In this document: positions 1-64,000 of the stretch, in pieces
How positions within the stretch are numbered: position 1 is the first letter of the stretch
Layout: every line of letters begins with the position of its first letter
IMG/VR virus record: IMGVR_UViG_3300015608_004971
Length of the DNA stretch: 64,000 nt
Source of the DNA: a virus
Taxonomy: Duplodnaviria > Caudoviricetes
Direction: 5' to 3' (one strand)
Translations under genes and position numbers: made by a program
The notes under the pieces: model-generated
What the model was told of the DNA's origin: nothing
Seen by the model: only the letters and a program-made list of their open reading frames with translations
Databases searched by the model: none

Positions 1-405
1 CCATCAAAAGCACATAAACAAGATGCCGGATATGATTTATATGCTTATCTTAAAGAACCAAAAACATTGATTCCTGGCGAATCAGCATTAATAGGGACAG
101 GAATAAAAGTTTCTGTGCCAGAAACATATGCAATGCATATTGCAAATCGTTCTGGTTTGGCAAGCAAATTTCAACTTTTTGTTGGTGCTTGTATTGTAGA
201 TTCTGGCTATTCAAATGAAGTGTTCGTCAATATTCATAATTTTGGCAAAACAGATTATACGATTAGCCCAGGCGATAGAATTGCCCAAGCAATGATATAT
301 AAACTTTATTCAGATCAATGTTTAGAAGTAACAAATGAAGAATATACTGAGCACATGTCAAAATACGATCGTAATGAAAAAGGTTTTGGCTCGTCAGGAA
401 AATAA
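1..405 (+). CDS. dut: trimeric dUTPase (5'-truncated by window edge)
   Basis: Frame 1 is open from base 1 with AGYDL, RSGLA, VDSGY, GDRIAQ and R..KGFGSSG, the five dUTPase motifs. Confidence 0.95.
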   Translation, partial: PSKAHKQDAGYDLYAYLKEPKTLIPGESALIGTGIKVSVPETYAMHIANRSGLASKFQLFVGACIVDSGYSNEVFVNIHNFGKTDYTISPGDRIAQAMIYKLYSDQCLEVTNEEYTEHMSKYDRNEKGFGSSGK

Positions 406-406
406 A

Positions 407-652
407 ATGAAAAAAAAATCAATCAAAAAAATCAGAAATCAAAAAAATAAAGAAATAGCAGAAAGCACAAGTCTTATGCTTAATAAACCTGATCATTGTC
501 ATTTTTGTAAAGCATCTTTTGATGAAAAAAGCAAAGAAGATCATATGACATGGGCAGTTGCTGTTAATGAAAAAGAAGGAAGGGTTTTTTTATATTGTCC
601 AAAATGTAAAGAAGCTGCAAAAAAAGCTTATGAAGCAATTACACAACCATAA
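407..652 (+). CDS. small basic zinc-ribbon protein
   Basis: ATG 407 just after dut stop; CHFC...CPKC. Confidence 0.65.
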   Translation: MKKKSIKKIRNQKNKEIAESTSLMLNKPDHCHFCKASFDEKSKEDHMTWAVAVNEKEGRVFLYCPKCKEAAKKAYEAITQP

Positions 653-965
653 AGAATTTATATCTTATCTTCGCAACAATAAACAAACTCTTGTTTATTT
701 CTTTAAAGATTCTTGTATTAAATGCAAAGAGTTAAAAGAAGATGTCAATAAAATATATGAATGGTCCATCATGGAAAAAATTGAGTTTTGTAAAGTTGAT
801 ATAAATGAAGATGACATTTTAAGAACTTTATTTGGCGAATATGGTGTTCCAACATTTATATTATTTGAAGGCGATCGAGATGGAAAAGAAATTCCATATC
901 CAAAAAATGGATACAATAAAGAATATATAATTAATTATTTAAGAGGAATTAATGAGCAGCTTTAA
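630..965 (+). CDS. thioredoxin-like protein
   Basis: CIKC active site, KVDI, GVPTF cis-Pro motif; ATG at 630. Confidence 0.85.
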   Translation: MKQLHNHKEFISYLRNNKQTLVYFFKDSCIKCKELKEDVNKIYEWSIMEKIEFCKVDINEDDILRTLFGEYGVPTFILFEGDRDGKEIPYPKNGYNKEYIINYLRGINEQL

Positions 966-1992
966 AACAAAAGAAATTCAATTAAGCTTTGATGATGTGC
1001 TGCTTGTGCAGCAACAGTCAGATATTTCATCAAGAAAAGATATTAATTTAGCGCCAATAAAACCAATTTTAGATTTTGATTTAAAATTACCCTATATTGC
1101 TAGTCCAATGAGCACAGTTTCAGAATCAGAAATGGCGAGTAAAATTGGCGAACTTGGTGCTCTTGCAATTATTCATAGATACAACTCAATTGATGAGCAA
1201 GTAAAAATCTGCCAGAATATAAAAAATGTCCCTTATGGCGCCGCAATTGGCGTATTAGATACGTTGGAAAGAGCAGAACAGCTTTATAACAAAGCAGGCT
1301 GTAGACTTTTTTGTATTGATGTTGCACATGGATTTAATACTAATGTATATAATGCCATAAGAGAGCTTCAAAAGTGGTCTAATAACAAAAAAATTCATAT
1401 AATGGCCGGAAATATTGCAACTTATGAAGGTTTTGCTTATTTAAGTGAAGCTGGCGCAAGTTCAATTAGATCAGGGATAGGCCCAGGTTCAATATGCGAA
1501 ACGCAAGTTCAAACTGGACACGGAATGCCACAATTAGCTTCTATTTTAGATATTGTTAAGGGAATGAGGCCCTATAATTCTAATACTATATTAATTGCTG
1601 ATGGTGGAATAAAAAATTCTGGTGATGTTGCAAAAGCCTTAGCCGCAGGTGCAGATTATGTAATGATGGGATCTGTATTTTCTGGCACAGACGAAGCGCC
1701 TGGCCAATTTATAAAAACAGCAGATGGAAGAATGGTAAAACCTTATAATGGAATGGCTTCAAAAGAAAGTCAAATTCAATGGAAAGGAACTTTTTCTTCT
1801 CTTGAAGGTATTTCGTCCTTTTCTACAAGAAAAGGTTCTGTAGCAGATGTAATAGACGAATTAAATCGTGGATTAAAGAGCGCCCTATCATATTCAGGAG
1901 CTACCAATTTATCAGATTTTTTCTATAAAGCAGAATTTATTATAAGAACTTCATCTGGAATATTAGAAGGAACTGGCCATCATGCCAAATAA
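952..1992 (+). CDS. IMP dehydrogenase / GMP reductase family (no CBS domains)
   Basis: SFDDVLL, ASPMSTV, IDVAHG, GIGPGSIC (catalytic Cys), IADGGI, MMGS, YNGMAS. Confidence 0.92.
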   Translation: MSSFKTKEIQLSFDDVLLVQQQSDISSRKDINLAPIKPILDFDLKLPYIASPMSTVSESEMASKIGELGALAIIHRYNSIDEQVKICQNIKNVPYGAAIGVLDTLERAEQLYNKAGCRLFCIDVAHGFNTNVYNAIRELQKWSNNKKIHIMAGNIATYEGFAYLSEAGASSIRSGIGPGSICETQVQTGHGMPQLASILDIVKGMRPYNSNTILIADGGIKNSGDVAKALAAGADYVMMGSVFSGTDEAPGQFIKTADGRMVKPYNGMASKESQIQWKGTFSSLEGISSFSTRKGSVADVIDELNRGLKSALSYSGATNLSDFFYKAEFIIRTSSGILEGTGHHAK

Positions 1993-2542
1993 AAAATATA
2001 TAAAGAAAACCCCAGAAGAGAGATTCAACCCAGATAAAATGGGTAGTAATTTCTTTAAGCCAAAAAAGAAATTCTCTTATGTAAGAAATGTCAGAGATAT
2101 AGAATACTCTGATCTTAATAAACTTCGTTTTGTTCATAAAAGAATTAGAAAAAGATATTCAAAGAAAAGTGAAATAGAAGGTCTTCTTATTTATGTTAAT
2201 AAAAAAATGATGTATGAAGCATATCAAAGACTTATGGCCTTGGGTATGACACCACAACATCTTTTTCACCAGATGTTATCATTGATTGTCGACAACGATC
2301 CTATTGTTACAGAAGAGTTTTTAAAATATTGTAGAGCGTCTTTTTCATCAACAATGAATAGAAAAGCAAAAGGAAAATTGTCTCATATAAAAAAGACAGT
2401 TCTGGCTGAACAAACAATGGCCCCAGAAGGATATAAAGAGCCAGAGGATAGACTTTTATCAGAGGATGAACTTAAAAATCTTTATGATTTTTATAATAAA
2501 GAATCCTTTAGTGATGATGAAGATTATTTTTTAGATTTTTAA
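1982..2542 (+). CDS. hypothetical protein
   Basis: 186-aa ORF overlapping the upstream stop. Confidence 0.7.
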   Translation: MPNKKYIKKTPEERFNPDKMGSNFFKPKKKFSYVRNVRDIEYSDLNKLRFVHKRIRKRYSKKSEIEGLLIYVNKKMMYEAYQRLMALGMTPQHLFHQMLSLIVDNDPIVTEEFLKYCRASFSSTMNRKAKGKLSHIKKTVLAEQTMAPEGYKEPEDRLLSEDELKNLYDFYNKESFSDDEDYFLDF

Positions 2543-2552
2543 GGAAAACAAT

Positions 2553-2846
2553 ATGGAAATAGAAAATATAAAAACAAAAAATGAATGTTCACAAGAATGC
2601 TCAAATAAAGGAAGGCAATGTGATAATAAATTTTGTGAAAATTGGATAGAATATCCTGAAGATAATAATTGTATTGATATTGCTTTGGCAAAAAATGATT
2701 ATAAAGAAATGACATATGAACAAATTTCAAAAAGAATGGGCATAACATCAATGGGCGCTCATTATATTGAAAAAAAGGCATTAAAAAAAATTGAACAAAA
2801 AGAATCAGATACTTTAAGGGAATTTTTGTGTCAAGAGAAACAATAA
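2553..2846 (+). CDS. Cys-rich protein with sigma70 region-4-like HTH
   Basis: MTYEQISKRMGITSMGAHYIEKKALKKI resembles the sigma 4.2 HTH; SD AAGGA. Confidence 0.7.
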   Translation: MEIENIKTKNECSQECSNKGRQCDNKFCENWIEYPEDNNCIDIALAKNDYKEMTYEQISKRMGITSMGAHYIEKKALKKIEQKESDTLREFLCQEKQ

Positions 2847-3055
2847 AAATAGTAAAAATAATACACAAAAAAGAATGTGGATGCTGTTTCTTCATAAAAC
2901 AAGGTAAAATTAAAAAATCAACTTTGATTGCTGAAAAAGATATTATTGATATTAATTTTACATTAGAAGAATATAAGTGCGAAGAACACTCTACAGATCT
3001 AATAAAAATAGATTATGAAATAACAGATCAAATAACAGAAAACAAAATTTAAACA

Positions 3056-3063
3056 CTATTTAT
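3056..3063 (+). promoter_or_regulatory. putative late-promoter motif CTATTTAT
   Basis: Same word recurs at 6114-6121 and 7638-7645, each intergenic and 30-55 nt upstream of a start. Confidence 0.4.
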
Positions 3064-3094
3064 TAATGAATTTTTTAAGGAGAAAATAATCTAA

Positions 3095-3715
3095 ATGAAA
3101 AATAAAGATTTCACAAAGAGAGAAAAAGACCAACTCGTTGAGGGTCTTATGCGTAGAGCAGGTCTTGGAAAGCATGTAAGAAAGTTTGTTAATAAAAGAG
3201 ATGGCCTACTTAAAGAGGGTTATGATCCTCTTCAAGACGAGGAAGAGGACGAAGAGGATCTATTTGGTAGCGACCAAAATGACCCAGTAGATGGTGGCGC
3301 ACCAGATGCAGCAGATTTACCACCAGAGGCAGGCTCCGATGTTGTGGATCCATCTGCAGATCTTTCAGACCCAGATACAGGCTTGGGTTTGGAGCCTGGG
3401 ACACCACCAGCACAAATTACACCAGAGCAAGTTGCAAAAGCTGTTGTTGATGCTCTAAAAGGCTTAAATCTTGTTTCATATGAGGATGAAAGCGATGAAA
3501 TGGCAGGTGATGAGCTTGGTGCCGATTTAGATCTCGGAAGTGAGCCATCAGCGCCAGCACCAGAAACTGAAAAAAGCGATGTAGATCTTTCAGTTTCAGA
3601 TGACGGCATGGGTGATACCGACGTATCAGTTTCAGATGAAGAGGAAACTGATGAGGATAAAGAAGTAAATAAATTAGCAGAAGCAATTGTTCGTGCTATA
3701 AGAAAAGGCAAATAA
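3095..3715 (+). CDS. acidic low-complexity protein, possibly head scaffold or internal virion protein
   Basis: D/E/P-rich; LVE, LKE and LAE motifs; SD AAGGAG; followed by a terminator. Confidence 0.6.
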   Translation: MKNKDFTKREKDQLVEGLMRRAGLGKHVRKFVNKRDGLLKEGYDPLQDEEEDEEDLFGSDQNDPVDGGAPDAADLPPEAGSDVVDPSADLSDPDTGLGLEPGTPPAQITPEQVAKAVVDALKGLNLVSYEDESDEMAGDELGADLDLGSEPSAPAPETEKSDVDLSVSDDGMGDTDVSVSDEEETDEDKEVNKLAEAIVRAIRKGK

Positions 3716-3754
3716 TAAGTAAACAATCCAAATATGTTATAGATTGTTTTTGTT

Positions 3755-3783
3755 GGGCACCTCTATTGGTGCCCTTCTTTTTT
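3755..3783 (+). terminator. intrinsic terminator
   Basis: GGGCACC-TCTATT-GGTGCCC followed by T-rich tract. Confidence 0.8.
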
Positions 3784-3794
3784 GGTGATATAAA

Positions 3795-4427
3795 ATGCAG
3801 ATAAATGAAAAAAATATTTTAATATTAAAAAATAAACTTTCACAAGAAGGAATAAGAATCATAAATAAAAAAGATTCAAAATTTATGAAATTATTGTCTT
3901 TTTTAATTTTTTTTAATAAAAACTTTATGACAAGCTTTACAACAACAATAGGAAACATAATATACGTTTCAACAGAATTTGAACAACGTGAAAATATATC
4001 AAAAGTAATAACACTCTTGCATGAATTTGTCCATTTTCAACAAAAAAATAATGATAAACTTTTTCAAGTGAAATATCTATTTCCGCAAATATTAATATTA
4101 TTTTCTTTATTTCTTTTTCCTTTTATTGGATTAATCTCTTTATTATTTTTATTATTTTTACTTCCAATTCCTGCTTATTTTCGTATGAAAGCTGAAGTAG
4201 AAGCATATGGAATAAATCTTTTTTTATTTGAAAAATCCGGCTCATTCCATATGGAACATGAATTTGAAAATTGTGTTAAGCAATTTATTTCGCCAAATTA
4301 TTTCTTTATGTGGCCTTTTGAAGATAATATAAGAAAAAGATTATTAAAGTCATGGCATAATATTTCTGATGGCAATCCTACCGAAAAGCAAAGAAAATCA
4401 TTAAAACTATTAATAGATTCTCTGTAG
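3795..4427 (+). CDS. membrane-associated zincin-like metallopeptidase
   Basis: HEFVH, downstream EVEAY, hydrophobic hairpin. Confidence 0.65.
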   Translation: MQINEKNILILKNKLSQEGIRIINKKDSKFMKLLSFLIFFNKNFMTSFTTTIGNIIYVSTEFEQRENISKVITLLHEFVHFQQKNNDKLFQVKYLFPQILILFSLFLFPFIGLISLLFLLFLLPIPAYFRMKAEVEAYGINLFLFEKSGSFHMEHEFENCVKQFISPNYFFMWPFEDNIRKRLLKSWHNISDGNPTEKQRKSLKLLIDSL

Positions 4428-4456
4428 CCACTAAGGCGTCAAGAAAAAAGTAGCCC

Positions 4457-4485
4457 TTGACAGGACACACGAGGGCTGTTATACT
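4457..4485 (+). promoter_or_regulatory. sigma70-type promoter upstream of groEL
   Basis: TTGACA-17-TATACT with TGn extension. Confidence 0.8.
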
Positions 4486-4554
4486 CAGTCAGACTAGCTT
4501 GACCGCTGGCTAGACTGTGTGGACAGCCCATTATCTAATTAGTTTAGAGGAAAA

Positions 4555-6108
4555 ATGCAAAATTTTGTTAATAAAAAAGATTTTAAAAATACTGTTGTAA
4601 AAAATGCACAATATATGTCAGAAACAGTTGGTTCAACTTTAGGGCCGCATGGAAAAAATGTGCTATTAAAAGCTAAGGATGGGAATCCTCTTATCACAAA
4701 AGATGGCGTAACAGTAGCAAAATTCCTTAAAGGAAAAACAGCAGAAGACGATGCAATTATCAACATAATAAGACAAGCATCGCTGGCTACAGCGAGAGAG
4801 GCTGGAGATGGGACAACATCTACAGTTGTTTTAGCTTCTGATTTACTGGCAACTGGGATTGAAAAAGAGTGGCATCATATTGAGAATTCTTTTAATGAAT
4901 TTTATGATTTTGTTGTTGATAAGTTAAAAGAAAATTCATTTCAAATAGAATCTATCGAAGATATAGAAAACATAGCAACATTATCGGCTAATAATGATAG
5001 AAAATTGGGACATATCGTTGCAGATGCAGTAGATTCTGTTGGGAAAAATGGTTCAATAACAATTCAAAAAAGTCCAAATCATGATACATTCACAAAAACG
5101 TATGATGGTTTCCAATTTCAGAGTGGCTATTTTAGTTCAAGATTTATTACTAACGAAAAATCGTCGTCAGTAGACTATGGAGAAAGTAATATTTTCATTA
5201 CAGACTTTAAACTTACGAATTTAGAACCACTGCTGCCGATGCTTGCTTTGGCCACAAGAGAAAATAAGCCATTAATTATTATCGCAGATGATTTTGATGG
5301 CGAAGTAATTGCATCATTTATGGCAAATGCATTAAAAGGAACACTGAAGATCTGTCCAATAAAAGCACCAAAATATGGCCAGTCAAAAGTAGATTTTCTT
5401 GAAGATTTGGCAGATGTAACAGGTGGTACATTTTTTTCTAGAATAGAATTTGCAAGCTTAAATGATTTTGACTTTAATAAAGCAACACCAGCAATATTTG
5501 GAAAAATTAATCAAATTACAATTGATAGAAAATCAACAAATATAATTTCTGCATTGAATAATAACGAAAAAGTTTTAAATAAAATAAATCATCTAAAAGA
5601 TTCGCTTCGTGCCGCAAACGAAGCAGAAGGAAGAGAAATTCAAGAAAGAATAACAAGATTGGCGTCAACAATGTCGATAATCTATGTTGGCGGTTCCTCA
5701 GACATTGAAATAGAAGAAAAAAGACATAGAATTGAAGATGCAATTGAGGCGGTCAAATCTGCACAAGAATTTGGCTATCAAATTGGTGGAACATTCCCGC
5801 TTTTGAAGATAATTCAAGATTATCAACCTGATAATCAAAATATAATATTATTAAGATCTTGTTATTCAATAATAAGAAAAATTATTGAAAATGGAAATTA
5901 TAATATATCTTTTGAGGAAATTTTTGAGTTTTGCAAGAACAATAAAGATAATAAAGAAATAGGATTAGATTTTCTAACAAAACAAAAAATAAATTATAAA
6001 GAAAAAGGAATTATTGAGCCAACAAAAGTAACAATAAGCATTTTAAAGAATACAATTTCAATTGCCTCTGTCCTTTTGGCTACTTCTTGCTCAATTTGTG
6101 AATTATAA
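4555..6108 (+). CDS. groEL: chaperonin GroEL-like (phage type)
   Basis: TLGPHG, ITKDGVTVAK, AGDGTTS, LSANND, KAPKYG, RIEDA. Confidence 0.95.
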   Translation: MQNFVNKKDFKNTVVKNAQYMSETVGSTLGPHGKNVLLKAKDGNPLITKDGVTVAKFLKGKTAEDDAIINIIRQASLATAREAGDGTTSTVVLASDLLATGIEKEWHHIENSFNEFYDFVVDKLKENSFQIESIEDIENIATLSANNDRKLGHIVADAVDSVGKNGSITIQKSPNHDTFTKTYDGFQFQSGYFSSRFITNEKSSSVDYGESNIFITDFKLTNLEPLLPMLALATRENKPLIIIADDFDGEVIASFMANALKGTLKICPIKAPKYGQSKVDFLEDLADVTGGTFFSRIEFASLNDFDFNKATPAIFGKINQITIDRKSTNIISALNNNEKVLNKINHLKDSLRAANEAEGREIQERITRLASTMSIIYVGGSSDIEIEEKRHRIEDAIEAVKSAQEFGYQIGGTFPLLKIIQDYQPDNQNIILLRSCYSIIRKIIENGNYNISFEEIFEFCKNNKDNKEIGLDFLTKQKINYKEKGIIEPTKVTISILKNTISIASVLLATSCSICEL

Positions 6109-6170
6109 ATAAACTATTTATTATGATCTTTTGATCTAAAATTATTATCATCAATTGAAGGAAAACAAGA

Positions 6171-6491
6171 ATGAACAATGACTCTGTTAATAGTAAAGAA
6201 ATTTACAATCAATTGATCGAAATAACAAAGCAGTTGCAAGAAAACGGCAAGCAGGCCAGCAAAATATCAGATCTTGATAGATTAATAAACAAAGTAGAAG
6301 ATATGGGTACAAAAGTAGATAATCTATCAATTAAAATAGCTTCAATAGAAAAGCCCGATGAGGGTCTTTACTCTCGTGTTAGAGATATAGAAAAGTGGAA
6401 AGAAGGTGTCGTAAAAATTGTTACAGTTATCGGTACGGCCGTTATTGGTCTTATAGGTAAAGTAGCATATGATCTTCTTGCGAAGAAATAA
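6171..6491 (+). CDS. coiled-coil protein with C-terminal membrane helix (XhlA/holin-like architecture)
   Basis: Heptad-rich N-terminus, then IVTVIGTAVIGLIG. Confidence 0.5.
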   Translation: MNNDSVNSKEIYNQLIEITKQLQENGKQASKISDLDRLINKVEDMGTKVDNLSIKIASIEKPDEGLYSRVRDIEKWKEGVVKIVTVIGTAVIGLIGKVAYDLLAKK

Positions 6492-6509
6492 CAATAAAAC
6501 GGATAAATA

Positions 6510-6962
6510 ATGAAAAATAAAAATGCAAAAGAGAGCTTTGAAAAGCTTAAGGAGCTTATATTATCTAAATATCCCGATTTAACTGGAATTGAAGAATCAA
6601 AAAATAAAGAACAACAAACATATTATGATCTAAAAGATAGAAAAATTTATATCTATTATCGAATGCAAACAAATAAAAAGATTTTTTTCCTTCTTCATGA
6701 AGCTGGGCATCATGCTTATAGAAGTAATAAATTATTACAAAATAAATTTACATCACTTTCAAAAGGCATCAATAGTGCCTCTTTAACAAAAAGAACAAGA
6801 TTAGACCATCTAAGAGAAGAGTTTGGGGCATGGGAAATAGCTTTTGAGCTTGCTGATGAGTTTGATATAGAAATTGATTATTCTGATATGAGAATACTTC
6901 TTCATAGCTGCTTATTTCATTATATAGAATGGTTTAAGAATCCTAAAAAATATAGATTTTAA
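6510..6962 (+). CDS. ImmA/IrrE-like HExxH metallopeptidase
   Basis: LLHEAGH and downstream EEFGAW. Confidence 0.65.
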   Translation: MKNKNAKESFEKLKELILSKYPDLTGIEESKNKEQQTYYDLKDRKIYIYYRMQTNKKIFFLLHEAGHHAYRSNKLLQNKFTSLSKGINSASLTKRTRLDHLREEFGAWEIAFELADEFDIEIDYSDMRILLHSCLFHYIEWFKNPKKYRF

Positions 6963-6970
6963 GAGGACAA

Positions 6971-7636
6971 ATGAATTATAATTTTATTCCAATCGATAAA
7001 GCCCCGACTGGCTTTAAATATAGAAAAGAATTCGAAGCAGCATATTTGAATTCACATTACGCAGGAATTCCCGATCTAGGAAGAAAAAATTGGCTTTGCG
7101 GAATGAAGATCGACCCAGACATATATAAAACAATGTATTCTGCTGATATGTCGGAAGAAAATTATCTCAAATCTATTATGAAATATATGACTGATAAGGT
7201 TCATGGTCGAAAATTTAGACCAATTTATGGAAATTGTGTATATTTTAAACATAGACTTGTCAAGAGCAATTCAAAAGAATGGTTTGAATTATTATTTTAT
7301 ACGAACAAAGAAGATGTTGAAGTTTTTCTTGATATTTATAAAGAATTAGGAAAAACAAAAGATGACGACGCTCAGCAAAAAGAGTTAGATAAGGCAAAAG
7401 AAGAAATGGATAAAGCGCAGCCAGATGCAGATCCAGAAAATATTATCAAATCTATCTTGAGTGGCGATAATATTCCTCAAAAAAGAAAAAGAGGCAGACC
7501 ACCAAAATCAGCATCATTTTCTTTAAAGTCGTTCAAGGATGCATCAGTTTCTCCAATGGAACAAGTTAAAAAGAATATGTCTAAAACGAACACAAATGGC
7601 CCTAAAAAAAGAGGAAGACCCAAAAAGGTACGCTAA
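6971..7636 (+). CDS. protein with two AT-hook motifs
   Basis: KRGRPPK and KRGRPKK in the C-terminal half. Confidence 0.7.
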   Translation: MNYNFIPIDKAPTGFKYRKEFEAAYLNSHYAGIPDLGRKNWLCGMKIDPDIYKTMYSADMSEENYLKSIMKYMTDKVHGRKFRPIYGNCVYFKHRLVKSNSKEWFELLFYTNKEDVEVFLDIYKELGKTKDDDAQQKELDKAKEEMDKAQPDADPENIIKSILSGDNIPQKRKRGRPPKSASFSLKSFKDASVSPMEQVKKNMSKTNTNGPKKRGRPKKVR

Positions 7637-7672
7637 TCTATTTATAATAAAGAATTAATTTTGGGGATTAAA

Positions 7673-8167
7673 ATGAATTTCAATAAATGGAAAAATTTTT
7701 TAAATGAACAAAAATATAATCCAAAAATTGGATATCATAGAACAACAATAAAAAATTTTGAATTAATAAAAAATAATGGCTTATTGATAAATCAAGATTC
7801 AAATTTTTTATTGAGCGAAAAAAATTTGATGAAAAACATATATAAAGGAAATATTCCGCTATTCTTTTCATTAGATATTGATACAAGCAGAAGATATAAA
7901 ATGGAAAATGATATTTGTTTAGTGATTGATGTTTCACATTTTAATCTATATCCAGATGTTTGGTCTTTAATAGATTTTGGTGCTTTTCTTGAAGAAGAAA
8001 GTTTCTGGTTTAAAAATCCTCCAGGATTATTAAAAGAATATGATGAGATTTATTATAATGAATTATTTGATGATAATCTTCTTATTCAAAATTGTATTTT
8101 AACAACAAAAACATTTACAATATTAAATAATATCAATAAAAATAATATTATAGAGGTTATAAAATAA
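7673..8167 (+). CDS. possible ADP-ribosyltransferase-fold protein with virion-leader-like N-terminus
   Basis: YHRT..NFELI..NGL and LFFS pattern; WKNFLNE leader. Confidence 0.4.
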   Translation: MNFNKWKNFLNEQKYNPKIGYHRTTIKNFELIKNNGLLINQDSNFLLSEKNLMKNIYKGNIPLFFSLDIDTSRRYKMENDICLVIDVSHFNLYPDVWSLIDFGAFLEEESFWFKNPPGLLKEYDEIYYNELFDDNLLIQNCILTTKTFTILNNINKNNIIEVIK

Positions 8168-8992
8168 ATGAGCAATATTTTTAAAACTTTATTCGATTGG
8201 TTTGCAACTTTATTTACAGCGGCAAACGAAACACCAAAAGAACAGCTAACAGGAATTGACAGACGCTTTCCCGAAGGTCGCGGTTTTTATATTTGGCGTC
8301 TTGAAAAATGTTATGGCGGCGATCTTGACAAAATAATTGAAAGATGTAAAAAAAGCCATATAACTTGGGTTGCAGTTAAATGTGGTGACCAAGGACGCCA
8401 ATGGAACCAATTTACGAAACAAATGGTTAAGCGATTTACCGATTCAGGAATTCGTGTTTGGGCTTGGTCATATGATACACCAACATTTTTAAAAGAACAA
8501 ACAGAAGTATATAAAAAAGTTTTAGGTATGGGTATAGATGGGGTACTGGTCAACGCAGAGCAAGAATGGAAACAATCTAATGTTGATAAAGTAGCTGCCA
8601 AATATATGGATATGCTTAGAGCAATTATTCCAAAAGATAAAGGATTGGCACATGCTCCATTTGCATTAATTTCATATCATCAAAAATTTCCATATACAGA
8701 ATTTGGAAAAAAGTGTGATTGGGTTTCACCACAAATGTATTGGTATGCATTTGGCTGGTCAGTATCAGATGCGCAAGATAAAACACAAACATCGTGGAAT
8801 CGTTTTGCAACACAAAAACCAGAAGCAAATAAACCATTAGTCATGGGCGGCTCATCATGGGGAAAAACAAAACCAGCAGATTGTATAGCATTTGAGAAAT
8901 TAAGAAAATTATCGGGCGATAAAGCTGTTCTTTATTGGGAATTTTCCCAAACAGATGAAAAAGTATTTGATATATTTACTCAACCTTATTAG
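8168..8992 (+). CDS. TIM-barrel glycoside hydrolase, probable endolysin
   Basis: GRGFYIW, WVAVK, VWAW, VNAEQE, PQMYW pattern of GH18/GH25-like cell-wall hydrolases. Confidence 0.6.
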   Translation: MSNIFKTLFDWFATLFTAANETPKEQLTGIDRRFPEGRGFYIWRLEKCYGGDLDKIIERCKKSHITWVAVKCGDQGRQWNQFTKQMVKRFTDSGIRVWAWSYDTPTFLKEQTEVYKKVLGMGIDGVLVNAEQEWKQSNVDKVAAKYMDMLRAIIPKDKGLAHAPFALISYHQKFPYTEFGKKCDWVSPQMYWYAFGWSVSDAQDKTQTSWNRFATQKPEANKPLVMGGSSWGKTKPADCIAFEKLRKLSGDKAVLYWEFSQTDEKVFDIFTQPY

Positions 8993-9023
8993 TTAAGGTT
9001 CATGGATTTTTTTGAGTTTTGCG

Positions 9024-9061
9024 GCGGTGATTGGTCGGCCTTTCACCGCTTTTTCTTTTTT
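9024..9061 (+). terminator. intrinsic terminator
   Basis: GCGGTGA...TCACCGC followed by T tract. Confidence 0.65.
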
Positions 9062-9073
9062 AAAGAGGAAATT

Positions 9074-10192
9074 ATGACAAATAAAATTATTATGCAAAAA
9101 GATGATAAAAAATGGGAATGTGAAGTCTCTGAAAATAAAATAAAATATGTTTGGGGCCAAATCAATGGAATTATGCAAGAGTTAAATGTAGAGATCGACT
9201 CTGGAAAAAACATTGGCAAAAAAAATGAAACAACAAAGGAACAACAAGCTATAGTTGAGGCAAAAGCAAAAATTAACAATAAAATAAAAGAAGGATATTT
9301 GATTATATCAAATACATTTACAGAAAAATTTAAAAAACAAAGAGAATGTCCACAACCAATGCTTGCAAAAGAATGGAAAGCAAGAGAGCGTTTTATAAAT
9401 GATGGCGATGAATTCTTTTATCAACCAAAACTTGATGGAATTCGTTGTATTGCTAATGTGGCAACTGGAAAACTTTATTCAAGAAAGGGTGAAGAGATAA
9501 CCACAATGCAGCATATTGCAAAAGAAATTATGTCAATTGGAATATCATCTAAAATTCCTCTATCATCTGATTGGCTTGATGGCGAGCTTTATATACATAA
9601 AAAAGGTTTTCAATCTTTAATGAGTATTATTCGTTCAAACGTTAACCATCACGAAGAAGCAGAAACTATTGAATATCATGTATATGACTATATTGATGAA
9701 GCAAATGGCTTCAAAGATAGAAATTTAAAATTAAAAAATTTATTTAAAAACAATGATTTTGCTCATATTAAATTTGTTGAGGGAAAATCAATTTTAATTA
9801 ATGAAATTGAACTTGTTCATGATAAATGTGTCGAAGAAGGCTATGAAGGAATAATGATTCGCCTTGCTAATGCACCATATGAAACAAAGCGATCATCAAG
9901 TCTCTTGAAATATAAAAAATTTATTCAAGAAGAATATCCAATTATTGGCTTCTCAAGAGAGAAACATAATGAGACTTTGGCTGCTCTAATTCTCCAAACA
10001 AATGATGGAAAACAATTTGAAGCAACACCTTCAATGACAGATGATGAAAAACTTGATATTTGGCAAAATCAAGATAAATATAGAAATAATGAATTTTTTG
10101 CGACAGTAAAATTTCAAGAATATACGGACGATAAAAAGCCACGTTTTCCAGTGTGTATTGGCTTAAGACATATGTCTGACATGGACAATTAA
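9074..10192 (+). CDS. ATP-dependent DNA ligase with N-terminal WGR-like domain
   Basis: QPKLDGIR, LDGELY, YHVYD, YEGIMIR, LLKYK, PRFP; SD GAGG before ATG 9074. Confidence 0.93.
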   Translation: MTNKIIMQKDDKKWECEVSENKIKYVWGQINGIMQELNVEIDSGKNIGKKNETTKEQQAIVEAKAKINNKIKEGYLIISNTFTEKFKKQRECPQPMLAKEWKARERFINDGDEFFYQPKLDGIRCIANVATGKLYSRKGEEITTMQHIAKEIMSIGISSKIPLSSDWLDGELYIHKKGFQSLMSIIRSNVNHHEEAETIEYHVYDYIDEANGFKDRNLKLKNLFKNNDFAHIKFVEGKSILINEIELVHDKCVEEGYEGIMIRLANAPYETKRSSSLLKYKKFIQEEYPIIGFSREKHNETLAALILQTNDGKQFEATPSMTDDEKLDIWQNQDKYRNNEFFATVKFQEYTDDKKPRFPVCIGLRHMSDMDN

Positions 10193-10193
10193 T

Positions 10194-10466
10194 ATGTTTT
10201 TTCTTATCACAAATGGAAATAATTATGATAATGCAGATAGAGTAAATCTCTTTTATAAAAAAGACAAAACACACTATAAAAGAAATGATGGACCAGCTTG
10301 GAATTTATTTTATCCATGTTATGTTCTTTATAACAAAAAAAATCGTCTTCTAATTTATAATCGTGATGACCCTTTATATGAGGCAAACACTACAGATAAA
10401 ATAAAAGAAAAATTTTATTTATTAAATTCAATAATTTTTAAAGAAATTAAAATTGATATAATTTAG
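10194..10466 (+). CDS. RxDG mini-gene family member
   Basis: KRNDGPA; ends DII-stop. Confidence 0.7.
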   Translation: MFFLITNGNNYDNADRVNLFYKKDKTHYKRNDGPAWNLFYPCYVLYNKKNRLLIYNRDDPLYEANTTDKIKEKFYLLNSIIFKEIKIDII

Positions 10467-10590
10467 TTTATCACAAAAGTCTGTTGCCAACTTGTCGCTT
10501 GACAATGTTCTAGCTTCGCTGTATCGCGCGCCCCTGTGTGCGCGAAGTCTTTAAGGTGTATGGTGCTATCCAAGCCGCTTTGGCTTTCGC

Positions 10591-10653
10591 TTGACAGCCA
10601 GCGCCAGCCGTGCTATCATGCTTCGAGCTTCACAGCGGCAACGATAAAGCCGC
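10591..10653 (+). promoter_or_regulatory. repeated sigma70 promoter plus leader hairpin, copy 1
   Basis: TTGACA-gccagcgccagccgtgc-TATCAT, then GCGGC-aacgataaa-GCCGC. Confidence 0.9.
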
Positions 10654-10676
10654 AGCAAGCAGCAAGGAATCAGCAA

Positions 10677-11072
10677 ATGAGCAGCCAAAACGAAACAATC
10701 CTTAAGCTCGTTGCCGAGCTTAAGGCATCAGCAATTGATGGCCTTTCCATTGATATTTCGGAAAAGCCGGACGGATCGGTTTCGGTCGTTTTTTGCCAGC
10801 CTTCGGCGGAAATCGATCTTGATCTGCCGACCGAAATTTGGGATAGTGATGCCAAAGTTTGGAAGAATAAAAACGGGCAGATTCACCGCGATGGTGATTT
10901 GCCAGCATTTGAAAGGGCCAACGGAGATAAATTTTATTATAAAGAAGGAAAGCTTCACCGCGACGGTGATCTTCCTGCTATTGAATATGCTTGCGGTGAT
11001 AAAGAGTATTGTAAAAATGGAAAGCTTCACCGCGATGGCGATAAGCCTGCCGTTGTATATATAGACAGATAA
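10677..11072 (+). CDS. HRDGDLPA-repeat protein (3 repeats, usual C-terminal cap missing)
   Basis: Conserved NETILKLVAELK N-domain, 24-aa repeats; SD AAGGA before ATG 10677. Confidence 0.9.
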   Translation: MSSQNETILKLVAELKASAIDGLSIDISEKPDGSVSVVFCQPSAEIDLDLPTEIWDSDAKVWKNKNGQIHRDGDLPAFERANGDKFYYKEGKLHRDGDLPAIEYACGDKEYCKNGKLHRDGDKPAVVYIDR

Positions 11073-11106
11073 CAATAAAGAATTTGATATAAAAGGACTT
11101 TATTAA

Positions 11107-11847
11107 ATGAATTTGATTATTGTAGATTTTGATGGAACACTTTGTAATAGCGATCTAAAGCCTCACAGACATAAAGGCGATTGGTGGGGTAATCTTGAAT
11201 CTTTAAAAAATATCCCTGAAATAAATGGTCCTCTTCTTCAAGAAATTGACGAATATAAACAATCTCTTTGCAAGATCGTTATTATGACAGGTCGAACAGA
11301 GATTTTTAATGATAGAATTGTAGAAATTCTTGAACATCATAATGTTTTAAAATCTTATGATTACGATGAGCTGATAACACAGCCATTGAAAACCTTTGTT
11401 AACACAAAGGCTTATAAAAAGGAAATGCTTAAGGCGCTTCTTCGTCAATATCCAGATGTTGAAACTGTTATTGCTTATGATGACAAAGATATGTTTAAAG
11501 AGCCTTACGAAGAAGTATGTAAAACATTCGGTGTAGCACTTGAATATAAGCACACACCAAATGCGTTTCCACAAAGTATGAAAAGAATTACTTTTGACAA
11601 GAACCAAAAAGATAAATTCTTTGAGTTCATTAAGGGAAACAACTCTATTCTTGACGAACTCGGACGTAAAGTTAAAGATGTTGTTTTTTGTGATCTTGAT
11701 ATAATGCAAGAACACAATATTCTTTCATCATCTGATAGAGATGGAAATTATCGTGTTGATTTATATGTAATTGATCTTATTGAGGACGAGAATATGTTCT
11801 CATTTTATTTAAATGACCACCCAACAATCGCATCTTGTGGATTTTAA
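11107..11847 (+). CDS. HAD-family phosphatase (RNA-repair type)
   Basis: DFDGT, MTGR, YDDK motifs; adjacent to a kinase. Confidence 0.8.
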   Translation: MNLIIVDFDGTLCNSDLKPHRHKGDWWGNLESLKNIPEINGPLLQEIDEYKQSLCKIVIMTGRTEIFNDRIVEILEHHNVLKSYDYDELITQPLKTFVNTKAYKKEMLKALLRQYPDVETVIAYDDKDMFKEPYEEVCKTFGVALEYKHTPNAFPQSMKRITFDKNQKDKFFEFIKGNNSILDELGRKVKDVVFCDLDIMQEHNILSSSDRDGNYRVDLYVIDLIEDENMFSFYLNDHPTIASCGF

Positions 11848-12396
11848 ATGTTAAAAAGAATCTTGACAGCAATCCGGCTACACAAACCGAAGGTTATTTT
11901 TATGCACGGACTTCCATGCAGTGGAAAGTCTACTTATGTTAGTAAACTTGTTGCAGTCAACAATAAACTTGTTGTGATTTCTTACGACGATGAAGTTCAA
12001 GAGATTGCAAAAAAGAATGGACTTGAATATAACGATCTCTTTAGAAGCTTGCTCGGAAAAGAATTAAGAAAAGAAGCTTCCAAAAGCCTAGAAGAAAAAA
12101 TTAATAAAAATATTAAAAAGTGTGAAGATATTGTGTTTGATTTAACAAATACATCATTCTTTGCAAGAAAACGAGCATTAAGTTATTTTGAAAACTCAAA
12201 ATATTTCAAAGAAATACACATAATGCCTTTTCTTGATAAACAAGAATTCATTGAAAGAGAAACGATCAGATATGAAGAACTTTTGAAATATGGAATAGAA
12301 AAATCAATAAGCGTATCAGTTTATGATAAATTTGCGAAAGATTATTCGGTTCCGACAGAAAAAGAGGGATTCAATAGAATTATTGAAATTAAATGA
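11848..12396 (+). CDS. P-loop polynucleotide kinase-like (AAA_33)
   Basis: GLPCSGKST, ISYD, DLTN. Confidence 0.85.
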   Translation: MLKRILTAIRLHKPKVIFMHGLPCSGKSTYVSKLVAVNNKLVVISYDDEVQEIAKKNGLEYNDLFRSLLGKELRKEASKSLEEKINKNIKKCEDIVFDLTNTSFFARKRALSYFENSKYFKEIHIMPFLDKQEFIERETIRYEELLKYGIEKSISVSVYDKFAKDYSVPTEKEGFNRIIEIK

Positions 12397-12560
12397 TTAC
12401 CTATAGCAATAGAGATGTTTATTTTTATAAAACAAAAATGTTTGGCTATATATGTGAGCGTTTTGATGGCCGATATAATAAAAGAGAGTTAATTGATACG
12501 CAAAAACATATTCTTGATATGCGTGAATTTGAAGATTCTTTCAAAAAGGATCATATATAA
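12393..12560 (+). CDS. RxDG mini-gene family member (55 aa, below track cutoff)
   Basis: Translated by hand: MITYSN...ERFDG...KKDHI-stop; ATGA overlap upstream, TAATG overlap downstream. Confidence 0.75.
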   Translation: MITYSNRDVYFYKTKMFGYICERFDGRYNKRELIDTQKHILDMREFEDSFKKDHI

Positions 12561-12808
12561 TGATATCTTATTGTCTTGCAAATGATTTTTATGATTATAA
12601 AAATTTCTTTTGGTATGATAAACGAAGTAATCATATCAGATTAGATGGAAACATACAAAATGGAATCCACGCTTCAGCCTCAACAGCTATGTTAACATTG
12701 CTTATTGAATTAAATGTCTATAATGGTAGTCTGCCTTCAGATTTTGAATTATCAAAAGCAATAATAATTGCAAATCATAGAATTTCATTTTATCAGGATT
12801 TTATTTGA
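12560..12808 (+). CDS. RxDG mini-gene family member
   Basis: MISY...RLDG...DFI-stop. Confidence 0.75.
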   Translation: MISYCLANDFYDYKNFFWYDKRSNHIRLDGNIQNGIHASASTAMLTLLIELNVYNGSLPSDFELSKAIIIANHRISFYQDFI

Positions 12809-12824
12809 AAAAGGATCATAATCT

Positions 12825-13091
12825 ATGATAGCATATTACATTTATGATACATCATGCCTTTTTTTCACATATTGTTTATATACTAACGAAAAAAATAAAT
12901 TATGTCGCAGTTATAGATTTGATGGAAAATTAACACAAAAATTTTTTATGTCCACTGATGAAATCGAATCTGCCGTTTATGCACTAAAAGACAGTAGAGT
13001 TCACTGCAATGATATACGGAGAAACGAACCTGATGCTATTAAAATAAAAAAATTAAATCGCAAAATCATTTTCAAACAAGATTTTATTTAA
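12825..13091 (+). CDS. RxDG mini-gene family member
   Basis: MIAY...RFDG...DFI-stop. Confidence 0.75.
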   Translation: MIAYYIYDTSCLFFTYCLYTNEKNKLCRSYRFDGKLTQKFFMSTDEIESAVYALKDSRVHCNDIRRNEPDAIKIKKLNRKIIFKQDFI

Positions 13092-13104
13092 AAAGGAATA
13101 AAAA

Positions 13105-14415
13105 ATGGCATATAGAGCTTATGTTGTCTCAATCAAGGTATCAGACCATCCAGATCCTGAGGTGCATTCTATTGCATTAGGAAATGCAAACGGCAATACC
13201 GTTGTTGTTTCAAAAAAGGTTAAAGATGGCGATCTTGGTATTTATTTTGAATGCGATGGCCAGCTCTCTAAAGAATTTGCATTGGCAAACGATCTTATTC
13301 GCCATACAGATCCTGATACTGGTGAAAAAAAGGGTGGATTTTTCGATGAAAATCGAAAAGTCAGAGCACAGAAATTTAGAGGAATTAGATCTGATGGGTT
13401 TTGGATCGGAATTGAATCACTTTCTTTTATTAAAAATTTTGATCTTTCATCTCTGAAAGATGGTGATTCTTTTACTGAGATAAACGGTATTCCTATTTGT
13501 AATAAGTTTGTCACCAAAGCAACACAAAAGGCATCTAACGATAAGAAAGTGAAAAATACTCTTCATAAAGAGGAAAAGCTTTCTATTGTGTTTCCAAAGC
13601 ACTTTGATACAGATCAATTTAGACATGAAGCAAAAAAACTGCAAGTTGGCGATATTATTAGCATTACAGAAAAAATTCACGGCTCAAGTCAGAGATTTGG
13701 CTATGTTAAAGTTAAACATTTTTATCGTAAATTTAGTCTGAAATGGTTTAAAAATAAACTTGGCTTTCTTTCTGATGAAACTTATGAGCACGTCATTGGA
13801 ACAAGAAATGTAACAATGAATCCAATAGAATCTAGCAAAAACAGCAATCGTGGTTTCTATGAAGATGAGACTTTTAGACAAAGATGCGTTCAATCACTAA
13901 TTGGCAAACTTTATAAGAATGAAATGATCTTTTTTGAAGTTGTTGGTTGGACAAATAAAGATGTCCCGATCATGCCACCAGCAAAAATTAAAGATCTTAA
14001 AGATAAATCTCTGAAAAAATATGGCGATACAATGTACTACTCGTACTTAACAAATCAAGGCGAAGCAGATATTTATGTTTATCGTATTGCTAATTTGATG
14101 GAAAATGGCGACTTAATCGATCTTACCTTTGAGCAAGTTAAAGAACGCTGCAAAGAACTTAATATTAAGCATGTTAATGAGATTTGCCAAAAGTTTATTT
14201 ATGATGGAGATGAAGAGAAGCTTCGTGAATTGGTGGAATCATTAACTGATGGCGACAGCTTGATAGATACTTCTCATTTAAGAGAAGGTGTTTGTGTTCG
14301 TGCTGAAAGATATAGAACACCTTTTGTTTTAAAAAATAAGAGTTTTTATTTTAAATTGGCCGAGGGTATGGCCAAAGAAAAAGAAGATTATTTAGATGAA
14401 GAGGAATCGGCGTAA
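13105..14415 (+). CDS. RNA ligase, DRB0094-like family
   Basis: N-terminal OB-like region (KFRGIRSDG), TEKIHGS, FFEVVG, REGVCVR, LKNK. Confidence 0.85.
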   Translation: MAYRAYVVSIKVSDHPDPEVHSIALGNANGNTVVVSKKVKDGDLGIYFECDGQLSKEFALANDLIRHTDPDTGEKKGGFFDENRKVRAQKFRGIRSDGFWIGIESLSFIKNFDLSSLKDGDSFTEINGIPICNKFVTKATQKASNDKKVKNTLHKEEKLSIVFPKHFDTDQFRHEAKKLQVGDIISITEKIHGSSQRFGYVKVKHFYRKFSLKWFKNKLGFLSDETYEHVIGTRNVTMNPIESSKNSNRGFYEDETFRQRCVQSLIGKLYKNEMIFFEVVGWTNKDVPIMPPAKIKDLKDKSLKKYGDTMYYSYLTNQGEADIYVYRIANLMENGDLIDLTFEQVKERCKELNIKHVNEICQKFIYDGDEEKLRELVESLTDGDSLIDTSHLREGVCVRAERYRTPFVLKNKSFYFKLAEGMAKEKEDYLDEEESA

Positions 14416-14416
14416 A

Positions 14417-14737
14417 ATGATTTTATATAAAGAAAAAAGCGAGAAAGGCTTTTTTGAAATAAAATTTTATAAAATTTCAAAATCAAGACATAGTGAAGAG
14501 CTTTTTAGAAGCGATGGGTTTTATGCAGGCATTCATTATAGTAAAAGAAATACTTTTATAGCAAAAGTAAAAAGTTTTTATTTAAACGATAGCAAAAGAA
14601 GTCAAGAAATAAAGAGACATAAAACTTTTTGTTTTTATAATAATTTAATATTTAAAGAATATGATCTTTTTAAAAAACAAATGAAAAAAAGAGGATTTAA
14701 AACTTATCATCTACCCATATTAACTGATTTTATATAG
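14417..14737 (+). CDS. RxDG mini-gene family member (solo)
   Basis: MILYK...RSDG...DFI-stop; TGATTTTATATA at both ends. Confidence 0.75.
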   Translation: MILYKEKSEKGFFEIKFYKISKSRHSEELFRSDGFYAGIHYSKRNTFIAKVKSFYLNDSKRSQEIKRHKTFCFYNNLIFKEYDLFKKQMKKRGFKTYHLPILTDFI

Positions 14738-14748
14738 AAAGGAAAAAA

Positions 14749-15777
14749 ATGATTAATTTTGTTGATACAGTATTAGGTTTATCTTATGGAGACGAAGGCA
14801 AAGGGAAGATTACGCACCTTCTTTCATCAAAAAATAAATATGATTTCTGTTTGCGCGTCGCTGGCGGCGCAAATGCTGGCCATACCATCTTTCATAATGG
14901 AAAAAAATTTGTAACACATATTATACCAACTGGTATATTTTATGGAATACCTGGCATTATTGGCTCTGGGTGTGTTTTAAATGTAGGACAATTTTTTAAT
15001 GAAATTTCTGAACTAAAAAAAAGCGGAATTAATCTAACAAATAAAGTATTTATTGCAGAAAATTGTCATATTGTTCAAGATAAGCATTTGCAAGAAGAAG
15101 TTGCAGAAGCAAAAATTGGAACAACCAAACGTGGAATTGGACCAGCATATCGCGATAAATATGCAAGAGAAGGTCTTCGTGCGAAAGACATCCCAGAGCT
15201 AAAATCATATATTGTTGATCTCTATGCGCTTTTTTATGATAATAATAAAGATGTTAATATTTTGTGCGAAGGCGCTCAAGGCTTTAACCTTGATATTGAT
15301 TGGGGTGACTATCCATTTGTAACATCTAGTCACGCTACAATAGCTGGTGTAATTCAAAATGGTATAACACCAAGTAAAATTCGCAATACTTATGGTATTA
15401 TTAAAGCTTATGATACTTATGTTGGCTCAAAATCTTTTGAAGATAAAAATTGTCAAGATTCTCATTTATTTCAAAAAATGAGAGATTTAGGTCAAGAATA
15501 TGGCGCCACAACTGGACGGCCACGCCAATGTAATTGGCTTAATATGGATAATGTGCTAAAAGCGGCAAGGATGAACGGAACAAAATTTATATGTATGAAT
15601 AAGATGGACATTCTTCAGGAAATTGGAGAATATAAATATTATTTCAATAATACTTTAAAATCAACATCTTCAAAAGAAGATTTTCTAGATGAAATACAAA
15701 AAATCGTAAATATGGCAGGGTCAGCTTTACTTGTATCATATGGGCCAGATAAAGATTATGAATTAATTCGTAAATAA
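14749..15777 (+). CDS. purA: adenylosuccinate synthetase (short form)
   Basis: GDEGKGK, GGANAGHT, IGTTKRGIGPAY, EGAQG, YPFVTSS, EYGATTGRPR. Confidence 0.96.
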   Translation: MINFVDTVLGLSYGDEGKGKITHLLSSKNKYDFCLRVAGGANAGHTIFHNGKKFVTHIIPTGIFYGIPGIIGSGCVLNVGQFFNEISELKKSGINLTNKVFIAENCHIVQDKHLQEEVAEAKIGTTKRGIGPAYRDKYAREGLRAKDIPELKSYIVDLYALFYDNNKDVNILCEGAQGFNLDIDWGDYPFVTSSHATIAGVIQNGITPSKIRNTYGIIKAYDTYVGSKSFEDKNCQDSHLFQKMRDLGQEYGATTGRPRQCNWLNMDNVLKAARMNGTKFICMNKMDILQEIGEYKYYFNNTLKSTSSKEDFLDEIQKIVNMAGSALLVSYGPDKDYELIRK

Positions 15778-15994
15778 TTTAAAAAAAGGAAAAATAAATG
15801 AAATTTAAGCTAGTAGATGGAAAGCCTGTAAATTTTAATGTAGATAAACTTATTGATTTTTTATCAAATTTTCAATCTAATAAGGTTCGCTTTGTAAGAT
15901 CTGGAAAATTTATTTTCATTGAGGATCCATCAAAAGAAGATTATGATGAAGACGACGACGAATCAGGCAACGAAACAACTGAAGAGCTATAATC

Positions 15995-16822
15995 ATGCTT
16001 AGAAAGCCAAGAACAACGCTTAGAGCAATAAATAGAGCTTTAGAAGAATTTGAAGATGATGAACCAATTTTTTATTTAAAGCTTAAAAAAACAAATACAT
16101 TTGTTAAAAATATTTATAGTTCTAAATTTGATTTTAATTTTTTCACGTATAAAAAAATGTATTATGTATGTAATAAAACTAACCAGAAATTTGAATATAA
16201 TCGTTTTATTACTCCTCCGGAAGATATTACCTGGAGATATGATGGCCAAGAAGATATGACCATACTTATCGACGGCAAAATATACGGTCAACAACTTTTG
16301 GCCTTTGAGCATAAAAAAAATAAGAACTTAATTGTATTAAAAATAAGAGACGAAGAGGCCGCATCAAACATAAGAGAATCATTAGTAAAAACATATATTT
16401 TAAGAAAAAAGCTATTAAAAAATGATGTCTTTTTTCTATCTAATGATGATAATAAAGTTTTTAAAAATTTATCAATAGCAAATAGAAATAAAGAAGAGCT
16501 AGAAGAGATTTTATTAAAAATGTTTATTGGTGAACTTCCTGCTTTTCCAATAAAACAACTTTGTTTTGAAAGAACAGAAAAATTTAAATCTGTGTTTTTC
16601 TCTAGAAATCCAATGGAGCTTTTATATCCATTATTGAATAATGGAGAATTTACTAATTCGGCAGAAGTAGAAATGTCAAATATAATTGGAAAGGCTGATA
16701 TATTTGCGGATAAAATAACTTTATGCAAGCTTCAATTTGATTTTAAAAATAATGAAATTAGCAACGTTGACGAATTACTAACAGAGTTTACAGTTTCTTC
16801 GGCAAAAAGAATAAAAATTTAA
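15995..16822 (+). CDS. hypothetical protein
   Basis: 275-aa ORF; weak similarity to 16839..17546. Confidence 0.7.
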   Translation: MLRKPRTTLRAINRALEEFEDDEPIFYLKLKKTNTFVKNIYSSKFDFNFFTYKKMYYVCNKTNQKFEYNRFITPPEDITWRYDGQEDMTILIDGKIYGQQLLAFEHKKNKNLIVLKIRDEEAASNIRESLVKTYILRKKLLKNDVFFLSNDDNKVFKNLSIANRNKEELEEILLKMFIGELPAFPIKQLCFERTEKFKSVFFSRNPMELLYPLLNNGEFTNSAEVEMSNIIGKADIFADKITLCKLQFDFKNNEISNVDELLTEFTVSSAKRIKI

Positions 16823-16838
16823 ATTTAGAGGTATACAA

Positions 16839-17546
16839 ATGTCATATATTGGTAATATAAAAATCGGCAATTTAATTGAACAAATAGATGGAAAAGTTTA
16901 TTATTGTTTAAAACATAAAGCAACAAATCTTTATGTAAGCGGAATATATAGAAGCGAAATAAGTTTGCCAGATAGAAAGAAGAGCTCTGGAATTGAGCCG
17001 GCTATTCTTTGTGATGAAAATTACGATACAAATCTTCATAGAAGAGTTTATAAACTTATAAAAATTAATAATTATAAAGAAACTAAACAAGCTTTAACGA
17101 AAGCAAAACAATATAGACAAAAGCTTGTGAATCAAAATATTATTTTTCTCGATGATGAAGATAAAATAAAATTAAAAAATTTAAATTTTAAGAAAATGAA
17201 AGATCAAGAAATTTTTGATTTTGTTAAAGATTTTTATGAGGATAAAATTTCTTATTTTAAGAAAAGTTCTTATGGTTTACAAAAGACACAAACGATCAAT
17301 AATTCTCTTTTTACAGAAAATCCATCGTCTCTTTTGCATTCTTTTTTTGAAAATAAATTTAATTTTAGATATCAAGATAATTTAAATTCTGAATTGGCAT
17401 CCGTTATACCTCGAATTAATGAAATTTTAGATATATTTGAAATTCATAAAATAGAATTTGGAATTAAACAGGATGATTTGATTGACGAAGAACAATTGAC
17501 GACAGACTTAACAGTTTCAATAGTAAATTGGAATGCAGATAAATAA
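16839..17546 (+). CDS. hypothetical protein
   Basis: 235-aa ORF with SD GAGG. Confidence 0.7.
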   Translation: MSYIGNIKIGNLIEQIDGKVYYCLKHKATNLYVSGIYRSEISLPDRKKSSGIEPAILCDENYDTNLHRRVYKLIKINNYKETKQALTKAKQYRQKLVNQNIIFLDDEDKIKLKNLNFKKMKDQEIFDFVKDFYEDKISYFKKSSYGLQKTQTINNSLFTENPSSLLHSFFENKFNFRYQDNLNSELASVIPRINEILDIFEIHKIEFGIKQDDLIDEEQLTTDLTVSIVNWNADK

Positions 17547-17573
17547 TATGGTGCTGGCTTTTGGCGCTGGCGT

Positions 17574-17638
17574 TTGACAGCCAGCGCCAGCCGTGCTATC
17601 ATGCTTCACGCAACACAGCGGCAGCACAATAAAGCCGC
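17574..17638 (+). promoter_or_regulatory. repeated sigma70 promoter plus leader hairpin, copy 2
   Basis: Identical TTGACA-17-TATCAT block; GCGGC...GCCGC hairpin. Confidence 0.9.
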
Positions 17639-17656
17639 AGCGATAAGGATCAGCAA

Positions 17657-18055
17657 ATGAGCAGCAGCAGCAACAAAAACGAAACAATCCTGAAGCTTGT
17701 TGCCGAGCTTAAGGAATCGGCAATTGACGGAATTTCAATTAACGTTTCGGAGAAGCCGGATGGATCGGTTTCTGTGGTTTTTCACCAATCTTCGACTGAA
17801 ATCGATCTTGATTTGCCAACAGAAATCGGTTGTTATGGTACTAAATATTGGAGAAACAAAAAGGGAAATCTTCATCGTGACGGCGATCTGCCTGCCGTTA
17901 TTTATGCTGATGGAACCAAATCTTATTATAAGAACGGAAATTGCCATCGCGAGGGCGGAAAGCCCGCAATGATCACAAAAAAACGATATGAATATTGGAT
18001 CGATGGAAAGCACATTTTGACTGTCAATCATAAGAATGGCGTTGTTGAGGTTTGA
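17657..18055 (+). CDS. HRDGDLPA-repeat protein (2 repeats)
   Basis: Conserved N-domain and C-cap YEYWIDGKHILTVNHKNGVVEV. Confidence 0.9.
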   Translation: MSSSSNKNETILKLVAELKESAIDGISINVSEKPDGSVSVVFHQSSTEIDLDLPTEIGCYGTKYWRNKKGNLHRDGDLPAVIYADGTKSYYKNGNCHREGGKPAMITKKRYEYWIDGKHILTVNHKNGVVEV

Positions 18056-18109
18056 TAAGTAAAAATTATTGAACAATATTTTATTCATTGAAAAATAACA
18101 GGAATAAAG

Positions 18110-18679
18110 ATGGATACAGCCAATAATAGCAAGCTAAATCTTCGTCAAAAGTATAAAGATTGGACAGTAGATTTGGTTCGCAAGGATATTCAAAAGACAG
18201 TATTTCCATATTCATGCTTCATGTTTAATTGGAGCGGTGACATGAATATGGCATCAGCGATTAGATCCGGAAATGGTCTTGGTTGTAAAGAATTCTTTTA
18301 TTTTGGAAAGAAAAAGTGGGATAGAAGAGGTTCTGTCGGAACACACCATTATTCGATGGTTTCTTTTGTTAAGGAGATGGACGATTTTTTGAAAATGAAG
18401 GAAAAATATCATTTCATTGGAATTGATAATAATCATAACTTTAAATGCCATGAGATGCAAGATTTCCTTTGGGAAACAAAGGACGGCAAAGAACCTCTTC
18501 TTATTTTCGGTGAAGAAGGCGGCGGCCTTACAGAAGACATTCTTTCGATTTGTGATGATATCGTTTTCATTCCAATGTTTGGAAGCGTTCCAAGCTTTAA
18601 TGTATCATGTTGCGCTTCTATGGTAATGTATGATATTGTTACGAAAAAATTCCTCAACAAAGAGAAAGAGGATAAGTAA
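18110..18679 (+). CDS. TrmH/SpoU-family SPOUT RNA methyltransferase
   Basis: NMASAIRS, IFGEEGGGL, IPMFG..SFNVS. Confidence 0.9.
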   Translation: MDTANNSKLNLRQKYKDWTVDLVRKDIQKTVFPYSCFMFNWSGDMNMASAIRSGNGLGCKEFFYFGKKKWDRRGSVGTHHYSMVSFVKEMDDFLKMKEKYHFIGIDNNHNFKCHEMQDFLWETKDGKEPLLIFGEEGGGLTEDILSICDDIVFIPMFGSVPSFNVSCCASMVMYDIVTKKFLNKEKEDK

Positions 18680-18683
18680 TTAA

Positions 18684-19364
18684 ATGATTTTCCAATTAGG
18701 AAATTCAACGCTTCAAACAAGCGATAAAGAACTGGCCGAAAGATGGACAATTCCAGAATTGCGCTATTCTGAGCTTGAAATAGCTTTATCTTTCAATTAT
18801 ACTTACGAATTTATTAGTTGCTATAAAAGATGCAGAAAAAAAGAAAGAAAGTTTTTGATTTATAAATCAAAAATTATGCAGATTGAAAAATGGTGGTATT
18901 TTGAGAATAAAGAGTCTCAAAATGAAATTGAATGCTTATTTGTCAATAATGATGGAATGATAGAATCACAATTTTTTTGGTCGACAAATCGGCCTTCATC
19001 GCTTGATATGATTGAGGCTGGAAAGAAAGGTCATGTTGGAAGCGTTTTTGTTCAATCATCAACATTGACTGGGCATTCTGAATATCTTGACGAATGCTTC
19101 TTTACTAAAGATGAACAAATAAAATATATTCAGCATGAATTTAATAATGGAAAAATGCCAAAATTAACTCATAAAGAGAAATATTTAAAACAGCGTCTTT
19201 CTGAAAGAAATCGTTGGTTGTATGCCAACAGAGCATCCGTAAATGTTTCTTATATTGTAAAAAAAGAACATCTAAAGGCTTATTCAAACTCAATGAGAAC
19301 ATTTGCTCGTCATAACGTGAAATATTCACCAAGAAATGTATTTGAAAATAATCATATTATTTAA
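18684..19364 (+). CDS. hypothetical protein, paralog of 28627..29316
   Basis: Shared ERW, IEC, FWS, VF.Q...LGHS.YL, A.VNVS. Confidence 0.75.
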   Translation: MIFQLGNSTLQTSDKELAERWTIPELRYSELEIALSFNYTYEFISCYKRCRKKERKFLIYKSKIMQIEKWWYFENKESQNEIECLFVNNDGMIESQFFWSTNRPSSLDMIEAGKKGHVGSVFVQSSTLTGHSEYLDECFFTKDEQIKYIQHEFNNGKMPKLTHKEKYLKQRLSERNRWLYANRASVNVSYIVKKEHLKAYSNSMRTFARHNVKYSPRNVFENNHII

Positions 19365-19791
19365 GAAAGTTAAAAATGAATTTTAACATCCCTTTCTTTA
19401 ATTAAAGAAAGCTTTTTTATAGGTTGATTTCTTCTTAAAATTTGTTTATCATGTTGCATATTTATAAGCATAGATATGCAGGTGAAAATAATGAACAAAG
19501 ATTTAAGATTATTGGAAGCAGAATCATATATAGGAAAAATTTTTAGAAATAAAAGCGGCGGTGTAAATCTGCTTGATCTTTATATAATAATAACAGATGC
19601 AAAACAGAGAGACAATACAATGATTTCATCATCAATTTCAGCTAGAGATAAAATTTTTAAGGATTCAATAACAATTTCCTATATTGAATTGTCTAATGAC
19701 GAAAAGCCTTCTTTCGTAGAAGAATGTCCATTATCTTATATTAAATATTCTTTTGTTGAAGTTTAAAAATCTTCTATAAAAAAGAGAAAAA

Positions 19792-20430
19792 ATGTCACAA
19801 GAACTTTCTGTTGTTAAAGATTCTGATAAAGATTTTGATTTTGTAAGCAAAAAAATTCCAATTAATGAAGGCGAATTGGAGCAATATATTATTGCTGTGC
19901 TTCAAAAAGCCGAAGAAGATTACTTAAAAAGTTCTATCAAAAAAGAAAAAGAACAAACTGATGAGCTAAAAAAGCATATTGTATTCTTTTATGATAGAAC
20001 ATATTATGAAGAAAATGTGGCCTTTGTTCTCAATAGAAAAGGCACTCCGATTCAATCGGGGAATATCAAATATAATGTTTTGATGACAAAATATATAAAA
20101 ACGCAAAATTTTAGAATTGTTTGCTCTCTTTGCAAAGCACCCCTCTTTTTTGCAAAAGAATCGAATTCAAATTTTTGGAGTTTTATGCCTGAAAAAGGAA
20201 ATGTTAATGCTAGATGTAATGCTTGTCATAGAAAGGCAACCATGCTATTTCAAACATATTTAGAAGAATTTGATAAAGAAGTCGTTCTAAGGCAACCAAA
20301 AGATAATAATTTTTTATCTAGCCAAAGTGATGGTAATAATATAGCTAATCAAAACAACGATAAACAAATTGAGATTATCCGTCATGCAATTAAAAGTCTA
20401 AAAAAGAGCTCCCACCTTGTGGAATTTTAA
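19792..20430 (+). CDS. zinc-finger-containing hypothetical protein
   Basis: CSLC...CNAC. Confidence 0.65.
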   Translation: MSQELSVVKDSDKDFDFVSKKIPINEGELEQYIIAVLQKAEEDYLKSSIKKEKEQTDELKKHIVFFYDRTYYEENVAFVLNRKGTPIQSGNIKYNVLMTKYIKTQNFRIVCSLCKAPLFFAKESNSNFWSFMPEKGNVNARCNACHRKATMLFQTYLEEFDKEVVLRQPKDNNFLSSQSDGNNIANQNNDKQIEIIRHAIKSLKKSSHLVEF

Positions 20431-20796
20431 ATTGTAATGGCCAATGCGATGATTTTAGACATGTGCCAGTTTTACCAATTGAAGATAAAATAGAAGAAAA
20501 CTCTAAAAAACGCAATGATATTGTTGTTAAAGCTTCTTTTATTGGCTTTGGAATACTAACCATTGTCAGTTTTTTAAAGCTATTTTTCTTTATGTAATTT
20601 AGGTTGCTAAAAATGCCAAATTGGACTAATGATGAAGGCGAAAGTATGTTTGCAAAATTGATATGCAAGCGTTGCCAAAATATTTTCGATACAGATAAAA
20701 AAGGCGAAATTCCAACCCATAAATGTCTTAATGGCGATTTATATAAATCGGAATCATCTAATAAAGGACACATCATCCAGTTAAGGTCAAAATAAA

Positions 20797-21375
20797 ATGA
20801 ATAATGAATTAAAAAATAAAATTGATTTAAAAAGAGAAAATGCAAAATTAAATATTGATAAAGTATTTGATAATTTCATTACAGTTTTAAATTATCTTGA
20901 AAGCAATAATTTAGAGCTTTTTAAATTCATCAATTTTATTATGCAACATAATCCATCTTTTAGAGATGAAATCTCTTTAGAAGGAAGAGAACTATCTCTA
21001 TATATAAGAAATCAATGGTTTTTTATGATGGTAATACCAAATATTACTAATAACGATCCATATAAATTTATTGATGACCTTTCAAATTTTATTTCGTATA
21101 TAACTGATGATATGGAATTCACCATAAAGTGGTGTACCAATATTCCAAGCGCCATAAATAAAAAAGATAAGATGATTGTGGTGCACAAACCATATAATAT
21201 TGATGAAAATATATATCCTGTCTTATTTGAGGATAATTCAGAAATAGCTACACAAAATGTAGACATTTTTCTTCAGGCACTAAAATACAATGAAGATGTT
21301 ATAAATCATGAAACACCTTATGAAAAATTTCTTAAAATAAAAAAAGAACGAGATAATAAGGATAAGGAGCCATAA
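20797..21375 (+). CDS. hypothetical protein
   Basis: 192-aa ORF tightly packed with neighbours. Confidence 0.65.
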   Translation: MNNELKNKIDLKRENAKLNIDKVFDNFITVLNYLESNNLELFKFINFIMQHNPSFRDEISLEGRELSLYIRNQWFFMMVIPNITNNDPYKFIDDLSNFISYITDDMEFTIKWCTNIPSAINKKDKMIVVHKPYNIDENIYPVLFEDNSEIATQNVDIFLQALKYNEDVINHETPYEKFLKIKKERDNKDKEP

Positions 21376-21377
21376 AT

Positions 21378-21890
21378 ATGATTCTATGTATTGATGTTTA
21401 TTATGACGAACAAAATGACCTAAACAAAATAGGTTGTGTTCTTCTTAAAAACTTTGAAGATGAAAAGCCATATAAAACATATGAATTGTTTAAATATGGT
21501 GTTCATCCTTACATTTCTGGTGAATTTTATAAACGAGAAATGCCATGCATTCTTTATGCTTTAAATCATATTTATAATGATGGTGAAAAAGTCGACATTA
21601 TTATTGTTGATGGCTATTGCACGCTAAAATACGATCATATTGGTCTAGGCGAGCATCTTTTTCAAGAATTAAATGAGAATATTATTGTTATTGGTATTGC
21701 AAAAACCTTATATAAAGGTGCTGAATATGTTATGGCTAGGAAAGGTCTATATATTACATCATCTGGCATTCCTAAAGAAAAAGCTGCAGAATATATTGAG
21801 CTTATGCACGGTAAGCACAAAAATCCATCAATCTTAAAGATTGTTGATCACCTATCTAGAGGAATTTTTAATCCTAAATTTAAATATTAA
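21378..21890 (+). CDS. nfi: endonuclease V family
   Basis: IDVYY, PYISGEFYKREMP, VDGY, GLGEHL, IGIAK. Confidence 0.88.
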   Translation: MILCIDVYYDEQNDLNKIGCVLLKNFEDEKPYKTYELFKYGVHPYISGEFYKREMPCILYALNHIYNDGEKVDIIIVDGYCTLKYDHIGLGEHLFQELNENIIVIGIAKTLYKGAEYVMARKGLYITSSGIPKEKAAEYIELMHGKHKNPSILKIVDHLSRGIFNPKFKY

Positions 21891-21921
21891 ATAGCTTATA
21901 TGGCATGTCAAGCTCTGACGC

Positions 21922-21984
21922 TTGACAGCCAGCGCCAGCCGTGCTATCATGCTTCAAGCAACACAGCGGCAACGATAAAGCCGC
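21922..21984 (+). promoter_or_regulatory. repeated promoter plus leader hairpin, copy 3 (empty: no gene follows)
   Basis: Full promoter, hairpin and AAGGA, immediately followed by another promoter. Confidence 0.9.
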
Positions 21985-22014
21985 AGCAAGGAAAGCCCCA
22001 AGCGAAGAAGAGGC

Positions 22015-22043
22015 TTGACAGCCAGCGCCAGCCGTGCTATCAT
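22015..22043 (+). promoter_or_regulatory. repeated promoter, copy 4
   Basis: Identical TTGACA-17-TATCAT; leader hairpin GCAGC-aatcat-GCTGC. Confidence 0.9.
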
Positions 22044-22094
22044 GCTTCAAGCAACGCAGCAATCATGCTGCGCCGATACACGAGACAAGCAAAA

Positions 22095-22364
22095 ATGGAA
22101 ATCGAAAAAATCTCCTTTCCTAAAGTTAAAGATTTTATGCGGCATCATAATTTGATGCCCAAACTACAATTCAATGTCGTTTATTCGGGCTGGGATAGCG
22201 ATAATACTGGTTGGGTTTCTTACGATCGGGAAGGAAATAAAAAATATGTAATGACATGCTGTGGTGTTCCTTATTTTGAGGAAGAATCTAATGTTAGAAA
22301 TCTTATTCAAGATTATCTTTCTTGGATTAAAGAAACAGAAGAAGCTTTGAATTTTAAAATGTAA
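22095..22364 (+). CDS. hypothetical protein
   Basis: ATG 22095 downstream of promoter copy 4; the longer track ORF runs through promoter DNA. Confidence 0.7.
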   Translation: MEIEKISFPKVKDFMRHHNLMPKLQFNVVYSGWDSDNTGWVSYDREGNKKYVMTCCGVPYFEEESNVRNLIQDYLSWIKETEEALNFKM

Positions 22365-22370
22365 ATAAAC

Positions 22371-22447
22371 GGACGAATGGCTCGATTGGTCAAGGCAGCG
22401 GTCCTATAAACCGTCTTATATGGGTTCAAATCCCATTTCGTCCACCA
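22371..22447 (+). tRNA. tRNA with centred anticodon TAT (probable tRNA-Ile UAU), atypical C33
   Basis: Acceptor GGACGAA/TTCGTCC-A-CCA, anticodon arm GCGGT-CCTATAA-ACCGT, T arm ATGGG-TTCAAAT-CCCAT. Confidence 0.85.
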
Positions 22448-23022
22448 TATTGGAAATAAATATGATCACCTTCGATTCTCTTCTAGACGAAGTCTTCTTT
22501 CTTGCAAAAGAAAGGAATGGTGAGGTGATTGAAGCTTTTATTTCTTCTTTAAGCGATATTGAGCAAAAGCAAGAGACCAATTTTATTATTAATAATAAAA
22601 TTGATAATGAAAGACATAATTTTCTTCTTGAATTGATAGAAGATATTGTAAATGATAAAATTTTTTCATGTGTTGAAGAAGAATTTAAATATTCTGATAT
22701 AATTTTTAATATTAACATCGATCTCTTTATTAGAGTAGAAATTTATACTGTTCTAAGTAATTGTAAAAACATTACAATTAAAAATAACAAAACGATTCCA
22801 TCGGAATGTGTCATGTTTAATGCAAAAAAAAACATTATATAATGAATTGAGATCTCTTTCTTTTTCGGAGAAAGATATAGAACATTATATGACGCAAATT
22901 CCTTCTTGGTGGACGCATATAAAGCGCAAAATCATTAATATGAACGAATGGTCATATGATAGAGATGGTTTTATGGCTGAAGCCAAATTTATTATTCTTA
23001 ATTCAAAGGAAACATCATTGAT

Positions 23023-23619
23023 ATGAATGAATTGACTTTAAAAATTATTGCCGAGCTTAAGGCATTGGCCGTCGACGGCCTTTCCATTGACATTTCGGAG
23101 AAAACAGACGGATCGGTTTCGGTTGTTTTTCACCAATCTTCGGAAGAGATCGATCTTGATCCGCCGACAGAAATTAATTGTTTTGGCTCCAAATATTGGA
23201 AGGATAAAGACGGACTGCTCCACCGCGACGGTGATTTGCCTGCCGCTATTTATGCTGATGGTAGCAAATATTATTATAAGAACGGAAATTGCCATCGCGA
23301 CGGTGATTTGCCTGCCATTGAACATGCTGATGGCACCAAATGTTATTATAAGAACGGAAATTGCCATCGCGACGGTGATTTGCCTGCCATTGAACATGCT
23401 GATGGCACCAAATGTTATTATAAGAACGGAAAATGCCATCGTGACGGCGATTTGCCAGCAATTGAATATGCTAATGGCGAAAGAGATTATTATAAAAATG
23501 GCAAGCCTCACCGCGACGGCAATAAGCCTGCGATTATCAGAAAAAATCGATATGAATATTGCCTTGATGGAAAGCTTATTTTGATTGTGAAGCATAAGAA
23601 TGGCGTTGTCGAGATTTAA
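23023..23619 (+). CDS. HRDGDLPA-repeat protein (5 repeats; altered N-terminus, no promoter of its own)
   Basis: 3' half nearly identical to 50397..51008; contains a tandem 72-nt duplication. Confidence 0.9.
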   Translation: MNELTLKIIAELKALAVDGLSIDISEKTDGSVSVVFHQSSEEIDLDPPTEINCFGSKYWKDKDGLLHRDGDLPAAIYADGSKYYYKNGNCHRDGDLPAIEHADGTKCYYKNGNCHRDGDLPAIEHADGTKCYYKNGKCHRDGDLPAIEYANGERDYYKNGKPHRDGNKPAIIRKNRYEYCLDGKLILIVKHKNGVVEI

Positions 23620-23653
23620 GCATGGTCAAAAAAGGCCCAAGCGAAGAAGAGGC

Positions 23654-23716
23654 TTGACAGCCAGCGCCAGCCGTGCTATCATGCTTCGAGCAACACAGCG
23701 GCAACGATAAAGCCGC
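23654..23716 (+). promoter_or_regulatory. repeated promoter plus leader hairpin, copy 5
   Basis: Identical block; lies upstream of 23756 and the MoxR gene. Confidence 0.9.
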
Positions 23717-23755
23717 AACAATGTAGCAAAATGCTGCGAAGAAGAGAGAGGAACA

Positions 23756-24133
23756 ATGTCGGATTCAATTTTTTCGGATTTGAGTAAATCAGTCGCAGAA
23801 TCACTTAAGGGACGGAACGGTGAAGTTCTTGATTCTCTTAAGAAGAAAATGGTTGAAGAAGTACTTGCAAAGCGAGTTACTATTCTCTCTTGGGCCTTTT
23901 CAAGGCGAAAAGAATTAGATGGAAAGTCGCGATCCCTTCAGGAAGGTGATATTAAGCATTTTGATGCTAATGGCGTTGTTGTTTCGTCTCTGTTCTCAAA
24001 GGAACGTCTTGAGAATAAGAAGCAAGCCGAACAAGAGCTAAAGAAATTTGATGAAGCCCTCGATAAGGCTATGAATGAGGCCAATTGGGATTCTTTGGAA
24101 AAGCTTATACCAAATGGTGGCGCTAAGCAATAA
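23756..24133 (+). CDS. hypothetical helical protein
   Basis: 125-aa ORF, SD GAGG. Confidence 0.75.
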   Translation: MSDSIFSDLSKSVAESLKGRNGEVLDSLKKKMVEEVLAKRVTILSWAFSRRKELDGKSRSLQEGDIKHFDANGVVVSSLFSKERLENKKQAEQELKKFDEALDKAMNEANWDSLEKLIPNGGAKQ

Positions 24134-24136
24134 AAA

Positions 24137-24165
24137 TTTATCAAACAAACGGTTTGTTTGATAAA
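24137..24165. repeat. 29-bp palindrome
   Basis: TTTATCAAACAAAC-G-GTTTGTTTGATAAA, perfect 14-bp arms. Confidence 0.9.
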
Positions 24166-24226
24166 GATAAGTTTGTAGCGGGTATTGCCGCATTTTTATC
24201 TAAAACACTTTTCAAGGTGAAATAGA

Positions 24227-25399
24227 ATGATTACTTTTGATACGTTTATTAGAATCGCTCCAGCTATTATGGAGCAGCGTTTGCCAATTCTTCTTCGTGG
24301 TCGTCACGGTATCGGCAAATCTGAAGTTGTGCGACAAATTGCAAAAAATGCTGGCTTGAATTATATTTCACGTCGTATCTCTCAAATGACAGAAGGCGAT
24401 TTGATTGGTTTGCCTATTGTTGATGGTGATTCGACAAAGTGGCTGCCACCTGATTGGTTTATGCAAGCATGTCAAAAGCCTTGCCTTCTATTTCTTGACG
24501 AAGTGGATCGTGGCTCAATCGAGGTTCGTCAAGCTGTATTTGAGCTAAACGATAGCCGTTGTCTCAATGGTTTTCATCTCCATAAGGATACTGTTGTGTT
24601 TGCCGCAGTAAATGGCGGTAAACATGGCGAAAACTATCAAGTAGGAACAATGGATCCTGCTGAACTTGATCGTTATGCCGTTTTTGATCTTGAGCCAGAC
24701 GAAGCTGATTGGCTTCGTTGGGCAAAAATGGATAATGAAGAAACTGGAAGACAGAATATTCATCCTCTGATTGTATCTTATATTGATAAGCATCACAAAT
24801 CTCTTGAACATCGCGGAGATGTTGAGCCCGGAAAAGTTTATCCTTCTCGTCGTTCTTGGAAAAGATTGAGTGATGTTGTAACTGGCGCATCCATGCTAGA
24901 TAATGGTGGAAGCAATTTGCTATCTCATGCCGCAACAGCATTTATTGGTCTGACGATTGCAACCGAATTTGCTGATTTTATTAAAAATTATAAGATCATG
25001 ATTTCGCCAGAGGATATTTTGACAGGCAAAGCTCTTAAACTTCTGGAAGCTTTGAAGAAAAAGGGCGAATCTTTGCCAGATTCTGAGCAGATGGCGACGA
25101 TGGAAAGATTCATCGACAATCTCCAGATTATGGACGACAATAATATTGATAAATATTTGGTTAATAACCAAAAAACTTTTTCCAACGTAGGAAACTTCTT
25201 TTCAACTTTCTCTTCAGAAAAAATCGTGGCCTTGATCTCAAAGGTTGCTGCTGCAACGCAAAAGAATACAAACCTCAAGAAGAAGGCGCCAGATATTCTG
25301 CAAAAGCTTCTTAATGCCGAGTTTGAAATCGTTGATGCGGCAGGAAACAAAGTGAAGTCTTCACTACAGAAGACAAATTCAAAGAATTTGAGAATTTAA
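24227..25399 (+). CDS. MoxR-like AAA+ ATPase
   Basis: GRHGIGKS, DLIGLP, LFLDEVDR, AAVN, MDPAELDR, PSRRSW. Confidence 0.9.
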   Translation: MITFDTFIRIAPAIMEQRLPILLRGRHGIGKSEVVRQIAKNAGLNYISRRISQMTEGDLIGLPIVDGDSTKWLPPDWFMQACQKPCLLFLDEVDRGSIEVRQAVFELNDSRCLNGFHLHKDTVVFAAVNGGKHGENYQVGTMDPAELDRYAVFDLEPDEADWLRWAKMDNEETGRQNIHPLIVSYIDKHHKSLEHRGDVEPGKVYPSRRSWKRLSDVVTGASMLDNGGSNLLSHAATAFIGLTIATEFADFIKNYKIMISPEDILTGKALKLLEALKKKGESLPDSEQMATMERFIDNLQIMDDNNIDKYLVNNQKTFSNVGNFFSTFSSEKIVALISKVAAATQKNTNLKKKAPDILQKLLNAEFEIVDAAGNKVKSSLQKTNSKNLRI

Positions 25400-25518
25400 T
25401 AGTTCTCCATAAATTTCTGATCGAAATTACAGAATAAAATTGTTAATTTCAAATACAGTGTTCATGAATGATTAATAGATTCCTTTCTGCATTTGGAATT
25501 AAAATTAAATGCAGCAAA

Positions 25519-25599
25519 ATCGGCATGGTGGAATGGTAGACACAACGCACTTAAAATGCGTCGATTAATATCGTGCGAGTTCAAGTCTCGCTGCCGATA
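25519..25599 (+). tRNA. tRNA-Leu(TAA), CCA not encoded
   Basis: ATCGGCA/TGCCGAT-A acceptor, ACGCA-CTTAAAA-TGCGT, long variable arm, GCGAG-TTCAAGT-CTCGC. Confidence 0.93.
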
Positions 25600-26890
25600 C
25601 TAAAACGAAGGAAACGATTGTCATGAGACAATGCCCAAAATATGAAGATTATAGACTAGAAGATCTTCTTGTAAAAGAACATAAAAAAGATACAGAGATT
25701 TTAATCAAAAAAGGCAAAGAACACCCTTTCAATCAGGGTGAAATTTCTCTCTCATTAGAGCAACTAAAAGAGATTTATTTAATAGCCGAGAAGTATCATA
25801 GAAATGATAATCAAAAGATTGAGATCCGTCTTTATAACGGAGGATTTGCTTTTAAAATTTTAAGACATACAATTTCACATGAAATGAAATATCACAAAAG
25901 ATACGATGAAATTCTCTATCAAAAAGATATTTCCGAATGGCAAAAAGAAAAAGAAGCAGAGAATGCTCTCAAATGAAAGACGGAATCATATTCGCTAGAG
26001 AACATATTTTAATGGAACAGATTTTATCCATTATTAGACAAAAATATAAATATGAGCTCTTTATATGGCATTATTATATAATAGTGCCATATCGTCCACT
26101 ATCATTGTTAAACGACGAATTGCCAACATCAGCAATAAAATTATGAGAATAGATGATAAACTTGCAGTAACAGTTTATCCAGATGGTTGTTCAAAAACTT
26201 TCAGCCATTATACTGATGCAATTAAATATTTTTTACATACTCAAGGAATAAAAACAAATGAATGTTGAATATTTTTTAGTTCTTGTCGATAAACGAATGA
26301 CAGATCACCCAAATGAAAGAAAAGGACAAGCTGCTTTTAATTTATTGTGTTTTGATATTGGTCGGGACGATCTTGCTGATTTGGTCCGCTCTACAAAATA
26401 TGATCCATTTTTTGATAATGCAAGAATGGACGATTTCATTCATTTCCTTGTTGAAAAAAACTTCCTATTTCGTCAGTAATAGAATCTGCAACATGAATAT
26501 TATACAAAAATTATCAACACCTTATATTAGACAAGAAATTGTAAAGCGAGTAGATAAAGTTAATTATCTATCATTAGATGCTTCTAATATGAAAATTGCA
26601 CAAAATGTATCTTCTTGGAAGCGCAATTCGAAGCAAAAATTGAAAAACGCCATAAATGATTATGGTGTCTCTTCAGTCCAAGAATTTTTGGAATGTGGCG
26701 ATGAAACAGAATTGTTTTGCAAACCCAATAGTATTACAGAGAAATGTATTGTTCGTCATTTTGTAATTGCTGATTTGACTTTGGATTGTACCTGCATTAC
26801 AGACGAGACAGACCAAAATATTTTAGTTTTCATTTGGCATCAAGATTAATTAGAAATACTCACAGACATATATCGCAATGGAGTTAATTA

Positions 26891-28144
26891 ATGATTGTCA
26901 ATTGTAGAATTATGTCTATGCGCAGACATGGCAAAATTGCTTTTGCTCAATTTAAGGAATTTTCCAATCACAATAATACTGCTTCAATTACTCAAGCAGT
27001 TTTTATGAAGCAAAATCTTGAAGACTATGATTTGATTTTGTCTTCATTAAAGATTGGTTGTATAGTAACACTTAGGGGTGAAGAATATGTAACTTCTACA
27101 GGTGTTCTCTCTTTGAGCGTTGTGAAGTGCGATATAACTTACATTCCAAATGTTGGATTTCCAACAGAACATTTTGGGATTGAAAATGAAAATCTTAAAA
27201 GACGTCATAGGTTTCTAAGTTGTCTTTATAATGACAGTGTAAAGACAACTTTTTTGAAGAGATTTGAAATTATTAATAACATTAGACAATTTTTAATTTC
27301 AAATTCTTTCATTGAATTTGAAACTCCAATTATGTCTTCACATGCTTCAGGAGCTCTTGCAAAGCCTTTTGTTACACACTACAACGCATATGAAACAGAT
27401 TTTTATCTTAGAATTGCGCCAGAAACTTTTCTAAAGAGAATTTTGGCAGGTGGTTTTGATAACATTTTTGAAATTGGAAAAAACTTTCGTAATGAAGGAG
27501 TAGATCCATCTCATTTGCAAGAATTTACTGTTGTTGAATGGTATAGCGCTTTCAAAAATTATAAAGACAATCTTGAATTATTCAAGTCTATGTTAGACTT
27601 TTTGATTAAAGATAAAATTGTTACATTTGAAAATGTTCAACTTGATTTTTCTAATTGTCAAACTCTGACTTATAGAGAATGTTTTGAAAAGTATGCGCCA
27701 GATTTTGATCCATTTTGTAAAGAGAATAGTGAAAAATCTGTTGATCTTGTTTTCAAGACAAGAATTAGACCAAATATTGTACAGCCCACTTTTGTAATCG
27801 ATTATCCGTCTTTTATGTCTCCAATGGCTAAGAGATCTGATCAAGATGAAAATATTTGTGAGCAATGGCAATTTATAGTCAATGGATGGGAAATCGTTAA
27901 GTGTTACACTGAACTTGTTGATGCTACTCTTCAAAGACAGCTTCTTGAAGAGCAAATGCAACAAAAGATTAAAGCGAATAACGCAGATGATGAATTTATG
28001 GAATTAGAAGAAGACTTTCTATATACAATGGAATATGGAATTCCGCAATCCTCTGGCGTAGGCGTGGGTATCGATAGACTAGTTGCAATCTTGACGAACA
28101 ACTCATCTTTGAGAGATGTTGTATTTTTTCCTGCTGTTCTATGA
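26891..28144 (+). CDS. lysS: class II lysyl-tRNA synthetase (compact)
   Basis: RRHGKIAF OB fold, EFETP, GALAKPF.TH, YLRIAPE, FRNEG, H..EFT, YGIP...G.G.GIDRL. Confidence 0.92.
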   Translation: MIVNCRIMSMRRHGKIAFAQFKEFSNHNNTASITQAVFMKQNLEDYDLILSSLKIGCIVTLRGEEYVTSTGVLSLSVVKCDITYIPNVGFPTEHFGIENENLKRRHRFLSCLYNDSVKTTFLKRFEIINNIRQFLISNSFIEFETPIMSSHASGALAKPFVTHYNAYETDFYLRIAPETFLKRILAGGFDNIFEIGKNFRNEGVDPSHLQEFTVVEWYSAFKNYKDNLELFKSMLDFLIKDKIVTFENVQLDFSNCQTLTYRECFEKYAPDFDPFCKENSEKSVDLVFKTRIRPNIVQPTFVIDYPSFMSPMAKRSDQDENICEQWQFIVNGWEIVKCYTELVDATLQRQLLEEQMQQKIKANNADDEFMELEEDFLYTMEYGIPQSSGVGVGIDRLVAILTNNSSLRDVVFFPAVL

Positions 28145-28626
28145 TAACATGTGTATTGCGCTTTGTTCTATAGTTATAATTTAATCCTCAACAAACAAAG
28201 GAAAAACAATGAAGTAATTAGACTTTGTTGTATGACTTCAAAACAAAGAATTCAAAAAATCAGATATTTTTCAGATTAAAGAGAGTATTTTGATATGAAT
28301 ATTTTTCTTTTAAAAAGAAAGAATTTAATCAGACAAACTGAAGAAGAAAAATTAAATTTTAAAAAATTTAAATTTGTTTGTGTTTCTGTTATTGTTTATG
28401 CTGAAAATGAACAAAACGCAAGAAAAATTGCGGCAAAACCTGCACCAAAATTTGGTAAAAAGGTAAGAGTCGATAATACAATTGACAATTCTTATTCTTG
28501 GTGTTATGACACAGAAAGCAAAATTTGGTTAGATCATTTACAAACTGATTGTTTGTTAACAACAAAAATAGAGTCTAAGATTGAAAAAGTTCAAAGTAGA
28601 AATTTTATTGAAATTGGTGTTAAGTA

Positions 28627-29316
28627 ATGTATAATTTAAATGAAAAATTAAAAACTAAAGATAAAAATCTTTTTGAACGTTGGAAAAATGAAAGATTAGA
28701 TTATGTTTCTTTAGAGCCATATTTAGAATCTAAATATGCTTATAATTTTATTGTAGCATCATATAATAAAGATTATAATACTCCACCAAAAGAAATTATA
28801 ATCTTTAAAACAAAAATTTCACATATTGAAAAATTTCTTTTTTTCGAAGAAAAGCAACAAAGTCATAATCATATAGAGTGTATATATCTTGATGAAGATG
28901 ATTTCGTTGTTTCTGAATTTTGGTGGTCTGATGTTACACCGACAAATGAAGAAATTGTAGAAAAAAGCAAAAATGGTCCAGTATTTCTTCAGACAAGTGA
29001 GTGTCTTGGTCATAGTGATTATTTAGAAGATCATTATTTGACAGAATCTTCTCTAAGAAAATATATTAGAGAAAGATATCATATTCAACATGATATAAAA
29101 AAGGCTAAAAAATCTTTTGCAAAAAAGATACTTTATGGATACATAAAAGATAACATAAAACATATTCAACTTAACAACGCTATCGTTAATGTTAGTTTTA
29201 TTTTAAATAAACGTGATATTAAGAAAATAAAAAGAAAGAAACTTTTTACAAAAATGAGAATAGCGAAAGTTAGATTTAATGTGAAAATGTCACAATTAGA
29301 TAATATCGTAGTGTGA
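28627..29316 (+). CDS. hypothetical protein, paralog of 18684..19364
   Basis: Shared motifs as listed for 18684. Confidence 0.75.
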   Translation: MYNLNEKLKTKDKNLFERWKNERLDYVSLEPYLESKYAYNFIVASYNKDYNTPPKEIIIFKTKISHIEKFLFFEEKQQSHNHIECIYLDEDDFVVSEFWWSDVTPTNEEIVEKSKNGPVFLQTSECLGHSDYLEDHYLTESSLRKYIRERYHIQHDIKKAKKSFAKKILYGYIKDNIKHIQLNNAIVNVSFILNKRDIKKIKRKKLFTKMRIAKVRFNVKMSQLDNIVV

Positions 29317-29639
29317 ATATAATTTGGATTTTAAATGAAAACGAATATTTTTGAAAAAAGTTTAATTCATCAACTAGATGAGATAAAAAATTTAATTAAT
29401 GAATTTGGTATTAATTATGTTGTAAAAAATAGATTAAGTCAAATTTTGGCTAGTATTTCTAATGTCGATACAGCAAAAATTTCTTCTGATAAAGAATTAC
29501 AGAATTTCATAATGAATGCTAGAATAAATTCTGATAAAATATTTGAAGACGTCATGCCACTTCCAGTTTAATCTAATATCTAGAATTTCTTGTGTAACTT
29601 GAGATGTGATATTATATAATAATTATTATAGGAGATGTT

Positions 29640-30503
29640 ATGGGTTATCAACATATTACTAATCTTTATAAAAATAAATCAGTTTTAATGTTTAAAGAAG
29701 TTTATGCACTTGAAAAAGTTCACGGAACTAGTGCACATATTTCTTATAGACAAAATCAACTTTTCTTTTCGCCTGGTGGTGAGAAGCTAGTGAATTTTAC
29801 TAAACTTTTTGATCAAGATGAACTTTTTGAGAAGTTTAAACTTCTTGGTCATAATCATGTTGTTGTTTTTGGAGAGCTTTATGGTGGTTCTCAACAAAAG
29901 ATGAGCGCAACATATGGAAAAGATTTAAATTTCATTGCTTTTGAAGTAAAGATTGATGATGCTTGGCTAAACGTAAAAAATGCTTTTTCAGTTTCAGAAA
30001 AACTTGGAATAGAATTTGTTCCATTTGAATTAGTTGAATGCACGATTGAAAATCTAAATTTTGAACGTGATAGACCCAGCCGAGTTGCAAAACGTAGAGG
30101 AATTTTAGAAGATAAGCCTTCTGAAGGGATCGTTATCCGTCCATTGGAGGAAGTTTATTTTTCAAATGGTGATAGAGTTGTTGCCAAACACAAAACAGAA
30201 TTGTTTAGCGAACGAACATCAAAATCAGATACAATTATCAATGATGAGAAACTTACCTTGATGACTGAAGCAAAGGAAATTGCTTTAGAATGGGTAACTC
30301 CAATGAGATTGAATCATGTTCTTGATAAATTACCAAAAGACATTCAAATGAAAGATGTGCGTGAAGTTATTCTTGCTATGCAAGAAGATGTCACAAGAGA
30401 AGCTGCTGGTGAAATTGTTATTAACAAAAATGTTCTTTCTGAAATTGGAAAATTGACAGTAGAACTTTTTAAGAAGTTACGTCTTGATAAAAAAGTTAAT
30501 TAA
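29640..30503 (+). CDS. RNA ligase 2 (Rnl2)-like
   Basis: EKVHGT, FGELYG, FIAFE, EGIVIRP, AKHK, RLNHVL. Confidence 0.85.
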   Translation: MGYQHITNLYKNKSVLMFKEVYALEKVHGTSAHISYRQNQLFFSPGGEKLVNFTKLFDQDELFEKFKLLGHNHVVVFGELYGGSQQKMSATYGKDLNFIAFEVKIDDAWLNVKNAFSVSEKLGIEFVPFELVECTIENLNFERDRPSRVAKRRGILEDKPSEGIVIRPLEEVYFSNGDRVVAKHKTELFSERTSKSDTIINDEKLTLMTEAKEIALEWVTPMRLNHVLDKLPKDIQMKDVREVILAMQEDVTREAAGEIVINKNVLSEIGKLTVELFKKLRLDKKVN

Positions 30504-30525
30504 TAATAAATAATTATGTTGTAAA

Positions 30526-31308
30526 ATGAATGAACTAATAAAAAAATTAGCTCTAAGAGCAGAATCTATTGGAATAACAAAACATCAATTTGATTTTATT
30601 GTTTCTTCTTATAATAGAAGTGATCGTTTTTATCACAATTTGAAACATATTGCTGATTGTTTCGATTTGTATGATAGAACTATTAATAATTTTGCTTTTA
30701 CTCAGACTGAAAAGTTAATTATTCAATTAGCAATTATGTATCATGATGTAGTTTATGATGTCAAAAATCATAACGGCGAAAATGAATTACTTTCTGCTGC
30801 TTTAGCAAATTATCATTGCAAATCACATGATCATGAAAAACTAGCTTATATGATTGAAAGATCTTTTGCGCATAAAGAATCACAATTTGCATGTGTAAAT
30901 TATTTTCTTGATATTGATATGTCAATTCTTGGAACAGATGAGTCTTCTTTTAAAGAGTATAGAGATAACATAAGAAAAGAATATTCTATTTATGATGATG
31001 TTACATTTTTTAAAGCAACAGTGAAATTTTGTAACAATTTGTTAACTAAAAGAATTTATCATACTGAACTCTTTTATAGAGAATTTGAGGAAAATGCTAA
31101 AAATAATTTAAAGAAATGTAAGAATGAAGCATTAAAAATGCTAGTTAAAAATATTTTTTTAGAATATCATAAAGTTGAATCTTTAACTAAAGATGAACTT
31201 CTTGAAATTTCATCTTTGTTTGATACAAAATGTGAAATTCCTGCTTCTTGTACGAAAGAAGAAATCCTTATGTCATTAGGACCAGTTTTTGCGTTTTATC
31301 TAACTTAA
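30526..31308 (+). CDS. HD-superfamily phosphohydrolase
   Basis: RFYHNLKH, YHDVVYD, NE..SA, DIDMSILG, IRKEY. Confidence 0.85.
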   Translation: MNELIKKLALRAESIGITKHQFDFIVSSYNRSDRFYHNLKHIADCFDLYDRTINNFAFTQTEKLIIQLAIMYHDVVYDVKNHNGENELLSAALANYHCKSHDHEKLAYMIERSFAHKESQFACVNYFLDIDMSILGTDESSFKEYRDNIRKEYSIYDDVTFFKATVKFCNNLLTKRIYHTELFYREFEENAKNNLKKCKNEALKMLVKNIFLEYHKVESLTKDELLEISSLFDTKCEIPASCTKEEILMSLGPVFAFYLT

Positions 31309-32092
31309 AATTAGAAAATTTATTGTATGTTTTAGATTTTATACAACGGTAGTGAAATATGATAATTACATTAATCAAATATATTGATACTGAAATTCCT
31401 GATCCACCAACGGGATTTTATTGGAATTCTGACAATTATCTTTGTAAAGAAGACAATGATAAGAAAATTGCTTTTTTGGAACTTTCTAAAAATGATTATT
31501 TTTATGTCCGTTTCATGCACAATGGCGAAAATAAATATTCTCTATTTGAAAATAGAATAGAAGCAATTAATTGGCTTTATAAATTATTAAATGATGTTTG
31601 TTGAAAAATGAAAAAAATTATAACAAAATCTTCACAAAAGAAAGATCCAAGAAGAAAGATCCTAAAGCAAATAATTTATGCTAGACAAAAACCATACAAA
31701 TGGAATCCTTTTAGAGATTTAGAGTGCGTTGATTTGCATAAATTTATTGACGGCGTTATTGTTGCAACATTTCTTAAAAAGCGGAAAAATTTAAAATGAA
31801 TAATAACAAAAAATATAATTTAACAATTCAAGATATCGATCTTAGTCCATTTATAGATGAGCATCAAAAAAATCAAAGTGATGAGGAAAAGCTACAATTT
31901 GCTAAAATTATAATTGATGATCTTTTTTCATATATGATTGTGCAAATTCATTTTAATGAGCTAAACAATTTGAGCTACGATTCTATTTCAGAGGATGTAA
32001 GACAGGCATCGTCAAAAATATATGAAAAGAAATTGGAAATTGCAAAATATATGCTAGATAACTTTAAATTATCCTAAAATATAATAAAAATA

Positions 32093-32718
32093 ATGCAAAT
32101 ATTATCATTTTTAAAAAAATCATTGCCTGAATTTGAATGGAAACAATCAGAGCTTTTTGATACTGTTATTCGTGGTACTTTTTATTTTAAACAACATTGT
32201 CAAATGTGTCCAAAACGCTCAATGTTTTGCACACATGAAGCTATTGCTAAACCGTTTTCTTTTTGGATCGAATGGAATAATGATGAATGTGTATGGGATA
32301 GTGACTGGATTGAACCTCAAAAAAATATTCTAAAAGCCGCGATGATGATGATGTCATCCCTAAATTTCATTTAGATTTTTATGATGGCCCGCTTTCTGGA
32401 ATAATTGAGTGTTGTGGGCAAATATTTTACGTTTCAGCGATCTATTATGAAGATCGTCAATGGTGGTCTGCTTGGGAACTTACTGATGAAGAAAAATCTC
32501 TAATTTTAGAGGATCACAGTAATTTTCAAAAATATGTTGGCTATAATACATCTTATTATATGGATGAAAAAGAAAACTTTAAAACAGATATTAATAATTT
32601 AAAATCTATGGAAAGCTGGGATCTTTATTACAAGAATCCAAACAAAATTCAAATTGATTTTAAAAAGATTAAAGAAAGAGAAATTTTTGGGATTCTTGAG
32701 AATCCGTTCTGGAATTAG
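32093..32718 (+). pseudogene. hypothetical gene split by a -1 frameshift at an A7 run
   Basis: ORF 32093..32374 overlaps an open frame without a suitable start (FYDGPLSG...ENPFWN-stop 32718); one extra A at 32319-32325 fuses them. Confidence 0.5.
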
Positions 32719-33342
32719 CTAAATAAATCTATAAAGGGAATTAAAATGATGAATTTTATTTGTAATTTTACATCAAACTATGCTTTTGTTGAACAATCAA
32801 TGCATATGATTGCGAGAATTGTATGTTATATGTAACATCATATGCGTTTCAACAAATATATTTTGGTATTGCCTTCTTATCTTTAGGCATGTTTATGTAT
32901 ATTGTAAAAAAGTCAAAAAAAGAACAGAGTATTATCGCAAATATATTTTGTTTTTTTTTGTGGCCAGTAATTATTATTCCACTAACAATAACTTTTTTGA
33001 GAGTAAGTAAAAATGATGACAAAAACTTTTGGTAATTTTTCTTTCGGGTTTGACTCTGCTCTGGAATCTGGTTTTATTAATATTCCTCACTGCGAATCAT
33101 ATTCGTCTAAATTGACACTCTTTAGAAAAGAATTTAGAGTTAGTCTTTTTGGTTTATATATTTCATATAATAAAAAAATTGCGGCCTTTTAATGTTATAC
33201 ACGTTTATTTCTTATTTTTTAATTCCGCTTATTATTGTGATGCTGCTAGCATTTGCAGCAAATAAAATTGCTACAGTTTTTTATGATATTTGGGTTACTA
33301 TTGCTCTGAATTTTATAAAAAGCTTTAAGGAAACATCTAAAG

Positions 33343-33516
33343 ATGAAAAAGAAGAAGAATAAAAATAAAGGCTCTAAAGAAAGAAGACAAGAGATTGTCA
33401 AAGCAGGCCATTTTGATGGTAGATTTAAAACAAGAAAAGTTGAAACAAAGAAAAATAAAATGCGTCGCAAAAGACAAAAAGGACCATCTCCAAATGATGG
33501 AGATGATTGTAGTTAA
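33343..33516 (+). CDS. small basic protein (57 aa)
   Basis: Translated by hand: MKKKKNK...GHFDGRFKTR...DDCS-stop; SD AAGGA. Confidence 0.65.
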   Translation: MKKKKNKNKGSKERRQEIVKAGHFDGRFKTRKVETKKNKMRRKRQKGPSPNDGDDCS

Positions 33517-33856
33517 AGCAACAAATAAAGAGAATATTGAAAAAAAGATAGAATATCAATATTCTAATAGAGACGATGGTGAAAAAAAACACATCGGATC
33601 GACTTTAGAAAAGCAAAGAAAAGAATATTTTAAAAATTTATTTTATAACAAGGAGCACAACAAAGCCATGCCAAAGATTAGGCTTGACGATTTTGATGAA
33701 GATCTAACAGCATCAGACCTCCATTATCAAGAAGATTTTGATCGCAAGCGAAAGAAGTCGCATAAAGGAGCAAAATTGATTGTTTATAGCGATGAAAAGA
33801 TTTCCGCCGATGGCGATGAAGATCATAAAAGTGATGATAAATTAAATGATAAGTGA
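33503..33856 (+). CDS. RxDG mini-gene fused in frame to a downstream acidic ORF
   Basis: MIVVK...NRDDG; internal AAGGAG then ATG (MPKIRL) at 33668. Confidence 0.55.
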   Translation: MIVVKATNKENIEKKIEYQYSNRDDGEKKHIGSTLEKQRKEYFKNLFYNKEHNKAMPKIRLDDFDEDLTASDLHYQEDFDRKRKKSHKGAKLIVYSDEKISADGDEDHKSDDKLNDK

Positions 33857-34280
33857 CGAGAATAAGATACTTTATAATAGTATCCCAGCATTAAAAATTT
33901 TGAAAGATGCTTTAGAAAAATTCCCAAAGAATCAATTTGTGCAATCTTGCAAAGAATTTCTCTTAAAGAGAGGATTTTTATCCGACAAACAAAAAGAAGC
34001 TCTTTTAAATATAAAAGAAAATAATAGCAATCATAAAAAATCATGGAGCTATTTTTCGAACAATAAAAAAGAAAAAGAAAATAAATCTGAATATGAACAA
34101 TATTCGATCGACGAGGAAGACTATTATGATGATAACGGGAACAAGATAGGAACGTCGGCTTGGGTAAAAAATAATACTGGCGGAAGAACTTTTACTGTTT
34201 ATAAAAATGGGCGTACAATTAGTTATTTTGGTGGTCCTTGCGGACCACTGGTAACAGATGAAAATGGTGAAGAATGTTAA
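33846..34280 (+). CDS. hypothetical protein
   Basis: 144-aa ORF; F.QS......RGFLS.KQ...L motif. Confidence 0.65.
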   Translation: MISDENKILYNSIPALKILKDALEKFPKNQFVQSCKEFLLKRGFLSDKQKEALLNIKENNSNHKKSWSYFSNNKKEKENKSEYEQYSIDEEDYYDDNGNKIGTSAWVKNNTGGRTFTVYKNGRTISYFGGPCGPLVTDENGEEC

Positions 34281-34643
34281 GTATTAAAAGGAACAATTAT
34301 TAATGAATAGCAAAGATATGATTGATTTCGATCCTTCTTTAGACCACGAAAATAAGAAAATTCTAAATGAAGATCAAATTGTAATTTCTTTATTTGTTGA
34401 ATTTGGGCAGCTTTTACCATCATATTTGATTAGAACTATTTGCGTTTCTTTTATAGCTTACAAGATACTCTTGACCTTTCAGGCATCATTTGGTCTGCTG
34501 TTCTTTGTTTTTCTTTTGTTTCCATCAGGAAGACACGATATGAGTACAGCAATTTATAGATCATACCTTCGTATGATTAAACTTGAAAAACAGAAAAAGG
34601 CATGACCGGAATGGTGCGATGCGCTTTCCGTAAAACATTGAGC

Positions 34644-34706
34644 TTGACAGCCAGCGCCAGCCGTGCTATCATGCTTTGAGCAACACAGCGGCAACGATAA
34701 AGCCGC
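34644..34706 (+). promoter_or_regulatory. repeated promoter plus leader hairpin, copy 6
   Basis: Identical block. Confidence 0.9.
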
Positions 34707-34722
34707 AGCAAGGAATCAGCAA

Positions 34723-35184
34723 ATGAGCAGCCAAAACGAAACAATCCTTAAGCTCGTTGCCGAGCTTAAAGCATCAGCAATTGACGGAATTTCAATTAAC
34801 GTTTCGGAGAAGCCGGATGGATCGGTTTCGGTCGTTTTCTGCCGACCTTCGGCAGAAAACGTTCTTGATCCGCCGACAGAAATCGATTGTGTTGGTAACA
34901 AATTTTGGAAGAATAAAGGCGGATTGCGCCATCGTGACGGTGATTTGCCTGCCGTTATTTATGCTGATGGCAGCAAAGTTTATTATAAGAACGGAAAGCT
35001 TCATCGTGACGGTGATTTGCCTGCCTTTGAACATGCTGATGGCACCAAATATTATTATAAGAACGACCTTTTTCACCGCGACGGCGGAAAGCCTGCCGTG
35101 ATTAGCCAATATAAATACCAATATTGGCTTGACGGAAAGCTTATTTTGACCGTGAACCATAAGAATGGTGTTGTCGAGATTTAG
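34723..35184 (+). CDS. HRDGDLPA-repeat protein (3 repeats)
   Basis: ATG 34723 after AAGGA; conserved N-domain and C-cap. Confidence 0.9.
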   Translation: MSSQNETILKLVAELKASAIDGISINVSEKPDGSVSVVFCRPSAENVLDPPTEIDCVGNKFWKNKGGLRHRDGDLPAVIYADGSKVYYKNGKLHRDGDLPAFEHADGTKYYYKNDLFHRDGGKPAVISQYKYQYWLDGKLILTVNHKNGVVEI

Positions 35185-35210
35185 GCAAAGCACCACTAAG
35201 GGAAAGAAAA

Positions 35211-35489
35211 ATGACCACACCCAATAATATTGTTGCGCCGACACAATCAGAAATCAGTGATAATGATCCGCCGACAGAAATCGATCATTTTGGCAATAAA
35301 TGTTGGAAGAATGAAGAAGGGAATCTTCATCGCGATGGTGATCTGCCCGCTATTGAATGGGCAAGCGGTCTCAAATATTATTATAAGGAAGGAAAGCTTC
35401 ATCGCGACGATGGGAAGCCTGCAATTGAATATGCCGATGGATCTGTAGAATTTTGGGAAAATGGAATCAAGCAGCCAGAAAGAATTTAA
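35211..35489 (+). CDS. short HRDGDLPA-repeat protein (2 repeats, different termini)
   Basis: Shares DPPTEID junction DNA and repeats with the family. Confidence 0.85.
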   Translation: MTTPNNIVAPTQSEISDNDPPTEIDHFGNKCWKNEEGNLHRDGDLPAIEWASGLKYYYKEGKLHRDDGKPAIEYADGSVEFWENGIKQPERI

Positions 35490-35810
35490 TACAAAAAGGA
35501 TTTCATCTTAAGATGATAAGAGGTCCGCCATGGTAAATCCAGACGAATACATCGTGAACGTTTATTATTTTGATGGCGAAGAACAAAAAATTGTGCTGCC
35601 AATCAAAAATAGAAAAATGCCATCCTTAAACGAGATTATTTATCATACACGAGGATTAAAGGAAATTGAAAAAATTATTTCCGAGGGTGGCCGGGTTATC
35701 TTTTCTGTGACAAATTTGGACTTTGACAATAAAGAAGAATAATATTCGCAAAGAAAAAAGATAAAAAGGTTTTATCAATATTTCTTTGTATATTTTTTAG
35801 GACAACAAAA

Positions 35811-36560
35811 ATGACTAGCAAAAAAAGTGCGTCACAACAGCAAGTAATTCCAACTGTGGATAATCCCTTTCCAAATATCGAAAAGGATGTATTTATCGAT
35901 CTAGAATGGCGTCACGACGAAGAAATCGAGAATGTTCACGGCAAATACACATATTATCAGGGCGTTCCCTATCTTTATTTCGGTCCTCGGGCCTGCTATA
36001 AAGAAGGCGATATTATTACTTGGATGATGAGCAATAAAGCGACTGGAATTGTGATTTCTGTTGATCGTCAAGGGCTTAAGGCGGCCCATGATGAATTGTA
36101 TAAGTTCAATACTTATCTTTGGGTAAAGATTATTAATGCTGAATATCCCGATTGGGAAGCTGAAACGGAAAACAAAGAAGTTCCCGATTTCGTTGTCGAA
36201 ACTGTAAATGGAATCCCTGTTTCGCAGCTTTCGCATCTTTCGCCAGATTGGATTCCCATTGATCCCAAAAATGGTGTCCGTTATGACGGAAAGACTGTAT
36301 CGTTCCCATATTGGGATAAGTCGCACGTTCAGCAAGTAAACAAAGAACGATTTGAAATGCGCCTCAGAACGATCAAAAAGTATGGTTCTGGTGCTGTTGA
36401 TTTGTTTTTTGATCGATATGCAGAGATTGGCTTGAATATGCCAAAACTGGTATTGGACAACGTTTCACCGACTTTGATTAAAGATTGTCTTTCGGAAGAT
36501 GTTTTGGAAAAGTACTTTCCAGAACTTGCAAAAAACATCAAAGACAATCAGCAACAATAA
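35811..36560 (+). CDS. hypothetical protein
   Basis: 249-aa ORF with more GC-rich codon usage than background. Confidence 0.75.
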   Translation: MTSKKSASQQQVIPTVDNPFPNIEKDVFIDLEWRHDEEIENVHGKYTYYQGVPYLYFGPRACYKEGDIITWMMSNKATGIVISVDRQGLKAAHDELYKFNTYLWVKIINAEYPDWEAETENKEVPDFVVETVNGIPVSQLSHLSPDWIPIDPKNGVRYDGKTVSFPYWDKSHVQQVNKERFEMRLRTIKKYGSGAVDLFFDRYAEIGLNMPKLVLDNVSPTLIKDCLSEDVLEKYFPELAKNIKDNQQQ

Positions 36561-37154
36561 AAAGCTTGTTTGTAAGTAAATTTGTTTTGATAGGCTCTGA
36601 TAGAAAAAAATCACTATTAACCTATCAAAATGTCAACATTGAAAAATGGACTAAAATGTCAAATCGCGATAAAAATAACTTGAAGCAACATAAAAATAAG
36701 CAAAGACTATTTTCCTCAAGTACTGAGCGCGCTGATAGGCGTCAAAAAATCCATTTGATCAGAAGGGAACTCATTGATTCTGATGAGATTGACTTTGTTT
36801 CTGATCGTAACGGCTTTGTTCACAAAAACATTGATTAACCATCAAATGAGGTGCGATTATGGGTGCCAAAAGAGCAGCAACACTTCGTCAATCAAAGTTT
36901 AATATTCAAACCAAACTTGATGAAGGACGACAAGCCCAACTTATTTATGGCAACAATTGCCGTTATTGCGGAATTTGGTCCGAAAAGGTCAAAAAAGTCG
37001 GTGTCTATATTTGCGAAGAATGCTATTCACAAAATCCTAGAAGAAAGTAAACAAAGAACAGGAGTTTAAATGCTTGTAGCAGTTATTATCGCTTTTATTC
37101 TGTTTTTCGGCCTACGCTAAAACATATGAAGTTCAAAAATAGAATATTCCTTTA

Positions 37155-37184
37155 GCACCGCAGTTATTGCGGTGTTTGTCTTTT
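37155..37184 (+). terminator. intrinsic terminator
   Basis: CACCGCA-GTTAT-TGCGGTG followed by T-rich tract. Confidence 0.7.
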
Positions 37185-37431
37185 AAAGACATATAAAATT
37201 ACGTTTTTGACAGGTACAAGCAAATGGATAAAAACGAAAAAAACTTTACATTTAAAGTATTATTCGGCTGTAGCGAGATTGAAATAATTTTAGCCACAAT
37301 GAGTAACTCTCTTTATCATTTATATATTCATGATAAAAAAATTGATGGACTTGTTTATTTTAATAAGAAAAATTTATCAAAAGAACAAATAGTTTCTGAA
37401 GTATATAATTTTTCACAGCACGTTAAAAATA

Positions 37432-37560
37432 ATAATTAAATTAAGCCACCTAGCTTGCCCTGTGGCTGGCGCTTCCAATAAAGCCGTGCATCGCATGGCT
37501 AAGCGACAGAACGCCAGCCGCAGGCCAAGCCAGACGCTTGCAAAGCCACGGCAAGCGTGC
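37432..37560 (+). repeat. 129-bp GC-rich structured repeat, copy A
   Basis: One mismatch versus 57519..57647; nested hairpins. Confidence 0.92.
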
Positions 37561-37821
37561 AGCAAACAACGCAAGAAGAGAGCCGAGCCAAAATATGAGA
37601 AATAAGAAAATAGAAAAATCTCATAAAAAGATTTTAAATAAAATTGAAAAAGTATCAATTAAAATTTCAAACGATCAAATTTTGGCTCTTCTAAAAGATG
37701 ATGAATGGCGCTATGAAAAAAATAGCTGATTATCTTTTTTGTACAATAATTGTTTATATTGCAAAAAAATACTTTGATCCCGATTTTAATAATATCAACA
37801 AGAAGAAAAAGGAAAAACAAA

Positions 37822-38289
37822 ATGATTAATGGAAGTTTAGAGAAAGCGACATCACTTGATCTTGAAAAAGATTTTCTTGATGGTTTTGACCGTTTAACGC
37901 GCCGCAAAATTATGGAAAATATCAGTAAGCATAACAACATTATTGGCAAAAAGTTCTCTGAATCAAAAAAGACTTTTTCTTTTGTTAGAAAATTAATTCT
38001 CGCAATCGAAAAGAAAGAATATAAAAAAGATTTTATTGTGAGCGAACGCGAAAACCTATTTCTCGAAACACCAAGATTTAAGATGGAAATTCCAGAAATT
38101 ACAAACTCAAGTGATAATTTGAAGATCGTTGTTGGATGGAATTTTATTGCTGTTCCAACAAGTAATGGAAAATCGCTTATTGTTCCTCTTGCAGCTTTTT
38201 CTGTTGATACGACGGAGACTTTTGAGGCGATCAAGCAAAAGTTTGAAGAAAAACTAAAAGAAAAGCCTTTGATTGTGAAGCAAAAATAA
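37822..38289 (+). CDS. hypothetical protein
   Basis: SD AAGGA before ATG 37822. Confidence 0.7.
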   Translation: MINGSLEKATSLDLEKDFLDGFDRLTRRKIMENISKHNNIIGKKFSESKKTFSFVRKLILAIEKKEYKKDFIVSERENLFLETPRFKMEIPEITNSSDNLKIVVGWNFIAVPTSNGKSLIVPLAAFSVDTTETFEAIKQKFEEKLKEKPLIVKQK

Positions 38290-38291
38290 TA

Positions 38292-38525
38292 ATGATTGTA
38301 TTTAAGATGCGTTCCAAAGAAGATTATTATTTGAATTCCTCTAATAGAAGGATCTATCGTTTTGACGGTCTTTCAATTTTTATAAAATATGTTGAAGACA
38401 ACTATCTTTCAACGCAAAGATATTCAACACTAGAAACTTCAACTTTTATAAATTTTTCTTCATATAAAAATGAAAATAGAATTCATAATTTTAATAATGA
38501 TCTTTTTGAGAGAGATATAATTTAA
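38292..38525 (+). CDS. RxDG mini-gene family member
   Basis: MIVFK...RFDG...DII-stop. Confidence 0.8.
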   Translation: MIVFKMRSKEDYYLNSSNRRIYRFDGLSIFIKYVEDNYLSTQRYSTLETSTFINFSSYKNENRIHNFNNDLFERDII

Positions 38526-38746
38526 TGATTTTATTCAAGATAGGTTCCCGAAATGACTATTATTTAGACTTCCGTAAAGAAAGAATCTGTCGTTTTGACG
38601 GTTTATCAATTTTTAGAAAATACGTTGTTAGCGACTATCTTTCAGTGCAAAGATATGCAATACCAAATTTTTCTATTTTTATAAAAGAAATGAATAAAAT
38701 CCATAATTTTAACAGTAGTTCTTCATCGAATAGAGATATAATTTAA
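38525..38746 (+). CDS. RxDG mini-gene family member
   Basis: MILFK...RFDG...DII-stop; close paralog of 38292. Confidence 0.8.
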   Translation: MILFKIGSRNDYYLDFRKERICRFDGLSIFRKYVVSDYLSVQRYAIPNFSIFIKEMNKIHNFNSSSSSNRDII

Positions 38747-38970
38747 TGATTGTTTTTAAGATATCATTCTATGAATATAAATATAGCGATTTTTTTAAAT
38801 ACAAAAAGTATCATCGTTATGATGGTGCTTCATTGTTATCTACAAAAAGCAACAACAAAGATTATTCTACAATTGATTGTAGATATTTTTTAGATTTCTC
38901 TTCCTATAAAAAAATGAATAAAGCCTCTAATTTTAACAATAGTTCTTCTTTAGAAAAAGATATTATCTAA
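38746..38970 (+). CDS. RxDG mini-gene family member
   Basis: MIVFK...RYDG...DII-stop. Confidence 0.8.
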   Translation: MIVFKISFYEYKYSDFFKYKKYHRYDGASLLSTKSNNKDYSTIDCRYFLDFSSYKKMNKASNFNNSSSLEKDII

Positions 38971-39179
38971 TGATAATTTTCAAGATGTCTCATTTTTTGC
39001 AATATTTCACAAATGAATTTAGTATACAAATTTATCGTTATGATGGTATTTGCGTTGCATCAAATTGCTATGGCAGCGCAAGATATGCAACTCAGCAAGA
39101 TTTATATCTTCTGGATCTTTTTGAATTTAAACATAAAGCTCTCTTTTTAAAAAGAGTTTCAAATAATGATTGTATTTAA
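38970..39179 (+). CDS. RxDG mini-gene family member
   Basis: MIIFK...RYDG...DCI-stop. Confidence 0.8.
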   Translation: MIIFKMSHFLQYFTNEFSIQIYRYDGICVASNCYGSARYATQQDLYLLDLFEFKHKALFLKRVSNNDCI

Positions 39180-39411
39180 AGATAATTACAATAGGACTCT
39201 TTTTCATCACAGAGTTTTTTATGGTGACAGCAATAGCGATCATATATATCGTTATGACGGCCTTGCTAGAGTTATTTATTCTCTAAAACATAGACGGCCA
39301 ATTTATAATTATTCATTACTTAAACATCACTTTTTTATAGAACTTCATTTCTTTAAAAAAGAGCTTCATGAGCATAATGTATTAGAAGATGCTATTGCCG
39401 ATATAATTTAA
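39166..39411 (+). CDS. RxDG mini-gene family member
   Basis: MIVFK...RYDG...DII-stop; 14-nt overlap upstream. Confidence 0.8.
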   Translation: MIVFKDNYNRTLFHHRVFYGDSNSDHIYRYDGLARVIYSLKHRRPIYNYSLLKHHFFIELHFFKKELHEHNVLEDAIADII

Positions 39412-39437
39412 ATTTTTTCTTATAGGGCTCGTATATA

Positions 39438-39758
39438 ATGATTCAATATATTGATTCACTTTATAAAAATGAAGAACATAGAACGATTTATTCATCTTAT
39501 TATAAAAATAAAACAGTTCGCTATGATGGTCCCTCTAGAGCTTTCCTTAGAAAGGAAAAGGGTGTCGGTGTTACAATTCTTTCTTTTGAGTCAGAAGAAG
39601 ATAGAAAAAAATATTCAGAATTTTGGAAAAACAATTCTGGCATGAACAAGGCAAAGAATTGTCAATTGGGAAATCATTTGAGCACCATGCCAAAAACTAC
39701 TTTCAAAAAAGTATATGAAAATGGAATTGGCATGAACCACAAGGGCAAAGCAGAATAA
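39438..39758 (+). CDS. RxDG mini-gene family member with atypical C-terminus
   Basis: MIQY...RYDGP; lacks D-x-I end. Confidence 0.7.
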   Translation: MIQYIDSLYKNEEHRTIYSSYYKNKTVRYDGPSRAFLRKEKGVGVTILSFESEEDRKKYSEFWKNNSGMNKAKNCQLGNHLSTMPKTTFKKVYENGIGMNHKGKAE

Positions 39759-39769
39759 AGGAAAATAAC

Positions 39770-40348
39770 ATGTCAACGGAAAAAAAGAAAATTTGGCTAA
39801 CTAGCGATACTCACTATAGCCACAAGAATATTATTACATTTTGTAATAGGCCATATTTTGACATCCACCAGATGAATCAAGGTATGATTGATAATTGGAA
39901 TAAGCTCGTCTCCAAAGATGATCTTGTTTATCATCTTGGTGATTTTTCAATGCATGAAAGGAGCGTAAAACATTATCTAGACCAACTCAATGGAGTTAAA
40001 GTTCTTATACGCGGAAATCATGATGAAAATTCAATTCTCAATCAATTTGATTGTTATGCTCATAATATGATTATTGAGCATGATGGCCAATTTATTGAAT
40101 TGGTACACGATCCCGCCCACCTTTCAGGAAAAACTGAATATGCATTTTGTGGACACGTTCATGAAAAATGGCTTTTCATGAAGAAAGGTCAAGAAATGAT
40201 TGATTATCATCGTGGAAATATGGTTTCATTTGGTGGCGCAAAAACTAATATTTTGAACGTTGGCGTTGATGTTCATAATATGATGCCGATCGAGTTTTCG
40301 ACAGCATTTGATATGCTAAAACAAAAAATTACAGAAAGCAGCAATTAA
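39770..40348 (+). CDS. calcineurin-like metallophosphoesterase
   Basis: SDTH, LGD, GNHD, GHVH, NVGVD. Confidence 0.92.
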   Translation: MSTEKKKIWLTSDTHYSHKNIITFCNRPYFDIHQMNQGMIDNWNKLVSKDDLVYHLGDFSMHERSVKHYLDQLNGVKVLIRGNHDENSILNQFDCYAHNMIIEHDGQFIELVHDPAHLSGKTEYAFCGHVHEKWLFMKKGQEMIDYHRGNMVSFGGAKTNILNVGVDVHNMMPIEFSTAFDMLKQKITESSN

Positions 40349-40360
40349 AAGGAAAAAACG

Positions 40361-41302
40361 ATGTCAAATAAAACATTTGGTGTAATTGTCGGTCGATTTC
40401 AAACTCCATACCTTCACGAAGGCCATAGAGCTTTAATTGATTTTGCCTTTCAAAAATGTGATACTTTGATCGTTTTTGTTGGAAATACAATTATTAAGTG
40501 CTCTGAAAAAGATCCAATGGATTATGCGACACGTCGCCTGATGCTTTCTTCTTTTCTTCTTGAGAATTATGAAGAAAGAAAGTTTTTTGTATATCCATTT
40601 CAAGACACACCCGTATCTGATTCTATTTGGGTTTCTGAGTTGGATAAGACTATTTCAAATGCAACTCTTCATACTTCGTCAAAGAATGTAATTCTATTTG
40701 GTGGTCGAGATTCGTTTCTCGATACATACCATAGGAATAATGGTAGATATCAAAGCGAATATTTCTCTGGTATTGAGAATTGTTCCGCAACTCAAGTTAG
40801 ACAAGATGTATCAAAATATCCACTAGATTCAGAAGAATTTCGCAAGGGATATGTATATGGTGTCACAAATAAGTATCCAGCAGTTTTTTCAACTGTTGAT
40901 ATTTGCGTATATGATGCTGCATCCAAGAAGATTCTTTTGGGCGAAAAGAAGTCTTGCGATAAGCTCTTTATGCCGGGTGGTTTTGTTGATGTAGCTGATC
41001 CATCTTTTGCTAGCGCAGCGGCTAGAGAACTTAAAGAAGAAACAGATATTTCTGTTCATTATTTGCACTTGAAATATGTTGGCTCTTATAAGGTCGATGA
41101 TTATCGCTTTAGGGGAAGAAAAGATATGGGAATTATGACAAATTTATTCCTTTATGTATGCCCAATGACACCAAAAATATCGCCAAATGATGATTTGATT
41201 TCCCTAAAATGGATCGATGAAAATGATATTGAAAAGTTTGTAGATCCAATTCATATTCCTTTACTCCGCGAAGCCATGAAGAGTCTTATTTGTTCTTTTT
41301 AA
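40361..41302 (+). CDS. bifunctional NMN adenylyltransferase / Nudix hydrolase (NadM-Nudix)
   Basis: GRFQTPYLHEGH, SATQVR, PGGFVD....AARELKEET. Confidence 0.92.
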   Translation: MSNKTFGVIVGRFQTPYLHEGHRALIDFAFQKCDTLIVFVGNTIIKCSEKDPMDYATRRLMLSSFLLENYEERKFFVYPFQDTPVSDSIWVSELDKTISNATLHTSSKNVILFGGRDSFLDTYHRNNGRYQSEYFSGIENCSATQVRQDVSKYPLDSEEFRKGYVYGVTNKYPAVFSTVDICVYDAASKKILLGEKKSCDKLFMPGGFVDVADPSFASAAARELKEETDISVHYLHLKYVGSYKVDDYRFRGRKDMGIMTNLFLYVCPMTPKISPNDDLISLKWIDENDIEKFVDPIHIPLLREAMKSLICSF

Positions 41303-41343
41303 TAAAGAATAAAAAATATGTATAATAATTGTAGAGAACCCCG

Positions 41344-41913
41344 ATGAAATATAATAAAACACAAATTATTCGTTTTATTAAGGCTTTATGTTTTACACAT
41401 ATTTTTCGTGGCGAAAGGCCATTCTTTTTTTCTACAAAAAGCTTTCTTCCTTTAAAGAAGTTAAGTTGTGATGAGTTTTGTAAGGCTGGCACAATAAATA
41501 TTTTTTATTTACGCAATGTAAGAAATGATAATGACGATACTAAAATTTTATATTTTTCTTTATCTATTGCTGTTCTCGCAATAATTTTGTCACCATGGTT
41601 GCCAAAGATTGTTTTTGTTCTTTCTCTCTTTTTCTCTGTCTTTTCTCTAGGGCTTTTATATGGGAAGTTAGCTTTCGAACTTTTTCGACTAGCAAAAAAC
41701 TCAATGATTTACTATCCTTCAGACTTTGAGGCAGGAAAAATAACATATTTAAAACAAAAAGATAATTCTCTTGCAAAAGATGTCTTCAAAAGAAATAAAG
41801 AAGTGTTGTGTAGTACACCAATTATGATTATTGATTTTCACCCTCATCAGGTGAAGGCTCTTATATCTTTCTTGATGAAAATGATAAGACTACATATACT
41901 TTTCTTATTATAA
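41344..41913 (+). CDS. membrane protein
   Basis: Two hydrophobic segments. Confidence 0.55.
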   Translation: MKYNKTQIIRFIKALCFTHIFRGERPFFFSTKSFLPLKKLSCDEFCKAGTINIFYLRNVRNDNDDTKILYFSLSIAVLAIILSPWLPKIVFVLSLFFSVFSLGLLYGKLAFELFRLAKNSMIYYPSDFEAGKITYLKQKDNSLAKDVFKRNKEVLCSTPIMIIDFHPHQVKALISFLMKMIRLHILFLL

Positions 41914-41931
41914 CAGACTTTAATCCATAAA

Positions 41932-42150
41932 ATGATATATTATAGGCATATACTAAGATTTATTTTTTATTTTGTTGATAAGAATACTAGCTTGCCAAGA
42001 TATTACAGATATGATGGGCCATATGTCTTTCAAAAATTAACCAACAAAATTGAATTTATAACTGAAAATGGTTTTCGCGGAAATTCATTGCATATATTTA
42101 AAGAAAATCTTTCTAGAATAAAACTTGTATATGATATAGATATTATTTAA
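41932..42150 (+). CDS. RxDG mini-gene family member
   Basis: MIYY...RYDGP...DII-stop. Confidence 0.8.
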   Translation: MIYYRHILRFIFYFVDKNTSLPRYYRYDGPYVFQKLTNKIEFITENGFRGNSLHIFKENLSRIKLVYDIDII

Positions 42151-42153
42151 ATT

Positions 42154-42393
42154 ATGATTTATATAAATTTTACAAAATTAAAAACTTCTTATTCATCTCT
42201 TTATGAAGACGGCATTTTGAATCACCGACTTGATGGTGTAGCAAGAATTTATGTTAATTCAATAAAGTTTTTTTCTGGTAAAGGCTATTGTATAGATGGT
42301 AAACCTGGTGAAAATTATTTTTTTATGAAAATCTATTCTTGGGATCCTGAGAACAAAAACTCACGCTTGACACACACAGTAGACGTGCTATAA
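42154..42393 (+). CDS. RxDG mini-gene family member
   Basis: MIYI...LNHRLDGVARIY...DVL-stop. Confidence 0.75.
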   Translation: MIYINFTKLKTSYSSLYEDGILNHRLDGVARIYVNSIKFFSGKGYCIDGKPGENYFFMKIYSWDPENKNSRLTHTVDVL

Positions 42394-42394
42394 T
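42367..42394 (+). promoter_or_regulatory. sigma70 promoter for the CCA-adding enzyme gene
   Basis: TTGACA-16-TATAAT with the same cgtgc before the -10. Confidence 0.8.
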
Positions 42395-42437
42395 CCCACG
42401 CACTCGCAAGGCTCAGAGTCGCCAAAGCGCAAGACCA

Positions 42438-43541
42438 ATGAACATCACTACTATTAACATTCCTTCCTATATCAACAAGATTGTTGCAATCTTTCCAGAG
42501 GATTGTGAGTTAAATCTTGTTGGTGGATGCGTAAGAGATTCTTTTTTAGGTCTTGAGCCAAAAGATTATGATCTTGTAACAAATTTGCAACCGGATCAAA
42601 TTGAAAGTTTGCTAAAAGCCAATAATATTCCTTGCGATTCAATCGGAAAAGCATTTGGAATTATTTTTGCTACAATTGAAGGATATTGTGTAGAGATTGC
42701 AACATATCGTCAAGATATTGATGGCTATAGACAAACGAGAGTTGAATTTTCTGATCGAAAAGGCGATGCATCAAGAAGAGATTTTACAATTAATCAAATT
42801 TATTTCGATCTAAAAACGAAAGAATTTATTGATCAATTTGGCGGCGTCAAGGATCTTAACCATAAAATTCTTCGTTGTGTCGGCTCGGCCTCTAAACGCT
42901 TCAAGGAAGATCAGTTGCGTGTTTATCGGGCATATCGGTTTGCCAATAAATATGATCTTGCTTTTGATGCTGAACTGAAAGAGGCGATCGAAAATATCAA
43001 TTTTTCTTTTATTTCTAGAGAGAGAATTACAAATGAATTACAAAAAACTTTTGATAAAGCAGGAAAGATTCCTTTTGGCAATAGCGTAATGCAGCCAATT
43101 TTCGATTTTATTTATGATGAGAAAATTGCTTATAATTCTGGGCAAAATGAAGATCCATTCATTGATTTCATTCTGAATCTTAACGATGATGTTCCTGTAG
43201 AAAAAATGAAGGAATATCGCTTTGATCGTGATTTCGCTTTAATTTGTGAAACAATTAAAAATATTTGTCTAAATAATAAGACTTATATTGCAAAAATTAT
43301 AGCACAAAGAACAAAGAACATTTCCAAGAGAAATAGAAATCTCTTGGAAAGATTTGTGCAAAATAAGCAATTCGAAGAAACAAATCCAAAGGAGAAAAAG
43401 ATCATCGAAGATTTCCTCAGTTTCAATCCAAGGATTATGGATGGAACAAAACTTCAAGAATTTGGCTTGTTTGGGAAGCAAATTGGCGAAGCAATTCAAA
43501 GTGATATTATTTCAAAGTGGGAGGTTCATCATGGCAATTAA
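42438..43541 (+). CDS. cca: CCA tRNA nucleotidyltransferase
   Basis: VGGCVRD, DYD, EIATYR, RRDFTIN, RFKEDQLRVYRA, SRERI. Confidence 0.92.
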   Translation: MNITTINIPSYINKIVAIFPEDCELNLVGGCVRDSFLGLEPKDYDLVTNLQPDQIESLLKANNIPCDSIGKAFGIIFATIEGYCVEIATYRQDIDGYRQTRVEFSDRKGDASRRDFTINQIYFDLKTKEFIDQFGGVKDLNHKILRCVGSASKRFKEDQLRVYRAYRFANKYDLAFDAELKEAIENINFSFISRERITNELQKTFDKAGKIPFGNSVMQPIFDFIYDEKIAYNSGQNEDPFIDFILNLNDDVPVEKMKEYRFDRDFALICETIKNICLNNKTYIAKIIAQRTKNISKRNRNLLERFVQNKQFEETNPKEKKIIEDFLSFNPRIMDGTKLQEFGLFGKQIGEAIQSDIISKWEVHHGN

Positions 43542-43694
43542 AAAGCAAGCATTTATTACACCAAAATTACTTCAAAATCTAAATTTGTATTACAAACGTG
43601 TAATCAAATTTCATGGAAATCCAATCAGAACTATTCCTAAAATTGAAATTGAAGATTAAAAACATATAATATAAAGCTTAAAGGATATTATTTT

Positions 43695-43940
43695 ATGATT
43701 TGCTATCGAAATAATAAAACTATTGATTTATATTTTAATGAAATTGCAGCTTCTACACCAAATACTTCAAAATATACATCAAAGGAAAGACATGATGGCA
43801 TAATTTCAAGAATTAGAGGTGTAAAGAAACAAACAAATCTATATAATGCAGGCGCACTCTATTTTACAAACTATAATAGAGAAGATTATTTAGCTGTCAA
43901 ATTCTTGAATCGTAAGAAGAGACAAAATGATATTATTTAA
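43695..43940 (+). CDS. RxDG mini-gene family member
   Basis: MICY...RHDG...NDII-stop. Confidence 0.8.
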   Translation: MICYRNNKTIDLYFNEIAASTPNTSKYTSKERHDGIISRIRGVKKQTNLYNAGALYFTNYNREDYLAVKFLNRKKRQNDII

Positions 43941-44133
43941 AAACCACAGAAGTAAAAAAGCCACACAATTTCTTTGTGATTATGATAGACTTAAACCAGA
44001 TTTTTTACCAAAAAGAAAAGATGGATATTTATATCATAATCATGGTATATATAATCTAGGTATAAGTGCTTCGACACTGTTTCGAGTTTTTAATAAAACG
44101 GCATTTCAATCAAACAAAAGTGATATTATTTAA
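43927..44133 (+). CDS. RxDG mini-gene family member
   Basis: MILFK...RKDG...DII-stop; TGATATTATTTAAA at both ends. Confidence 0.8.
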   Translation: MILFKNHRSKKATQFLCDYDRLKPDFLPKRKDGYLYHNHGIYNLGISASTLFRVFNKTAFQSNKSDII

Positions 44134-44145
44134 AGGGTTATCGCA

Positions 44146-45567
44146 ATGAGTAACATTAAAAAATTTAATCTACTGACAACAACGGATAGTTATAAGTATT
44201 CTCACGTATCGCAATATCCAGAAGGCACCACAAAGATTTTTTCATATTTGGAAAGTCGCGGTGGCGAGTTTGACAAAACTGTCTTTTTTGGTTTGCAATA
44301 TTACCTTAAAGAGTTTCTGGAAGGAAAGGTTATTGAAACCTGGATGATTGATGAGATTGAAGAATTTGCTTCGATCCATTTTGGAAGCGAAAATGTCTTC
44401 AATAGAAGTGTATGGGATTATATTGTTGAAAAACATGACGGTCATCTTCCTTTGAAGATTCGTGCTGTACCGGAAGGTTCTGTTGTTCCAACAAAAAATG
44501 TACTTCTCACAATCGAGAATACAGATCCAAATTGTTTTTGGCTAACAAATTTTGTTGAAACTCTTTTGCTTAAGGTCTGGTATCCAATTACCACGGCAAC
44601 TCTATCTCGTGAGTGTAAAAAGTTGATCAACAAATATTTGCTGGAAACGGCAGATAATAATGATGGATTGCTTTTTAAGCTTCATGATTTTGGCTGTCGC
44701 GGTGCCTCTTCAAACGAAAGTGCTGCAATTGGCGGCGCAAGCCATTTGCTTAATTTTCTTGGAAGCGATACAGTTCCTGCAATCTTTATGCTTCGAGATT
44801 ATTATAATGCAGGAAAGTGCTGCGCATTTTCTATTCCTGCAACAGAACATTCGACAATCACTTCTTGGAAACGCTCAGGTGAATGCGAAGCATATAGAAA
44901 TCTTTTGAATAAATTTCCAGAAGGTCTTGTTGCATGTGTTTCGGATAGTTACAATATTTATGATGCATGTCAAAATATGTGGGGTAACGAGCTTAAAGAA
45001 ATTGTGATGAACAGAAATGGCACGCTTGTAATTAGACCAGATTCTGGCGATCCTATTTTTGCTCTGCCAAAGCTTTTGACCATTCTAGGTAATTCTTTCG
45101 GCTTTTCTCTAAATTCAAAAGGCTATAAGCTGCTAGATCCACACATTAGGGTTATTTGGGGCGATGGAATCAATCTTCGTTCTATTTCTCAAATTCTTGA
45201 GTCAATCAAAGAATCTGGCTGGTCAACAGATAATGTTGCATTTGGAATGGGCGGGGCACTCCTTCAACAAACAAATCGTGATACAAATAAATTTGCAATT
45301 AAATGCTCTTTTGCTGCCGTAAATGGTGAGTCTGTGGATGTATTTAAAGATCCAATTGATGATCACGGAAAGAAGAGTAAAACTGGTAGAATCTCTCTTT
45401 ATGAGGATTGCAACACAGGAAAGATTTTTTCGGCTCTTATGCCAAATGAAAACGACTCTATTCTTCTTTGTCGGGATCGCAAAGAGCTTCTCAAGACCGT
45501 CTTTTATAACGGAAAGATTCTTGAAAATCAAAATCTTGAAGAAATTCGAGAAAGAGCAAAGCTATAA
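44146..45567 (+). CDS. nadV: nicotinamide phosphoribosyltransferase
   Basis: TDSYKYSH, FFGLQY, VPEG, LHDFG.RG, PATEHS, VSDSY, IRPDSG, GDG, FGMGG. Confidence 0.96.
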   Translation: MSNIKKFNLLTTTDSYKYSHVSQYPEGTTKIFSYLESRGGEFDKTVFFGLQYYLKEFLEGKVIETWMIDEIEEFASIHFGSENVFNRSVWDYIVEKHDGHLPLKIRAVPEGSVVPTKNVLLTIENTDPNCFWLTNFVETLLLKVWYPITTATLSRECKKLINKYLLETADNNDGLLFKLHDFGCRGASSNESAAIGGASHLLNFLGSDTVPAIFMLRDYYNAGKCCAFSIPATEHSTITSWKRSGECEAYRNLLNKFPEGLVACVSDSYNIYDACQNMWGNELKEIVMNRNGTLVIRPDSGDPIFALPKLLTILGNSFGFSLNSKGYKLLDPHIRVIWGDGINLRSISQILESIKESGWSTDNVAFGMGGALLQQTNRDTNKFAIKCSFAAVNGESVDVFKDPIDDHGKKSKTGRISLYEDCNTGKIFSALMPNENDSILLCRDRKELLKTVFYNGKILENQNLEEIRERAKL

Positions 45568-45611
45568 AAATAATATTACAATAATAAAGCAACAACAAGG
45601 AATAGAAGAAG

Positions 45612-46136
45612 ATGAATGATTCAATTCTGAAGCTCGTCAACGAGCTTAAAGCTTCGGCAAATAACGGCCTTTCCATCGACATTTCGGAAAAGCCGGACGG
45701 ATCTGTTTCGGTTGTTTTTCGCCAGCCTTTGGCAGAAAACGATCTTGATCCGCCGACAGAAATCGATTGTTTTGGCAACAAATACTGGAAAAATAAAAAA
45801 GGAAAGTTTCATCGCGACGGCGATTTGCCTGCCGTTATTTATGTCGATGGAAACAAAGATTATTATAAAGAAGGAAAACTTCACCGCGACGGTGATAAGC
45901 CTGCCATTGAATTTGGCAATGGCAGCAAAGTATATTATAAGAACGGAAAGCTTCATCGTGACGGTGATTTGCCTGCCTTTGAACATGCTGATGGCGATAG
46001 AAAATTTTATAAAGATGGAAAACTTCATCGCGAGGGCAATAAGCCAGCAATTATCACAAAAGATAAGTATGAATATTGGATTGATGGAAAACACATTTTG
46101 ACCGTCAAGCATAATGATGGTGTTGTTGAGATTTAA
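45612..46136 (+). CDS. HRDGDLPA-repeat protein (4 repeats; no promoter block)
   Basis: Family N-domain and C-cap. Confidence 0.9.
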   Translation: MNDSILKLVNELKASANNGLSIDISEKPDGSVSVVFRQPLAENDLDPPTEIDCFGNKYWKNKKGKFHRDGDLPAVIYVDGNKDYYKEGKLHRDGDKPAIEFGNGSKVYYKNGKLHRDGDLPAFEHADGDRKFYKDGKLHREGNKPAIITKDKYEYWIDGKHILTVKHNDGVVEI

Positions 46137-46137
46137 A

Positions 46138-46890
46138 ATGATTGATCTTATTTCCGATACACATCTTGATTTTTTTAAAGATCGCGAGCAAGTAAATCAA
46201 TTATTGAATGGTCTAGTATCTAATTCTGATACGTTGGTTATTGCTGGCGATTTCTGCGAAATTAATCACGATTCATATTTTGAATATCTTCGCATTTTGT
46301 GCGATAAATATTTAAATGTGATTTATGTATTCGGAAATCACGAATGGTATGATATTACTTTTGACAATGGGGAAACTCATAAAAAAGTTAAAAAGCTTGC
46401 CAATAGAGATAATCTTTATTTGCTTCAAAATGAAGCAATAATTGCTCTTGTCAACGGAATTGAAACAGAATTTGTTTGCGCATCCGGGTTCTTTCCAGAT
46501 TCAAGAAAAGCCAGAGAAAACAAATTATTGCTTAACGATTTTCGTTATATTAATGATTATGAACCATTTGTTTCAAATCTCGAAACGAGAATATTTTTTG
46601 AAGATTACCTAAAAAGAAAAAAAACAACACGTAATCGTATTGTTGTGACACATCATTTACCTTCATATAAAAGTATTCCAAGGCAATTTCTTGCTGAGGA
46701 TAGAACAAATTGTTATTATAATTCCGGACTTTTTCAAAGAGATTATAATATTGATTATTGGCTTCACGGCCACACTCACGATCAATTTGATTATCTGGAA
46801 GATCTGGATGATGGGCAAAAATGTAGAGTTGTTTGTAATCCTACGGGATATCACTGCGCCCCAGTTATTAAAGCAATAGAATTGTCTTAA
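46138..46890 (+). CDS. metallophosphoesterase
   Basis: SDTH, AGD, GNHE, THHLP, HGHTH, NPTGY. Confidence 0.9.
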   Translation: MIDLISDTHLDFFKDREQVNQLLNGLVSNSDTLVIAGDFCEINHDSYFEYLRILCDKYLNVIYVFGNHEWYDITFDNGETHKKVKKLANRDNLYLLQNEAIIALVNGIETEFVCASGFFPDSRKARENKLLLNDFRYINDYEPFVSNLETRIFFEDYLKRKKTTRNRIVVTHHLPSYKSIPRQFLAEDRTNCYYNSGLFQRDYNIDYWLHGHTHDQFDYLEDLDDGQKCRVVCNPTGYHCAPVIKAIELS

Positions 46891-46956
46891 AAGGAATAAA
46901 GAAATGGAACAAGATATGATTGATCTATTGTTTTTTTGGAACAAGAAGGAGAAGAA

Positions 46957-47940
46957 ATGAAAATTACATGTTATGGTTCGAGAGGTTCAATTCCATCTCC
47001 ATCAAGAAAAGACTTTTCAACAACAGAATATGGCGGGAATACGACAAGTTATCATGTTGAGGCCGGGCCTTTTTCTATTATTTTGGATTTGGGCTCTGGC
47101 GTCACCAATCTTGGTGACAAATTGATGAAAGAAGGAAAAGGGTTTAATAAGGAACATATTGTTCTGCTTTCCCATTATCATTGGGATCATTTGCAGGGCG
47201 GTCCTTTCTTTGTTCCATTCTTTATTCAATCAAATAAGTTTCATTTTCATGGTTTCGCTCCGTCTGGGATGGAATCAGAAACGAGATTTGATAGAACAGT
47301 AGAGCATTTGCTTTCTGAGCAACAAGTATCTCCACATTTTCCTGTAGCGCATGGCGCTCTTCCTTCTAAAAAGAAGTATAAGAGTCATCAACGTCAATTT
47401 GCTGAATCCTTTTGGTATTATATTGACGAAAGCGGGAAGCTTGAGTTTCAGCACGAGTTTTTGCCAGAATTTGAAGATAAGGGTACTTTGCCTGCAAGTA
47501 CCAAGCATGATCCAAAGAATTGGATTAAAATTACAACAATTCCATTAAATCATCCTGATGGATGCCTTGGCTATAGAATTGAATATATGGGCAAAGTTGC
47601 CGTATATGCAACGGATTTTGAGCCACTTCGTTATCCGGCTGATGCTCTCATTAAAGCCTCTAAAGGCGCAAATTGGCTTCTTCTTGATGGCCAATATGAT
47701 GAGAAAAAGATTGGTGGAATGTGCCAAACATTTGGACACGGAACACCAAAGTCTTGCGTAGAGCAAGCCTGCGCATCAGATTTGGCACAAAATTGTTATG
47801 TTGTAATTCATCATCATGATCCAAAAAATGATGATGCAACCCTTTATGCGATGGAAGTTGAAGCTTTTGAATATGCAACTCAAAATAGTTTGATTGGCTC
47901 TTGCTATTTTGCGAGAGAAGGGAATGTTTGGGAATTTTAA
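46957..47940 (+). CDS. metallo-beta-lactamase-fold hydrolase (RNase Z/phosphodiesterase-like)
   Basis: GSRGS, YGGNT, DLGSG, SHYHWDH, LNHP, TDFE, HHDP. Confidence 0.9.
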   Translation: MKITCYGSRGSIPSPSRKDFSTTEYGGNTTSYHVEAGPFSIILDLGSGVTNLGDKLMKEGKGFNKEHIVLLSHYHWDHLQGGPFFVPFFIQSNKFHFHGFAPSGMESETRFDRTVEHLLSEQQVSPHFPVAHGALPSKKKYKSHQRQFAESFWYYIDESGKLEFQHEFLPEFEDKGTLPASTKHDPKNWIKITTIPLNHPDGCLGYRIEYMGKVAVYATDFEPLRYPADALIKASKGANWLLLDGQYDEKKIGGMCQTFGHGTPKSCVEQACASDLAQNCYVVIHHHDPKNDDATLYAMEVEAFEYATQNSLIGSCYFAREGNVWEF

Positions 47941-47968
47941 TCTTCTTCTATATGGTGAAACAATATCC

Positions 47969-48571
47969 ATGAAACATGATTATGTAAAACTCAATAGAAA
48001 AGATCTTATTCAACTTTTGGATGAAGTTGAATCGCTTCTTGAGCCAGCAAGAACTCAATTATTTGACGAAGTAAAAACTTCTCAAAGAGAGTTTGTAATC
48101 TATCAGCTCAAGAAAAAGCAAGAAGAACATAAAGCATCTTTTTGGGCGAGAACATTTCAAAAGAATCGCTATTTTGAATTTTCTGAAGATGATCTTATCT
48201 TTATTCAAAATGATTTTGAGAAAAAAGGCAAACAAGATCATTTGGCTTGGAAAGAAAACATTACACCCTCTTTTTATGATTTTCTTATGAGAGAGGATTT
48301 GGAAAAAATGAAAGATCGATATGGCGTTTTTCGTTTTTGCACGATTGGGCATTTAGTTTCGGATACATCAAGCTTTGATAAGATCTTCGATCGAATTAGA
48401 AATAATATCGAATATTATAGAAATAATATCATCTCATTGATGAGAGATGAATATTGTCTGTCAATTGACAATGAATTTTTTAAATTTAAAAATGAAAAGA
48501 GTTTTTATGTCAAAAAAACAACAATTTCTAAGGATATTGAGAATATTCTTCGAGATTATAAAATTGGCTAA
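47969..48571 (+). CDS. hypothetical protein
   Basis: About 200-aa ORF. Confidence 0.7.
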   Translation: MKHDYVKLNRKDLIQLLDEVESLLEPARTQLFDEVKTSQREFVIYQLKKKQEEHKASFWARTFQKNRYFEFSEDDLIFIQNDFEKKGKQDHLAWKENITPSFYDFLMREDLEKMKDRYGVFRFCTIGHLVSDTSSFDKIFDRIRNNIEYYRNNIISLMRDEYCLSIDNEFFKFKNEKSFYVKKTTISKDIENILRDYKIG

Positions 48572-48600
48572 ACTTAACTTTTAATAAAGAAGAATTTAAA

Positions 48601-49248
48601 ATGAACAACAATAAAAACATGAATTTGGATAGAATTAAATATCCAAGAACATATCATGTTCCTTGGTCGCCAAGTCCATCAAAAGATGATAAAGTTCTTA
48701 AGGGCATGTCATCATTTGAAAAACAACAAGTTATCGTCACCATGAAAATGGATGGCGAAAATACGACGTTATATCGCGATTATATTCATGCCAGATCCTT
48801 AGATTATGCATCACATGAATCGAGAACTTGGGTAAAAACTTTTTGGTCTCAAGTATGTGGAGATATACCAGAGAATTTTAGAATTTGTGGTGAAAATCTA
48901 TATGCAAAGCATTCGATCCATTATGATAATCTGCCAACATATTTTATGGGTTTTTCAATTTGGAATAAGTTAAATTGCTTAAACTGGGATGAAACGCTTG
49001 AATATTTTGAATTATTAGGAATACAGCATGTGCCTGTATTGTATGATGGAATTTTCGATATTGAAAAAATTAAAAATTTAAAAATTGATTTTGAAAAGGA
49101 TGAAGGATATGTTATAAGACTCAAACAAAGCTTTGAGTATAAAGATTTTAAAAAATCTGTAGCGAAATATGTTAGAAAAAACCATGTAACTTCTGATGTG
49201 CATTGGAAGTTCAAAAAGCTTGAAAAAAACACATTAAGGAGAATTTAA
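48601..49248 (+). CDS. RNA ligase family (KYPRT type)
   Basis: KYPRTYH, KMDGEN, CGENL, EGYVIR, KYVR. Confidence 0.88.
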   Translation: MNNNKNMNLDRIKYPRTYHVPWSPSPSKDDKVLKGMSSFEKQQVIVTMKMDGENTTLYRDYIHARSLDYASHESRTWVKTFWSQVCGDIPENFRICGENLYAKHSIHYDNLPTYFMGFSIWNKLNCLNWDETLEYFELLGIQHVPVLYDGIFDIEKIKNLKIDFEKDEGYVIRLKQSFEYKDFKKSVAKYVRKNHVTSDVHWKFKKLEKNTLRRI

Positions 49249-49249
49249 A

Positions 49250-49669
49250 ATGAATACAAATAAAAATAATAATGATGATGAAGTTTTCTTTCCACCAAAT
49301 CCAACACTAAAAGCCGTTGCGGTATTGATCCCAAGCAATAATGGAATTCTTTCTGTTTCTCGCAGAAATAGACCAGATCAATATGCTTTGCCGGGCGGAA
49401 AGTGCGATAAAAATGAAGGATTTCGCCAAGCAGCGCAGCGAGAATTGAGAGAAGAAACTGGTGTTGATTTACCACTATCAGCTTTTGAGCCAGTTTATCT
49501 TGCCCAATGTGGAAAATTTGAAGTAATGACTTATTATGTCAAATATGATGGATTTGAAATTCCTGGTCTTTCTGGACCAGTAGAAAAAGGAATCTTTGTT
49601 TCTTGGGCAACAAAAGAGCAGCTTTCTAATGGACCTTTTGGCGATTACAATAGAGAACTTCTATATTAA
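49250..49669 (+). CDS. Nudix hydrolase
   Basis: PGGK...E....AAQRELREETG. Confidence 0.9.
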   Translation: MNTNKNNNDDEVFFPPNPTLKAVAVLIPSNNGILSVSRRNRPDQYALPGGKCDKNEGFRQAAQRELREETGVDLPLSAFEPVYLAQCGKFEVMTYYVKYDGFEIPGLSGPVEKGIFVSWATKEQLSNGPFGDYNRELLY

Positions 49670-50315
49670 TTCTTTATTTTTTTGGTGTTAAAATGCCTCA
49701 CTTTGGTCATCTTTGGCCTGATCTAAAATCTCATCTAAAGGAACAAGAAGATTATTTGGATGATATGGAATACGAGATTGAACAACTTCTCTATGAAAGA
49801 GGGGCTAAACACATTAAAAAATTTAATTCTTCAATTGATAAGGTAGTCAGGCATATTGCCGAAGAAGACTATAATAAAATGACTTCATATATGGATATTA
49901 AAGAAATGAGTTTTTATGGCTTACCTGAGATTTCGCCTTCTTCGCTAAAAATAAAAAAACCAATAATATTGAGAGAAAGCATCCTTCTTTTTCAAATTCA
50001 TCTGAAATGGTTCAGAGATTGAAAAAGAAAAAAGAACAAAAAGATATTCAAAAAGAAAAGGAAAAAGTCATTTTTGATTTGTATGGATGCCACGGAAATG
50101 AATGTAACGGTGAATGTTTAAATATGGATTGCGAAGTAAAAACCAAGCCGATTTCCTTGAAAAATAAAAAATCAATCTCCCTTTATAGGGATGATGTTTC
50201 CTTCTTTTTGAGGCTAAAGATTTCTTTTTTGACATTCTTATCAAAAATCTTTAAAGCTTAAATAAAGTTTAATGTTATTTTGGCTAATACCGTGGTGGCC
50301 GCTATCGGCTGGCGC

Positions 50316-50378
50316 TTGACAGCCAGCGCCAGCCGTGCTATCATGCTTCAAGCAACGCAGCGGCAACCTTAAAGCCGC
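50316..50378 (+). promoter_or_regulatory. repeated promoter plus leader hairpin, copy 7
   Basis: Identical block. Confidence 0.9.
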
Positions 50379-50396
50379 AGCAATAAGGAACAACAA

Positions 50397-51008
50397 ATGA
50401 GCAGCAGCAACAAAAACGAAACAATCCTGAAGCTCGTTGCCGAGCTTAAGGAATCGGAAATTGACGGAATTTCAATTAACATTTCGGAGAGGCCGGACGG
50501 ATCGGTTTCGGTTGTTTTCCGACAGCCTTCGGAAGAGATCGATCTTGATCCGCCGACAGAAATTAATTGTTTTGGCTCCAAATATTGGAAGGATAAAGAA
50601 GGAAAGCTTCACCGCGACGGCGATCTGCCTGCCGTTATTTATGCTGATGGCAGCAAATTTTATTATAAGAACGGAAATTGCCATCGCGACGGTGATTTGC
50701 CTGCCGCTATTTATGCTGATGGTAGCAAATGTTATTATAAGAACGGAAAATGCCATCGTGACGGCGATTTGCCAGCAATTGAATATGCTAATGGCGAAAG
50801 AGATTATTATAAAAATGGCAAGCCTCACCGCGACGGCGATTTGCCAGCAATTGAATATGCTAATGGCGAAAGAGATTATTATAAAAATGGCAAGCCTCAC
50901 CGCGACGGCAATAAGCCTGCGATTATCAGAAAAAATCGATATGAATATTGCCTTGATGGAAAGCTTATTTTGATTGTGAAGCATAAGAATGGCGTTGTTG
51001 AAATTTAA
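50397..51008 (+). CDS. HRDGDLPA-repeat protein (5 repeats)
   Basis: Tandem duplication of the AIEYANGERDYYKNGKP unit. Confidence 0.9.
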   Translation: MSSSNKNETILKLVAELKESEIDGISINISERPDGSVSVVFRQPSEEIDLDPPTEINCFGSKYWKDKEGKLHRDGDLPAVIYADGSKFYYKNGNCHRDGDLPAAIYADGSKCYYKNGKCHRDGDLPAIEYANGERDYYKNGKPHRDGDLPAIEYANGERDYYKNGKPHRDGNKPAIIRKNRYEYCLDGKLILIVKHKNGVVEI

Positions 51009-51650
51009 TTCAAAACCTCAAGCAATAAAGGAATAAAAGAAATGACAAATACAACTCCAAAGAGTGCGCCACAACTTAACCACATGAAATTGATGAAATA
51101 GAGCATGAATAAACTTCAATATCTAGAAGATTTTTATTGGTTTTCATATCATAATGATATGTCGCATATTAAGCTAGATATTAATAAGCTTATTATCTAC
51201 GACGCAATCATCAATTCAAGCAAAGATTTTGAAAAAATCAAAGGTCATCAAACAATTAATGATGCAATAAACTCTCTTTTTCCTGATGGGTGGAAAAATG
51301 ACAATAATTAGAGAATTTGACGATCTTGAAAAAGATCTAAAAGAAAATGGTCTTCCTTGCAAGGATATTCCAATTGTCATTTATAATGATGTAAAAAATC
51401 TAAAATATAATATTGAAACTTTGAGAGGTGAAATTCAAAAGCAACAATATTCTAATAATCCAAATATTCTAGAAATTGAAATGATGAAGCTGGCGCTTGA
51501 AACGTCAACAAAAAGTCTTGACAAAGCAACAAAAAATCTTTCACCAGAAATCAACGGCGAATTTATTCATCTTTTTGATGCAAGAGATTCTCTTTTGATG
51601 GAAAAGAGTCCATTTCATAAAATTGATCTAGGAATTAATTAAGGAATGTC

Positions 51651-52112
51651 ATGAATACAGAAATGGATTATGATTCAGTATATGGCCCCAAATACTCAGA
51701 GCTTAAAAAGCATCTTGAAACTCTGAATATTGATGAAAATGGCGAGGAATATTTTAAAACATTATCAGAAATCTCTGATCTTGTAAAGAGAGCAAATGCT
51801 CTTGGAAACGTTGAAGAGGAGATTAATGCTCAAAAGCCCAATTTTTCTGAGGGTGACTTTGTTGAGGATAACGACGATTGGGTTGATCCAGCAAATCGAT
51901 CAAATAAAGATCGACGCGGAATGATTGTAGATATTAGCAAAAAAATTGAACCTGGCATCAAAATTTCAAAAACAATTACGTTGCCACCGACTGTTGAATT
52001 CATTTATCATGTTTCAACAATCTTTAACAACGAAGAGCCACAAATCATTAAGAAAGTATCTGAGTATGATTTACACCTTCTTGATCTAACAAAGCCTTTT
52101 TCTGATGCTTAG
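51651..52112 (+). CDS. hypothetical protein
   Basis: 153-aa ORF with SD AAGGA. Confidence 0.65.
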   Translation: MNTEMDYDSVYGPKYSELKKHLETLNIDENGEEYFKTLSEISDLVKRANALGNVEEEINAQKPNFSEGDFVEDNDDWVDPANRSNKDRRGMIVDISKKIEPGIKISKTITLPPTVEFIYHVSTIFNNEEPQIIKKVSEYDLHLLDLTKPFSDA

Positions 52113-52188
52113 CTTTTAAACGGTTTAATTGATTAAGCAATAGTGGTGCTCTTATTTGAAGAATGCGATTCTTCACGAGGAAATAAAA

Positions 52189-53343
52189 ATGTTGTCACAC
52201 AAGTTTGCAGTTTCAAGTGAAATGGTTATGCCAGTTCAAGAACAAAAAGATCTAAAAGATTTAATTCCGCCAGGTGTTTATCAGGTAAATGAAATGCCTT
52301 TTGGGGGTCCAATTTATCTGAAAAGGACAGATGATTTTAATATGCCAAAGAAGCTATATGGCGAGACAGTTAAAATGAGTGAGCGTATTATGAATACGCA
52401 TCTTTCTCGCGAAACTAGCACAGGAATTCTTCTTGTCGGAGAAAAGGGTTCCGGCAAATCTTTGCTAGCAAAACATCTTTCAGTCTCAGCTATCGCAAAG
52501 GGTTGGCCTGTAATTACAATTACATCCCCATGGCATGGCGATAAGTTCGTTGCTTTTCTTGAGAGCATTAAACAAGAATGCGTTGTTCTTTTTGATGAAT
52601 TTGAAAAGGTTTATGATAGTGAGACGCAAGAGCGAATGCTATCGCTATTTGATGGCCTTACAAATACAAAGAAAATGTTTATTCTGACTTGCAATAAAAA
52701 AGAAAAGATTGATGAGAACATGATTAATCGACCGGGTCGGATCTATTACAATATTACGTTTGGTGGACTATCACCAGAATTTATTGAGGAATATTGTAAC
52801 GATAAGATGGCTCCACGAGATCAGCAAAAAATTGATGAGATTGTTGGTATTTCTTATTTGTTTAATGCATTTTCTTTTGATATGCTTCAAGCCTTTGTTG
52901 AAGAGAGAAATCGTTATCCAAATGATGATTTTGATGAAATCATGCGTCTGCTAAATGTTAGACCAGATATTTACGAATCATATGTTCGCTATAATTATGA
53001 AACATTTGAATCGGAAACTGGAAATAAAGTTGTATTCGCTGGTGATGACTCAAAGCGTCCTGAAGGGAGATATGTCGAAGGAAATCCAATGAAACATCGG
53101 CAAATTTTTATCTATGGAACATGCTATCCAGTTTCTTCTGAGGAATTTAAAAAGCTTAATGCTACTGCTCGTGGCAAAAAGAAGCTTGAGGAAAAGCAAG
53201 ATTATTTGAGTATTTATCTTGAGAAGAAGGATCTCAAAATGTTTGATAAATCGACTCAAGAGTTCATTTATGAAAAAGGTGGATACATCTTTAAGTTTAA
53301 AAAGGAAGAACAAAATCAATCATTTTCAAGACTTGCATATTAA
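52189..53343 (+). CDS. AAA+ ATPase
   Basis: GEKGSGKS, LFDEFEK, LTCN, NRPGR; SD GAGG. Confidence 0.9.
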   Translation: MLSHKFAVSSEMVMPVQEQKDLKDLIPPGVYQVNEMPFGGPIYLKRTDDFNMPKKLYGETVKMSERIMNTHLSRETSTGILLVGEKGSGKSLLAKHLSVSAIAKGWPVITITSPWHGDKFVAFLESIKQECVVLFDEFEKVYDSETQERMLSLFDGLTNTKKMFILTCNKKEKIDENMINRPGRIYYNITFGGLSPEFIEEYCNDKMAPRDQQKIDEIVGISYLFNAFSFDMLQAFVEERNRYPNDDFDEIMRLLNVRPDIYESYVRYNYETFESETGNKVVFAGDDSKRPEGRYVEGNPMKHRQIFIYGTCYPVSSEEFKKLNATARGKKKLEEKQDYLSIYLEKKDLKMFDKSTQEFIYEKGGYIFKFKKEEQNQSFSRLAY

Positions 53344-53398
53344 TAAAACTTAATAATAACGCTGAATAAGCACGGCTGGCGCTGGTTTATGTCGCACC

Positions 53399-53465
53399 TT
53401 GACAGCCAGCGCCAGCCGTGCTATTATGCTTCAAGCAACGCAGGCAGCGGCAACGATAAAGCCGC
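53399..53465 (+). promoter_or_regulatory. repeated promoter plus leader hairpin, copy 8
   Basis: TTGACA, same spacer, TATTAT. Confidence 0.9.
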
Positions 53466-53481
53466 AGCAAGGAATCAACAA

Positions 53482-54159
53482 ATGAGCAACAAAAACGAAA
53501 CAATTTTGAAGCTCGTTGCCGAGCTTAAGGCATCGGCAATTGATGGCCTTTCCATCGACATTTCGGAGAAGCCGGACGGATCTGTTTCTGTTATCTTTCG
53601 CCAGCCTTCGGCAGAAAACGATCTTGATCTGCCGACCGAAATTGATTGCAATGGCCATAAACTTTGGAAGAATAAAGACGGGCAGATTCACCGCGACGGT
53701 GATTTGCCAGCCATTGAATATGCCGATGGGGAAAAGAGATATTATAAAGACGGACAGCTTCATCGCGACGGTGATCTTCCTGCCGTTGAATCCACTAATG
53801 GCCAAAAAGAGTATTATAAAAATGGAAAGCGCCATCGCGACGGTGATTTGCCTGCCATTGAACATGCTGATGGCGTCAAATATTATTATAAAAACGGCCA
53901 TATCCATCGCGATGACGATCTGCCTGCTGTTGAATTGATTGATGGAACCAAAAAGTTCCTTAAAGATGGAAAGTTGCATCGCGAGGGCGATAAGCCTGCC
54001 ATTATATGGGCAGATGGCAGCAAAGTTTATTTTAAAAATGGCAAATATCATCGTGACGGAGATCTGCCTGCCGTTATCAAAAAAGATAAATATGAATATT
54101 GGGTCGACGGCAAGCACATTTTAACCGTCAATCATAATGATGGCGTTATCGAGATTTAA
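53482..54159 (+). CDS. HRDGDLPA-repeat protein (6 repeats)
   Basis: ATG 53482 after AAGGA; 5' part nearly identical to 61436. Confidence 0.9.
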   Translation: MSNKNETILKLVAELKASAIDGLSIDISEKPDGSVSVIFRQPSAENDLDLPTEIDCNGHKLWKNKDGQIHRDGDLPAIEYADGEKRYYKDGQLHRDGDLPAVESTNGQKEYYKNGKRHRDGDLPAIEHADGVKYYYKNGHIHRDDDLPAVELIDGTKKFLKDGKLHREGDKPAIIWADGSKVYFKNGKYHRDGDLPAVIKKDKYEYWVDGKHILTVNHNDGVIEI

Positions 54160-54186
54160 TAAAACATATTTGAAGGAAATAAAAGA

Positions 54187-55581
54187 ATGAGCACAACAAC
54201 TACGAATAATAATTTGCCAGAACAACAAGACGAAGAACTATTGGATTTGCCAGTAGTTGATCCAGAAGATTATAAGGGAAAAATTCCTTTTGAAGATTTT
54301 TCTTCAAAATTTGTGAAAGAAGGCGATTTTGATTTGGATGAAAGAGCTTTTAAACTTTTTGCAACTGATTCGGTTGGCGAGAATTATGCTTTCGTAAAGC
54401 ATGTGTTCAATTCAATTACTCGTCGTCCAACTTATGCTATTCCAACGGCAGGAGTCAGAATGAATCCTGTAACGTTGCAATATGAGCTTTTTTATAATCC
54501 AAAATTTCTTATGGCTGTTAACTTTCAAACAGTTAAAGGGATTATTATTCACGAAATTTATCATATCATTCTGGAGCATTGTGATAATAGAGCACCAGAT
54601 GATCCAGAATGGGCTAAGGTATACAATATCGCAATGGATCTTGCAATTAATTCGATGATCGAAAAGAATCTGTTGCCAGATAAAATTCTAAACGAAAAAG
54701 GTGAAGTTGAACCTTTTAGCCTTTGTATTCCCGGCGAAGGAACTTATGCGCATTTGCCAACACATAAAGCGACAGAATGGTATCTGAAAAAGATTATGGA
54801 TGATTCAAAGAAAGGAAAGATGAATCCTTCTGGTATGGGCGGCCAATTTGACGATCATGATGGTTTTGGTGAAGGAGATGAAGAAGGTGGAAATATGGAT
54901 TCTGCTCGCGCAGTTGCGAAGCAGAAGATGAAATCTGCAATTGAAAAGGCAACCGAGCAAGCGATCAAAACCAATTCCTGGGGCAATATGTCTCGTGATT
55001 TGAAGCAAGAACTGATCGCGAGACTCCAAACTCGCGTCGATTGGAAATCTTTGCTCAAATTCTTTATCGGTCGTGCGCAGCGATCCGATCGCTATTCAAC
55101 ACATAGAAAGATCAATAAGCGCTTCCCTTATATTTTGCCAGGAAAACGTTATCATCGCCACGCAAATATTGCGATCTCAATCGATCAATCTGGTTCTGTG
55201 GATGATAATATGCTTATTTTGTTCTTTTCGGAGCTGAATAAACTTGCAGAGATTGCAACGTTTACCGTCGTTCCATTTGATACAGAAGTTAATCCAGAGT
55301 TGTGTTATGAATGGAAGAAAGGAACACGTCATAAAGTTGAACGTGTTAAGTGTGGCGGAACTGATTTTGATGCTCCAACAAAATATGTAAATGAGCAATC
55401 AAAATTTGATGGACATATCATTTGCACAGATATGTGCGCATCAAAGCCAATTTCCTCAAAGGTTCCTAGAATTTGGATGACAACCGAAGAGTGCAAGAAG
55501 CATATGCCATTTCAAACATCTGAAATGGTTTTGGAAGTTTCGACTCGCGAGCTTGAAAAACTTCAAAATAAAATAAATTAA
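54187..55581 (+). CDS. metallopeptidase-VWA protein (DUF2201-like, MoxR partner)
   Basis: PTAGV, HEIYH, NIAMDLAIN, DDH, MIDAS DQSGS, GGTDF, TD. Confidence 0.9.
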   Translation: MSTTTTNNNLPEQQDEELLDLPVVDPEDYKGKIPFEDFSSKFVKEGDFDLDERAFKLFATDSVGENYAFVKHVFNSITRRPTYAIPTAGVRMNPVTLQYELFYNPKFLMAVNFQTVKGIIIHEIYHIILEHCDNRAPDDPEWAKVYNIAMDLAINSMIEKNLLPDKILNEKGEVEPFSLCIPGEGTYAHLPTHKATEWYLKKIMDDSKKGKMNPSGMGGQFDDHDGFGEGDEEGGNMDSARAVAKQKMKSAIEKATEQAIKTNSWGNMSRDLKQELIARLQTRVDWKSLLKFFIGRAQRSDRYSTHRKINKRFPYILPGKRYHRHANIAISIDQSGSVDDNMLILFFSELNKLAEIATFTVVPFDTEVNPELCYEWKKGTRHKVERVKCGGTDFDAPTKYVNEQSKFDGHIICTDMCASKPISSKVPRIWMTTEECKKHMPFQTSEMVLEVSTRELEKLQNKIN

Positions 55582-55614
55582 CAAAAAATATTCCAAACAA
55601 TTAAATAACAAATT

Positions 55615-55649
55615 GGCACAGCAGAGTTTCTGCTATGCCTTTTTGTTTT
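55615..55649 (+). terminator. intrinsic terminator
   Basis: GGCAcAGCAGA-gtt-TCTGCTaTGCC followed by T tract. Confidence 0.75.
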
Positions 55650-55660
55650 AGGAGTGAAAT

Positions 55661-57001
55661 ATGCCAAGATATAATGGAAGCCTAACAAGAAATGAAAAAA
55701 AAATAATTTCAAAAAATTCGGAACTATTTTCGCTCAGCCCTGATTTCGGCACAATCTTCTTTAAAAGAAGTCATATGCCTTTCTTTACCTTGAGAAAGCT
55801 AAAACTGGCAGAATCTTATATTTCGGCCATTCATAAGATTTTTTCAGAAAATAGTTCTGTTTATCAAAAATTAAAAAATGATTTTGAGAAAGAATTAAAA
55901 GAAAACGAAGAGACAAAATCGCAAAATTTTTTATATGTTTTAAATGATTTTTATAATAAAAATAATCATAGAGCCGAATTAATCAAGCAAACGTTAACAG
56001 AGAGCAATTTAACTTCAAAAGAAAAAGATATTATTGAATATTGCAGAAAAATAGTTTCTGAGCTTTCAAAACAAAGCAAAAATGCATATATAACAAAAAA
56101 ATATTTTTATTCAGGTTCTAAAAATATAATGACCTTAACAACTGAGGATGGCTATGGGCCTTATTTTAGCAGCGGAATAAGAGAAATCCTAACATTATTC
56201 TGTTACCACCCAGATAATCTTAAAATATTGTATAATGATCCTGATATATCCAAAATTGAATCTTTAATTCGCGAATCCATGCTTGTTGCCCCAAAGCTAT
56301 TGACAACAGAGCAGCTTATCGAACAAGACAACAAAGCAGTTCTTTTTTGGAATTTAACTGATTACGCTCCCAAGTTTGTATTCTTTAATCTTGCAAGCGA
56401 GGAAAGAAGCAAAATTTTAAATGATTATAATTTAGAGCCTGAAAAAGTTAAATTTTTAGATGCAAATTCAACTAATCTATATAGTACAGAGGAATTAAGT
56501 AATCTTTTGGGAGATTATACAATACATAAATTCATCAATCCGGAAGAATTTATTTGTAGAAATTCTATCGAAGAATTGTCTTTTCTTAATGGAAAACTTC
56601 ATCCCTATTATTTATTTTTATTTCTTTCAAGTGAAGAATTTGTAAAATGTACTCTAAACTTAGATAAGAAAAGAAAATTCGATATAGGCGACTCAGTTTA
56701 TGTTCGGTCATCAATAACCGGTCATGACATGATTTCCAGTAGAAATTTAAATTATAATATGATTAAAAGTTTAACATATAAAAAGTTATTGCCAGCAATT
56801 ATTTTGGATAATACATTTATTCAAACTTATGAGCGGCCATTATTTGATGCAATGGAGATACCGGCATATAGGATCCAAATTTTGGATCCTATGGAAACTT
56901 TGGAGGCAGTAGCAGAAACAGCTCTTAATCATTTAGGAAAGAAGCGCTTTTTTAAAGAAAAAGGGGAAGAAGAAACTAAGGAAGAGACTTCTGAAGAATA
57001 A
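55661..57001 (+). CDS. hypothetical protein
   Basis: 446-aa ORF, SD AGGAG. Confidence 0.75.
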   Translation: MPRYNGSLTRNEKKIISKNSELFSLSPDFGTIFFKRSHMPFFTLRKLKLAESYISAIHKIFSENSSVYQKLKNDFEKELKENEETKSQNFLYVLNDFYNKNNHRAELIKQTLTESNLTSKEKDIIEYCRKIVSELSKQSKNAYITKKYFYSGSKNIMTLTTEDGYGPYFSSGIREILTLFCYHPDNLKILYNDPDISKIESLIRESMLVAPKLLTTEQLIEQDNKAVLFWNLTDYAPKFVFFNLASEERSKILNDYNLEPEKVKFLDANSTNLYSTEELSNLLGDYTIHKFINPEEFICRNSIEELSFLNGKLHPYYLFLFLSSEEFVKCTLNLDKKRKFDIGDSVYVRSSITGHDMISSRNLNYNMIKSLTYKKLLPAIILDNTFIQTYERPLFDAMEIPAYRIQILDPMETLEAVAETALNHLGKKRFFKEKGEEETKEETSEE

Positions 57002-57518
57002 AATGGTTTTTAATATTGTCACAACTTTTTATCTGGTGCCTTATGAAAAATCTTCCTGATATGCTCAAAAGAAATACAAAATTTGTATATACAAAATATA
57101 AATATGAAAATAAGATATTTTTAATAAAATTTAGAGGTTTAAGTTGGTTTAATTTTGAGACAAATATATTCTTGATGAGTCTTTTTAATTTTATCTTATT
57201 TGCCCTAACAGGCTCAACAATAAGTCTCATAACTGCATTCTTTTTAATGATAATATCGCTTATTGCGGAAAACACTTCAAGAAAAACAATGTCAACAACA
57301 GAGTCAAGCAAATATCACAAAAATTTTGATATTGGCGATATTGTACATTTTAACGACCTCGGGCATTTTATGATTTTGACAAAGACGAAAGTAAAAAATG
57401 GAATGGAATTTTCTGTCATTCATCTTGAAAGTGAAAATTCTCCTTATAAAATTTTTTATGGTATGGACGCTTTTAAAAATTATATTAATTCTAGCATTTC
57501 TGATAATGCTGAAGAATG

Positions 57519-57653
57519 ATAATTAAATTAAGCCACCTAGCTTGCCCTGTGGCTGGCGCTTCCAATAAAGCCGTGCATCGCATGGCTAAGCGACAGAATG
57601 CCAGCCGCAGGCCAAGCCAGACGCTTGCAAAGCCACGGCAAGCGTGCTAATAT
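57519..57653 (+). repeat. 129-bp structured repeat, copy B, ending in promoter TTGCAA-17-TAATAT
   Basis: Matches 37432..37560; -35 at 57625, -10 at 57648. Confidence 0.9.
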
Positions 57654-57696
57654 ATGACAGCTTGGTCATAATGGCCTTCGTGGAGATCTTTCGAAG

Positions 57697-58635
57697 ATGT
57701 CAGAGGAAAACATCATCTATCACAAAACCGATCCTGAGCGTCTCAACAAGATTATTGAAGATGCTCGCGAAAAACGAGCAAACCTATATTTTAATACTGT
57801 TGTTGATCAGCCGGTTATTTCTTTTGCCAAAGAAGTTATTCGTGCTGGCAGAACCCTTCGAGAAAAACTAAAAATTCATACAAAGAGAAAAATCAAATCA
57901 TGTACCATTTCCTTTAGAAGAGGCCAATGGGATAGAACCTTTGAAGAAGCATTGAATGTTTTGCTAAGAGAGAAATTTATTCTTCAATCAATTCAGGTTG
58001 AATTTGGAAATATTGTAAAGGACGAATTAAATATTGAACGCATAATCATTGATGAAGAGCCATGGCCAGAGGATGAAATTGAAGCAAAAATCAATTTTAA
58101 AACTTTGGGAGTCAAGCTCGGCAAAGAAATGAAAACTTTTCAGCAGATGCTTAAATTGTCATCACAAGATGATTTGAAGAAATTGAGAAACGAATTCAAC
58201 GAAAATGGATTCATTGAATTCAATAGCCTTCATATTGAATATGGTGATGTTGAATTTGTTGCAAAAAAATCTCAAAAGCTTTCTGAAAACGAAATGTATT
58301 TTGCAGAAAATGTAAAAATTACATACGATCTAGGTCTATCGCCATCAATTATCTCTAGTACCTTCATCAGAGAGGTTACAGCAGAAACTTCAGCAAGAAG
58401 AAAAAAGAAAGGACTATCATATGATGTAGTTGTAGATGTGGTCATCTATTCAAATGATCAAGAGTTTTGCAATATCATTAACGATAATATTGCTTTTGTC
58501 AATAAAGAAACAGGCTCAAATATCTTTGTAATTTTTGATGAAAATCTACAAAAAGATGATGAACAAGATGTCCTAATCGAATTTGGCCAAGAACATCCAG
58601 ATATTTTGTTTCGTGTATTGGTGAAGCATGATTAA
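57697..58635 (+). CDS. stand-alone homolog of the C-terminal region of type-2 isoleucyl-tRNA synthetase
   Basis: GR.LR...KI..., VKDELNI, KINFKTLGVKLGKEMK, REV......RK..GL; no HIGH or KMSKS. Confidence 0.7.
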   Translation: MSEENIIYHKTDPERLNKIIEDAREKRANLYFNTVVDQPVISFAKEVIRAGRTLREKLKIHTKRKIKSCTISFRRGQWDRTFEEALNVLLREKFILQSIQVEFGNIVKDELNIERIIIDEEPWPEDEIEAKINFKTLGVKLGKEMKTFQQMLKLSSQDDLKKLRNEFNENGFIEFNSLHIEYGDVEFVAKKSQKLSENEMYFAENVKITYDLGLSPSIISSTFIREVTAETSARRKKKGLSYDVVVDVVIYSNDQEFCNIINDNIAFVNKETGSNIFVIFDENLQKDDEQDVLIEFGQEHPDILFRVLVKHD

Positions 58636-58831
58636 TTTCTTATATATTGATAACTTATATCTCTGGCAAGCAAGAGGAGCCACACAGAGATCCGATGGAA
58701 AATGCGGTACATTTGAAACATATTATAAATATGATTTTCGTAAAAATTTTGCATATTTTTACGAAAATAAGCCCTTCATTAAGGCAAATTTAAAGATGTC
58801 AAAGGAATATGCGCATAATGATATCATATAA
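58628..58831 (+). CDS. RxDG mini-gene family member (solo)
   Basis: MINF...RSDG...NDII-stop. Confidence 0.75.
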   Translation: MINFLYIDNLYLWQARGATQRSDGKCGTFETYYKYDFRKNFAYFYENKPFIKANLKMSKEYAHNDII

Positions 58832-58902
58832 AATACATTATAACTGTCATGATAGATATTATCTAAAAATAAACTGTAGTCGGTCAATAGACTTTGCGTG
58901 AC

Positions 58903-58961
58903 TTGACAGGCTGCGTCGGCCATGCTATTATTCGGTTGTGACGCAGCCACTTTATTGCTGC
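58903..58961 (+). promoter_or_regulatory. variant sigma70 promoter with leader hairpin
   Basis: TTGACA-17-TATTAT, then GCAGC-cactttatt-GCTGC. Confidence 0.8.
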
Positions 58962-58977
58962 AACGAGTTCAAAAAGA

Positions 58978-59265
58978 ATGAGTGAGATTTTTAAAAAATT
59001 CCAAGAAGAAAGAGAAAAATCGCTTATTGAAAGAAATAAGCGGTGGCCGTCTGGGGCGCCGGTTAGAATTCTTAACGTTGGCCGTCATGCTCACTCTGGC
59101 AGAACAGGAAAGATTATTCTTTATGAAGAATTGAAAGAAGAAGAAAGAAAATGGTATTGGACTAGGTACGATTTGCTTGTCGCTTTTGATACTTACACTG
59201 ATGAGGAGTATAAATATTGCTTCTTTTTTGAGAACGAACTTGAGCGTCTAACTATTGACAAATAG
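58978..59265 (+). CDS. hypothetical protein (possible SH3/KOW-like)
   Basis: G..V.I...G...GRTG.I pattern. Confidence 0.55.
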   Translation: MSEIFKKFQEEREKSLIERNKRWPSGAPVRILNVGRHAHSGRTGKIILYEELKEEERKWYWTRYDLLVAFDTYTDEEYKYCFFFENELERLTIDK

Positions 59266-59296
59266 CTTGTCATCTTAAACCTCCCAATAAGCGAGA

Positions 59297-59722
59297 TTGA
59301 AAACGATGCAAGAATCAAGAAAGATCATTGACTTGTCAAGCAAACAACTTTCAGTCCTTGAGCTTGCAAGGAATGTTGCAAGACAATCGACTTTTGGACA
59401 ATTTCGTCATGGTGCGGTTCTTGTCTCGCATGGTAAAATTGTGAATACTGCGCACAACGAACTTCGTTTGTGCGGATTTGGCTCAAGATTTAGAGCTTTG
59501 CAAAAGGGTGTTGCGACGCTCCATGCGGAGCTTGGTTCAATTTTGAATGTTTCGTCCAAATCAACAACCGGCGCAACTGTTTTTGTTGTTAGAATTAACA
59601 AAAAAGATGAATGGCGAAATAGTAAGCCGTGTCAAATGTGTCAAGCAGCCATGCGTCACTGTGGCGTTAGTAAAGTTATTTATTCTACTGATTTTGGTCA
59701 TTTTGAAGAAATGAGACTTTAA
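59297..59722 (+). CDS. zinc-dependent cytidine/dCMP deaminase-like protein
   Basis: HGAVL, HAE, SKPCQMC. Confidence 0.88.
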   Translation: MKTMQESRKIIDLSSKQLSVLELARNVARQSTFGQFRHGAVLVSHGKIVNTAHNELRLCGFGSRFRALQKGVATLHAELGSILNVSSKSTTGATVFVVRINKKDEWRNSKPCQMCQAAMRHCGVSKVIYSTDFGHFEEMRL

Positions 59723-59723
59723 A

Positions 59724-59975
59724 ATGCTGAATGTAAAAATATTCGAATCAAAATCTTTGTATACGTCAAAAGATTATATCTATAGAGAAATTCTTTGGCG
59801 ATTAGATGGAGCTGCTTTATTCTATCGATTAGATGGAGCTTCTTTATTCTCTAAGAGCGAAAAAAGCAAAACTTATAATTCTTTTTATTATTATAAAAAT
59901 AGTTTTTCTCCAACATCACTAGAAGATATTAGAAAAAATAATATATTCAATGTTGCAAAAAATGATATTATATGA
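59724..59975 (+). CDS. RxDG mini-gene family member with duplicated RLDG
   Basis: RLDGAALFY-RLDGASLF; NDII-stop. Confidence 0.8.
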   Translation: MLNVKIFESKSLYTSKDYIYREILWRLDGAALFYRLDGASLFSKSEKSKTYNSFYYYKNSFSPTSLEDIRKNNIFNVAKNDII

Positions 59976-60178
59976 TATATTTTTATCATAAACGCGATTT
60001 TACTAGAACTTATAAACTTTTTTATGGTGGCGTTTCGACCTCAAAGGAAAGAGGTGATGGAAAGCCATTCTTCGATTCGTTAAATGCAGATTGTGTTTAT
60101 TTTTATGAAAAAGTTAGTAATTCTTTCAATAAGAAGCAGCCTCTTAAAGAGAGCGATATAATAAATGATTTTATTTAA
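59972..60178 (+). CDS. RxDG mini-gene family member
   Basis: MIYF...RGDG...DFI-stop. Confidence 0.8.
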   Translation: MIYFYHKRDFTRTYKLFYGGVSTSKERGDGKPFFDSLNADCVYFYEKVSNSFNKKQPLKESDIINDFI

Positions 60179-60368
60179 AGTAAAAAAAGATTATGCTTCC
60201 TATAATAATGGTTCCATCCACAATATTCATAGATCGGATGGCAATGCATTAATATCTTCATCGAACCAAACAAGCTTATTGTTAAATAATTCATGGACTA
60301 GAAAACATGTCTTAATAAGAATAAATCTAGAAAAATATAAATATAACTTAACGCCGGACGCTATATAG
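60165..60368 (+). CDS. RxDG mini-gene family member
   Basis: MILFK...HRSDG...DAI-stop. Confidence 0.8.
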   Translation: MILFKVKKDYASYNNGSIHNIHRSDGNALISSSNQTSLLLNNSWTRKHVLIRINLEKYKYNLTPDAI

Positions 60369-60370
60369 CA

Positions 60371-60601
60371 ATGATATCATTTAAAATAATCGAGTTATTT
60401 GGAGACAAACCATACTTCTGGGGAAAGAATCAGTCGCGTGCTTTCTTGTCTCATAGAGGCGATGGTTTTGCAAAATCTGATTCATGCCATAGCCAGGCAA
60501 TAATATATGGAAGTGTTTATATAGCTAAGCATAAACAAATAAAAGGTTACTTGAAGAAATTTAATTTAAATACAAAAAATATTAAAAATGATATATTATA
60601 A
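60371..60601 (+). CDS. RxDG mini-gene family member
   Basis: MISFK...HRGDG...DIL-stop. Confidence 0.8.
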   Translation: MISFKIIELFGDKPYFWGKNQSRAFLSHRGDGFAKSDSCHSQAIIYGSVYIAKHKQIKGYLKKFNLNTKNIKNDIL

Positions 60602-60791
60602 AATTTTTTATAAAAAGTTCATTTGGAACACAAACTTTTCTAATCTAGAGAGATTAGATGGAAAAAGTACAAAAATTCATTATTCCATAGACGACTTTTA
60701 TTGCGGCTTTAATCTTTCTTTTTATAAAGAATATCTAAAAAATTCTCATCGATTATATAAAATTAATAATCAACATAATGATAAGATATAG
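60588..60791 (+). CDS. RxDG mini-gene family member
   Basis: MIYYK...RLDG...DKI-stop. Confidence 0.8.
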   Translation: MIYYKIFYKKFIWNTNFSNLERLDGKSTKIHYSIDDFYCGFNLSFYKEYLKNSHRLYKINNQHNDKI

Positions 60792-60999
60792 AATAATTAA
60801 AAATAGTTTTATGTATTTTTATCAAGATCCGAAACTGGGCGTATGGGGTTTTTTTCAAAGAAAAGATGGCATTGCATATGATGACGATCAGTTTGAAGAA
60901 AAATATTTTTATTTTAATCGTACGACAACATTAGACAGATTATGTATAATAAATTATATGAATTACAATAATAATATTTTTCTAGAAGATACGATATGA
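60778..60999 (+). CDS. RxDG mini-gene family member
   Basis: MIRY...RKDG...DTI-stop. Confidence 0.8.
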   Translation: MIRYRIIKNSFMYFYQDPKLGVWGFFQRKDGIAYDDDQFEEKYFYFNRTTTLDRLCIINYMNYNNNIFLEDTI

Positions 61000-61211
61000 T
61001 TTTTTTTATGTATAAAAAAGGCTTGCACCATGGGTGTAATAATTATTGCATTTATTATCATTTTAAGCGGACTTATAACGCACAAAGATTTGATGGCTTT
61101 TGTAGTTCAATATATAAAACATATATAGGTTCATGTCATAAAGTTCTCTCACGCGAAAAAATGAAAACAATGAATCCAAATTTTAGAAATAAAAAAGATG
61201 ATATCATATGA
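60996..61211 (+). CDS. RxDG mini-gene family member
   Basis: MIFF...RFDG...DII-stop. Confidence 0.8.
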   Translation: MIFFMYKKGLHHGCNNYCIYYHFKRTYNAQRFDGFCSSIYKTYIGSCHKVLSREKMKTMNPNFRNKKDDII

Positions 61212-61357
61212 TTATATTTTATTCTCTTTATAAATTTCAATATTGGCGAACAACAGAAAATTATTTTCCAAATCGAAACGATGGCAACGAAAGAAGCCCA
61301 TGTAGAAGAGACCAGAGTTACTCATCAATTTCGCAACCATTATTGGCTTGCGCTTGA
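61208..61357 (+). pseudogene. truncated RxDG mini-gene (49 aa)
   Basis: MIIFY...NRNDG...; its stop TGA lies inside the TTGACA of promoter copy 9. Confidence 0.65.
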
Positions 61358-61420
61358 CAGCCAGCGCCAGCCGTGCTATCATGCTTCAAGCAACGCAGGC
61401 AGCGGCAACGATAAAGCCGC
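61354..61420 (+). promoter_or_regulatory. repeated promoter plus leader hairpin, copy 9
   Basis: Identical block. Confidence 0.9.
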
Positions 61421-61435
61421 AGCAAGGATCAGCAA

Positions 61436-61906
61436 ATGAGCAGCAGCAGCAACAAAAACGAAACAATCCTGAAGCTTGTTGCCGAGCTTAAGGCATCGGC
61501 AATTGATGGCCTTTCCATCGACATTTCGGAGAAGCCGGACGGATCTGTTTCTGTGGTTTTTCGCCAGCCTTCGGCAGAAAACGATCTTGATCTGCCGACC
61601 GAAATTGATTGCAATGGCCATAAACTTTGGAAGAATAAAGACGGGCAGATTCACCGCGACGGTGATTTGCCTGCCGTTATTTATGCTGATGGAACCAAAT
61701 CTTATTATAAGAACGGAAATTGCCATCGTGACGGTGATTTGCCTGCCATTGAATGGATTGATGGAACCAAAAAGTTCTTTAAAGATGGAAAGTTGCATCG
61801 CGACAATGGAAAGCCTGCCGTTATTTTCAAAAATAAATATGAATATTGGCTCGATGGAAAGCGCATTTTGACCGTCAAGCATAAGGATGGCATTGTTGAG
61901 ATTTAA
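61436..61906 (+). CDS. HRDGDLPA-repeat protein (3 repeats)
   Basis: Family N-domain and C-cap. Confidence 0.9.
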   Translation: MSSSSNKNETILKLVAELKASAIDGLSIDISEKPDGSVSVVFRQPSAENDLDLPTEIDCNGHKLWKNKDGQIHRDGDLPAVIYADGTKSYYKNGNCHRDGDLPAIEWIDGTKKFFKDGKLHRDNGKPAVIFKNKYEYWLDGKRILTVKHKDGIVEI

Positions 61907-61944
61907 GCAGAAGCCCAAATCGAGAGAAGTAAAGGAATAGAAAA

Positions 61945-62697
61945 ATGAGCTGCATCGCTTTTGTTTGGCAAAAAGAAGAAGATTTTAGAACCTTTAATGG
62001 AGATTTCGATCTAAAAGTAATTTCGCCAGATTATTTGCATCCCGTTGATGCAAGGGCTTTCGCACAACAAACAATTGAATTTTCAAAAAAATCAAAACAT
62101 CGGATTGCATATTTTACTCGCAATCCATATGTTATTGATCAATTTGATTGTGATAATGTTATTGTTATGATTGATTGCGAGAAGTTTCGTCTTTCTGATC
62201 ATCCTAAATGGGAACAATGCAAGGGTGTTTTTTCTTCTGGTGAATTCTTTGCATCACTTGAACGTGATGAACCTTTTAAAAATGCAGAAGCTATTAAAAG
62301 CGAATGGATTCAATTGGATCCAGCAAGCTTCTCTGATCAAAAACTTTATCACTCTTTCAATGGTTGTGGCCATCCACTTTTCAAATTCAATGACGAAATT
62401 GATGATATTCATTTGATTGCGCATCGTATCATTACAGATGTTTTGAAGCGTAGATTCCCAAAGACAAAATCAGCACCAAATTGGGATAATCCAATTGAAT
62501 GTGTTATGGAAGAATTTCCGAATATCAATGCAACAAATGATTTCCAAATTTATTTTGGAATTGAAGAATCCAAATTTACAGATGTAACAATTGAATTCCC
62601 CGCAGGCTCTTATCGTCTTCTTGTTCAAGATGATCATATTGTGATAGAAATCACAGACGCTTCAAAACTAAAAATTCTGTCTTATGATAGATGTTGA
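61945..62697 (+). CDS. hypothetical protein
   Basis: 250-aa ORF, SD AAGGA. Confidence 0.7.
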   Translation: MSCIAFVWQKEEDFRTFNGDFDLKVISPDYLHPVDARAFAQQTIEFSKKSKHRIAYFTRNPYVIDQFDCDNVIVMIDCEKFRLSDHPKWEQCKGVFSSGEFFASLERDEPFKNAEAIKSEWIQLDPASFSDQKLYHSFNGCGHPLFKFNDEIDDIHLIAHRIITDVLKRRFPKTKSAPNWDNPIECVMEEFPNINATNDFQIYFGIEESKFTDVTIEFPAGSYRLLVQDDHIVIEITDASKLKILSYDRC

Positions 62698-62735
62698 GTT
62701 ATTGTGTTGATAACAACAAAACGGAGAAACACTAA

Positions 62736-63104
62736 ATGAAGAATAACATTAATATTGTTTATGATAACATTCATGGAATTTCTATTGCCGCATTTCTTAA
62801 TGAAAAAAATGCGGCAGATTTTGTGAGAGAATCAGGACTTGATTGCTATCAAATTAAGCAATTCGAGGTCGCTCAGAATCAGCATGATAATGTCATGGAA
62901 ACAATTTCGTTGGTTTTGAAAGGATCATCATCAGATGATGAAATTGTCGCAACATTCTTTGAAATCGATCAGGCTGAGGAATTCGCGGGGCAAAATAAAG
63001 AATACTTCGTTGAAGTCCTTATTGTGGAGGATTCAAACGAAGCATTTAAGACAAAAGATGATTGGGGATTCCATTCCGATGGCGAATATTTGTTTTGTAA
63101 ATAA
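62736..63104 (+). CDS. hypothetical protein with internal duplication
   Basis: IAAFLNEKNAADF versus VATFFEIDQAEEF; SD GGAG. Confidence 0.7.
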   Translation: MKNNINIVYDNIHGISIAAFLNEKNAADFVRESGLDCYQIKQFEVAQNQHDNVMETISLVLKGSSSDDEIVATFFEIDQAEEFAGQNKEYFVEVLIVEDSNEAFKTKDDWGFHSDGEYLFCK

Positions 63105-63609
63105 ACATGATTCAGCTCAGAATAACAAATGTTTCCAGAATTCAGTTTGAAAAAACATTTTTTCTTTATTTCGATAGAGATAAAAATGGTAGAATAACAT
63201 ATAGTAGGCGCGATGGTCGTGCTCATATTGATTTCACTTATCCGAAGGGAATGATTAAGTCGGTCGGTAAAGAAGATATAATCTGAAAGAGAAACATAAA
63301 GTGACCCAATCTGTCAAGCCGAAAGAAAAGATTTTAAAATATTATGATTTTCAAGAAATGAGCAATTTTCTTCGAACAAAATTATTGGCTTCATTTTGAA
63401 GAAAATTTAATCTCTGAGGCTCTAAATAACTTATATCACGAGTTCTTTTTGTCAGAAGATGGCGATGTTTTTTCAAAACGAAAGTTTTATTAAAATGTTA
63501 GAAATTCTAAAAAAGAATTTAAAATAACAAAAACAGAATGCGATAGAGAAGCAATATATCTATTTGTTGTATGGTAATATGATAACAAAATTATTTAAAC
63601 AATACGGAA

Positions 63610-63867
63610 ATGTATAAATATCGTTTAAAAAAACTTAAAATACCTGAAGTAATAAATTTGTGGCATAATGATGACCGTCATCATAGAGGTGACGGTCATG
63701 CTTATTACAGTGAACTTTTGAGTGTATATGCAATGAAAGGAAGGAAATTCGTATCTAACGATAAGAATTTTCCCGAATTTTATGAAAATTCGTTTAGCGA
63801 AAAAAAAGTAGAATATAAAAATTTAAATAATGATGATTCTAAATATATATCAAATGACATAATTTAA
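63610..63867 (+). CDS. RxDG mini-gene family member
   Basis: HRGDG...NDII-stop. Confidence 0.75.
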   Translation: MYKYRLKKLKIPEVINLWHNDDRHHRGDGHAYYSELLSVYAMKGRKFVSNDKNFPEFYENSFSEKKVEYKNLNNDDSKYISNDII

Positions 63868-63870
63868 AAA

Positions 63871-64000
63871 ATGTATAAAATTGTACAAGAACCAAAATCA
63901 ACTATCTATTTTCATAAAAAAAATTCATGCTGATTCCTGGTATTTCTAGGGGAGATGGCTATGCGTTCTATTTTATAGATAAATCTTTAAAAACTCTGTC
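63871..64000 (+). pseudogene. RxDG mini-gene, frameshifted at an A8 run, cut by window edge
   Basis: MYKIV... stops at 63933; the -1 frame reads FMLIPGISRGDGYAFY. Confidence 0.5.

What the first reader, a model, noticed from the sequence alone, without database searches (positions are those of the whole stretch)
10591..61906. Dispersed GC-rich module: identical strong promoter, leader hairpin and repeat-protein gene
Seen: TTGACA-GCCAGCGCCAGCCGTGC-TAT(C/T)AT occurs nine times with an invariant 17-bp spacer (10591, 17574, 21922, 22015, 23654, 34644, 50316, 53399, 61354). Six copies continue through a shared leader and SD into a HRDGDLPA-repeat gene with a near-identical ~55-aa N-domain. Three further family genes lack the promoter. 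Flanks differ each time and the modules are GC-rich islands. Established: sigma70 spacers are normally only weakly sequence-constrained, so identity implies recent copying, gene conversion or an operator. Inference: a spreading early-expression module that supplies promoters to downstream operons and serves as a recombination hub. No transposase, terminal inverted repeats or target duplication are evident.
Basis: partly seen in the sequence, partly recalled or inferred. Interest (0 to 1): 0.85.

Follow-up and report, generated by a model that had tools for sequence, protein, structure and literature searches.

The report
Repeated phage early-promoter and gene cassette
An uncultivated AT-rich phage carries about ten copies of one strong GC-rich promoter, most of them fused to a fast-evolving family of repeat-protein genes. 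The copies are kept alike by recombination and seem to act as crossover points, much like the promoter cassettes (PeSLs) already known in T4-type phages.

Summary
There are nine copies of a 29-nt consensus sigma-70-type promoter (eight identical, one with a C/T change in the -10). A tenth, diverged copy lies at 58903. All are on the + strand of an uncultivated large phage with 31% GC.

- **Layout:** six copies drive a paralogous gene family (acidic ~50-aa N-domain, 2-7 MORN-like 24-aa repeats). Three family genes lack the promoter. Four copies without a family gene (21922, 22015, 23654, 58903) lie upstream of other genes.
- **Conservation:** homology starts at the -35. The promoter core is far more conserved than the leader or synonymous sites.
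- **Relatives:** a diverged syntenic relative has a cassette at the same two sites (one gene barely alignable), with different spacers and 44% protein identity. Flanking core genes are 69-86% identical and window paralogs 71-86%. So the family evolves in concert; no transposition is seen.
- **Recombination:** paralogs are mosaics. Metagenomic contigs show hybrid junctions between cassettes and between family genes, though repeat-induced mis-assembly is not excluded.
- **Timing:** cassette-proximal genes avoid TTA/ATA, the codons the phage's own tRNAs read, which fits early expression.

Best reading: a PeSL-like early-promoter cassette fused to a multigene family. It is a new variant of a known kind, of moderate interest. 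Earlier scan notes concern only this genome.

The parts
10591..10676 (+). Cassette 1: 29-nt promoter (10591-10619) plus leader and ribosome-binding site
   Evidence: Exact pattern match; aligned with the other copies. An orthologous cassette is present in relative L015 at 9903.
10677..11072 (+). Family gene, 131 aa: N-domain plus 3 repeats, lacking the C-terminal cap of the other members
   Evidence: Translation and alignment.
17574..17656 (+). Cassette 2: promoter plus leader. The upstream arm 17562-17571 pairs with spacer 17580-17589, so the -35 sits in the hairpin loop.
   Evidence: fold z = -4.5. An orthologous cassette is present in L015 at 17614.
17657..18055 (+). Family gene, 132 aa
21922..22014 (+). 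Cassette 3: promoter plus leader with no gene. Just past the AAGGA ribosome-binding site the leader joins a 23-nt flank that elsewhere follows gene 23023, which looks like the scar of a deleted or relocated family gene.
22015..22094 (+). Cassette 4: promoter with a different leader hairpin, upstream of an 89-aa gene (22095-22364) and tRNA-Ile
23023..23619 (+). Family gene, 198 aa, without its own promoter. Its 3' half is identical to gene 50397 in 48-nt windows. Identity with the 135-kb relative ends at 23316, inside a repeat.
23654..23755 (+). Cassette 5: promoter plus leader upstream of a 125-aa gene and a MoxR-type AAA ATPase gene. It shares a 23-nt upstream flank with cassette 4.
34644..34722 (+). 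Cassette 6: promoter plus leader
   Evidence: It is the recombination partner in contig L005.
34723..35184 (+). Family gene, 153 aa
35211..35489 (+). Family gene, 92 aa: repeats only, with no N-domain and no promoter of its own. It lies directly after gene 34723.
45612..46136 (+). Family gene, 174 aa, with no promoter. About 25 nt of leader-like sequence remains upstream.
50316..50396 (+). Cassette 7: promoter plus leader. A perfect 11-nt upstream arm (50306-50316) pairs with spacer 50325-50335.
50397..51008 (+). Family gene, 203 aa (5 repeats)
53369..53481 (+). Cassette 8 (TATTAT -10 variant) with its upstream arm. The 17-nt perfect inverted repeat 53369-53385 / 53406-53422 encloses the -35.
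   Evidence: fold -48.1 kcal/mol, z = -7.9.
53482..54159 (+). Family gene, 225 aa (6-7 repeats)
58903..58977 (+). Diverged tenth cassette: 6 mismatches, still with a GC-rich spacer. An inverted repeat (58909-58917 / 58940-58948) flanks the -10. It lies upstream of a 95-aa gene.
61354..61435 (+). Cassette 9: promoter plus leader
61436..61906 (+). Family gene, 156 aa, and a mosaic: the start resembles 17657, the N-domain 53482 and the end 45612. From 61816 its 3' end matches the sequence that follows the 23316 junction in the relative.
   Evidence: Structure model pLDDT 85.7.

Best explanation
**What it is.** The module is an early-expression cassette of an uncultivated large AT-rich phage. It has three parts:
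1. A near-consensus promoter for the host's primary sigma factor: TTGACA, a 17-nt spacer, a TG-type extended -10, and TATCAT.
2. A leader of about 55 nt with a ribosome-binding site.
3. In most copies, a member of a fast-evolving family of proteins with an acidic N-domain and MORN-like beta-hairpin repeats.

Copies without a family gene sit in front of other gene blocks.

**How it behaves.** The copies are old and positionally stable. They are kept alike within a genome by homologous recombination or gene conversion, together with selection on the promoter core. The same dispersed homology produces hybrid genes, changes in repeat number, and deletions or replacements of the accessory genes lying between copies. 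In this it works like the promoter-early stem-loop cassettes (PeSLs) of T4-type phages.

**Shown versus inferred.** Shown: the copies, their boundaries, differential conservation, mosaicism, orthologous positions with non-proportional divergence, and the codon bias of downstream genes. Inferred: promoter activity, early timing, the reality of the recombinant genomes, and the function of the proteins (probably binding host or defence proteins).
For: **Promoter quality and copy number.** Nine copies (eight identical, one with a C/T change) plus one diverged copy were found, with 0 expected by chance. The match is 11 of 12 hexamer positions with TG before the -10.

**Conservation pattern.**
- The spacer is invariant at 17 of 17 positions. 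Only 26 of 50 third-codon positions and 37 of 63 leader columns are invariant (Fisher p = 2e-4 and 8e-4).
- Among the six gene-linked copies, 0 of 40 upstream columns are invariant.
- Invariance ends about 4 nt after the -10, so it matches the promoter core.

**Concerted evolution.**
- Relative L015 has the cassette at the two orthologous sites, with a clear family gene at one; its spacers differ from the window's and from each other.
- Core orthologues are 69-86% identical. Family orthologues are 44% identical or barely alignable. Window paralogues are 71-86% identical.

**Recombination.**
- Paralogs are mosaics: 48-of-48-nt identity switches partner along each gene.
- Contig L005 joins the 10591 cassette, including its private 7-nt leader insertion, to the 34644-type gene within a 62-nt identical stretch.
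- Contigs from four assemblies and two assemblers are identical to the window up to 23316, then continue with the 61816-type gene end and different downstream genes.
- 21922-22043 looks like a cassette whose gene was removed.

**Early expression.** Non-family genes within 1.3 kb downstream of a cassette have 1.5 TTA+ATA codons per 100, against 5.25 elsewhere (p = 1.7e-4). The phage encodes the tRNAs that read these two codons.

**Region between copies.** It encodes accessory functions.

**PeSL properties.** Taken from PMC2839356 and PMC4122927.
Against: - There is no transcription data. Promoter use and timing rest on consensus matching and codon bias only.
- The recombinant junctions come from metagenome assemblies. 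Another paralogue of the same genome (P0007, outside the window) shares a long identical stretch with gene 23023. A repeat-induced skip in assembly could therefore mimic the 23316 junction. The 62-nt identity at the L005 junction exceeds common k-mer sizes.
- Only 3 of 10 copies have a strong upstream hairpin. Those hairpins overlap the -35 rather than precede it, and no U-tract follows. The terminator half of a PeSL is thus not established.
- Selection on ordinary sigma-70 contacts does not explain why the 5' six bases of the spacer are also invariant within the genome.
Confidence: 0.62

Rival explanations
1. The invariant promoter, and especially its spacer, is an operator. A phage-encoded factor would bind the conserved GC-rich element just upstream of the -10 and switch all cassettes on or off together. 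The identity would then be kept by co-evolution with that factor. Candidates include the conserved 97-aa sigma-70 region-4-like protein at 2553-2846. This reading could hold alongside the main explanation.
For: Invariance coincides with the promoter core, spacer included, and exceeds that of neighbouring sites. The 3' 11 nt of the spacer plus the -10 and the next 3 nt are conserved in relatives L015 and L016 although the rest differs. A small region-4-like protein scores above the Pfam cut-off (27.6 against 24.1 bits) and is 81% conserved in L015.
Against: The spacer holds a tandem hexamer, not a palindrome. Part of the conserved stretch is explained by an extended -10 (RTGn) element. The two copies in L015 differ from each other. 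The upstream complementary arms sit in different registers, which suits hairpins rather than a fixed protein site. No binding data exist.
Confidence: 0.2
2. This is an ordinary tandem or dispersed paralog family that happens to keep its own strong promoter, with no special role in genome plasticity. The 'recombinant' contigs would be assembly artefacts at repeats.
For: Cassettes sit at orthologous sites in L015. There are no inverted repeats, target duplications or transposase. The repeats are long enough to confuse assemblers.
Against: Four copies carry no family gene, and one scar lacks its gene. Mosaic paralogs occur within a single contig. Paralogs are more alike than orthologues. The same 23316 junction appears in four assemblies from two assemblers, including a 135-kb contig.
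Confidence: 0.15
3. The module is an autonomous or mobilised genetic element (MITE-like, homing or transposing) that is currently inserting at new sites.
For: Copies are dispersed with unrelated upstream flanks, and the module is GC-rich in an AT-rich genome.
Against: No terminal inverted repeats or target duplications. No transposase or homing endonuclease lies next to the copies. Two of two testable sites are occupied in a relative whose core proteins are only 69-86% identical. GC enrichment extends to unrelated downstream genes.
Confidence: 0.04

Closest known systems
PeSLs (promoter-early stem-loop cassettes) of T4-type phages RB49/phi1, T4/PST and KVP40/nt-1 (PMC2839356, PMC4122927)
   Same: Both are many dispersed intergenic copies of a strong sigma-70-like promoter with 17-nt spacing, ending in a ribosome-binding site and start codon. 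Both cluster among accessory genes, sit at insertion, deletion or replacement junctions between close relatives, and are proposed to act as portable homology for modular shuffling.
   Different: Here the promoter is identical in sequence, including its GC-rich spacer. Most copies are fused to one gene family, whose coding repeats also serve as crossover sites. The stem-loop is present in only some copies and encloses the -35, using the spacer as its 3' arm. No terminator U-tract is seen. The phage has no close relative in the phage collection and is not shown to be T4-like. Mini-circles are untested.
Identical phage-polymerase promoters of T7-group phages (own knowledge)
   Same: A promoter word of more than 20 nt is repeated almost without change around one phage genome and defines a temporal class.
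   Different: T7 promoters are read by the phage's own single-subunit polymerase and lack -35 and -10 hexamers. This one is a textbook host primary-sigma promoter.
Multigene families of repeat proteins in large DNA viruses, such as poxvirus ankyrin families and 'genomic accordions' or African swine fever virus MGFs (own knowledge)
   Same: Both involve many paralogous repeat-protein genes, variation in copy and repeat number, fast divergence between lineages, and a presumed role in host interaction.
   Different: Those are eukaryotic viruses. Here each copy also carries the same bacterial promoter, and homogenisation by recombination is evident.
MORN / MORN_2 (YwqK-type, COG2849) repeat proteins
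   Same: The protein has a roughly 24-residue beta-hairpin repeat with a G-x-x-H-R-D-G-type turn. The best structural matches are MORN1, junctophilin and SET7/9. Some homologues are named YwqK-like by JGI.
   Different: Scores fall below the Pfam gathering threshold. There is no sequence match to any solved structure. The acidic N-domain and C-terminal cap are specific to this phage group. No toxin partner is seen.

Membership tests
PeSL (promoter-early stem-loop cassette) | Strong sigma-70-like promoter, -35 and -10 hexamers 17 nt apart | tested here: met
   TTGACA / 17 nt / TATCAT, matching 11 of 12 positions, with TG before the -10.
PeSL (promoter-early stem-loop cassette) | Stem-loop just upstream of the promoter that terminates upstream transcription | tested here: inconclusive
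   Strong hairpins occur at 17574, 50316 and 53399 only (z = -4.5, -2.4, -7.9). They enclose the -35 instead of preceding it, and no U-tract follows. Relative L016 has the same layout with its own compensating arm. Terminator activity is untestable here.
PeSL (promoter-early stem-loop cassette) | Ribosome-binding site and start codon of the downstream gene at the 3' end | tested here: met
   AAGGA-type site 7-9 nt before the ATG in the six gene-linked copies.
PeSL (promoter-early stem-loop cassette) | Many dispersed intergenic copies concentrated among accessory (hyperplastic-region) genes | tested here: met
   Ten copies lie in 51 kb of NAD-salvage, RNA-repair, MoxR/VWA and small unknown genes.
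PeSL (promoter-early stem-loop cassette) | Located at insertion, deletion or replacement junctions between closely related genomes | tested here: met
   L005 shows a crossover between cassettes 10591 and 34644. The 135-kb relative and three short contigs break at 23316 inside a family gene and resume with the 61816-type end. Caveat: mis-assembly at repeats is not excluded.
PeSL (promoter-early stem-loop cassette) | Host genome is a T4-type myovirus | not testable with these tools
   The window holds no structural or replication hallmark genes. There is no DNA match in the phage collection, and GroEL is at most 33% identical to any phage.
PeSL (promoter-early stem-loop cassette) | Recombination between neighbouring copies yields mini-circles | not testable with these tools
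   This needs inverse PCR on infected cells.
MORN / MORN_2 repeat proteins | Sequence match above the Pfam gathering score | tested here: not met
   MORN_2 scores 17-19.8 bits against a cut-off of 29.6.
MORN / MORN_2 repeat proteins | Stacked beta-hairpin repeat fold like solved MORN proteins | tested here: inconclusive
   The model (pLDDT 85.7) is built of beta-hairpin repeats. The top PDB hits are MORN1, junctophilin and SET7/9 but are weak (E = 0.06, TM 0.33). The Atlas structural neighbours include a MORN_2 cluster.
Transposable or homing element | Terminal inverted repeats, target-site duplication, transposase or homing nuclease, variable sites among relatives | tested here: not met
   The longest left/right matches are 6-10 nt and inconsistent. 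No such enzyme lies next to the copies. The same two sites are occupied in L015.

The most novel reading that the evidence does not exclude
The ~20-nt element conserved across the phage group is the 3' spacer half, the -10 and the next three bases. It would be the recognition site of a phage-encoded transcription factor, possibly the conserved small sigma-region-4-like protein. That factor would time the expression of a rapidly diversifying set of MORN-like proteins that neutralise host defence or toxin proteins. The hairpins that embed the -35 would make each cassette a combined transcript-end and promoter insulator, a compact overlapping design not described for PeSLs.
Probability: 0.12. Interest if true: 0.7.

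Novelty: new variant of a known kind. Interest (0 to 1): 0.42.

Why it matters
PeSL-type regulatory cassettes have so far been described only in T4-type phages. Finding a functionally similar system in an unrelated, uncultivated phage lineage would suggest that portable promoter homology is a general route to modular shuffling in large phages. Here the system is fused to a concertedly evolving repeat-protein family, and natural recombinants appear to exist.

It also offers a clean natural case of a sigma-70 spacer under sequence constraint. In addition, it flags a family of early, fast-evolving viral MORN-like proteins as candidates for host-takeover or anti-defence functions.

Tried and rejected
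**Searches that found nothing useful**
- DNA searches of the phage collection, IMG/VR and JGI metagenome contigs found neither the promoter nor the region. A protein-based metagenome scan gave only one remote repeat hit.
- No whole genome is held for the window, and records behind the loci could not be searched. The rest of the 198,888-bp contig, which holds at least one more cassette-gene pair (P0007), could therefore not be read.
- A genome-collection scan for the conserved promoter half gave three ordinary-looking promoters in Clostridia MAGs. That is at most a weak hint about the host.
- Rfam found only the two tRNAs.

**Ideas tested and dropped**
- Leader hairpin as a conserved RNA structure: RNAalifold over 13 leaders found no shared structure and no covariation. 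Single-sequence z-scores were only -1 to -2.7.
- N-domain as a DNA-binding autoregulator: rejected because the domain is acidic, with net charge -4.5 to -8.4.
- Transposon or MITE: rejected.
- P0064 context (L007-L009) proved to be an unrelated element.
- Pfam, NCBIfam, PHROGs and PDB sequence searches give the family no name.

Full report
**Observation**

The 29-nt word is TTGACA, a 17-nt GC-rich spacer, then TATCAT. It occurs at the nine stated + strand positions. Eight copies are identical and 53399 has one C-to-T change in the -10. No match is expected in shuffles. A looser scan adds a tenth copy at 58903 with six changes and a spacer that is still GC-rich. No other partial copies exist.

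The window is 31% GC with all genes on the + strand. It encodes GroEL, DNA and RNA ligases, NAMPT, a MoxR-type ATPase, a class II aminoacyl-tRNA-synthetase-like protein, a CCA-adding-type enzyme and two tRNAs. It is therefore part of a large phage. The contig is 198,888 bp long. It has no DNA relative in the phage collection or IMG/VR.

**Anatomy**

- Self-comparison shows that the promoter plus about 45 nt of leader is 91-100% identical between copies. The coding parts are only 70-89% identical.
- Among the six gene-linked copies, no column of the 40 nt upstream is invariant, so homology begins at the -35.
- 28 of 29 promoter columns are invariant. All 17 spacer columns are invariant, against 37 of 63 leader columns and 26 of 50 third-codon positions in the N-domain (Fisher p = 8e-4 and 2e-4).
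- Variation resumes about 5 nt after the -10. The invariant block therefore coincides with the promoter core. That points to selection on promoter function rather than to conversion tracts with chance ends.
- The promoter has TG before the -10, an extended -10.

Nine family genes lie at 10677, 17657, 23023, 34723, 35211, 45612, 50397, 53482 and 61436. They encode:
- an acidic N-domain of about 50 residues (pI about 4.2);
- two to seven 24-residue repeats;
- a conserved C-terminal cap.

An AlphaFold model (pLDDT 85.7) shows an N-terminal helix and two strands followed by stacked beta-hairpins. Its best PDB neighbours are MORN proteins, but weakly. Pfam MORN_2 scores stay below threshold. Atlas neighbours are viral proteins of unknown function.

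**Stem-loops**

Three copies (17574, 50316, 53399) have an upstream arm complementary to the invariant spacer. The arms sit in three different registers, and each hairpin holds the -35 in its loop. At 53399 the stem has 17 perfect pairs (-48 kcal/mol, z = -7.9). Relative L016 has a different spacer and a matching upstream arm of its own. That argues the hairpin is selected. No U-tract follows, so terminator function is unproven.

The small leader hairpin is simply inherited. It shows no covariation across 13 leaders.

**Relatives**

A 135,466-bp ENA contig (L001, L010, L013) is 100% identical to window 677-23316. Identity ends inside a repeat of gene 23023. The contig then continues with the sequence found at window 61816-61908, the end of gene 61436, with one or two changes. 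After that come a repeat-only family gene and small ORFs absent from the window. The same junction occurs in three short contigs from other samples, built with another assembler.

Contig L012 has the end of gene 61436 followed by that same repeat-only gene rather than the window's 61945 gene.

Contig L005, found in two samples, equals window 10178 through cassette 10591, including its private 7-nt leader insertion. It then switches to the 34644-type gene within a 62-nt identical stretch.

Caveat: protein P0007 lies on the window's contig but outside the window. It combines a 53399-type leader, a 23023-type middle and the 135-kb contig's 3' end. A long exact repeat therefore exists that could mislead assemblers. 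The two contig lengths differ by 63,422 bp. That fits either a real deletion between two family genes or a skipped loop in assembly.

**Concerted evolution**

This evidence does not depend on assembly. A more distant syntenic relative (L015, 35% GC) carries a cassette at the sites orthologous to 10591 and 17574. A clear family gene follows only the first.
- Core proteins are 69-86% identical between the two phages. The family orthologue at the first site is 44% identical, and the one at the second is barely alignable.
- The L015 spacers differ from the window's at 6 or more positions and from each other. Only the 3' 11 nt of the spacer, the -10 and the next 3 nt are shared with L016 and the window.
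- Within the window, paralogs are 71-86% identical and the promoters are identical.
- Paralogs are also mosaics: the nearest paralog changes along each gene, with stretches of 48-of-48-nt identity.
- Positions 21922-22043 look like a cassette whose gene was excised. The leader is joined, just past the AAGGA site, to the 23-nt flank that elsewhere follows gene 23023 and precedes promoter 23654.

**Expression timing (inferred)**

Non-family genes within 1.3 kb downstream of a cassette use TTA plus ATA at a median of 1.5 per 100 codons, against 5.25 for other genes (p = 1.7e-4). They also have raised GC3. The phage's two tRNAs read exactly these codons. This fits transcription of cassette-proximal genes before the phage tRNAs accumulate. 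It also explains why the 'GC-rich islands' extend beyond the family genes.

**Comparison with known systems**

PeSLs of T4-type phages are strong sigma-70-like promoters with an upstream terminator stem-loop and a ribosome-binding site. They are dispersed in hyperplastic regions and found at indel and replacement junctions between close relatives.

The present cassettes share the promoter, the ribosome-binding site, the distribution and (with the caveat above) the junction association.

They differ in five ways:
- they are sequence-identical, including a GC-rich spacer;
- most are fused to one gene family whose repeats also recombine;
- the hairpin occurs in only some copies and overlaps the -35;
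- the hairpin lacks a U-tract;
- the phage is not shown to be T4-like.

There is no sign of transposition.

**Verdict**

'Spreading' is not supported: the copies are old, positionally fixed and homogenised. This is a new variant of a known kind of phage regulatory cassette, of moderate interest. The unexplained residue is the within-genome invariance of the whole spacer, together with the ~20-nt element conserved across relatives. These leave room for a dedicated factor.

Noticed in passing
window 37425-37560 and 57512-57647: A second dispersed GC-rich repeat, 136 nt and 97.8% identical. It folds very stably (-60.8 kcal/mol, z = -6.0) and contains the reverse complement of part of the promoter spacer. 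The 57512 copy runs into a promoter-like -10 and the 37425 copy does not. It has no Rfam match. It may be a small RNA, a terminator or an insulator.
   Followed up: partly
window 2553-2846: A 97-aa protein with a sigma-70 region-4 helix-turn-helix, scoring 27.6 bits against a Pfam cut-off of 24.1. It is 81% conserved in relative L015. It is a candidate phage transcription regulator.
   Followed up: partly
window 22371-22447 and 25519-25600: The phage tRNA-Ile(UAU) and tRNA-Leu(UAA) read ATA and TTA. Cassette-proximal genes avoid exactly these two codons (median 1.5 against 5.25 per 100 codons, p = 1.7e-4).
   Followed up: yes
window 21378-21890: An endonuclease V-like gene lies directly upstream of the tandem cassettes at 21922 and 22015. 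[quoted passage not shown] This is a lead only, and the family's relation to YwqK is weak.
   Followed up: partly
window 4457-4485 and 42367-42394: Two other perfect-TTGACA promoters with GC-rich spacers (65% and 56% GC) lie upstream of groEL and of a CCA-adding/poly(A)-polymerase-like gene. The groEL promoter in L015 also has a GC-rich but different spacer. GC-rich spacers therefore seem to be a lineage habit.
   Followed up: partly
window 26891-28144; 40361-45567; 29640-30503 and 48601-49248: This is an accessory gene set. It includes a class II (Asp/Lys/Asn-type) tRNA-synthetase-like gene, NAD salvage genes (a cytidylyltransferase+NUDIX protein and NAMPT), a CCA-adding-type enzyme, and two further RNA-ligase-domain genes beside the 436-aa RNA ligase at 13105.
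   Followed up: partly
window 38290-38989: Tandem paralogous small ORFs, with about 68% DNA identity between neighbouring units. They form part of arrays of 60-110-aa genes.
   Followed up: no
L010 13500-16500 versus L011 3500-6100: Two near relatives differ in which small ORFs are present in an array downstream of the repeat-only family gene, yet no promoter cassette lies nearby. Some other mechanism also shuffles the mini-genes.
   Followed up: no
P0005 versus window 23023-23619: A metagenomic allele of gene 23023 has exactly one 24-aa repeat fewer (174 against 198 aa), showing repeat-number variation in the population.
   Followed up: partly

Follow-up and report, generated by a model that had tools for sequence, protein, structure and literature searches.

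A minority of the genes of this phage are nearly devoid of the codons TTA and ATA. The virus is AT-rich, uncultured, and roughly 199 kb long, and a 64,000-nt stretch of it (the window) was analysed. The avoidance is specific to these codons and to the reading frame, it is linked to strong bacterial-type promoters, and the genes for tRNAs that read the two codons sit where usage changes. The best explanation, toward which we lean with modest conviction, is that early genes are written so that their translation need not wait for the phage tRNAs to build up, in a host that is poor at decoding UUA and AUA.

How might this work? The phage would have two codon regimes that track its transcription units. 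The genes behind 11 to 12 near-consensus, TG-extended sigma70 promoters would be read first, by unmodified host RNA polymerase. Being nearly free of UUA and AUA, and carrying less AGA and AAA, they would be translatable by the host tRNA pool alone. The same early transcripts would bring tRNA-Leu(UAA) and tRNA-Ile(UAU), whose accumulation would permit efficient translation of most genes, in which TTA and ATA, under AT mutation pressure, would have risen to about 40% of Leu and Ile codons. From these patterns we infer early promoters, a host with few UUA and AUA decoders, and a dependence of the rich genes on the phage tRNAs. The window is free of structural (late) genes, and a later role for the rich genes is drawn only from the promoters. 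If codon use does cause a delay, this may be a side effect and not a timer that evolved as such. The arrangement is the known T4-type pairing of phage tRNAs with temporal codon classes, in an unusually clean, nearly all-or-none form.

The gene set comprised 118 genes, with TTA counted among all Leu codons and ATA among all Ile codons (given in that order below). Use of the two codons is bimodal across genes. A low class of 22 genes has TTA at 5/386 Leu and ATA at 8/365 Ile codons, and a rich class of 62 further genes has 319/733 and 308/815. Per-gene TTA and ATA fractions rise and fall together (rho 0.82, p 4e-14), the same after control for GC at four-fold sites; AGA and AAA follow more weakly. 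Local GC3, raised in the original prediction as something that might fully account for the depletion, does not do so: a two-class binomial mixture beats a logistic model on other-codon GC3 (negative log-likelihood 337.5 versus 399.0), and neither codon correlates significantly with four-fold-site GC. Per 1000 codons of the depleted genes, TTA occurs 1.0 times in frame versus 33 and 23 times in the other frames, and ATA 1.6 times versus 41 and 15. Because it is seen in the reading frame only, the avoidance acts at the level of translation. Nor is it imposed by gene family: in five other AT-rich phage contigs, the NAMPT homologues show normal use of TTA and ATA.

The depleted genes and units are as follows.

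17657..18679 (+), repeat protein (0/8, 0/10) and SpoU-family RNA methylase (0/11, 0/10)
22095..22364 (+), small ORF between tandem promoters and tRNA-Ile (0/5, 0/4)
23756..25399 (+), gene 23756 (1/14, 1/4) and MoxR-like AAA ATPase 24227-25399 (0/38, 0/29), upstream of tRNA-Leu
34723..36560 (+), unit behind promoter 6: two repeat proteins and 35811 (0/16, 0/17)
39438..41302 (+), block lacking a recognised promoter: phosphoesterase, NadM-like NMNAT-Nudix
42438..43541 (+), CCA-adding tRNA nucleotidyltransferase, low class (4/24, 1/42)
44146..46136 (+), NAMPT (0/50, 0/33; GC3 0.28) and repeat protein (0/12, 0/11)
46936..48571 (+), MBL-fold gene (1/23, 0/15) and 47894 (2/21, 1/18)
50397..55581 (+), two adjoining units: repeat proteins, three small genes, AAA ATPase, DUF2201 VWA/metallopeptidase; terminator at end
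55620..55645 (+), terminator-like hairpin and T-run, where depleted genes give way to rich ones
58978..59722 (+), pair: 58978 and dCMP deaminase 59297
61436..63104 (+), unit behind promoter 9: repeat protein, 61945, 62736

The rich genes include these.

952..10466 (+), block of IMPDH/GMP reductase-like, GroEL, DNA ligase, and other genes; CTATTTA at 3056, 6114, and 7638
22462..23026 (+), first genes past tRNA-Ile, ATA used (5/24, 3/8)
25623..28144 (+), genes past tRNA-Leu, TTA used (4/12, 4/8, 4/20, 5/34), the last a compact LysRS
55661..57001 (+), the most TTA/ATA-rich large gene (23/52, 11/34), directly 3' of the terminator

The original codon-by-codon readings were reproduced exactly: neither codon occurs in 17657..18055 or in the repeat-protein gene 61436-61906 (0/12, 0/13), and gene 53482-54159 has one of each (1/17, 1/17). 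The pattern extends beyond those positions. Genes judged by eye also fell as described, with the MoxR-like and VWA/DUF2201 genes depleted (54187-55581 has TTA 0/31, ATA 1/31), and GroEL (4555-6108; 16/39, 23/59), the IMPDH-like gene (952-1992; 15/25, 12/33), and the mini-genes using both codons freely.

Nine identical sigma70-type promoters, with TTGACA, an invariant 17-nt GC-rich spacer, and a TG-extended TATCAT, occur in the window, where 0 are expected by chance. They are listed first, followed by other promoter-like sites.

10591..10619 (+), copy 1, TTGACA-17-TG-extended TATCAT
17574..17602 (+), copy 2, precedes repeat-protein gene 17657 and SpoU methylase gene 18110
21922..22043 (+), two tandem copies (21922, 22015), precede the small ORF and tRNA-Ile
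23654..23682 (+), copy 5, precedes 23756, the MoxR-like gene, and tRNA-Leu
34644..34672 (+), copy 6
50316..50344 (+), copy 7
53399..53427 (+), copy 8, -10 hexamer TATTAT
61354..61382 (+), copy 9
42367..42394 (+), 12/12 consensus promoter with TG extension, precedes the CCA-adding enzyme gene
58903..58931 (+), 11/12 promoter with TGCTAT extended -10, precedes depleted genes 58978 and 59297
57625..57653 (+), weaker candidate (TTGCAA-17-TAATAT with TGC), precedes the IleRS-tail gene
4457..4485 (+), promoter-like site (TTGACA-17-TATACT, TG-extended; 11/12), precedes the rich gene GroEL

To define a class without recourse to codon counts, genes were taken whose start lies no more than 1500 nt past one of the nine identical promoters, excluding the repeat-protein paralogs. 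In this comparison TTA and ATA rank first and second among the most depleted of 59 codons (OR 0.21 and 0.27; p 2e-14 and 6e-11); by chance, the two tRNA-matched codons would take both top places 1 time in 1711. The predicted specificity for the two tRNA-read codons is upheld. The nine repeat-protein genes are paralogs rather than independent data, and tests were rerun without them. Among non-paralog genes only TTA (OR 0.01), ATA (0.04), AGA (0.31), and AAA (0.32) stand out; CTA, GGA, GCA, CCA, TCA, GAA, and CAA are barely changed.

The rule that promoter-proximal genes avoid TTA and ATA is true in large part. The first non-paralog gene behind a promoter locus is of the low class in 10 of 12 cases, versus a 26% background (p 5e-5). 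The exceptions are GroEL, which uses both codons freely behind a strong promoter-like site, and the depleted blocks 39438-41302 and 44146-49669, for which no promoter of their own was recognised. The 42367 promoter is the probable start of a mostly depleted unit of ~8 kb, running to about 50261. Some rich genes start within 4 nt of depleted ones with no terminator between them (18679/18684). Also counting against the preferred reading, a conserved promoter motif did not turn up for most of the rich genes. All three intergenic copies of CTATTTA precede TTA/ATA-using genes.

Two wider claims did not survive in full. Depletion was said to explain long shadow ORFs over these genes, which is so for the repeat-protein family only: the stop-free run on the antisense strand, in register, spans 91% of gene length in these paralogs, which also lack CTA and TCA, versus 32% in other depleted genes and 25% in TTA/ATA-rich ones. 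Early genes were also thought to be host-adapted in general. With the repeat family set aside, strong shifts are confined to TTA, ATA, AGA, and AAA, and TAT, TTT, AAT, GAA, and CAA are used as in the remaining genes. That the host is high in GC is a guess.

The two tRNA genes, as predicted the only ones in the window, both lie downstream of repeated-promoter copies.

22371..22447 (+), tRNA-Ile, anticodon UAU (TAT); loop CC-UAU-AA with C at position 33; CCA encoded; Rfam tRNA 54.5 bits
25519..25600 (+), tRNA-Leu, anticodon UAA (TAA); long variable arm; CCA not encoded; 58.3 bits

Both appear to lie inside early units, called early from their promoters. Genes upstream of the tRNA genes have TTA at 1/57 and ATA at 1/37, versus 15/56 and 18/74 in the next genes downstream (p 9e-5 and 0.003). 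There is no terminator between tRNA-Leu and the genes at 25623..28144.

What else could produce such a split? Expression level, rather than timing, is a possible but doubtful answer: genes behind strong promoters would be the most translated and purged of the slowest codons, while weakly expressed genes drift to TTA, ATA, AGA, and AAA. High expression is probable for genes behind such near-consensus, repeated promoters, and depleted genes show a mild general shift toward C- or G-ending codons (ATC, CGT, AAG, CTG). Among the rich genes are many tiny members of gene families, on which selection is likely weak, and the major capsid gene of a T4-like contig avoids ATA (0/34). However, the shift is almost confined to phage-tRNA-matched codons, and it flips exactly at the tRNA genes inside apparent single transcripts. 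GroEL, purA, the IMPDH-like gene, LysRS, and the ligases are rich, though unlikely to be weakly expressed or unimportant, whereas NAMPT and the Nudix enzyme are codon-clean though not usually top-expressed. The original prediction instead saw a codon-based timing switch; in its strong form, most phage translation would be deliberately delayed until the two tRNAs accumulate, and their level would set the early-to-middle transition. We consider such a gate unlikely. Rich genes do lie directly 3' of depleted and tRNA genes in the same apparent transcripts with no terminator, and GroEL pairs a host-type promoter with tRNA-dependent codons. Yet the tRNA genes are on the same immediate-early promoters, so any delay would be short and passive; the few TTA and ATA codons in early genes imply a host able to read them; and a simple early-gene constraint fits equally well.

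Quite unlikely, too, is evasion of a defence. On infection the host would cleave or deplete its UUA and AUA (perhaps also AAA and AGA) decoders; counter-defence genes expressed early would be written without these codons, and the phage would bring substitute tRNAs that resist the nuclease, along with a tRNA repair kit. C33 with a UAU anticodon is unlike bacterial tRNA-Ile2, and the window encodes two RNA ligases, PNKP-type phosphatase domains, a CCA-adding enzyme, and LysRS. It has been proposed that altered anticodon loops let phage tRNAs escape anticodon nucleases (PMC10264068). Nevertheless, the tRNA-Leu anticodon loop is ordinary, and the four codons concerned are just the AT-richest of their synonyms, which a composition mismatch with the host would predict. 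We know of no nuclease that targets tRNA-Leu(UAA) together with tRNA-Ile. Scarcely credible is the idea that the depleted genes are recent, still undrifted imports from a GC-richer genome. Their GC is somewhat higher (0.35-0.45 versus 0.21-0.33), and the repeat-protein genes have distinctly GC-type codons (CGC, TCG, ACC, GCC, CAG), so importation may hold for that family alone. It is largely refuted by the frame and codon specificity and the four-fold-site result. Moreover, NAMPT has 0/83 TTA plus ATA at a GC3 of only 0.28, more than 14 unrelated gene families share the depletion, and the equally "cellular" GroEL, purA, and LysRS genes are rich.

Early translation by the host tRNA pool, the reading we prefer, has parallels. 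Cowe and Sharp are said to have tied codon-usage classes to expression time in phage T4 in 1991. T4 carries eight tRNAs for A-ending codons, including readers of Leu-UUA and Ile-AUA. Like T4, this is an AT-rich and presumably virulent phage with its own UUA and AUA tRNAs, probable early genes on host-sigma70 promoters, and codon use that differs between putative temporal classes. Unlike in T4, the split here is nearly all-or-none (13/751 versus 627/1548), involves just two (at most four) codons, and maps to individual promoter units; the tRNA genes lie at class boundaries, with two only within 64 kb, and the Ile tRNA has a UAU rather than a CAU anticodon. Differences between early and late codon use in phages are documented (Mioduser et al. 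2017, PMC5683454). PA5oct, a Pseudomonas aeruginosa jumbo phage with 33% GC in a 66% GC host, has 12 tRNAs including two Leu-TAA (PMC7318152), and is likewise large, AT-rich, and host-RNA-polymerase-dependent. By our counts it uses fewer TTA, ATA, and AGA codons in early than in virion genes (TTA of Leu 0.27 in the early region versus 0.59; ATA 0.46 versus 0.65), a shallow gradient where here there is exclusion. It is not a sequence relative: there is no near-identical DNA match, and the proteins of the phage studied here reach at most about 50% identity to any phage record. In Streptomyces, one tRNA-Leu(UAA), bldA, gates a few TTA-containing developmental genes (PMC2000904). The codon is the same, and a rare-codon tRNA could likewise set when a gene set is translated, but the logic is inverted, with most genes carrying the codon and a minority avoiding it, and the tRNA here is phage-borne and transcribed at once, not late.

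One low-class gene may bear on the unusual tRNA-Ile.

57697..58635 (+), free-standing IleRS type-2 C-terminal tRNA-binding module (DUF5915), low class (1/24, 1/32)

Its product matches Pfam DUF5915 at 53.8 bits, and ~280 residues of the predicted model align to the IleRS tail (Foldseek E 1e-12), with Arg235 aligned to the wobble-base-contacting Arg (Arg999 in yeast). In type-2 (eukaryote-like, MupA/MupB-type) isoleucyl-tRNA synthetases, this region comprises the C-terminal tRNA-binding domains (PDB 8WND, 8C8V; PMC11685878). The 312-aa phage protein, by comparison, lacks the Rossmann and editing domains and therefore cannot be a synthetase. Only one homologue of similar length, 46-47% identical, was found among 5.8 and 1.8 billion proteins. 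The module may serve tRNA-Ile(UAU), and its gene is itself an early gene with a candidate promoter just upstream.

The 64-kb window has a GC content of 31%, and its genes, all on the + strand, are densely packed under translation table 11. We called 118 of them, correcting four starts that overlapped a promoter element described below. The per-gene fraction (TTA+ATA)/(Leu+Ile) is bimodal: a depleted, or low, class of 22 genes uses TTA for 5 of 386 leucines and ATA for 8 of 365 isoleucines, and a rich class of 62 genes uses them for 319 of 733 and 308 of 815. Window-wide, TTA makes up 26% of the Leu codons and ATA 22% of the Ile codons, compared with about 40% in the rich class. The cleanest genes encode NAMPT (TTA 0/50, ATA 0/33, at a GC3 of 0.28), a MoxR-like protein (0/38, 0/29), and a DUF2201 protein (0/31, 1/31), and gene 55661-57001 represents the opposite extreme (23/52, 11/34). 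All of the per-gene counts in the original prediction were reproduced on recount; the depletion it described is confirmed and extends well past 17657-25599.

Could base composition alone generate such a split? Local GC3 fails as a full explanation. A two-class mixture beats a logistic model on the GC3 of the other codons (negative log-likelihood, 337.5 versus 399.0), and the logistic model still leaves six genes with a lower-tail p of <1e-3. In a class-free test of 53 genes of at least 120 codons, from which the repeat-protein family (nine paralogous depleted genes) was set aside, the TTA and ATA fractions correlate with a rho of 0.82 (p = 4e-14). Removing GC at four-fold sites leaves rho unchanged, and neither codon correlates significantly with that GC. 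The depletion is also specific to the reading frame. Per 1000 codons of depleted genes, the in-frame figures are 1.0 for TTA and 1.6 for ATA; in the two shifted frames they rise to 33 and 23 for TTA and to 41 and 15 for ATA. A depletion confined to the reading frame means that selection acts at translation rather than on the DNA itself; avoidance of DNA motifs, such as restriction sites, is excluded by the normal use of TTA and ATA in the other two frames. Recent import of the non-paralog depleted genes can be dismissed as well, given the codon-specific shift, the lack of correlation with four-fold-site GC, and the NAMPT genes of five other AT-rich phage-like contigs, in which TTA and ATA are used normally.

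How far does the shift reach beyond these two codons? With the nine paralogs excluded, the odds ratios (ORs) for depleted versus rich genes are 0.01 for TTA, 0.04 for ATA, 0.31 for AGA, and 0.32 for AAA, and CTA, GGA, GCA, CCA, TCA, GAA, CAA, TAT, and TTT are used nearly equally. The first principal component of codon use in the 53 non-paralog genes is carried by AGA, TTA, ATA, and AAA. The proposal that early genes are broadly host-adapted was not borne out, as the strong shift is seen only at these four codons. AGA and AAA follow TTA/ATA across genes (partial rho about 0.55) and are halved in depleted genes. Neither tRNA-Arg(UCU) nor tRNA-Lys(UUU) is found in the window; a compact LysRS (26891-28144) lies in the unit after tRNA-Leu.

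The depletion of TTA had also been offered as the reason for long shadow ORFs over these genes. This holds for the repeat-protein family, the only one with near full-length antisense ORFs; besides TTA, its genes also lack CTA and TCA. On the antisense strand, the in-register run without a stop spans 91% of the gene in this family, but 32% in other depleted genes, close to the 25% in rich ones, and for those other depleted genes the explanation does not stand.

The depleted genes are tied to a 29-nt promoter that occurs nine times (10591, 17574, 21922, 22015, 23654, 34644, 50316, 53399, and 61354) and consists of TTGACA, a GC-rich 17-nt spacer, and a TG-extended TATCAT. Eight of the nine are identical; by chance, no copy would be expected. 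Further sites are as follows.

42367, + strand: near-consensus promoter with a TGCTAT-type extended -10
58903, + strand: near-consensus promoter with a TGCTAT-type extended -10
57625, + strand: weaker promoter candidate ahead of gene 57697-58635
4457, + strand: promoter-like site with TGTTATACT, before GroEL

In the gene map, one to five depleted genes lie directly behind every promoter site except that of GroEL. When classes are defined by position only (a gene start no more than 1500 nt downstream of any of the nine copies, paralogs left out), TTA and ATA rank first and second for depletion among 59 codons (OR 0.21 and 0.27); the chance that the top two ranks would be exactly the codons matched by the phage tRNAs is 1 in 1711. 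Among the first non-paralog genes behind promoter loci, 10 of 12 belong to the low class, versus a background of 26% (p = 5e-5). The claim that promoter-proximal genes avoid TTA and ATA is upheld by these first genes, but it does not cover everything: GroEL is rich, and the depleted blocks 39438-41302 and 44146-49669 have no promoter of their own. The latter block may be transcribed by read-through from 42367. GroEL alone clearly breaks the promoter rule: a TG-extended sigma70-like promoter of its own and a 70-nt, GC-rich leader precede it (4457-4554), yet its counts are 16/39 and 23/59. Rich mini-genes are dispersed within depleted units, and a terminator-like hairpin at 55620 accompanies one depleted-to-rich switch. 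The search for a promoter motif shared by rich genes yielded only AT-rich words.

The extended -10 sequence (C/G)TGCTA is common to all of the strong promoters, that is, the nine sites between 10591 and 61382 together with 42367, 57625, and 58903. The GC-rich spacer is invariant among the nine copies, several of which carry an upstream inverted repeat of it; these features suggest either the site of a shared regulator or gene conversion.

What of the tRNAs that would read the avoided codons? As originally predicted, tRNA-Ile(UAU) at 22371-22447 and tRNA-Leu(UAA) at 25519-25600 are the two present in the window. Both look functional (ARAGORN calls, with Rfam tRNA scores of 54 and 58 bits, respectively), and both read codons that the phage over-uses. 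Each tRNA gene is part of a presumed early unit. Behind the tandem promoters 21922 and 22015 come a small clean ORF and tRNA-Ile; promoter 23654 precedes two clean genes, tRNA-Leu, and, 22 nt on and without a terminator, the next gene. The strong host-type promoters that precede the depleted genes also precede the tRNA genes, at distances of 330-1870 nt, which argues for immediate transcription of the tRNAs. Codon use changes across them, with TTA at 1/57 upstream versus 15/56 in the next genes downstream (p = 9e-5) and ATA at 1/37 versus 18/74 (p = 0.003). Position 33 of a tRNA is a near-universal U; in the tRNA-Ile loop (CC-UAU-AA) it is C, followed by U34, and CCA is encoded. The tRNA-Leu has an ordinary anticodon loop and no encoded CCA, and the gene for a CCA-adding enzyme (42438-43541) is of the low class. 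A SpoU methylase was considered as a TrmL-type wobble methylase for tRNA-Leu, an assignment left unsupported by its nearest matches, TrmH and RlmB, which fall far below the family cut-offs.

Another low-class gene, 57697-58635 (312 aa; 1/24, 1/32), has its own weaker promoter candidate and encodes the tail of a type-2 IleRS only. Its product scores 53.8 bits against Pfam DUF5915 (cut-off, 27) and matches positions 832-998 of the 1033 in the NCBIfam MupB model. An AlphaFold model (pLDDT 81.6) matches 8C9D, 8WND, and 8C8V in Foldseek with E values of 7e-13 to 1e-12, in each case over the IleRS tail only; the matches include yeast IleRS with tRNA-Ile and the "C-terminal tRNA-binding domain" of Priestia IleRS2. 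By sequence and predicted fold, the product is an IleRS type-2 C-terminal tRNA-binding domain. It is not an isoleucyl-tRNA synthetase, as the class I Rossmann core and editing domain are absent from its 312 aa. Among billions of proteins, only one homologue of similar length was found (46-47% identity). Arg235 aligns with yeast Arg999, the reader of the wobble base. A UAU isoleucine tRNA is poorly charged by Escherichia coli IleRS, and a single arginine in the C-terminal region is decisive (PMC3575796). Because of this poor charging and the IleRS-tail match with Arg235, it is a reasonable hypothesis that the product acts in trans as a helper or shield for tRNA-Ile(UAU).

How might these elements work together? 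The original prediction was that host-adapted early genes and phage tRNAs form a codon-based timing switch, and this interpretation is partly supported: the phage data fit a T4-type arrangement. Early genes transcribed by the host would avoid codons that need the phage tRNAs, the phage would supply the UUA- and AUA-reading tRNAs early, and the remaining genes would drift under AT pressure. The "early" status of the depleted genes is read from their promoters only. With the tRNAs on the same early promoters, and with an occasional TTA or ATA in the early genes themselves, a timing role is a candidate only. The main rival is expression level, under which the split would reflect the strength of selection rather than timing. 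Evasion of host defenses is a possible alternative that would bring together the tRNA repair kit, C33, and LysRS, though specific support for it is lacking; as for tRNAs that evade nucleases in particular, the tRNA-Ile loop has C33 and U34, and the anticodon loop of tRNA-Leu is ordinary.

A bolder version of the timing reading is that a self-contained kit for decoding AUA and UUA, built from early, codon-clean genes, licenses translation of the rest of the genome, so that the split would be a built-in, tRNA-gated early-to-middle transition and not a passive constraint. We consider this unlikely. Members of the kit would be tRNA-Ile(UAU) with C33, presumably a poor substrate of ordinary bacterial IleRS (PMC3575796); the free-standing IleRS module with its putative wobble-reading arginine, which might deliver tRNA-Ile(UAU) to the host's enzyme or else protect it; tRNA-Leu(UAA) without encoded CCA, together with the CCA-adding enzyme; and possibly the SpoU methylase and LysRS.

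The word CTATTTA is under-represented in the window (8 copies versus about 18 expected), and its three intergenic + strand copies (3056, 6114, and 7638) each precede a gene that uses TTA/ATA. Their placement is consistent with the timing reading, at n = 3. The first copy opens a monocistronic unit (3056-3774) that ends in a strong terminator hairpin (3755-3774) and encodes an extremely acidic, probably disordered protein of 206 aa (GC 0.44) that matched no family.

The principle that phage tRNAs serve the codons of later genes is long established. Codon compensation by phage tRNAs (PMC10264068), early and late codon classes in phages (PMC5683454), and the dependence of late genes on the tRNAs of the phage (PMC12482277) have all been described. 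This split stands out for its sharpness, for involving just two codons (four at most), and for having tRNA genes at the class boundaries. Like T4-type phages, this one carries its own tRNAs for over-used codons, and codon use differs very strongly between the putatively early genes behind sigma70-type promoters and the rest. In the bldA switch, a few regulatory or late target genes carry the gated codon, whereas here 62 of 118 genes are heavy in TTA/ATA and it is a minority that avoids them. A code-based timer built on reassigned stop codons and suppressor tRNAs is out, as the genes are intact under table 11 and both anticodons are sense. PA5oct, a jumbo phage of 33% GC with a 66% GC host, carries a tRNA-Leu(TAA) (PMC7318152). 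In our own count over positions 1-50000, its early region versus four virion genes gave, as fractions of the codons for the respective amino acid, 0.27 versus 0.59 for TTA, 0.46 versus 0.65 for ATA, and 0.26 versus 0.71 for AGA, a shallow split in the same direction, weaker than that of the window but in a cultured phage.

As a read-out of phage temporal classes from sequence alone, the window is one of the cleanest. Counting just two codons in each gene is enough to tell the genes behind host-type promoters from the rest, and such counts could help to annotate early genes of large uncultured phages. The codon pattern would also imply a host poor at decoding UUA and AUA, a usable constraint for host prediction; the high-GC host of the original prediction is conjectural. 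The tRNA-Ile(UAU) with C33 and the IleRS anticodon-binding module bear on how bacteria charge a UAU isoleucine tRNA and keep it from misreading AUG.

What are the relatives of this phage? The proteins of the window are encoded on a contig of 198,888 nt. The DNA of the window had no near-identical match among phage records, proteins of known phages reach at most about 50% identity, and protein-based locus searches returned relatives at ≤57% identity or none. The promoter word had 0 occurrences in IMG/VR, JGI metagenome contigs, and GTDB genomes, and ten unannotated genes had 0 matches in PHROGs. The repeat proteins were unusable as a marker of the host clade, giving weak matches to two alphaproteobacterial phages and many metagenome proteins. 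NAMPT proteins 78-80% identical to that of the phage are present in Logan/ENA assemblies. The auxiliary genes include those for an IMPDH/GMP reductase-like protein, GroEL, DNA ligase, two RNA ligases, PNKP-type phosphatases, purA, and LysRS, as well as the CCA-adding enzyme, a NadM-like NMNAT-Nudix protein, NAMPT, MoxR-like and DUF2201/VWA proteins, and dCMP deaminase. On two JGI metagenome contigs of 39% GC (L006:3431-6258 and L007:806-3633), TTA and ATA are absent from three genes, namely a Nudix-domain gene, NAMPT, and a small one (0/25, 0/18; 0/32, 0/35; 0/7, 0/3), whose neighbors use ATA; the two-class codon habit may therefore exist in another lineage.

Two structural features of the window deserve mention. 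Long ORFs on opposite strands overlap at 37659-38234 (-; 191 aa) and 37750-38289 (+; 179 aa). Additionally, a GC-rich, strongly self-complementary element of 136 nt, without a match in Rfam, occurs twice at 98% identity (37425-37560 and 57512-57647), and of the two copies only 57512-57647 runs into a promoter-like site.

Follow-up and report, generated by a model that had tools for sequence, protein, structure and literature searches.

A dispersed family of mosaic genes for predicted MORN-like repeat proteins in the early region of an uncultured phage

The analyzed window is a stretch of 64,000 nucleotides from the genome, about 199 kb in size, of an uncultured wastewater phage. It includes nine genes for related repeat proteins, designated A to H and d (Table 1). 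One more copy was found elsewhere on the same 198,888-nt contig, and the family thus has at least ten dispersed members. The seven genes listed in the original prediction were all recovered and its specific statements were all reproduced, while A and d inside the window and P0006 beyond it had been missed. All these genes belong to one multigene family, scattered over the early, hyperplastic part of the phage genome.

Table 1. Paralogs of the repeat family and promoter/leader cassettes. Positions are those of the window; Greek letters designate classes of 72-nt units.
Feature	Position	Strand	Description
Paralog A	10677..11072	+	131 aa; N-domain, unit0, 2 full units; truncated, without C-cap; own cassette
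Paralog B	17657..18055	+	132 aa; N-domain, unit0, 1 alpha unit, cap
Paralog C	23023..23619	+	198 aa; divergent N-domain, alpha-beta-beta-gamma-cap; without own cassette
Paralog D	34723..35184	+	153 aa; alpha-beta-cap; own cassette
Paralog d	35211..35489	+	92 aa; repeats only, without N-domain; directly downstream of D
Paralog E	45612..46136	+	174 aa; alpha, two unique/chimeric units, cap; without cassette
Paralog F	50397..51008	+	203 aa; alpha-alpha'-gamma-gamma-cap; own cassette
Paralog G	53482..54159	+	225 aa; 5 full units (two unique, beta, delta, one unique) and cap
Paralog H	61436..61906	+	156 aa; B/G/B patchwork, G4-like delta unit, own cap
Tenth paralog, P0006	outside window, same 198,888-nt contig		patchwork, G/C/H-like
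Cassette before A	10591..10676	+	TTGACA, 17 nt, TG-extended TATCAT, leader hairpin, AAGGA
Cassette before B	17574..17656	+	upstream arm pairs with promoter spacer; z -2.2
Two tandem cassettes	21922..22094	+	first (21922-21997) solo, without gene; second drives unrelated 89-aa gene (22095-22364)
Cassette directly past C's stop codon	23654..23755	+	drives unrelated 125-aa gene (23756-24133)
Cassette before D	34644..34722	+	
Cassette before F	50316..50396	+	upstream inverted repeat; z -2.45
Cassette before G	53399..53481	+	17-nt upstream arm (53369-53385) perfectly complementary to spacer; -57.7 kcal/mol, z -7.4
Cassette before H	61354..61435	+	

The proteins are composed of an N-domain of about 50 aa, a degenerate unit (unit0), one to five full 24-aa HRDGDLPA units, and a C-cap. 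The repeat period is exactly 24 aa, or 72 nt, in every gene. When HRD-initiated units are counted with the cap, B has 2, D and H 3, E 4, C and F 5, and G 6, in agreement with the predicted range of 2 to 6. The unit frame H-R-D-G-D-L-P-A ... G-K ... Y-Y-K-N-G is conserved, and variability is concentrated at about seven of the 24 positions. Within strands the variable positions alternate (9/11 and 15/17), the pattern expected where a single face of a sheet varies. The (AGC)n serine run varies from 1 to 4 as had been described (1 in G, 2 in A and D, 3 in F, 4 in B and H). The N-domain variants DGLSIDIS and DGISINVS do not track the 3' parts of the genes, consistent with their proposed independent assortment. 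No homolog of the N-domain was found beyond this lineage in searches of 5.8e9 and 1.84e9 proteins, and it is absent from bacteria; it is the constant, lineage-specific part of the family. The paralogs are predicted to be soluble (no 19-residue hydrophobic window above 1.34), and no signal peptide, transmembrane or catalytic part was found in them.

An AlphaFold2 model of paralog G (pLDDT 89.7, pTM 0.70) includes one helix and one hairpin in the N-domain, followed by repeats that form a single-layer, MORN-like beta-sheet. The top Foldseek match was PfMORN1 (6t4d) with probability 1.0 and an E-value of 4.6e-4, followed by junctophilin-2 and radial-spoke MORN proteins. The VIA Z-scores were 8.6 to 6t4d over 156 residues and 9.2 to the CPAP G-box (4lzf), although Z-scores of 8-9 are only middling for repeat sheets. 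The structural model and both comparisons agree with the beta-hairpin, MORN-like repeats anticipated from sequence, and the repeats are thus predicted to fold as a MORN-like beta-hairpin sheet. The proposed YwqK relationship was not borne out. YwqK is the immunity protein of the Bacillus subtilis LXG deaminase toxin YwqJ (COG2849, Pfam MORN_2). JGI automatic annotation calls several repeat homologs "YwqK antitoxin". The best score of the family against Pfam MORN_2 was 19.8 bits, below the cut-off of 29.6, and no toxin gene was found among the neighbors scanned, so the family is not a member of YwqK. The NCBIfam search of the family proteins gave no match, either.

Nine cassette copies in the window match a 34-nt word with at most one mismatch, where none is expected. 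The cassette resembles a strong sigma70 promoter with an extended -10 element, accompanied by leader and upstream hairpins. The first gene behind a near-identical cassette is a family member in six cases. Among the cassette-bearing copies, pS grows with distance from the cassette (0.23, 0.35, 0.36, 0.52), with only 9-13 synonymous sites per pair; constraint close to the start codon would be another possible cause of this gradient.

Exact tracts of 47-167 nt are shared between the paralogs, with partners alternating within genes. C and F are 77% identical in the N-domain and 98% in the cap. They have exact tracts of 112 nt and 167 nt in common, the latter together with the cap; units C4 and F3 are identical at 72 of 72 nt. 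Their tandem duplicates are different units, as the original prediction had stated along with the common 3' end: the IEHADG unit in C (C2/C3, 71/72 nt) and the IEYANGERD unit in F (F3/F4, 70/72 nt). H had been described as the 5' part of G joined to the first unit of B and an IDGTKKF unit, and the identities agree. G and H are 95% identical in the N-domain, 100% in unit0 and 79% in the cap; the first unit of H is identical to that of B in amino acids and at 68/72 nt, with a 61-nt exact tract, and its IDGTKKF unit matches G4 at 63/72 nt. Along H, nt 1-58 correspond to B, 43-236 to G, and 233-293 to B again. B shares exact tracts of 58 and 61 nt with H and 53 nt with D, and D additionally shares 47 nt with A and 63 nt with E. 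The D-E tract, which accounts for the sequence reported earlier as common to the two genes, is displaced by one unit in register, lying in D1/D2 of the one gene and in E2/E3 of the other.

The clustering of the 72-nt units and the recombination tests support exchange between paralogs, as had been proposed. The longest runs of concordant sites, analyzed in a GENECONV-like way, are significant for G-H and C-F (global permutation p <= 2e-4) and for B-D and B-H (pairwise p <= 8e-4), and the PHI test gave p = 5e-4. Synonymous divergence between C and F is 0.70 in the N-domain, 0.11 in unit0 and 0.09 in the cap, and between G and H it is 0.15, 0 and 0.43, respectively; the contrast between segments within one gene pair is about 7-fold. 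A single tree for all segments, in which unequal rates such as fast adaptive change of the C N-domain take the place of recombination, is highly improbable. The C N-domain is a long branch against all others, and AU tests on the short segments reject neither C+F on the N-domain (p 0.20) nor G+H on the cap (p 0.10), nor any other single clade (p 0.10-0.49). The case for mosaicism therefore rests on tracts, synonymous divergence and PHI. However, the C-F contrast (0.70 versus 0.09-0.11) lies in synonymous sites, partners switch within single genes, the PHI and run-length permutation tests are significant, and the D-E tract is out of register.

Only four of the approximately 15 unit types are found in more than one gene, and these shared units keep one collinear order throughout (alpha, then beta, then delta/gamma), without any permutation. 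This fits mostly in-register homologous exchange with unit duplication and deletion. Thus, of the "combinatorial shuffling" proposed originally, the exchange and the gain and loss of units stand, but free re-assortment does not. These genes evolve by short-patch ectopic gene conversion and in-register gain and loss of 72-nt units.

It is very unlikely that the mosaics are chimeras made by a short-read assembler threading between paralogs, or collapsing and expanding near-identical units. Repeat proteins are known to assemble badly from viromes (PMC9238414), the window comes from a metagenome contig, and k=31 Logan contigs break inside every paralog. The long C-F exact tracts would permit such an error. 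The exact forms of C and F were seen on the source contig only, and their unit counts are thus unconfirmed; C-type genes elsewhere (174-aa and 126-aa variants) have the contents alpha-beta-gamma, alpha-alpha'-gamma, or the C N-domain with an H-like cap. A variant of B with a D-like 5' end was also found in other assemblies. Against this, the B-like and G-like tracts of H overlap by only 16 and 4 nt at the switch points, and adjacent tracts in B and D do not overlap at all. The longest stretch shared by B and G anywhere is 26 nt, which makes a de Bruijn path switch impossible at usual k. Most switch points are not assembly chimeras because too few bases are shared. In addition, seven members recur in independent ENA/Logan assemblies from two studies, G as a longer gene call and the others exactly: identical proteins were found for A on four ENA contigs (one of 135,466 nt), B on six contigs (JGI and ENA), D on five ENA contigs, d on five contigs (JGI, Logan and ENA), E on four contigs, and H in JGI and ENA assemblies.

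The unit frame and the N-domain are under clear purifying selection, with dN/dS of 0.06-0.10 at frame codons and about 0.2-0.3 in the N-domain. The ratio of 1.6-1.8 at variable positions fits diversifying selection and relaxed constraint alike, because these positions were picked for varying. A neutral origin, in which a recombination-active phage homogenizes its repeats, the family undergoes concerted evolution and the copies are redundant or mildly selfish passengers of the cassette without a library function, is a less probable but serious explanation. The exchange tracts coincide with shared sequence (cassette and frame codons), recombination of the T4 type needs less than 50 bp of homology (PMC2839356), the truncated A and the domain-less d persist, unit order is collinear, and dN at variable positions (0.28) does not exceed dS at frame codons (0.39). 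The purifying selection speaks against it, as do the reading frames, which are open in all copies and mostly recur unchanged in independent samples. The copies also stay 15-25% diverged instead of being homogenized, and many unrelated large phages retain families of a comparable kind.

Overall, this is likely a mosaic family of MORN-like proteins, diversified by conversion and unit gain and loss, that may serve as an early panel of binders. Three kinds of shared sequence would seed the exchange: the near-identical cassette preceding six copies, the frame codons present in each unit, and the N-domain and cap, both of which are conserved. In a tentative reading, host RNA polymerase would transcribe the paralogs at the very start of infection, and their products would form an intracellular panel of putative binding proteins. 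The constant N-domain would then lend them a shared activity or address, and different targets would be selected by the variable face of the sheet. Single-layer sheets of this kind are platforms for protein and peptide binding, as in MORN4, junctophilin and CPAP-STIL. The location of family genes behind early promoters is indirect evidence for an early role inside the cell, as is the absence of signal peptides and transmembrane segments. The inhibition of host defense proteins proposed originally is a candidate function. Binding to the cell envelope, or decoration of the virion or baseplate, is improbable. MORN repeats have been reported in some phage endolysins (PMC9238414, citing its ref. 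37), and weaker structural matches to phage baseplate sheets were obtained (PhiTE 9cuy, Z 7.0; phi812, Z 5.1). However, the proteins have no part suited to catalysis, export or membrane insertion. In six cases a consensus sigma70 promoter with an extended -10 element has a family gene as its first cistron, and these copies are surrounded by genes of nucleotide metabolism and small genes of early type instead of a structural module. E, without a cassette, directly follows a NAMPT gene.

PeSLs of T4-type phages are repeated near-consensus sigma70 promoters with stem-loops before non-essential genes in plastic regions, and have been proposed as recombination linkers by which genes are inserted, deleted and shuffled (Arbiol et al. 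2010, PMC2839356; Comeau et al. 2014, PMC4122927). The nine copies, the solo cassette, and the divergence rising away from the cassette are PeSL-like, and by analogy the cassettes have probably also helped the genes to disperse over the genome. Other features differ from PeSLs. The whole 34-nt core, including the spacer, is identical between copies and rich in GC, against a genomic GC content of 32%. The hairpin that is conserved belongs to the leader and does not take the place of an upstream terminator, the upstream arms vary between copies and have no U-tracts, and most cassettes serve a single gene family.

YwqK is likewise small and soluble, is built of repeats and acts through binding to another protein, but here at least nine copies are dispersed with their own early promoters, and their N-domain has no bacterial counterpart. 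With the solved MORN structures, namely MORN1 of Plasmodium, Toxoplasma and Trypanosoma (6t4d), junctophilin-2 (7rxe, 9uo9), radial-spoke RSP1/RSP10 (7jr9, 7jtk) and the SET7/9 N-domain, the family is predicted to share an elongated single-layer antiparallel hairpin sheet, and the CPAP G-box (4lzf) is a related single-layer sheet. The period here is 24 and not 23, the signature is H-R-D-G-D-L-P-A, identity is only 14-17%, and the proteins are phage-encoded with an orphan N-domain. Repeat families of large DNA viruses, such as the MORN-repeat proteins of Marseilleviridae (PMC8208085), similarly have many paralogs per genome, 2-9 units and fixed end caps. The copies here are dispersed over more than 50 kb, most of them opening an early transcription unit, and combine a 24-aa unit and a constant N-domain with visible gene-conversion tracts.

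Translation and register-aware parsing confirmed seven paralogs (B to H in the table). Each starts with an approximately 50-aa N-domain, continues with a degenerate first unit (unit0; T-E-I-x-C-x-G-x-K-x-W) and one to five full units, and ends in a 36-aa C-terminal cap. The full units are exactly 24 aa (72 nt) long and begin with H-R-D-G-D-L-P-A. Two members overlooked in the original prediction, A and d, were found by self-BLAST and three-frame reading. The identical truncated A protein is present on four ENA contigs, and thus it represents a stable allele, not a one-off error. The tenth member, P0006, is a three-part mosaic: a G-type leader and N-terminus, a C-type middle, and an H-type cap.

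Coordinates of the repeat-protein paralogs, the promoter cassettes and the genes associated with them
Feature	Position	Strand	Remarks
Paralog A	10677-11072	+	Two full units, ends inside the third unit, no C-cap
Paralog B	17657	+	
Paralog C	23023	+	
Paralog D	34723	+	
Paralog d	35211-35489	+	Repeats only, directly downstream of D
Paralog E	45612	+	
Paralog F	50397	+	
Paralog G	53482	+	
Paralog H	61436	+	
Paralog P0006			Outside the window, on the same 198,888-nt contig
HNH-endonuclease-like gene (PHROG 1314)	54187-55581	+	Directly after G, in the same cassette-driven unit
Unrelated small gene	22095	+	Cassette-driven
Unrelated small gene	23756	+	Cassette-driven
Solo cassette without a gene	21922-22014		Includes the 23-nt linker, which runs straight into another cassette
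Second copy of the linker	23620-23653		After the stop of C, also abutting a cassette
Tenth, diverged promoter	58903-58931		TTGACA, 17 nt, TATTAT; own leader hairpin, before an unrelated small gene
tRNA-Ile(TAT)	22371-22447		Among the cassette-driven genes
tRNA-Leu(TAA)	25519-25600		Among the cassette-driven genes

The window has a GC content of 32%, and every gene is on the + strand. PHROG matches include GroEL, DNA ligase, RNA ligase, NAMPT, a CCA-adding enzyme, an HNH endonuclease and two AAA/MoxR-type ATPases, and a polynucleotide kinase and a metallophosphoesterase are also encoded. No DNA-level similarity was detected among 50,697 phage records, and the nearest relative of the GroEL shows 33% identity. 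The proteins were found in the protein database on a 198,888-nt JGI contig, and the DNA is present in wastewater metagenomes from two studies. Together, these results indicate an uncultured large phage, of which the window is the early, hyperplastic part. The two tRNAs decode AT-rich codons, matching the core-gene usage of the phage. The GC3 of the paralogs (10677-61906) is about 0.40, versus 0.18-0.20 in the core genes groEL and ligase (4555-10192), and the cassette is GC-rich; this reflects either early-gene codon usage or a foreign origin of the module.

Clustering of the 72-nt units, 24 of which are full, revealed four classes common to more than one gene (units are designated by paralog and number). 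The alpha class (V/A-I-Y-A-D-G) contains B1, C1, D1, E1, F1, F2 and H1, and the beta class (I/F-E-H-A-D-G) contains C2, C3, D2 and G3. The gamma class consists of C4 and F3, identical at 72 of 72 nt, and F4, while the delta class consists of G4 and H2 (63 of 72). Every unit outside these classes is unique. The tandem duplicates C2/C3 and F3/F4 are 1 nt and 2 nt apart, respectively, and are therefore very recent. The specific statements of the original prediction were all reproduced: the near-identical 3' part of C and F with a different tandem duplicate in each, the composite nature of H, the tract common to D and E, and the N-terminal Ser run of one to four AGC codons.

The identity between paralogs depends on the segment. 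C and F are 77% identical in the N-domain, 93% in unit0 and 98% in the cap, with dS of 0.70, 0.11 and 0.09; the corresponding values for G and H are 95%, 100% and 79%, with dS of 0.15, 0 and 0.43. The contrast lies in synonymous sites and is therefore not explicable by protein-level selection. Recombination was significant in a GENECONV-like permutation with 141 polymorphic sites (global p ≤ 2e-4 for G-H and C-F; pairwise p ≤ 8e-4 for B-D and B-H) and in the PHI test across the paralogs (p = 5e-4). When exact matches of 32 nt or more between paralogs were mapped, H proved to consist of B (nt 1-58), G (43-236) and B (233-293), then a unit resembling G4 and a cap not taken from either. B is composed of H, D and again H, and D of A, B and E, the E tract being one unit out of register. 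AU topology tests gave no significant result for segments of 108-216 nt, and tree support was poor, which limits the tree-based evidence.

The order of the common units is always collinear. Alpha precedes beta in C and D, both precede gamma in C and F, beta precedes delta in G, and alpha precedes delta in H. No permuted order was observed in any gene carrying two common classes, and most unit types occur only once. F2 is a hybrid, C1-like at its 5' side and C3-like at its 3' side, the product expected from an unequal in-register crossover. Of the combinatorial shuffling originally proposed, the recombination is upheld by the tracts, the dS values and the PHI test, but free re-assortment of units does not fit the unvarying order and the single-occurrence unit types. 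These sequence patterns fit homologous, mostly collinear gene conversion combined with whole-unit duplication and deletion. The paralogs were also considered as targets of a diversity-generating retroelement, and this was rejected: sequence changes come as patches and as whole units, without adenine bias, the majority base at variable columns covering all four bases (T 8, C 5, G 3 and A 2 in the alpha units), and no reverse transcriptase was found among the ten largest ORFs of the window. A serious rival to any library function is that the mosaicism is no more than the trace left by phage recombination in repeated sequence.

A de Bruijn assembler switches paralog solely via a common (k-1)-mer. 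Where H switches partner, B-like and G-like sequence coincides for 16 and 4 nt, neighbouring tracts in B and in D show zero overlap, and the longest stretch common to B and G is 26 nt, located in the promoter. The exact A, B, D, d, E and H proteins, together with G in the form of its longer gene call, were found again in independent ENA or Logan assemblies. Because the overlaps are too short and the proteins recur independently, the mosaics of these paralogs are real, which argues against the chimeric assembly that the original prediction had named as its possible refutation. This does not apply to C and F, whose exact window forms are found only in the source contig and which have exact tracts of 112 and 167 nt in common. 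C-type genes with other unit content are present in other assemblies, namely alpha-beta-gamma (P0005), alpha-alpha'-gamma (P0126), and alpha with a cap resembling that of H (P0009, from a 135-kb contig); these could represent genuine alleles or threading errors. In the Logan contigs (k=31), every paralog contains a contig break. The 72-nt skips in these contigs at 50759/50832 and 61740/61813 were discounted as unit-number variants, as the flanks are short or ambiguous, and the latter fits the P0006-type paralog that lies at another genomic site. Assembly from viromes strongly under-recovers MORN-repeat proteins (PMC9238414).

A near-identical sigma70 promoter cassette accompanies the family. 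Its 34-nt word occurs in nine copies with at most one mismatch, versus 0 expected, and had no match in viral or metagenome contig collections. The motif comprises TTGACA and a TG-extended TATCAT; the 17-nt spacer between them is GC-rich and fully conserved. Downstream of the motif lie a leader hairpin, conserved in seven of the nine cassettes, and an AAGGA ribosome site. Six paralogs (A, B, D, F, G and H) are the first gene behind a cassette. For the two unrelated cassette-driven genes, NCBIfam and PHROGs returned nothing informative. In the B, F and G cassettes, an upstream arm pairs with the spacer, and strong stems overlap the -35 element and the spacer (z -2.2 to -7.4). The solo cassette with its repeated 23-nt linker (A-A-A-G-C/G-C-C-C-A-A-G-C-G-A-A-G-A-A-G-A-G-G-C) resembles a scar left by a cassette-bounded deletion, insertion or transposition of a paralog. 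Identity among the cassettes is 98% in the core and 87% in the leader. The synonymous difference among cassette-bearing genes grows with the distance from the cassette (0.23, 0.35, 0.36 and 0.52, at few sites), which suggests that conversion may start in the cassette. The 5' ends of family genes vary among assemblies, as in the family members P0013 and P0006.

The MORN-like beta-hairpin fold originally proposed gained support from structure prediction. The AlphaFold2 model of G, from an 80-row alignment (pLDDT 89.7, pTM 0.70), shows an N-domain of a helix and a hairpin (pLDDT 73-80) followed by a regular hairpin array (pLDDT ≥ 95); a single-sequence model was discarded (pLDDT 48). Foldseek placed Plasmodium MORN1 first (E 4.6e-4), followed by junctophilin-2 and radial-spoke MORN proteins, and VIA gave Z 8.6 to MORN1 (6t4d, 156 residues) and Z 9.2 to the CPAP G-box. 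As in MORN proteins, the modelled repeats are stacked as an elongated single-layer antiparallel sheet, whereas the period is about 23 residues in MORN and 24 in the paralogs. At the sequence level, all paralog scores against MORN and MORN_2 (PF02493 and PF07661) were sub-threshold; the best whole-protein MORN_2 score was 19.8 bits versus the gathering cut-off of 29.6, with any match in three of the seven paralogs. Thus, the fold class is MORN-like, outside the sequence-model families. NCBIfam and PHROGs searches of the paralogs gave nothing informative, and a PDB sequence search only chance-level matches.

The YwqK-like label was not borne out. YwqK-type immunity proteins are encoded next to a cognate toxin gene of the LXG or deaminase type, and neutralise the toxin by binding. 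No toxin gene was found among the scanned neighbours of the paralogs, which encode polynucleotide kinase, metallophosphoesterase, HNH endonuclease, NAMPT or proteins without a family match, and no NCBIfam model of the YwqK/COG2849 type gave a relevant match. The YwqK name appears solely in the JGI automatic annotation of distant homologues.

The repeat module is widespread, with more than 1,697 matching proteins carrying varied N-terminal partners such as DUF7666, RING and HNH, and its closest Atlas clusters are 77-100% viral. The N-domain is confined to this phage lineage, based on a word-seeded search of 5.8e9 proteins and on 1.84e9 representatives searched in full with an HMMER profile; a pattern search of viral contigs revealed no relatives, and the Atlas search gave nothing beyond generic small alpha/beta matches. 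The most variable positions of the unit are 9, 11, 15, 17 and 24, while positions 10, 12, 16 and 18-20 are conserved together with the H-R-D-G-D-L-P-A frame. The alternation of variable positions along the modelled strands implies one putatively variable face of the sheet. The dN/dS is 0.06-0.10 for frame codons and 1.6-1.8 for variable codons; the latter were picked for their variability, and the value above 1 was therefore rejected as proof of positive selection.

The most likely putative role of the paralogs is intracellular protein binding early in infection, because they are predicted to be expressed early by the host polymerase as first cistrons, are soluble (no paralog protein has a hydrophobic segment), and adopt a binder-type fold in the model. 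The constant N-domain would give the paralogs a shared activity or address. The anti-defence target put forward in the original prediction is a guess. It is conceivable, yet rather unlikely, that the cassette and the repeat gene form a self-dispersing and self-homogenising module, providing at the population level a changing panel of MORN-like binders against variable host proteins such as defence systems. The identical cassettes would express each copy first after infection and also act as recombination handles, through which genes would be copied, moved and re-patched within and between co-infecting phages, and a single effector or address domain would stay constant across the panel.

Multigene families of small repeat proteins seem common in large phages, without experimental study, and no dedicated study of phage or jumbo-phage MORN families was found in the literature. 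The present family is useful because its evolutionary mechanism is directly readable, from conversion tracts that are exact, from unit duplications that happened very recently, and from the differing unit content of alleles in other samples. It is also linked to a particular early promoter cassette. Nature here supplies at least ten versions of a single scaffold in which the N-domain is constant; this set could reveal binding targets once the host is known, and it could test whether cassettes resembling the promoter-early stem-loops (PeSLs) of T4-type phages drive the spread of gene families beyond these phages.

MORN families are the most abundant paralogs in marseilleviruses (PMC8208085). 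Two IMG/VR phage contigs, L001 (1-8600; 211 kb) and L003 (8200-12700; 44 kb), contain tandem arrays of 7-10 MORN-like paralogs, which are of the HREDGPA type with 2-9 units and constant C-terminal tails. PeSLs, which combine a strong sigma70 promoter with stem-loops, bring about the shuffling of modules and give rise to mini-circles (PMC2839356, PMC4122927). Between related genomes, gene insertions, deletions or replacements end at such elements. The cassette likewise is a repeated near-consensus sigma70 promoter in an intergenic, plastic, early-gene region. The PeSL stem-loop terminates upstream transcription, whereas the cassette stems examined (nine copies) are all without a U-tract. PeSLs are the closest described counterpart of the cassette, and the family is distinctive in its 24-aa unit, its orphan N-domain, its dispersed copies behind PeSL-like cassettes and its unusually legible conversion tracts.
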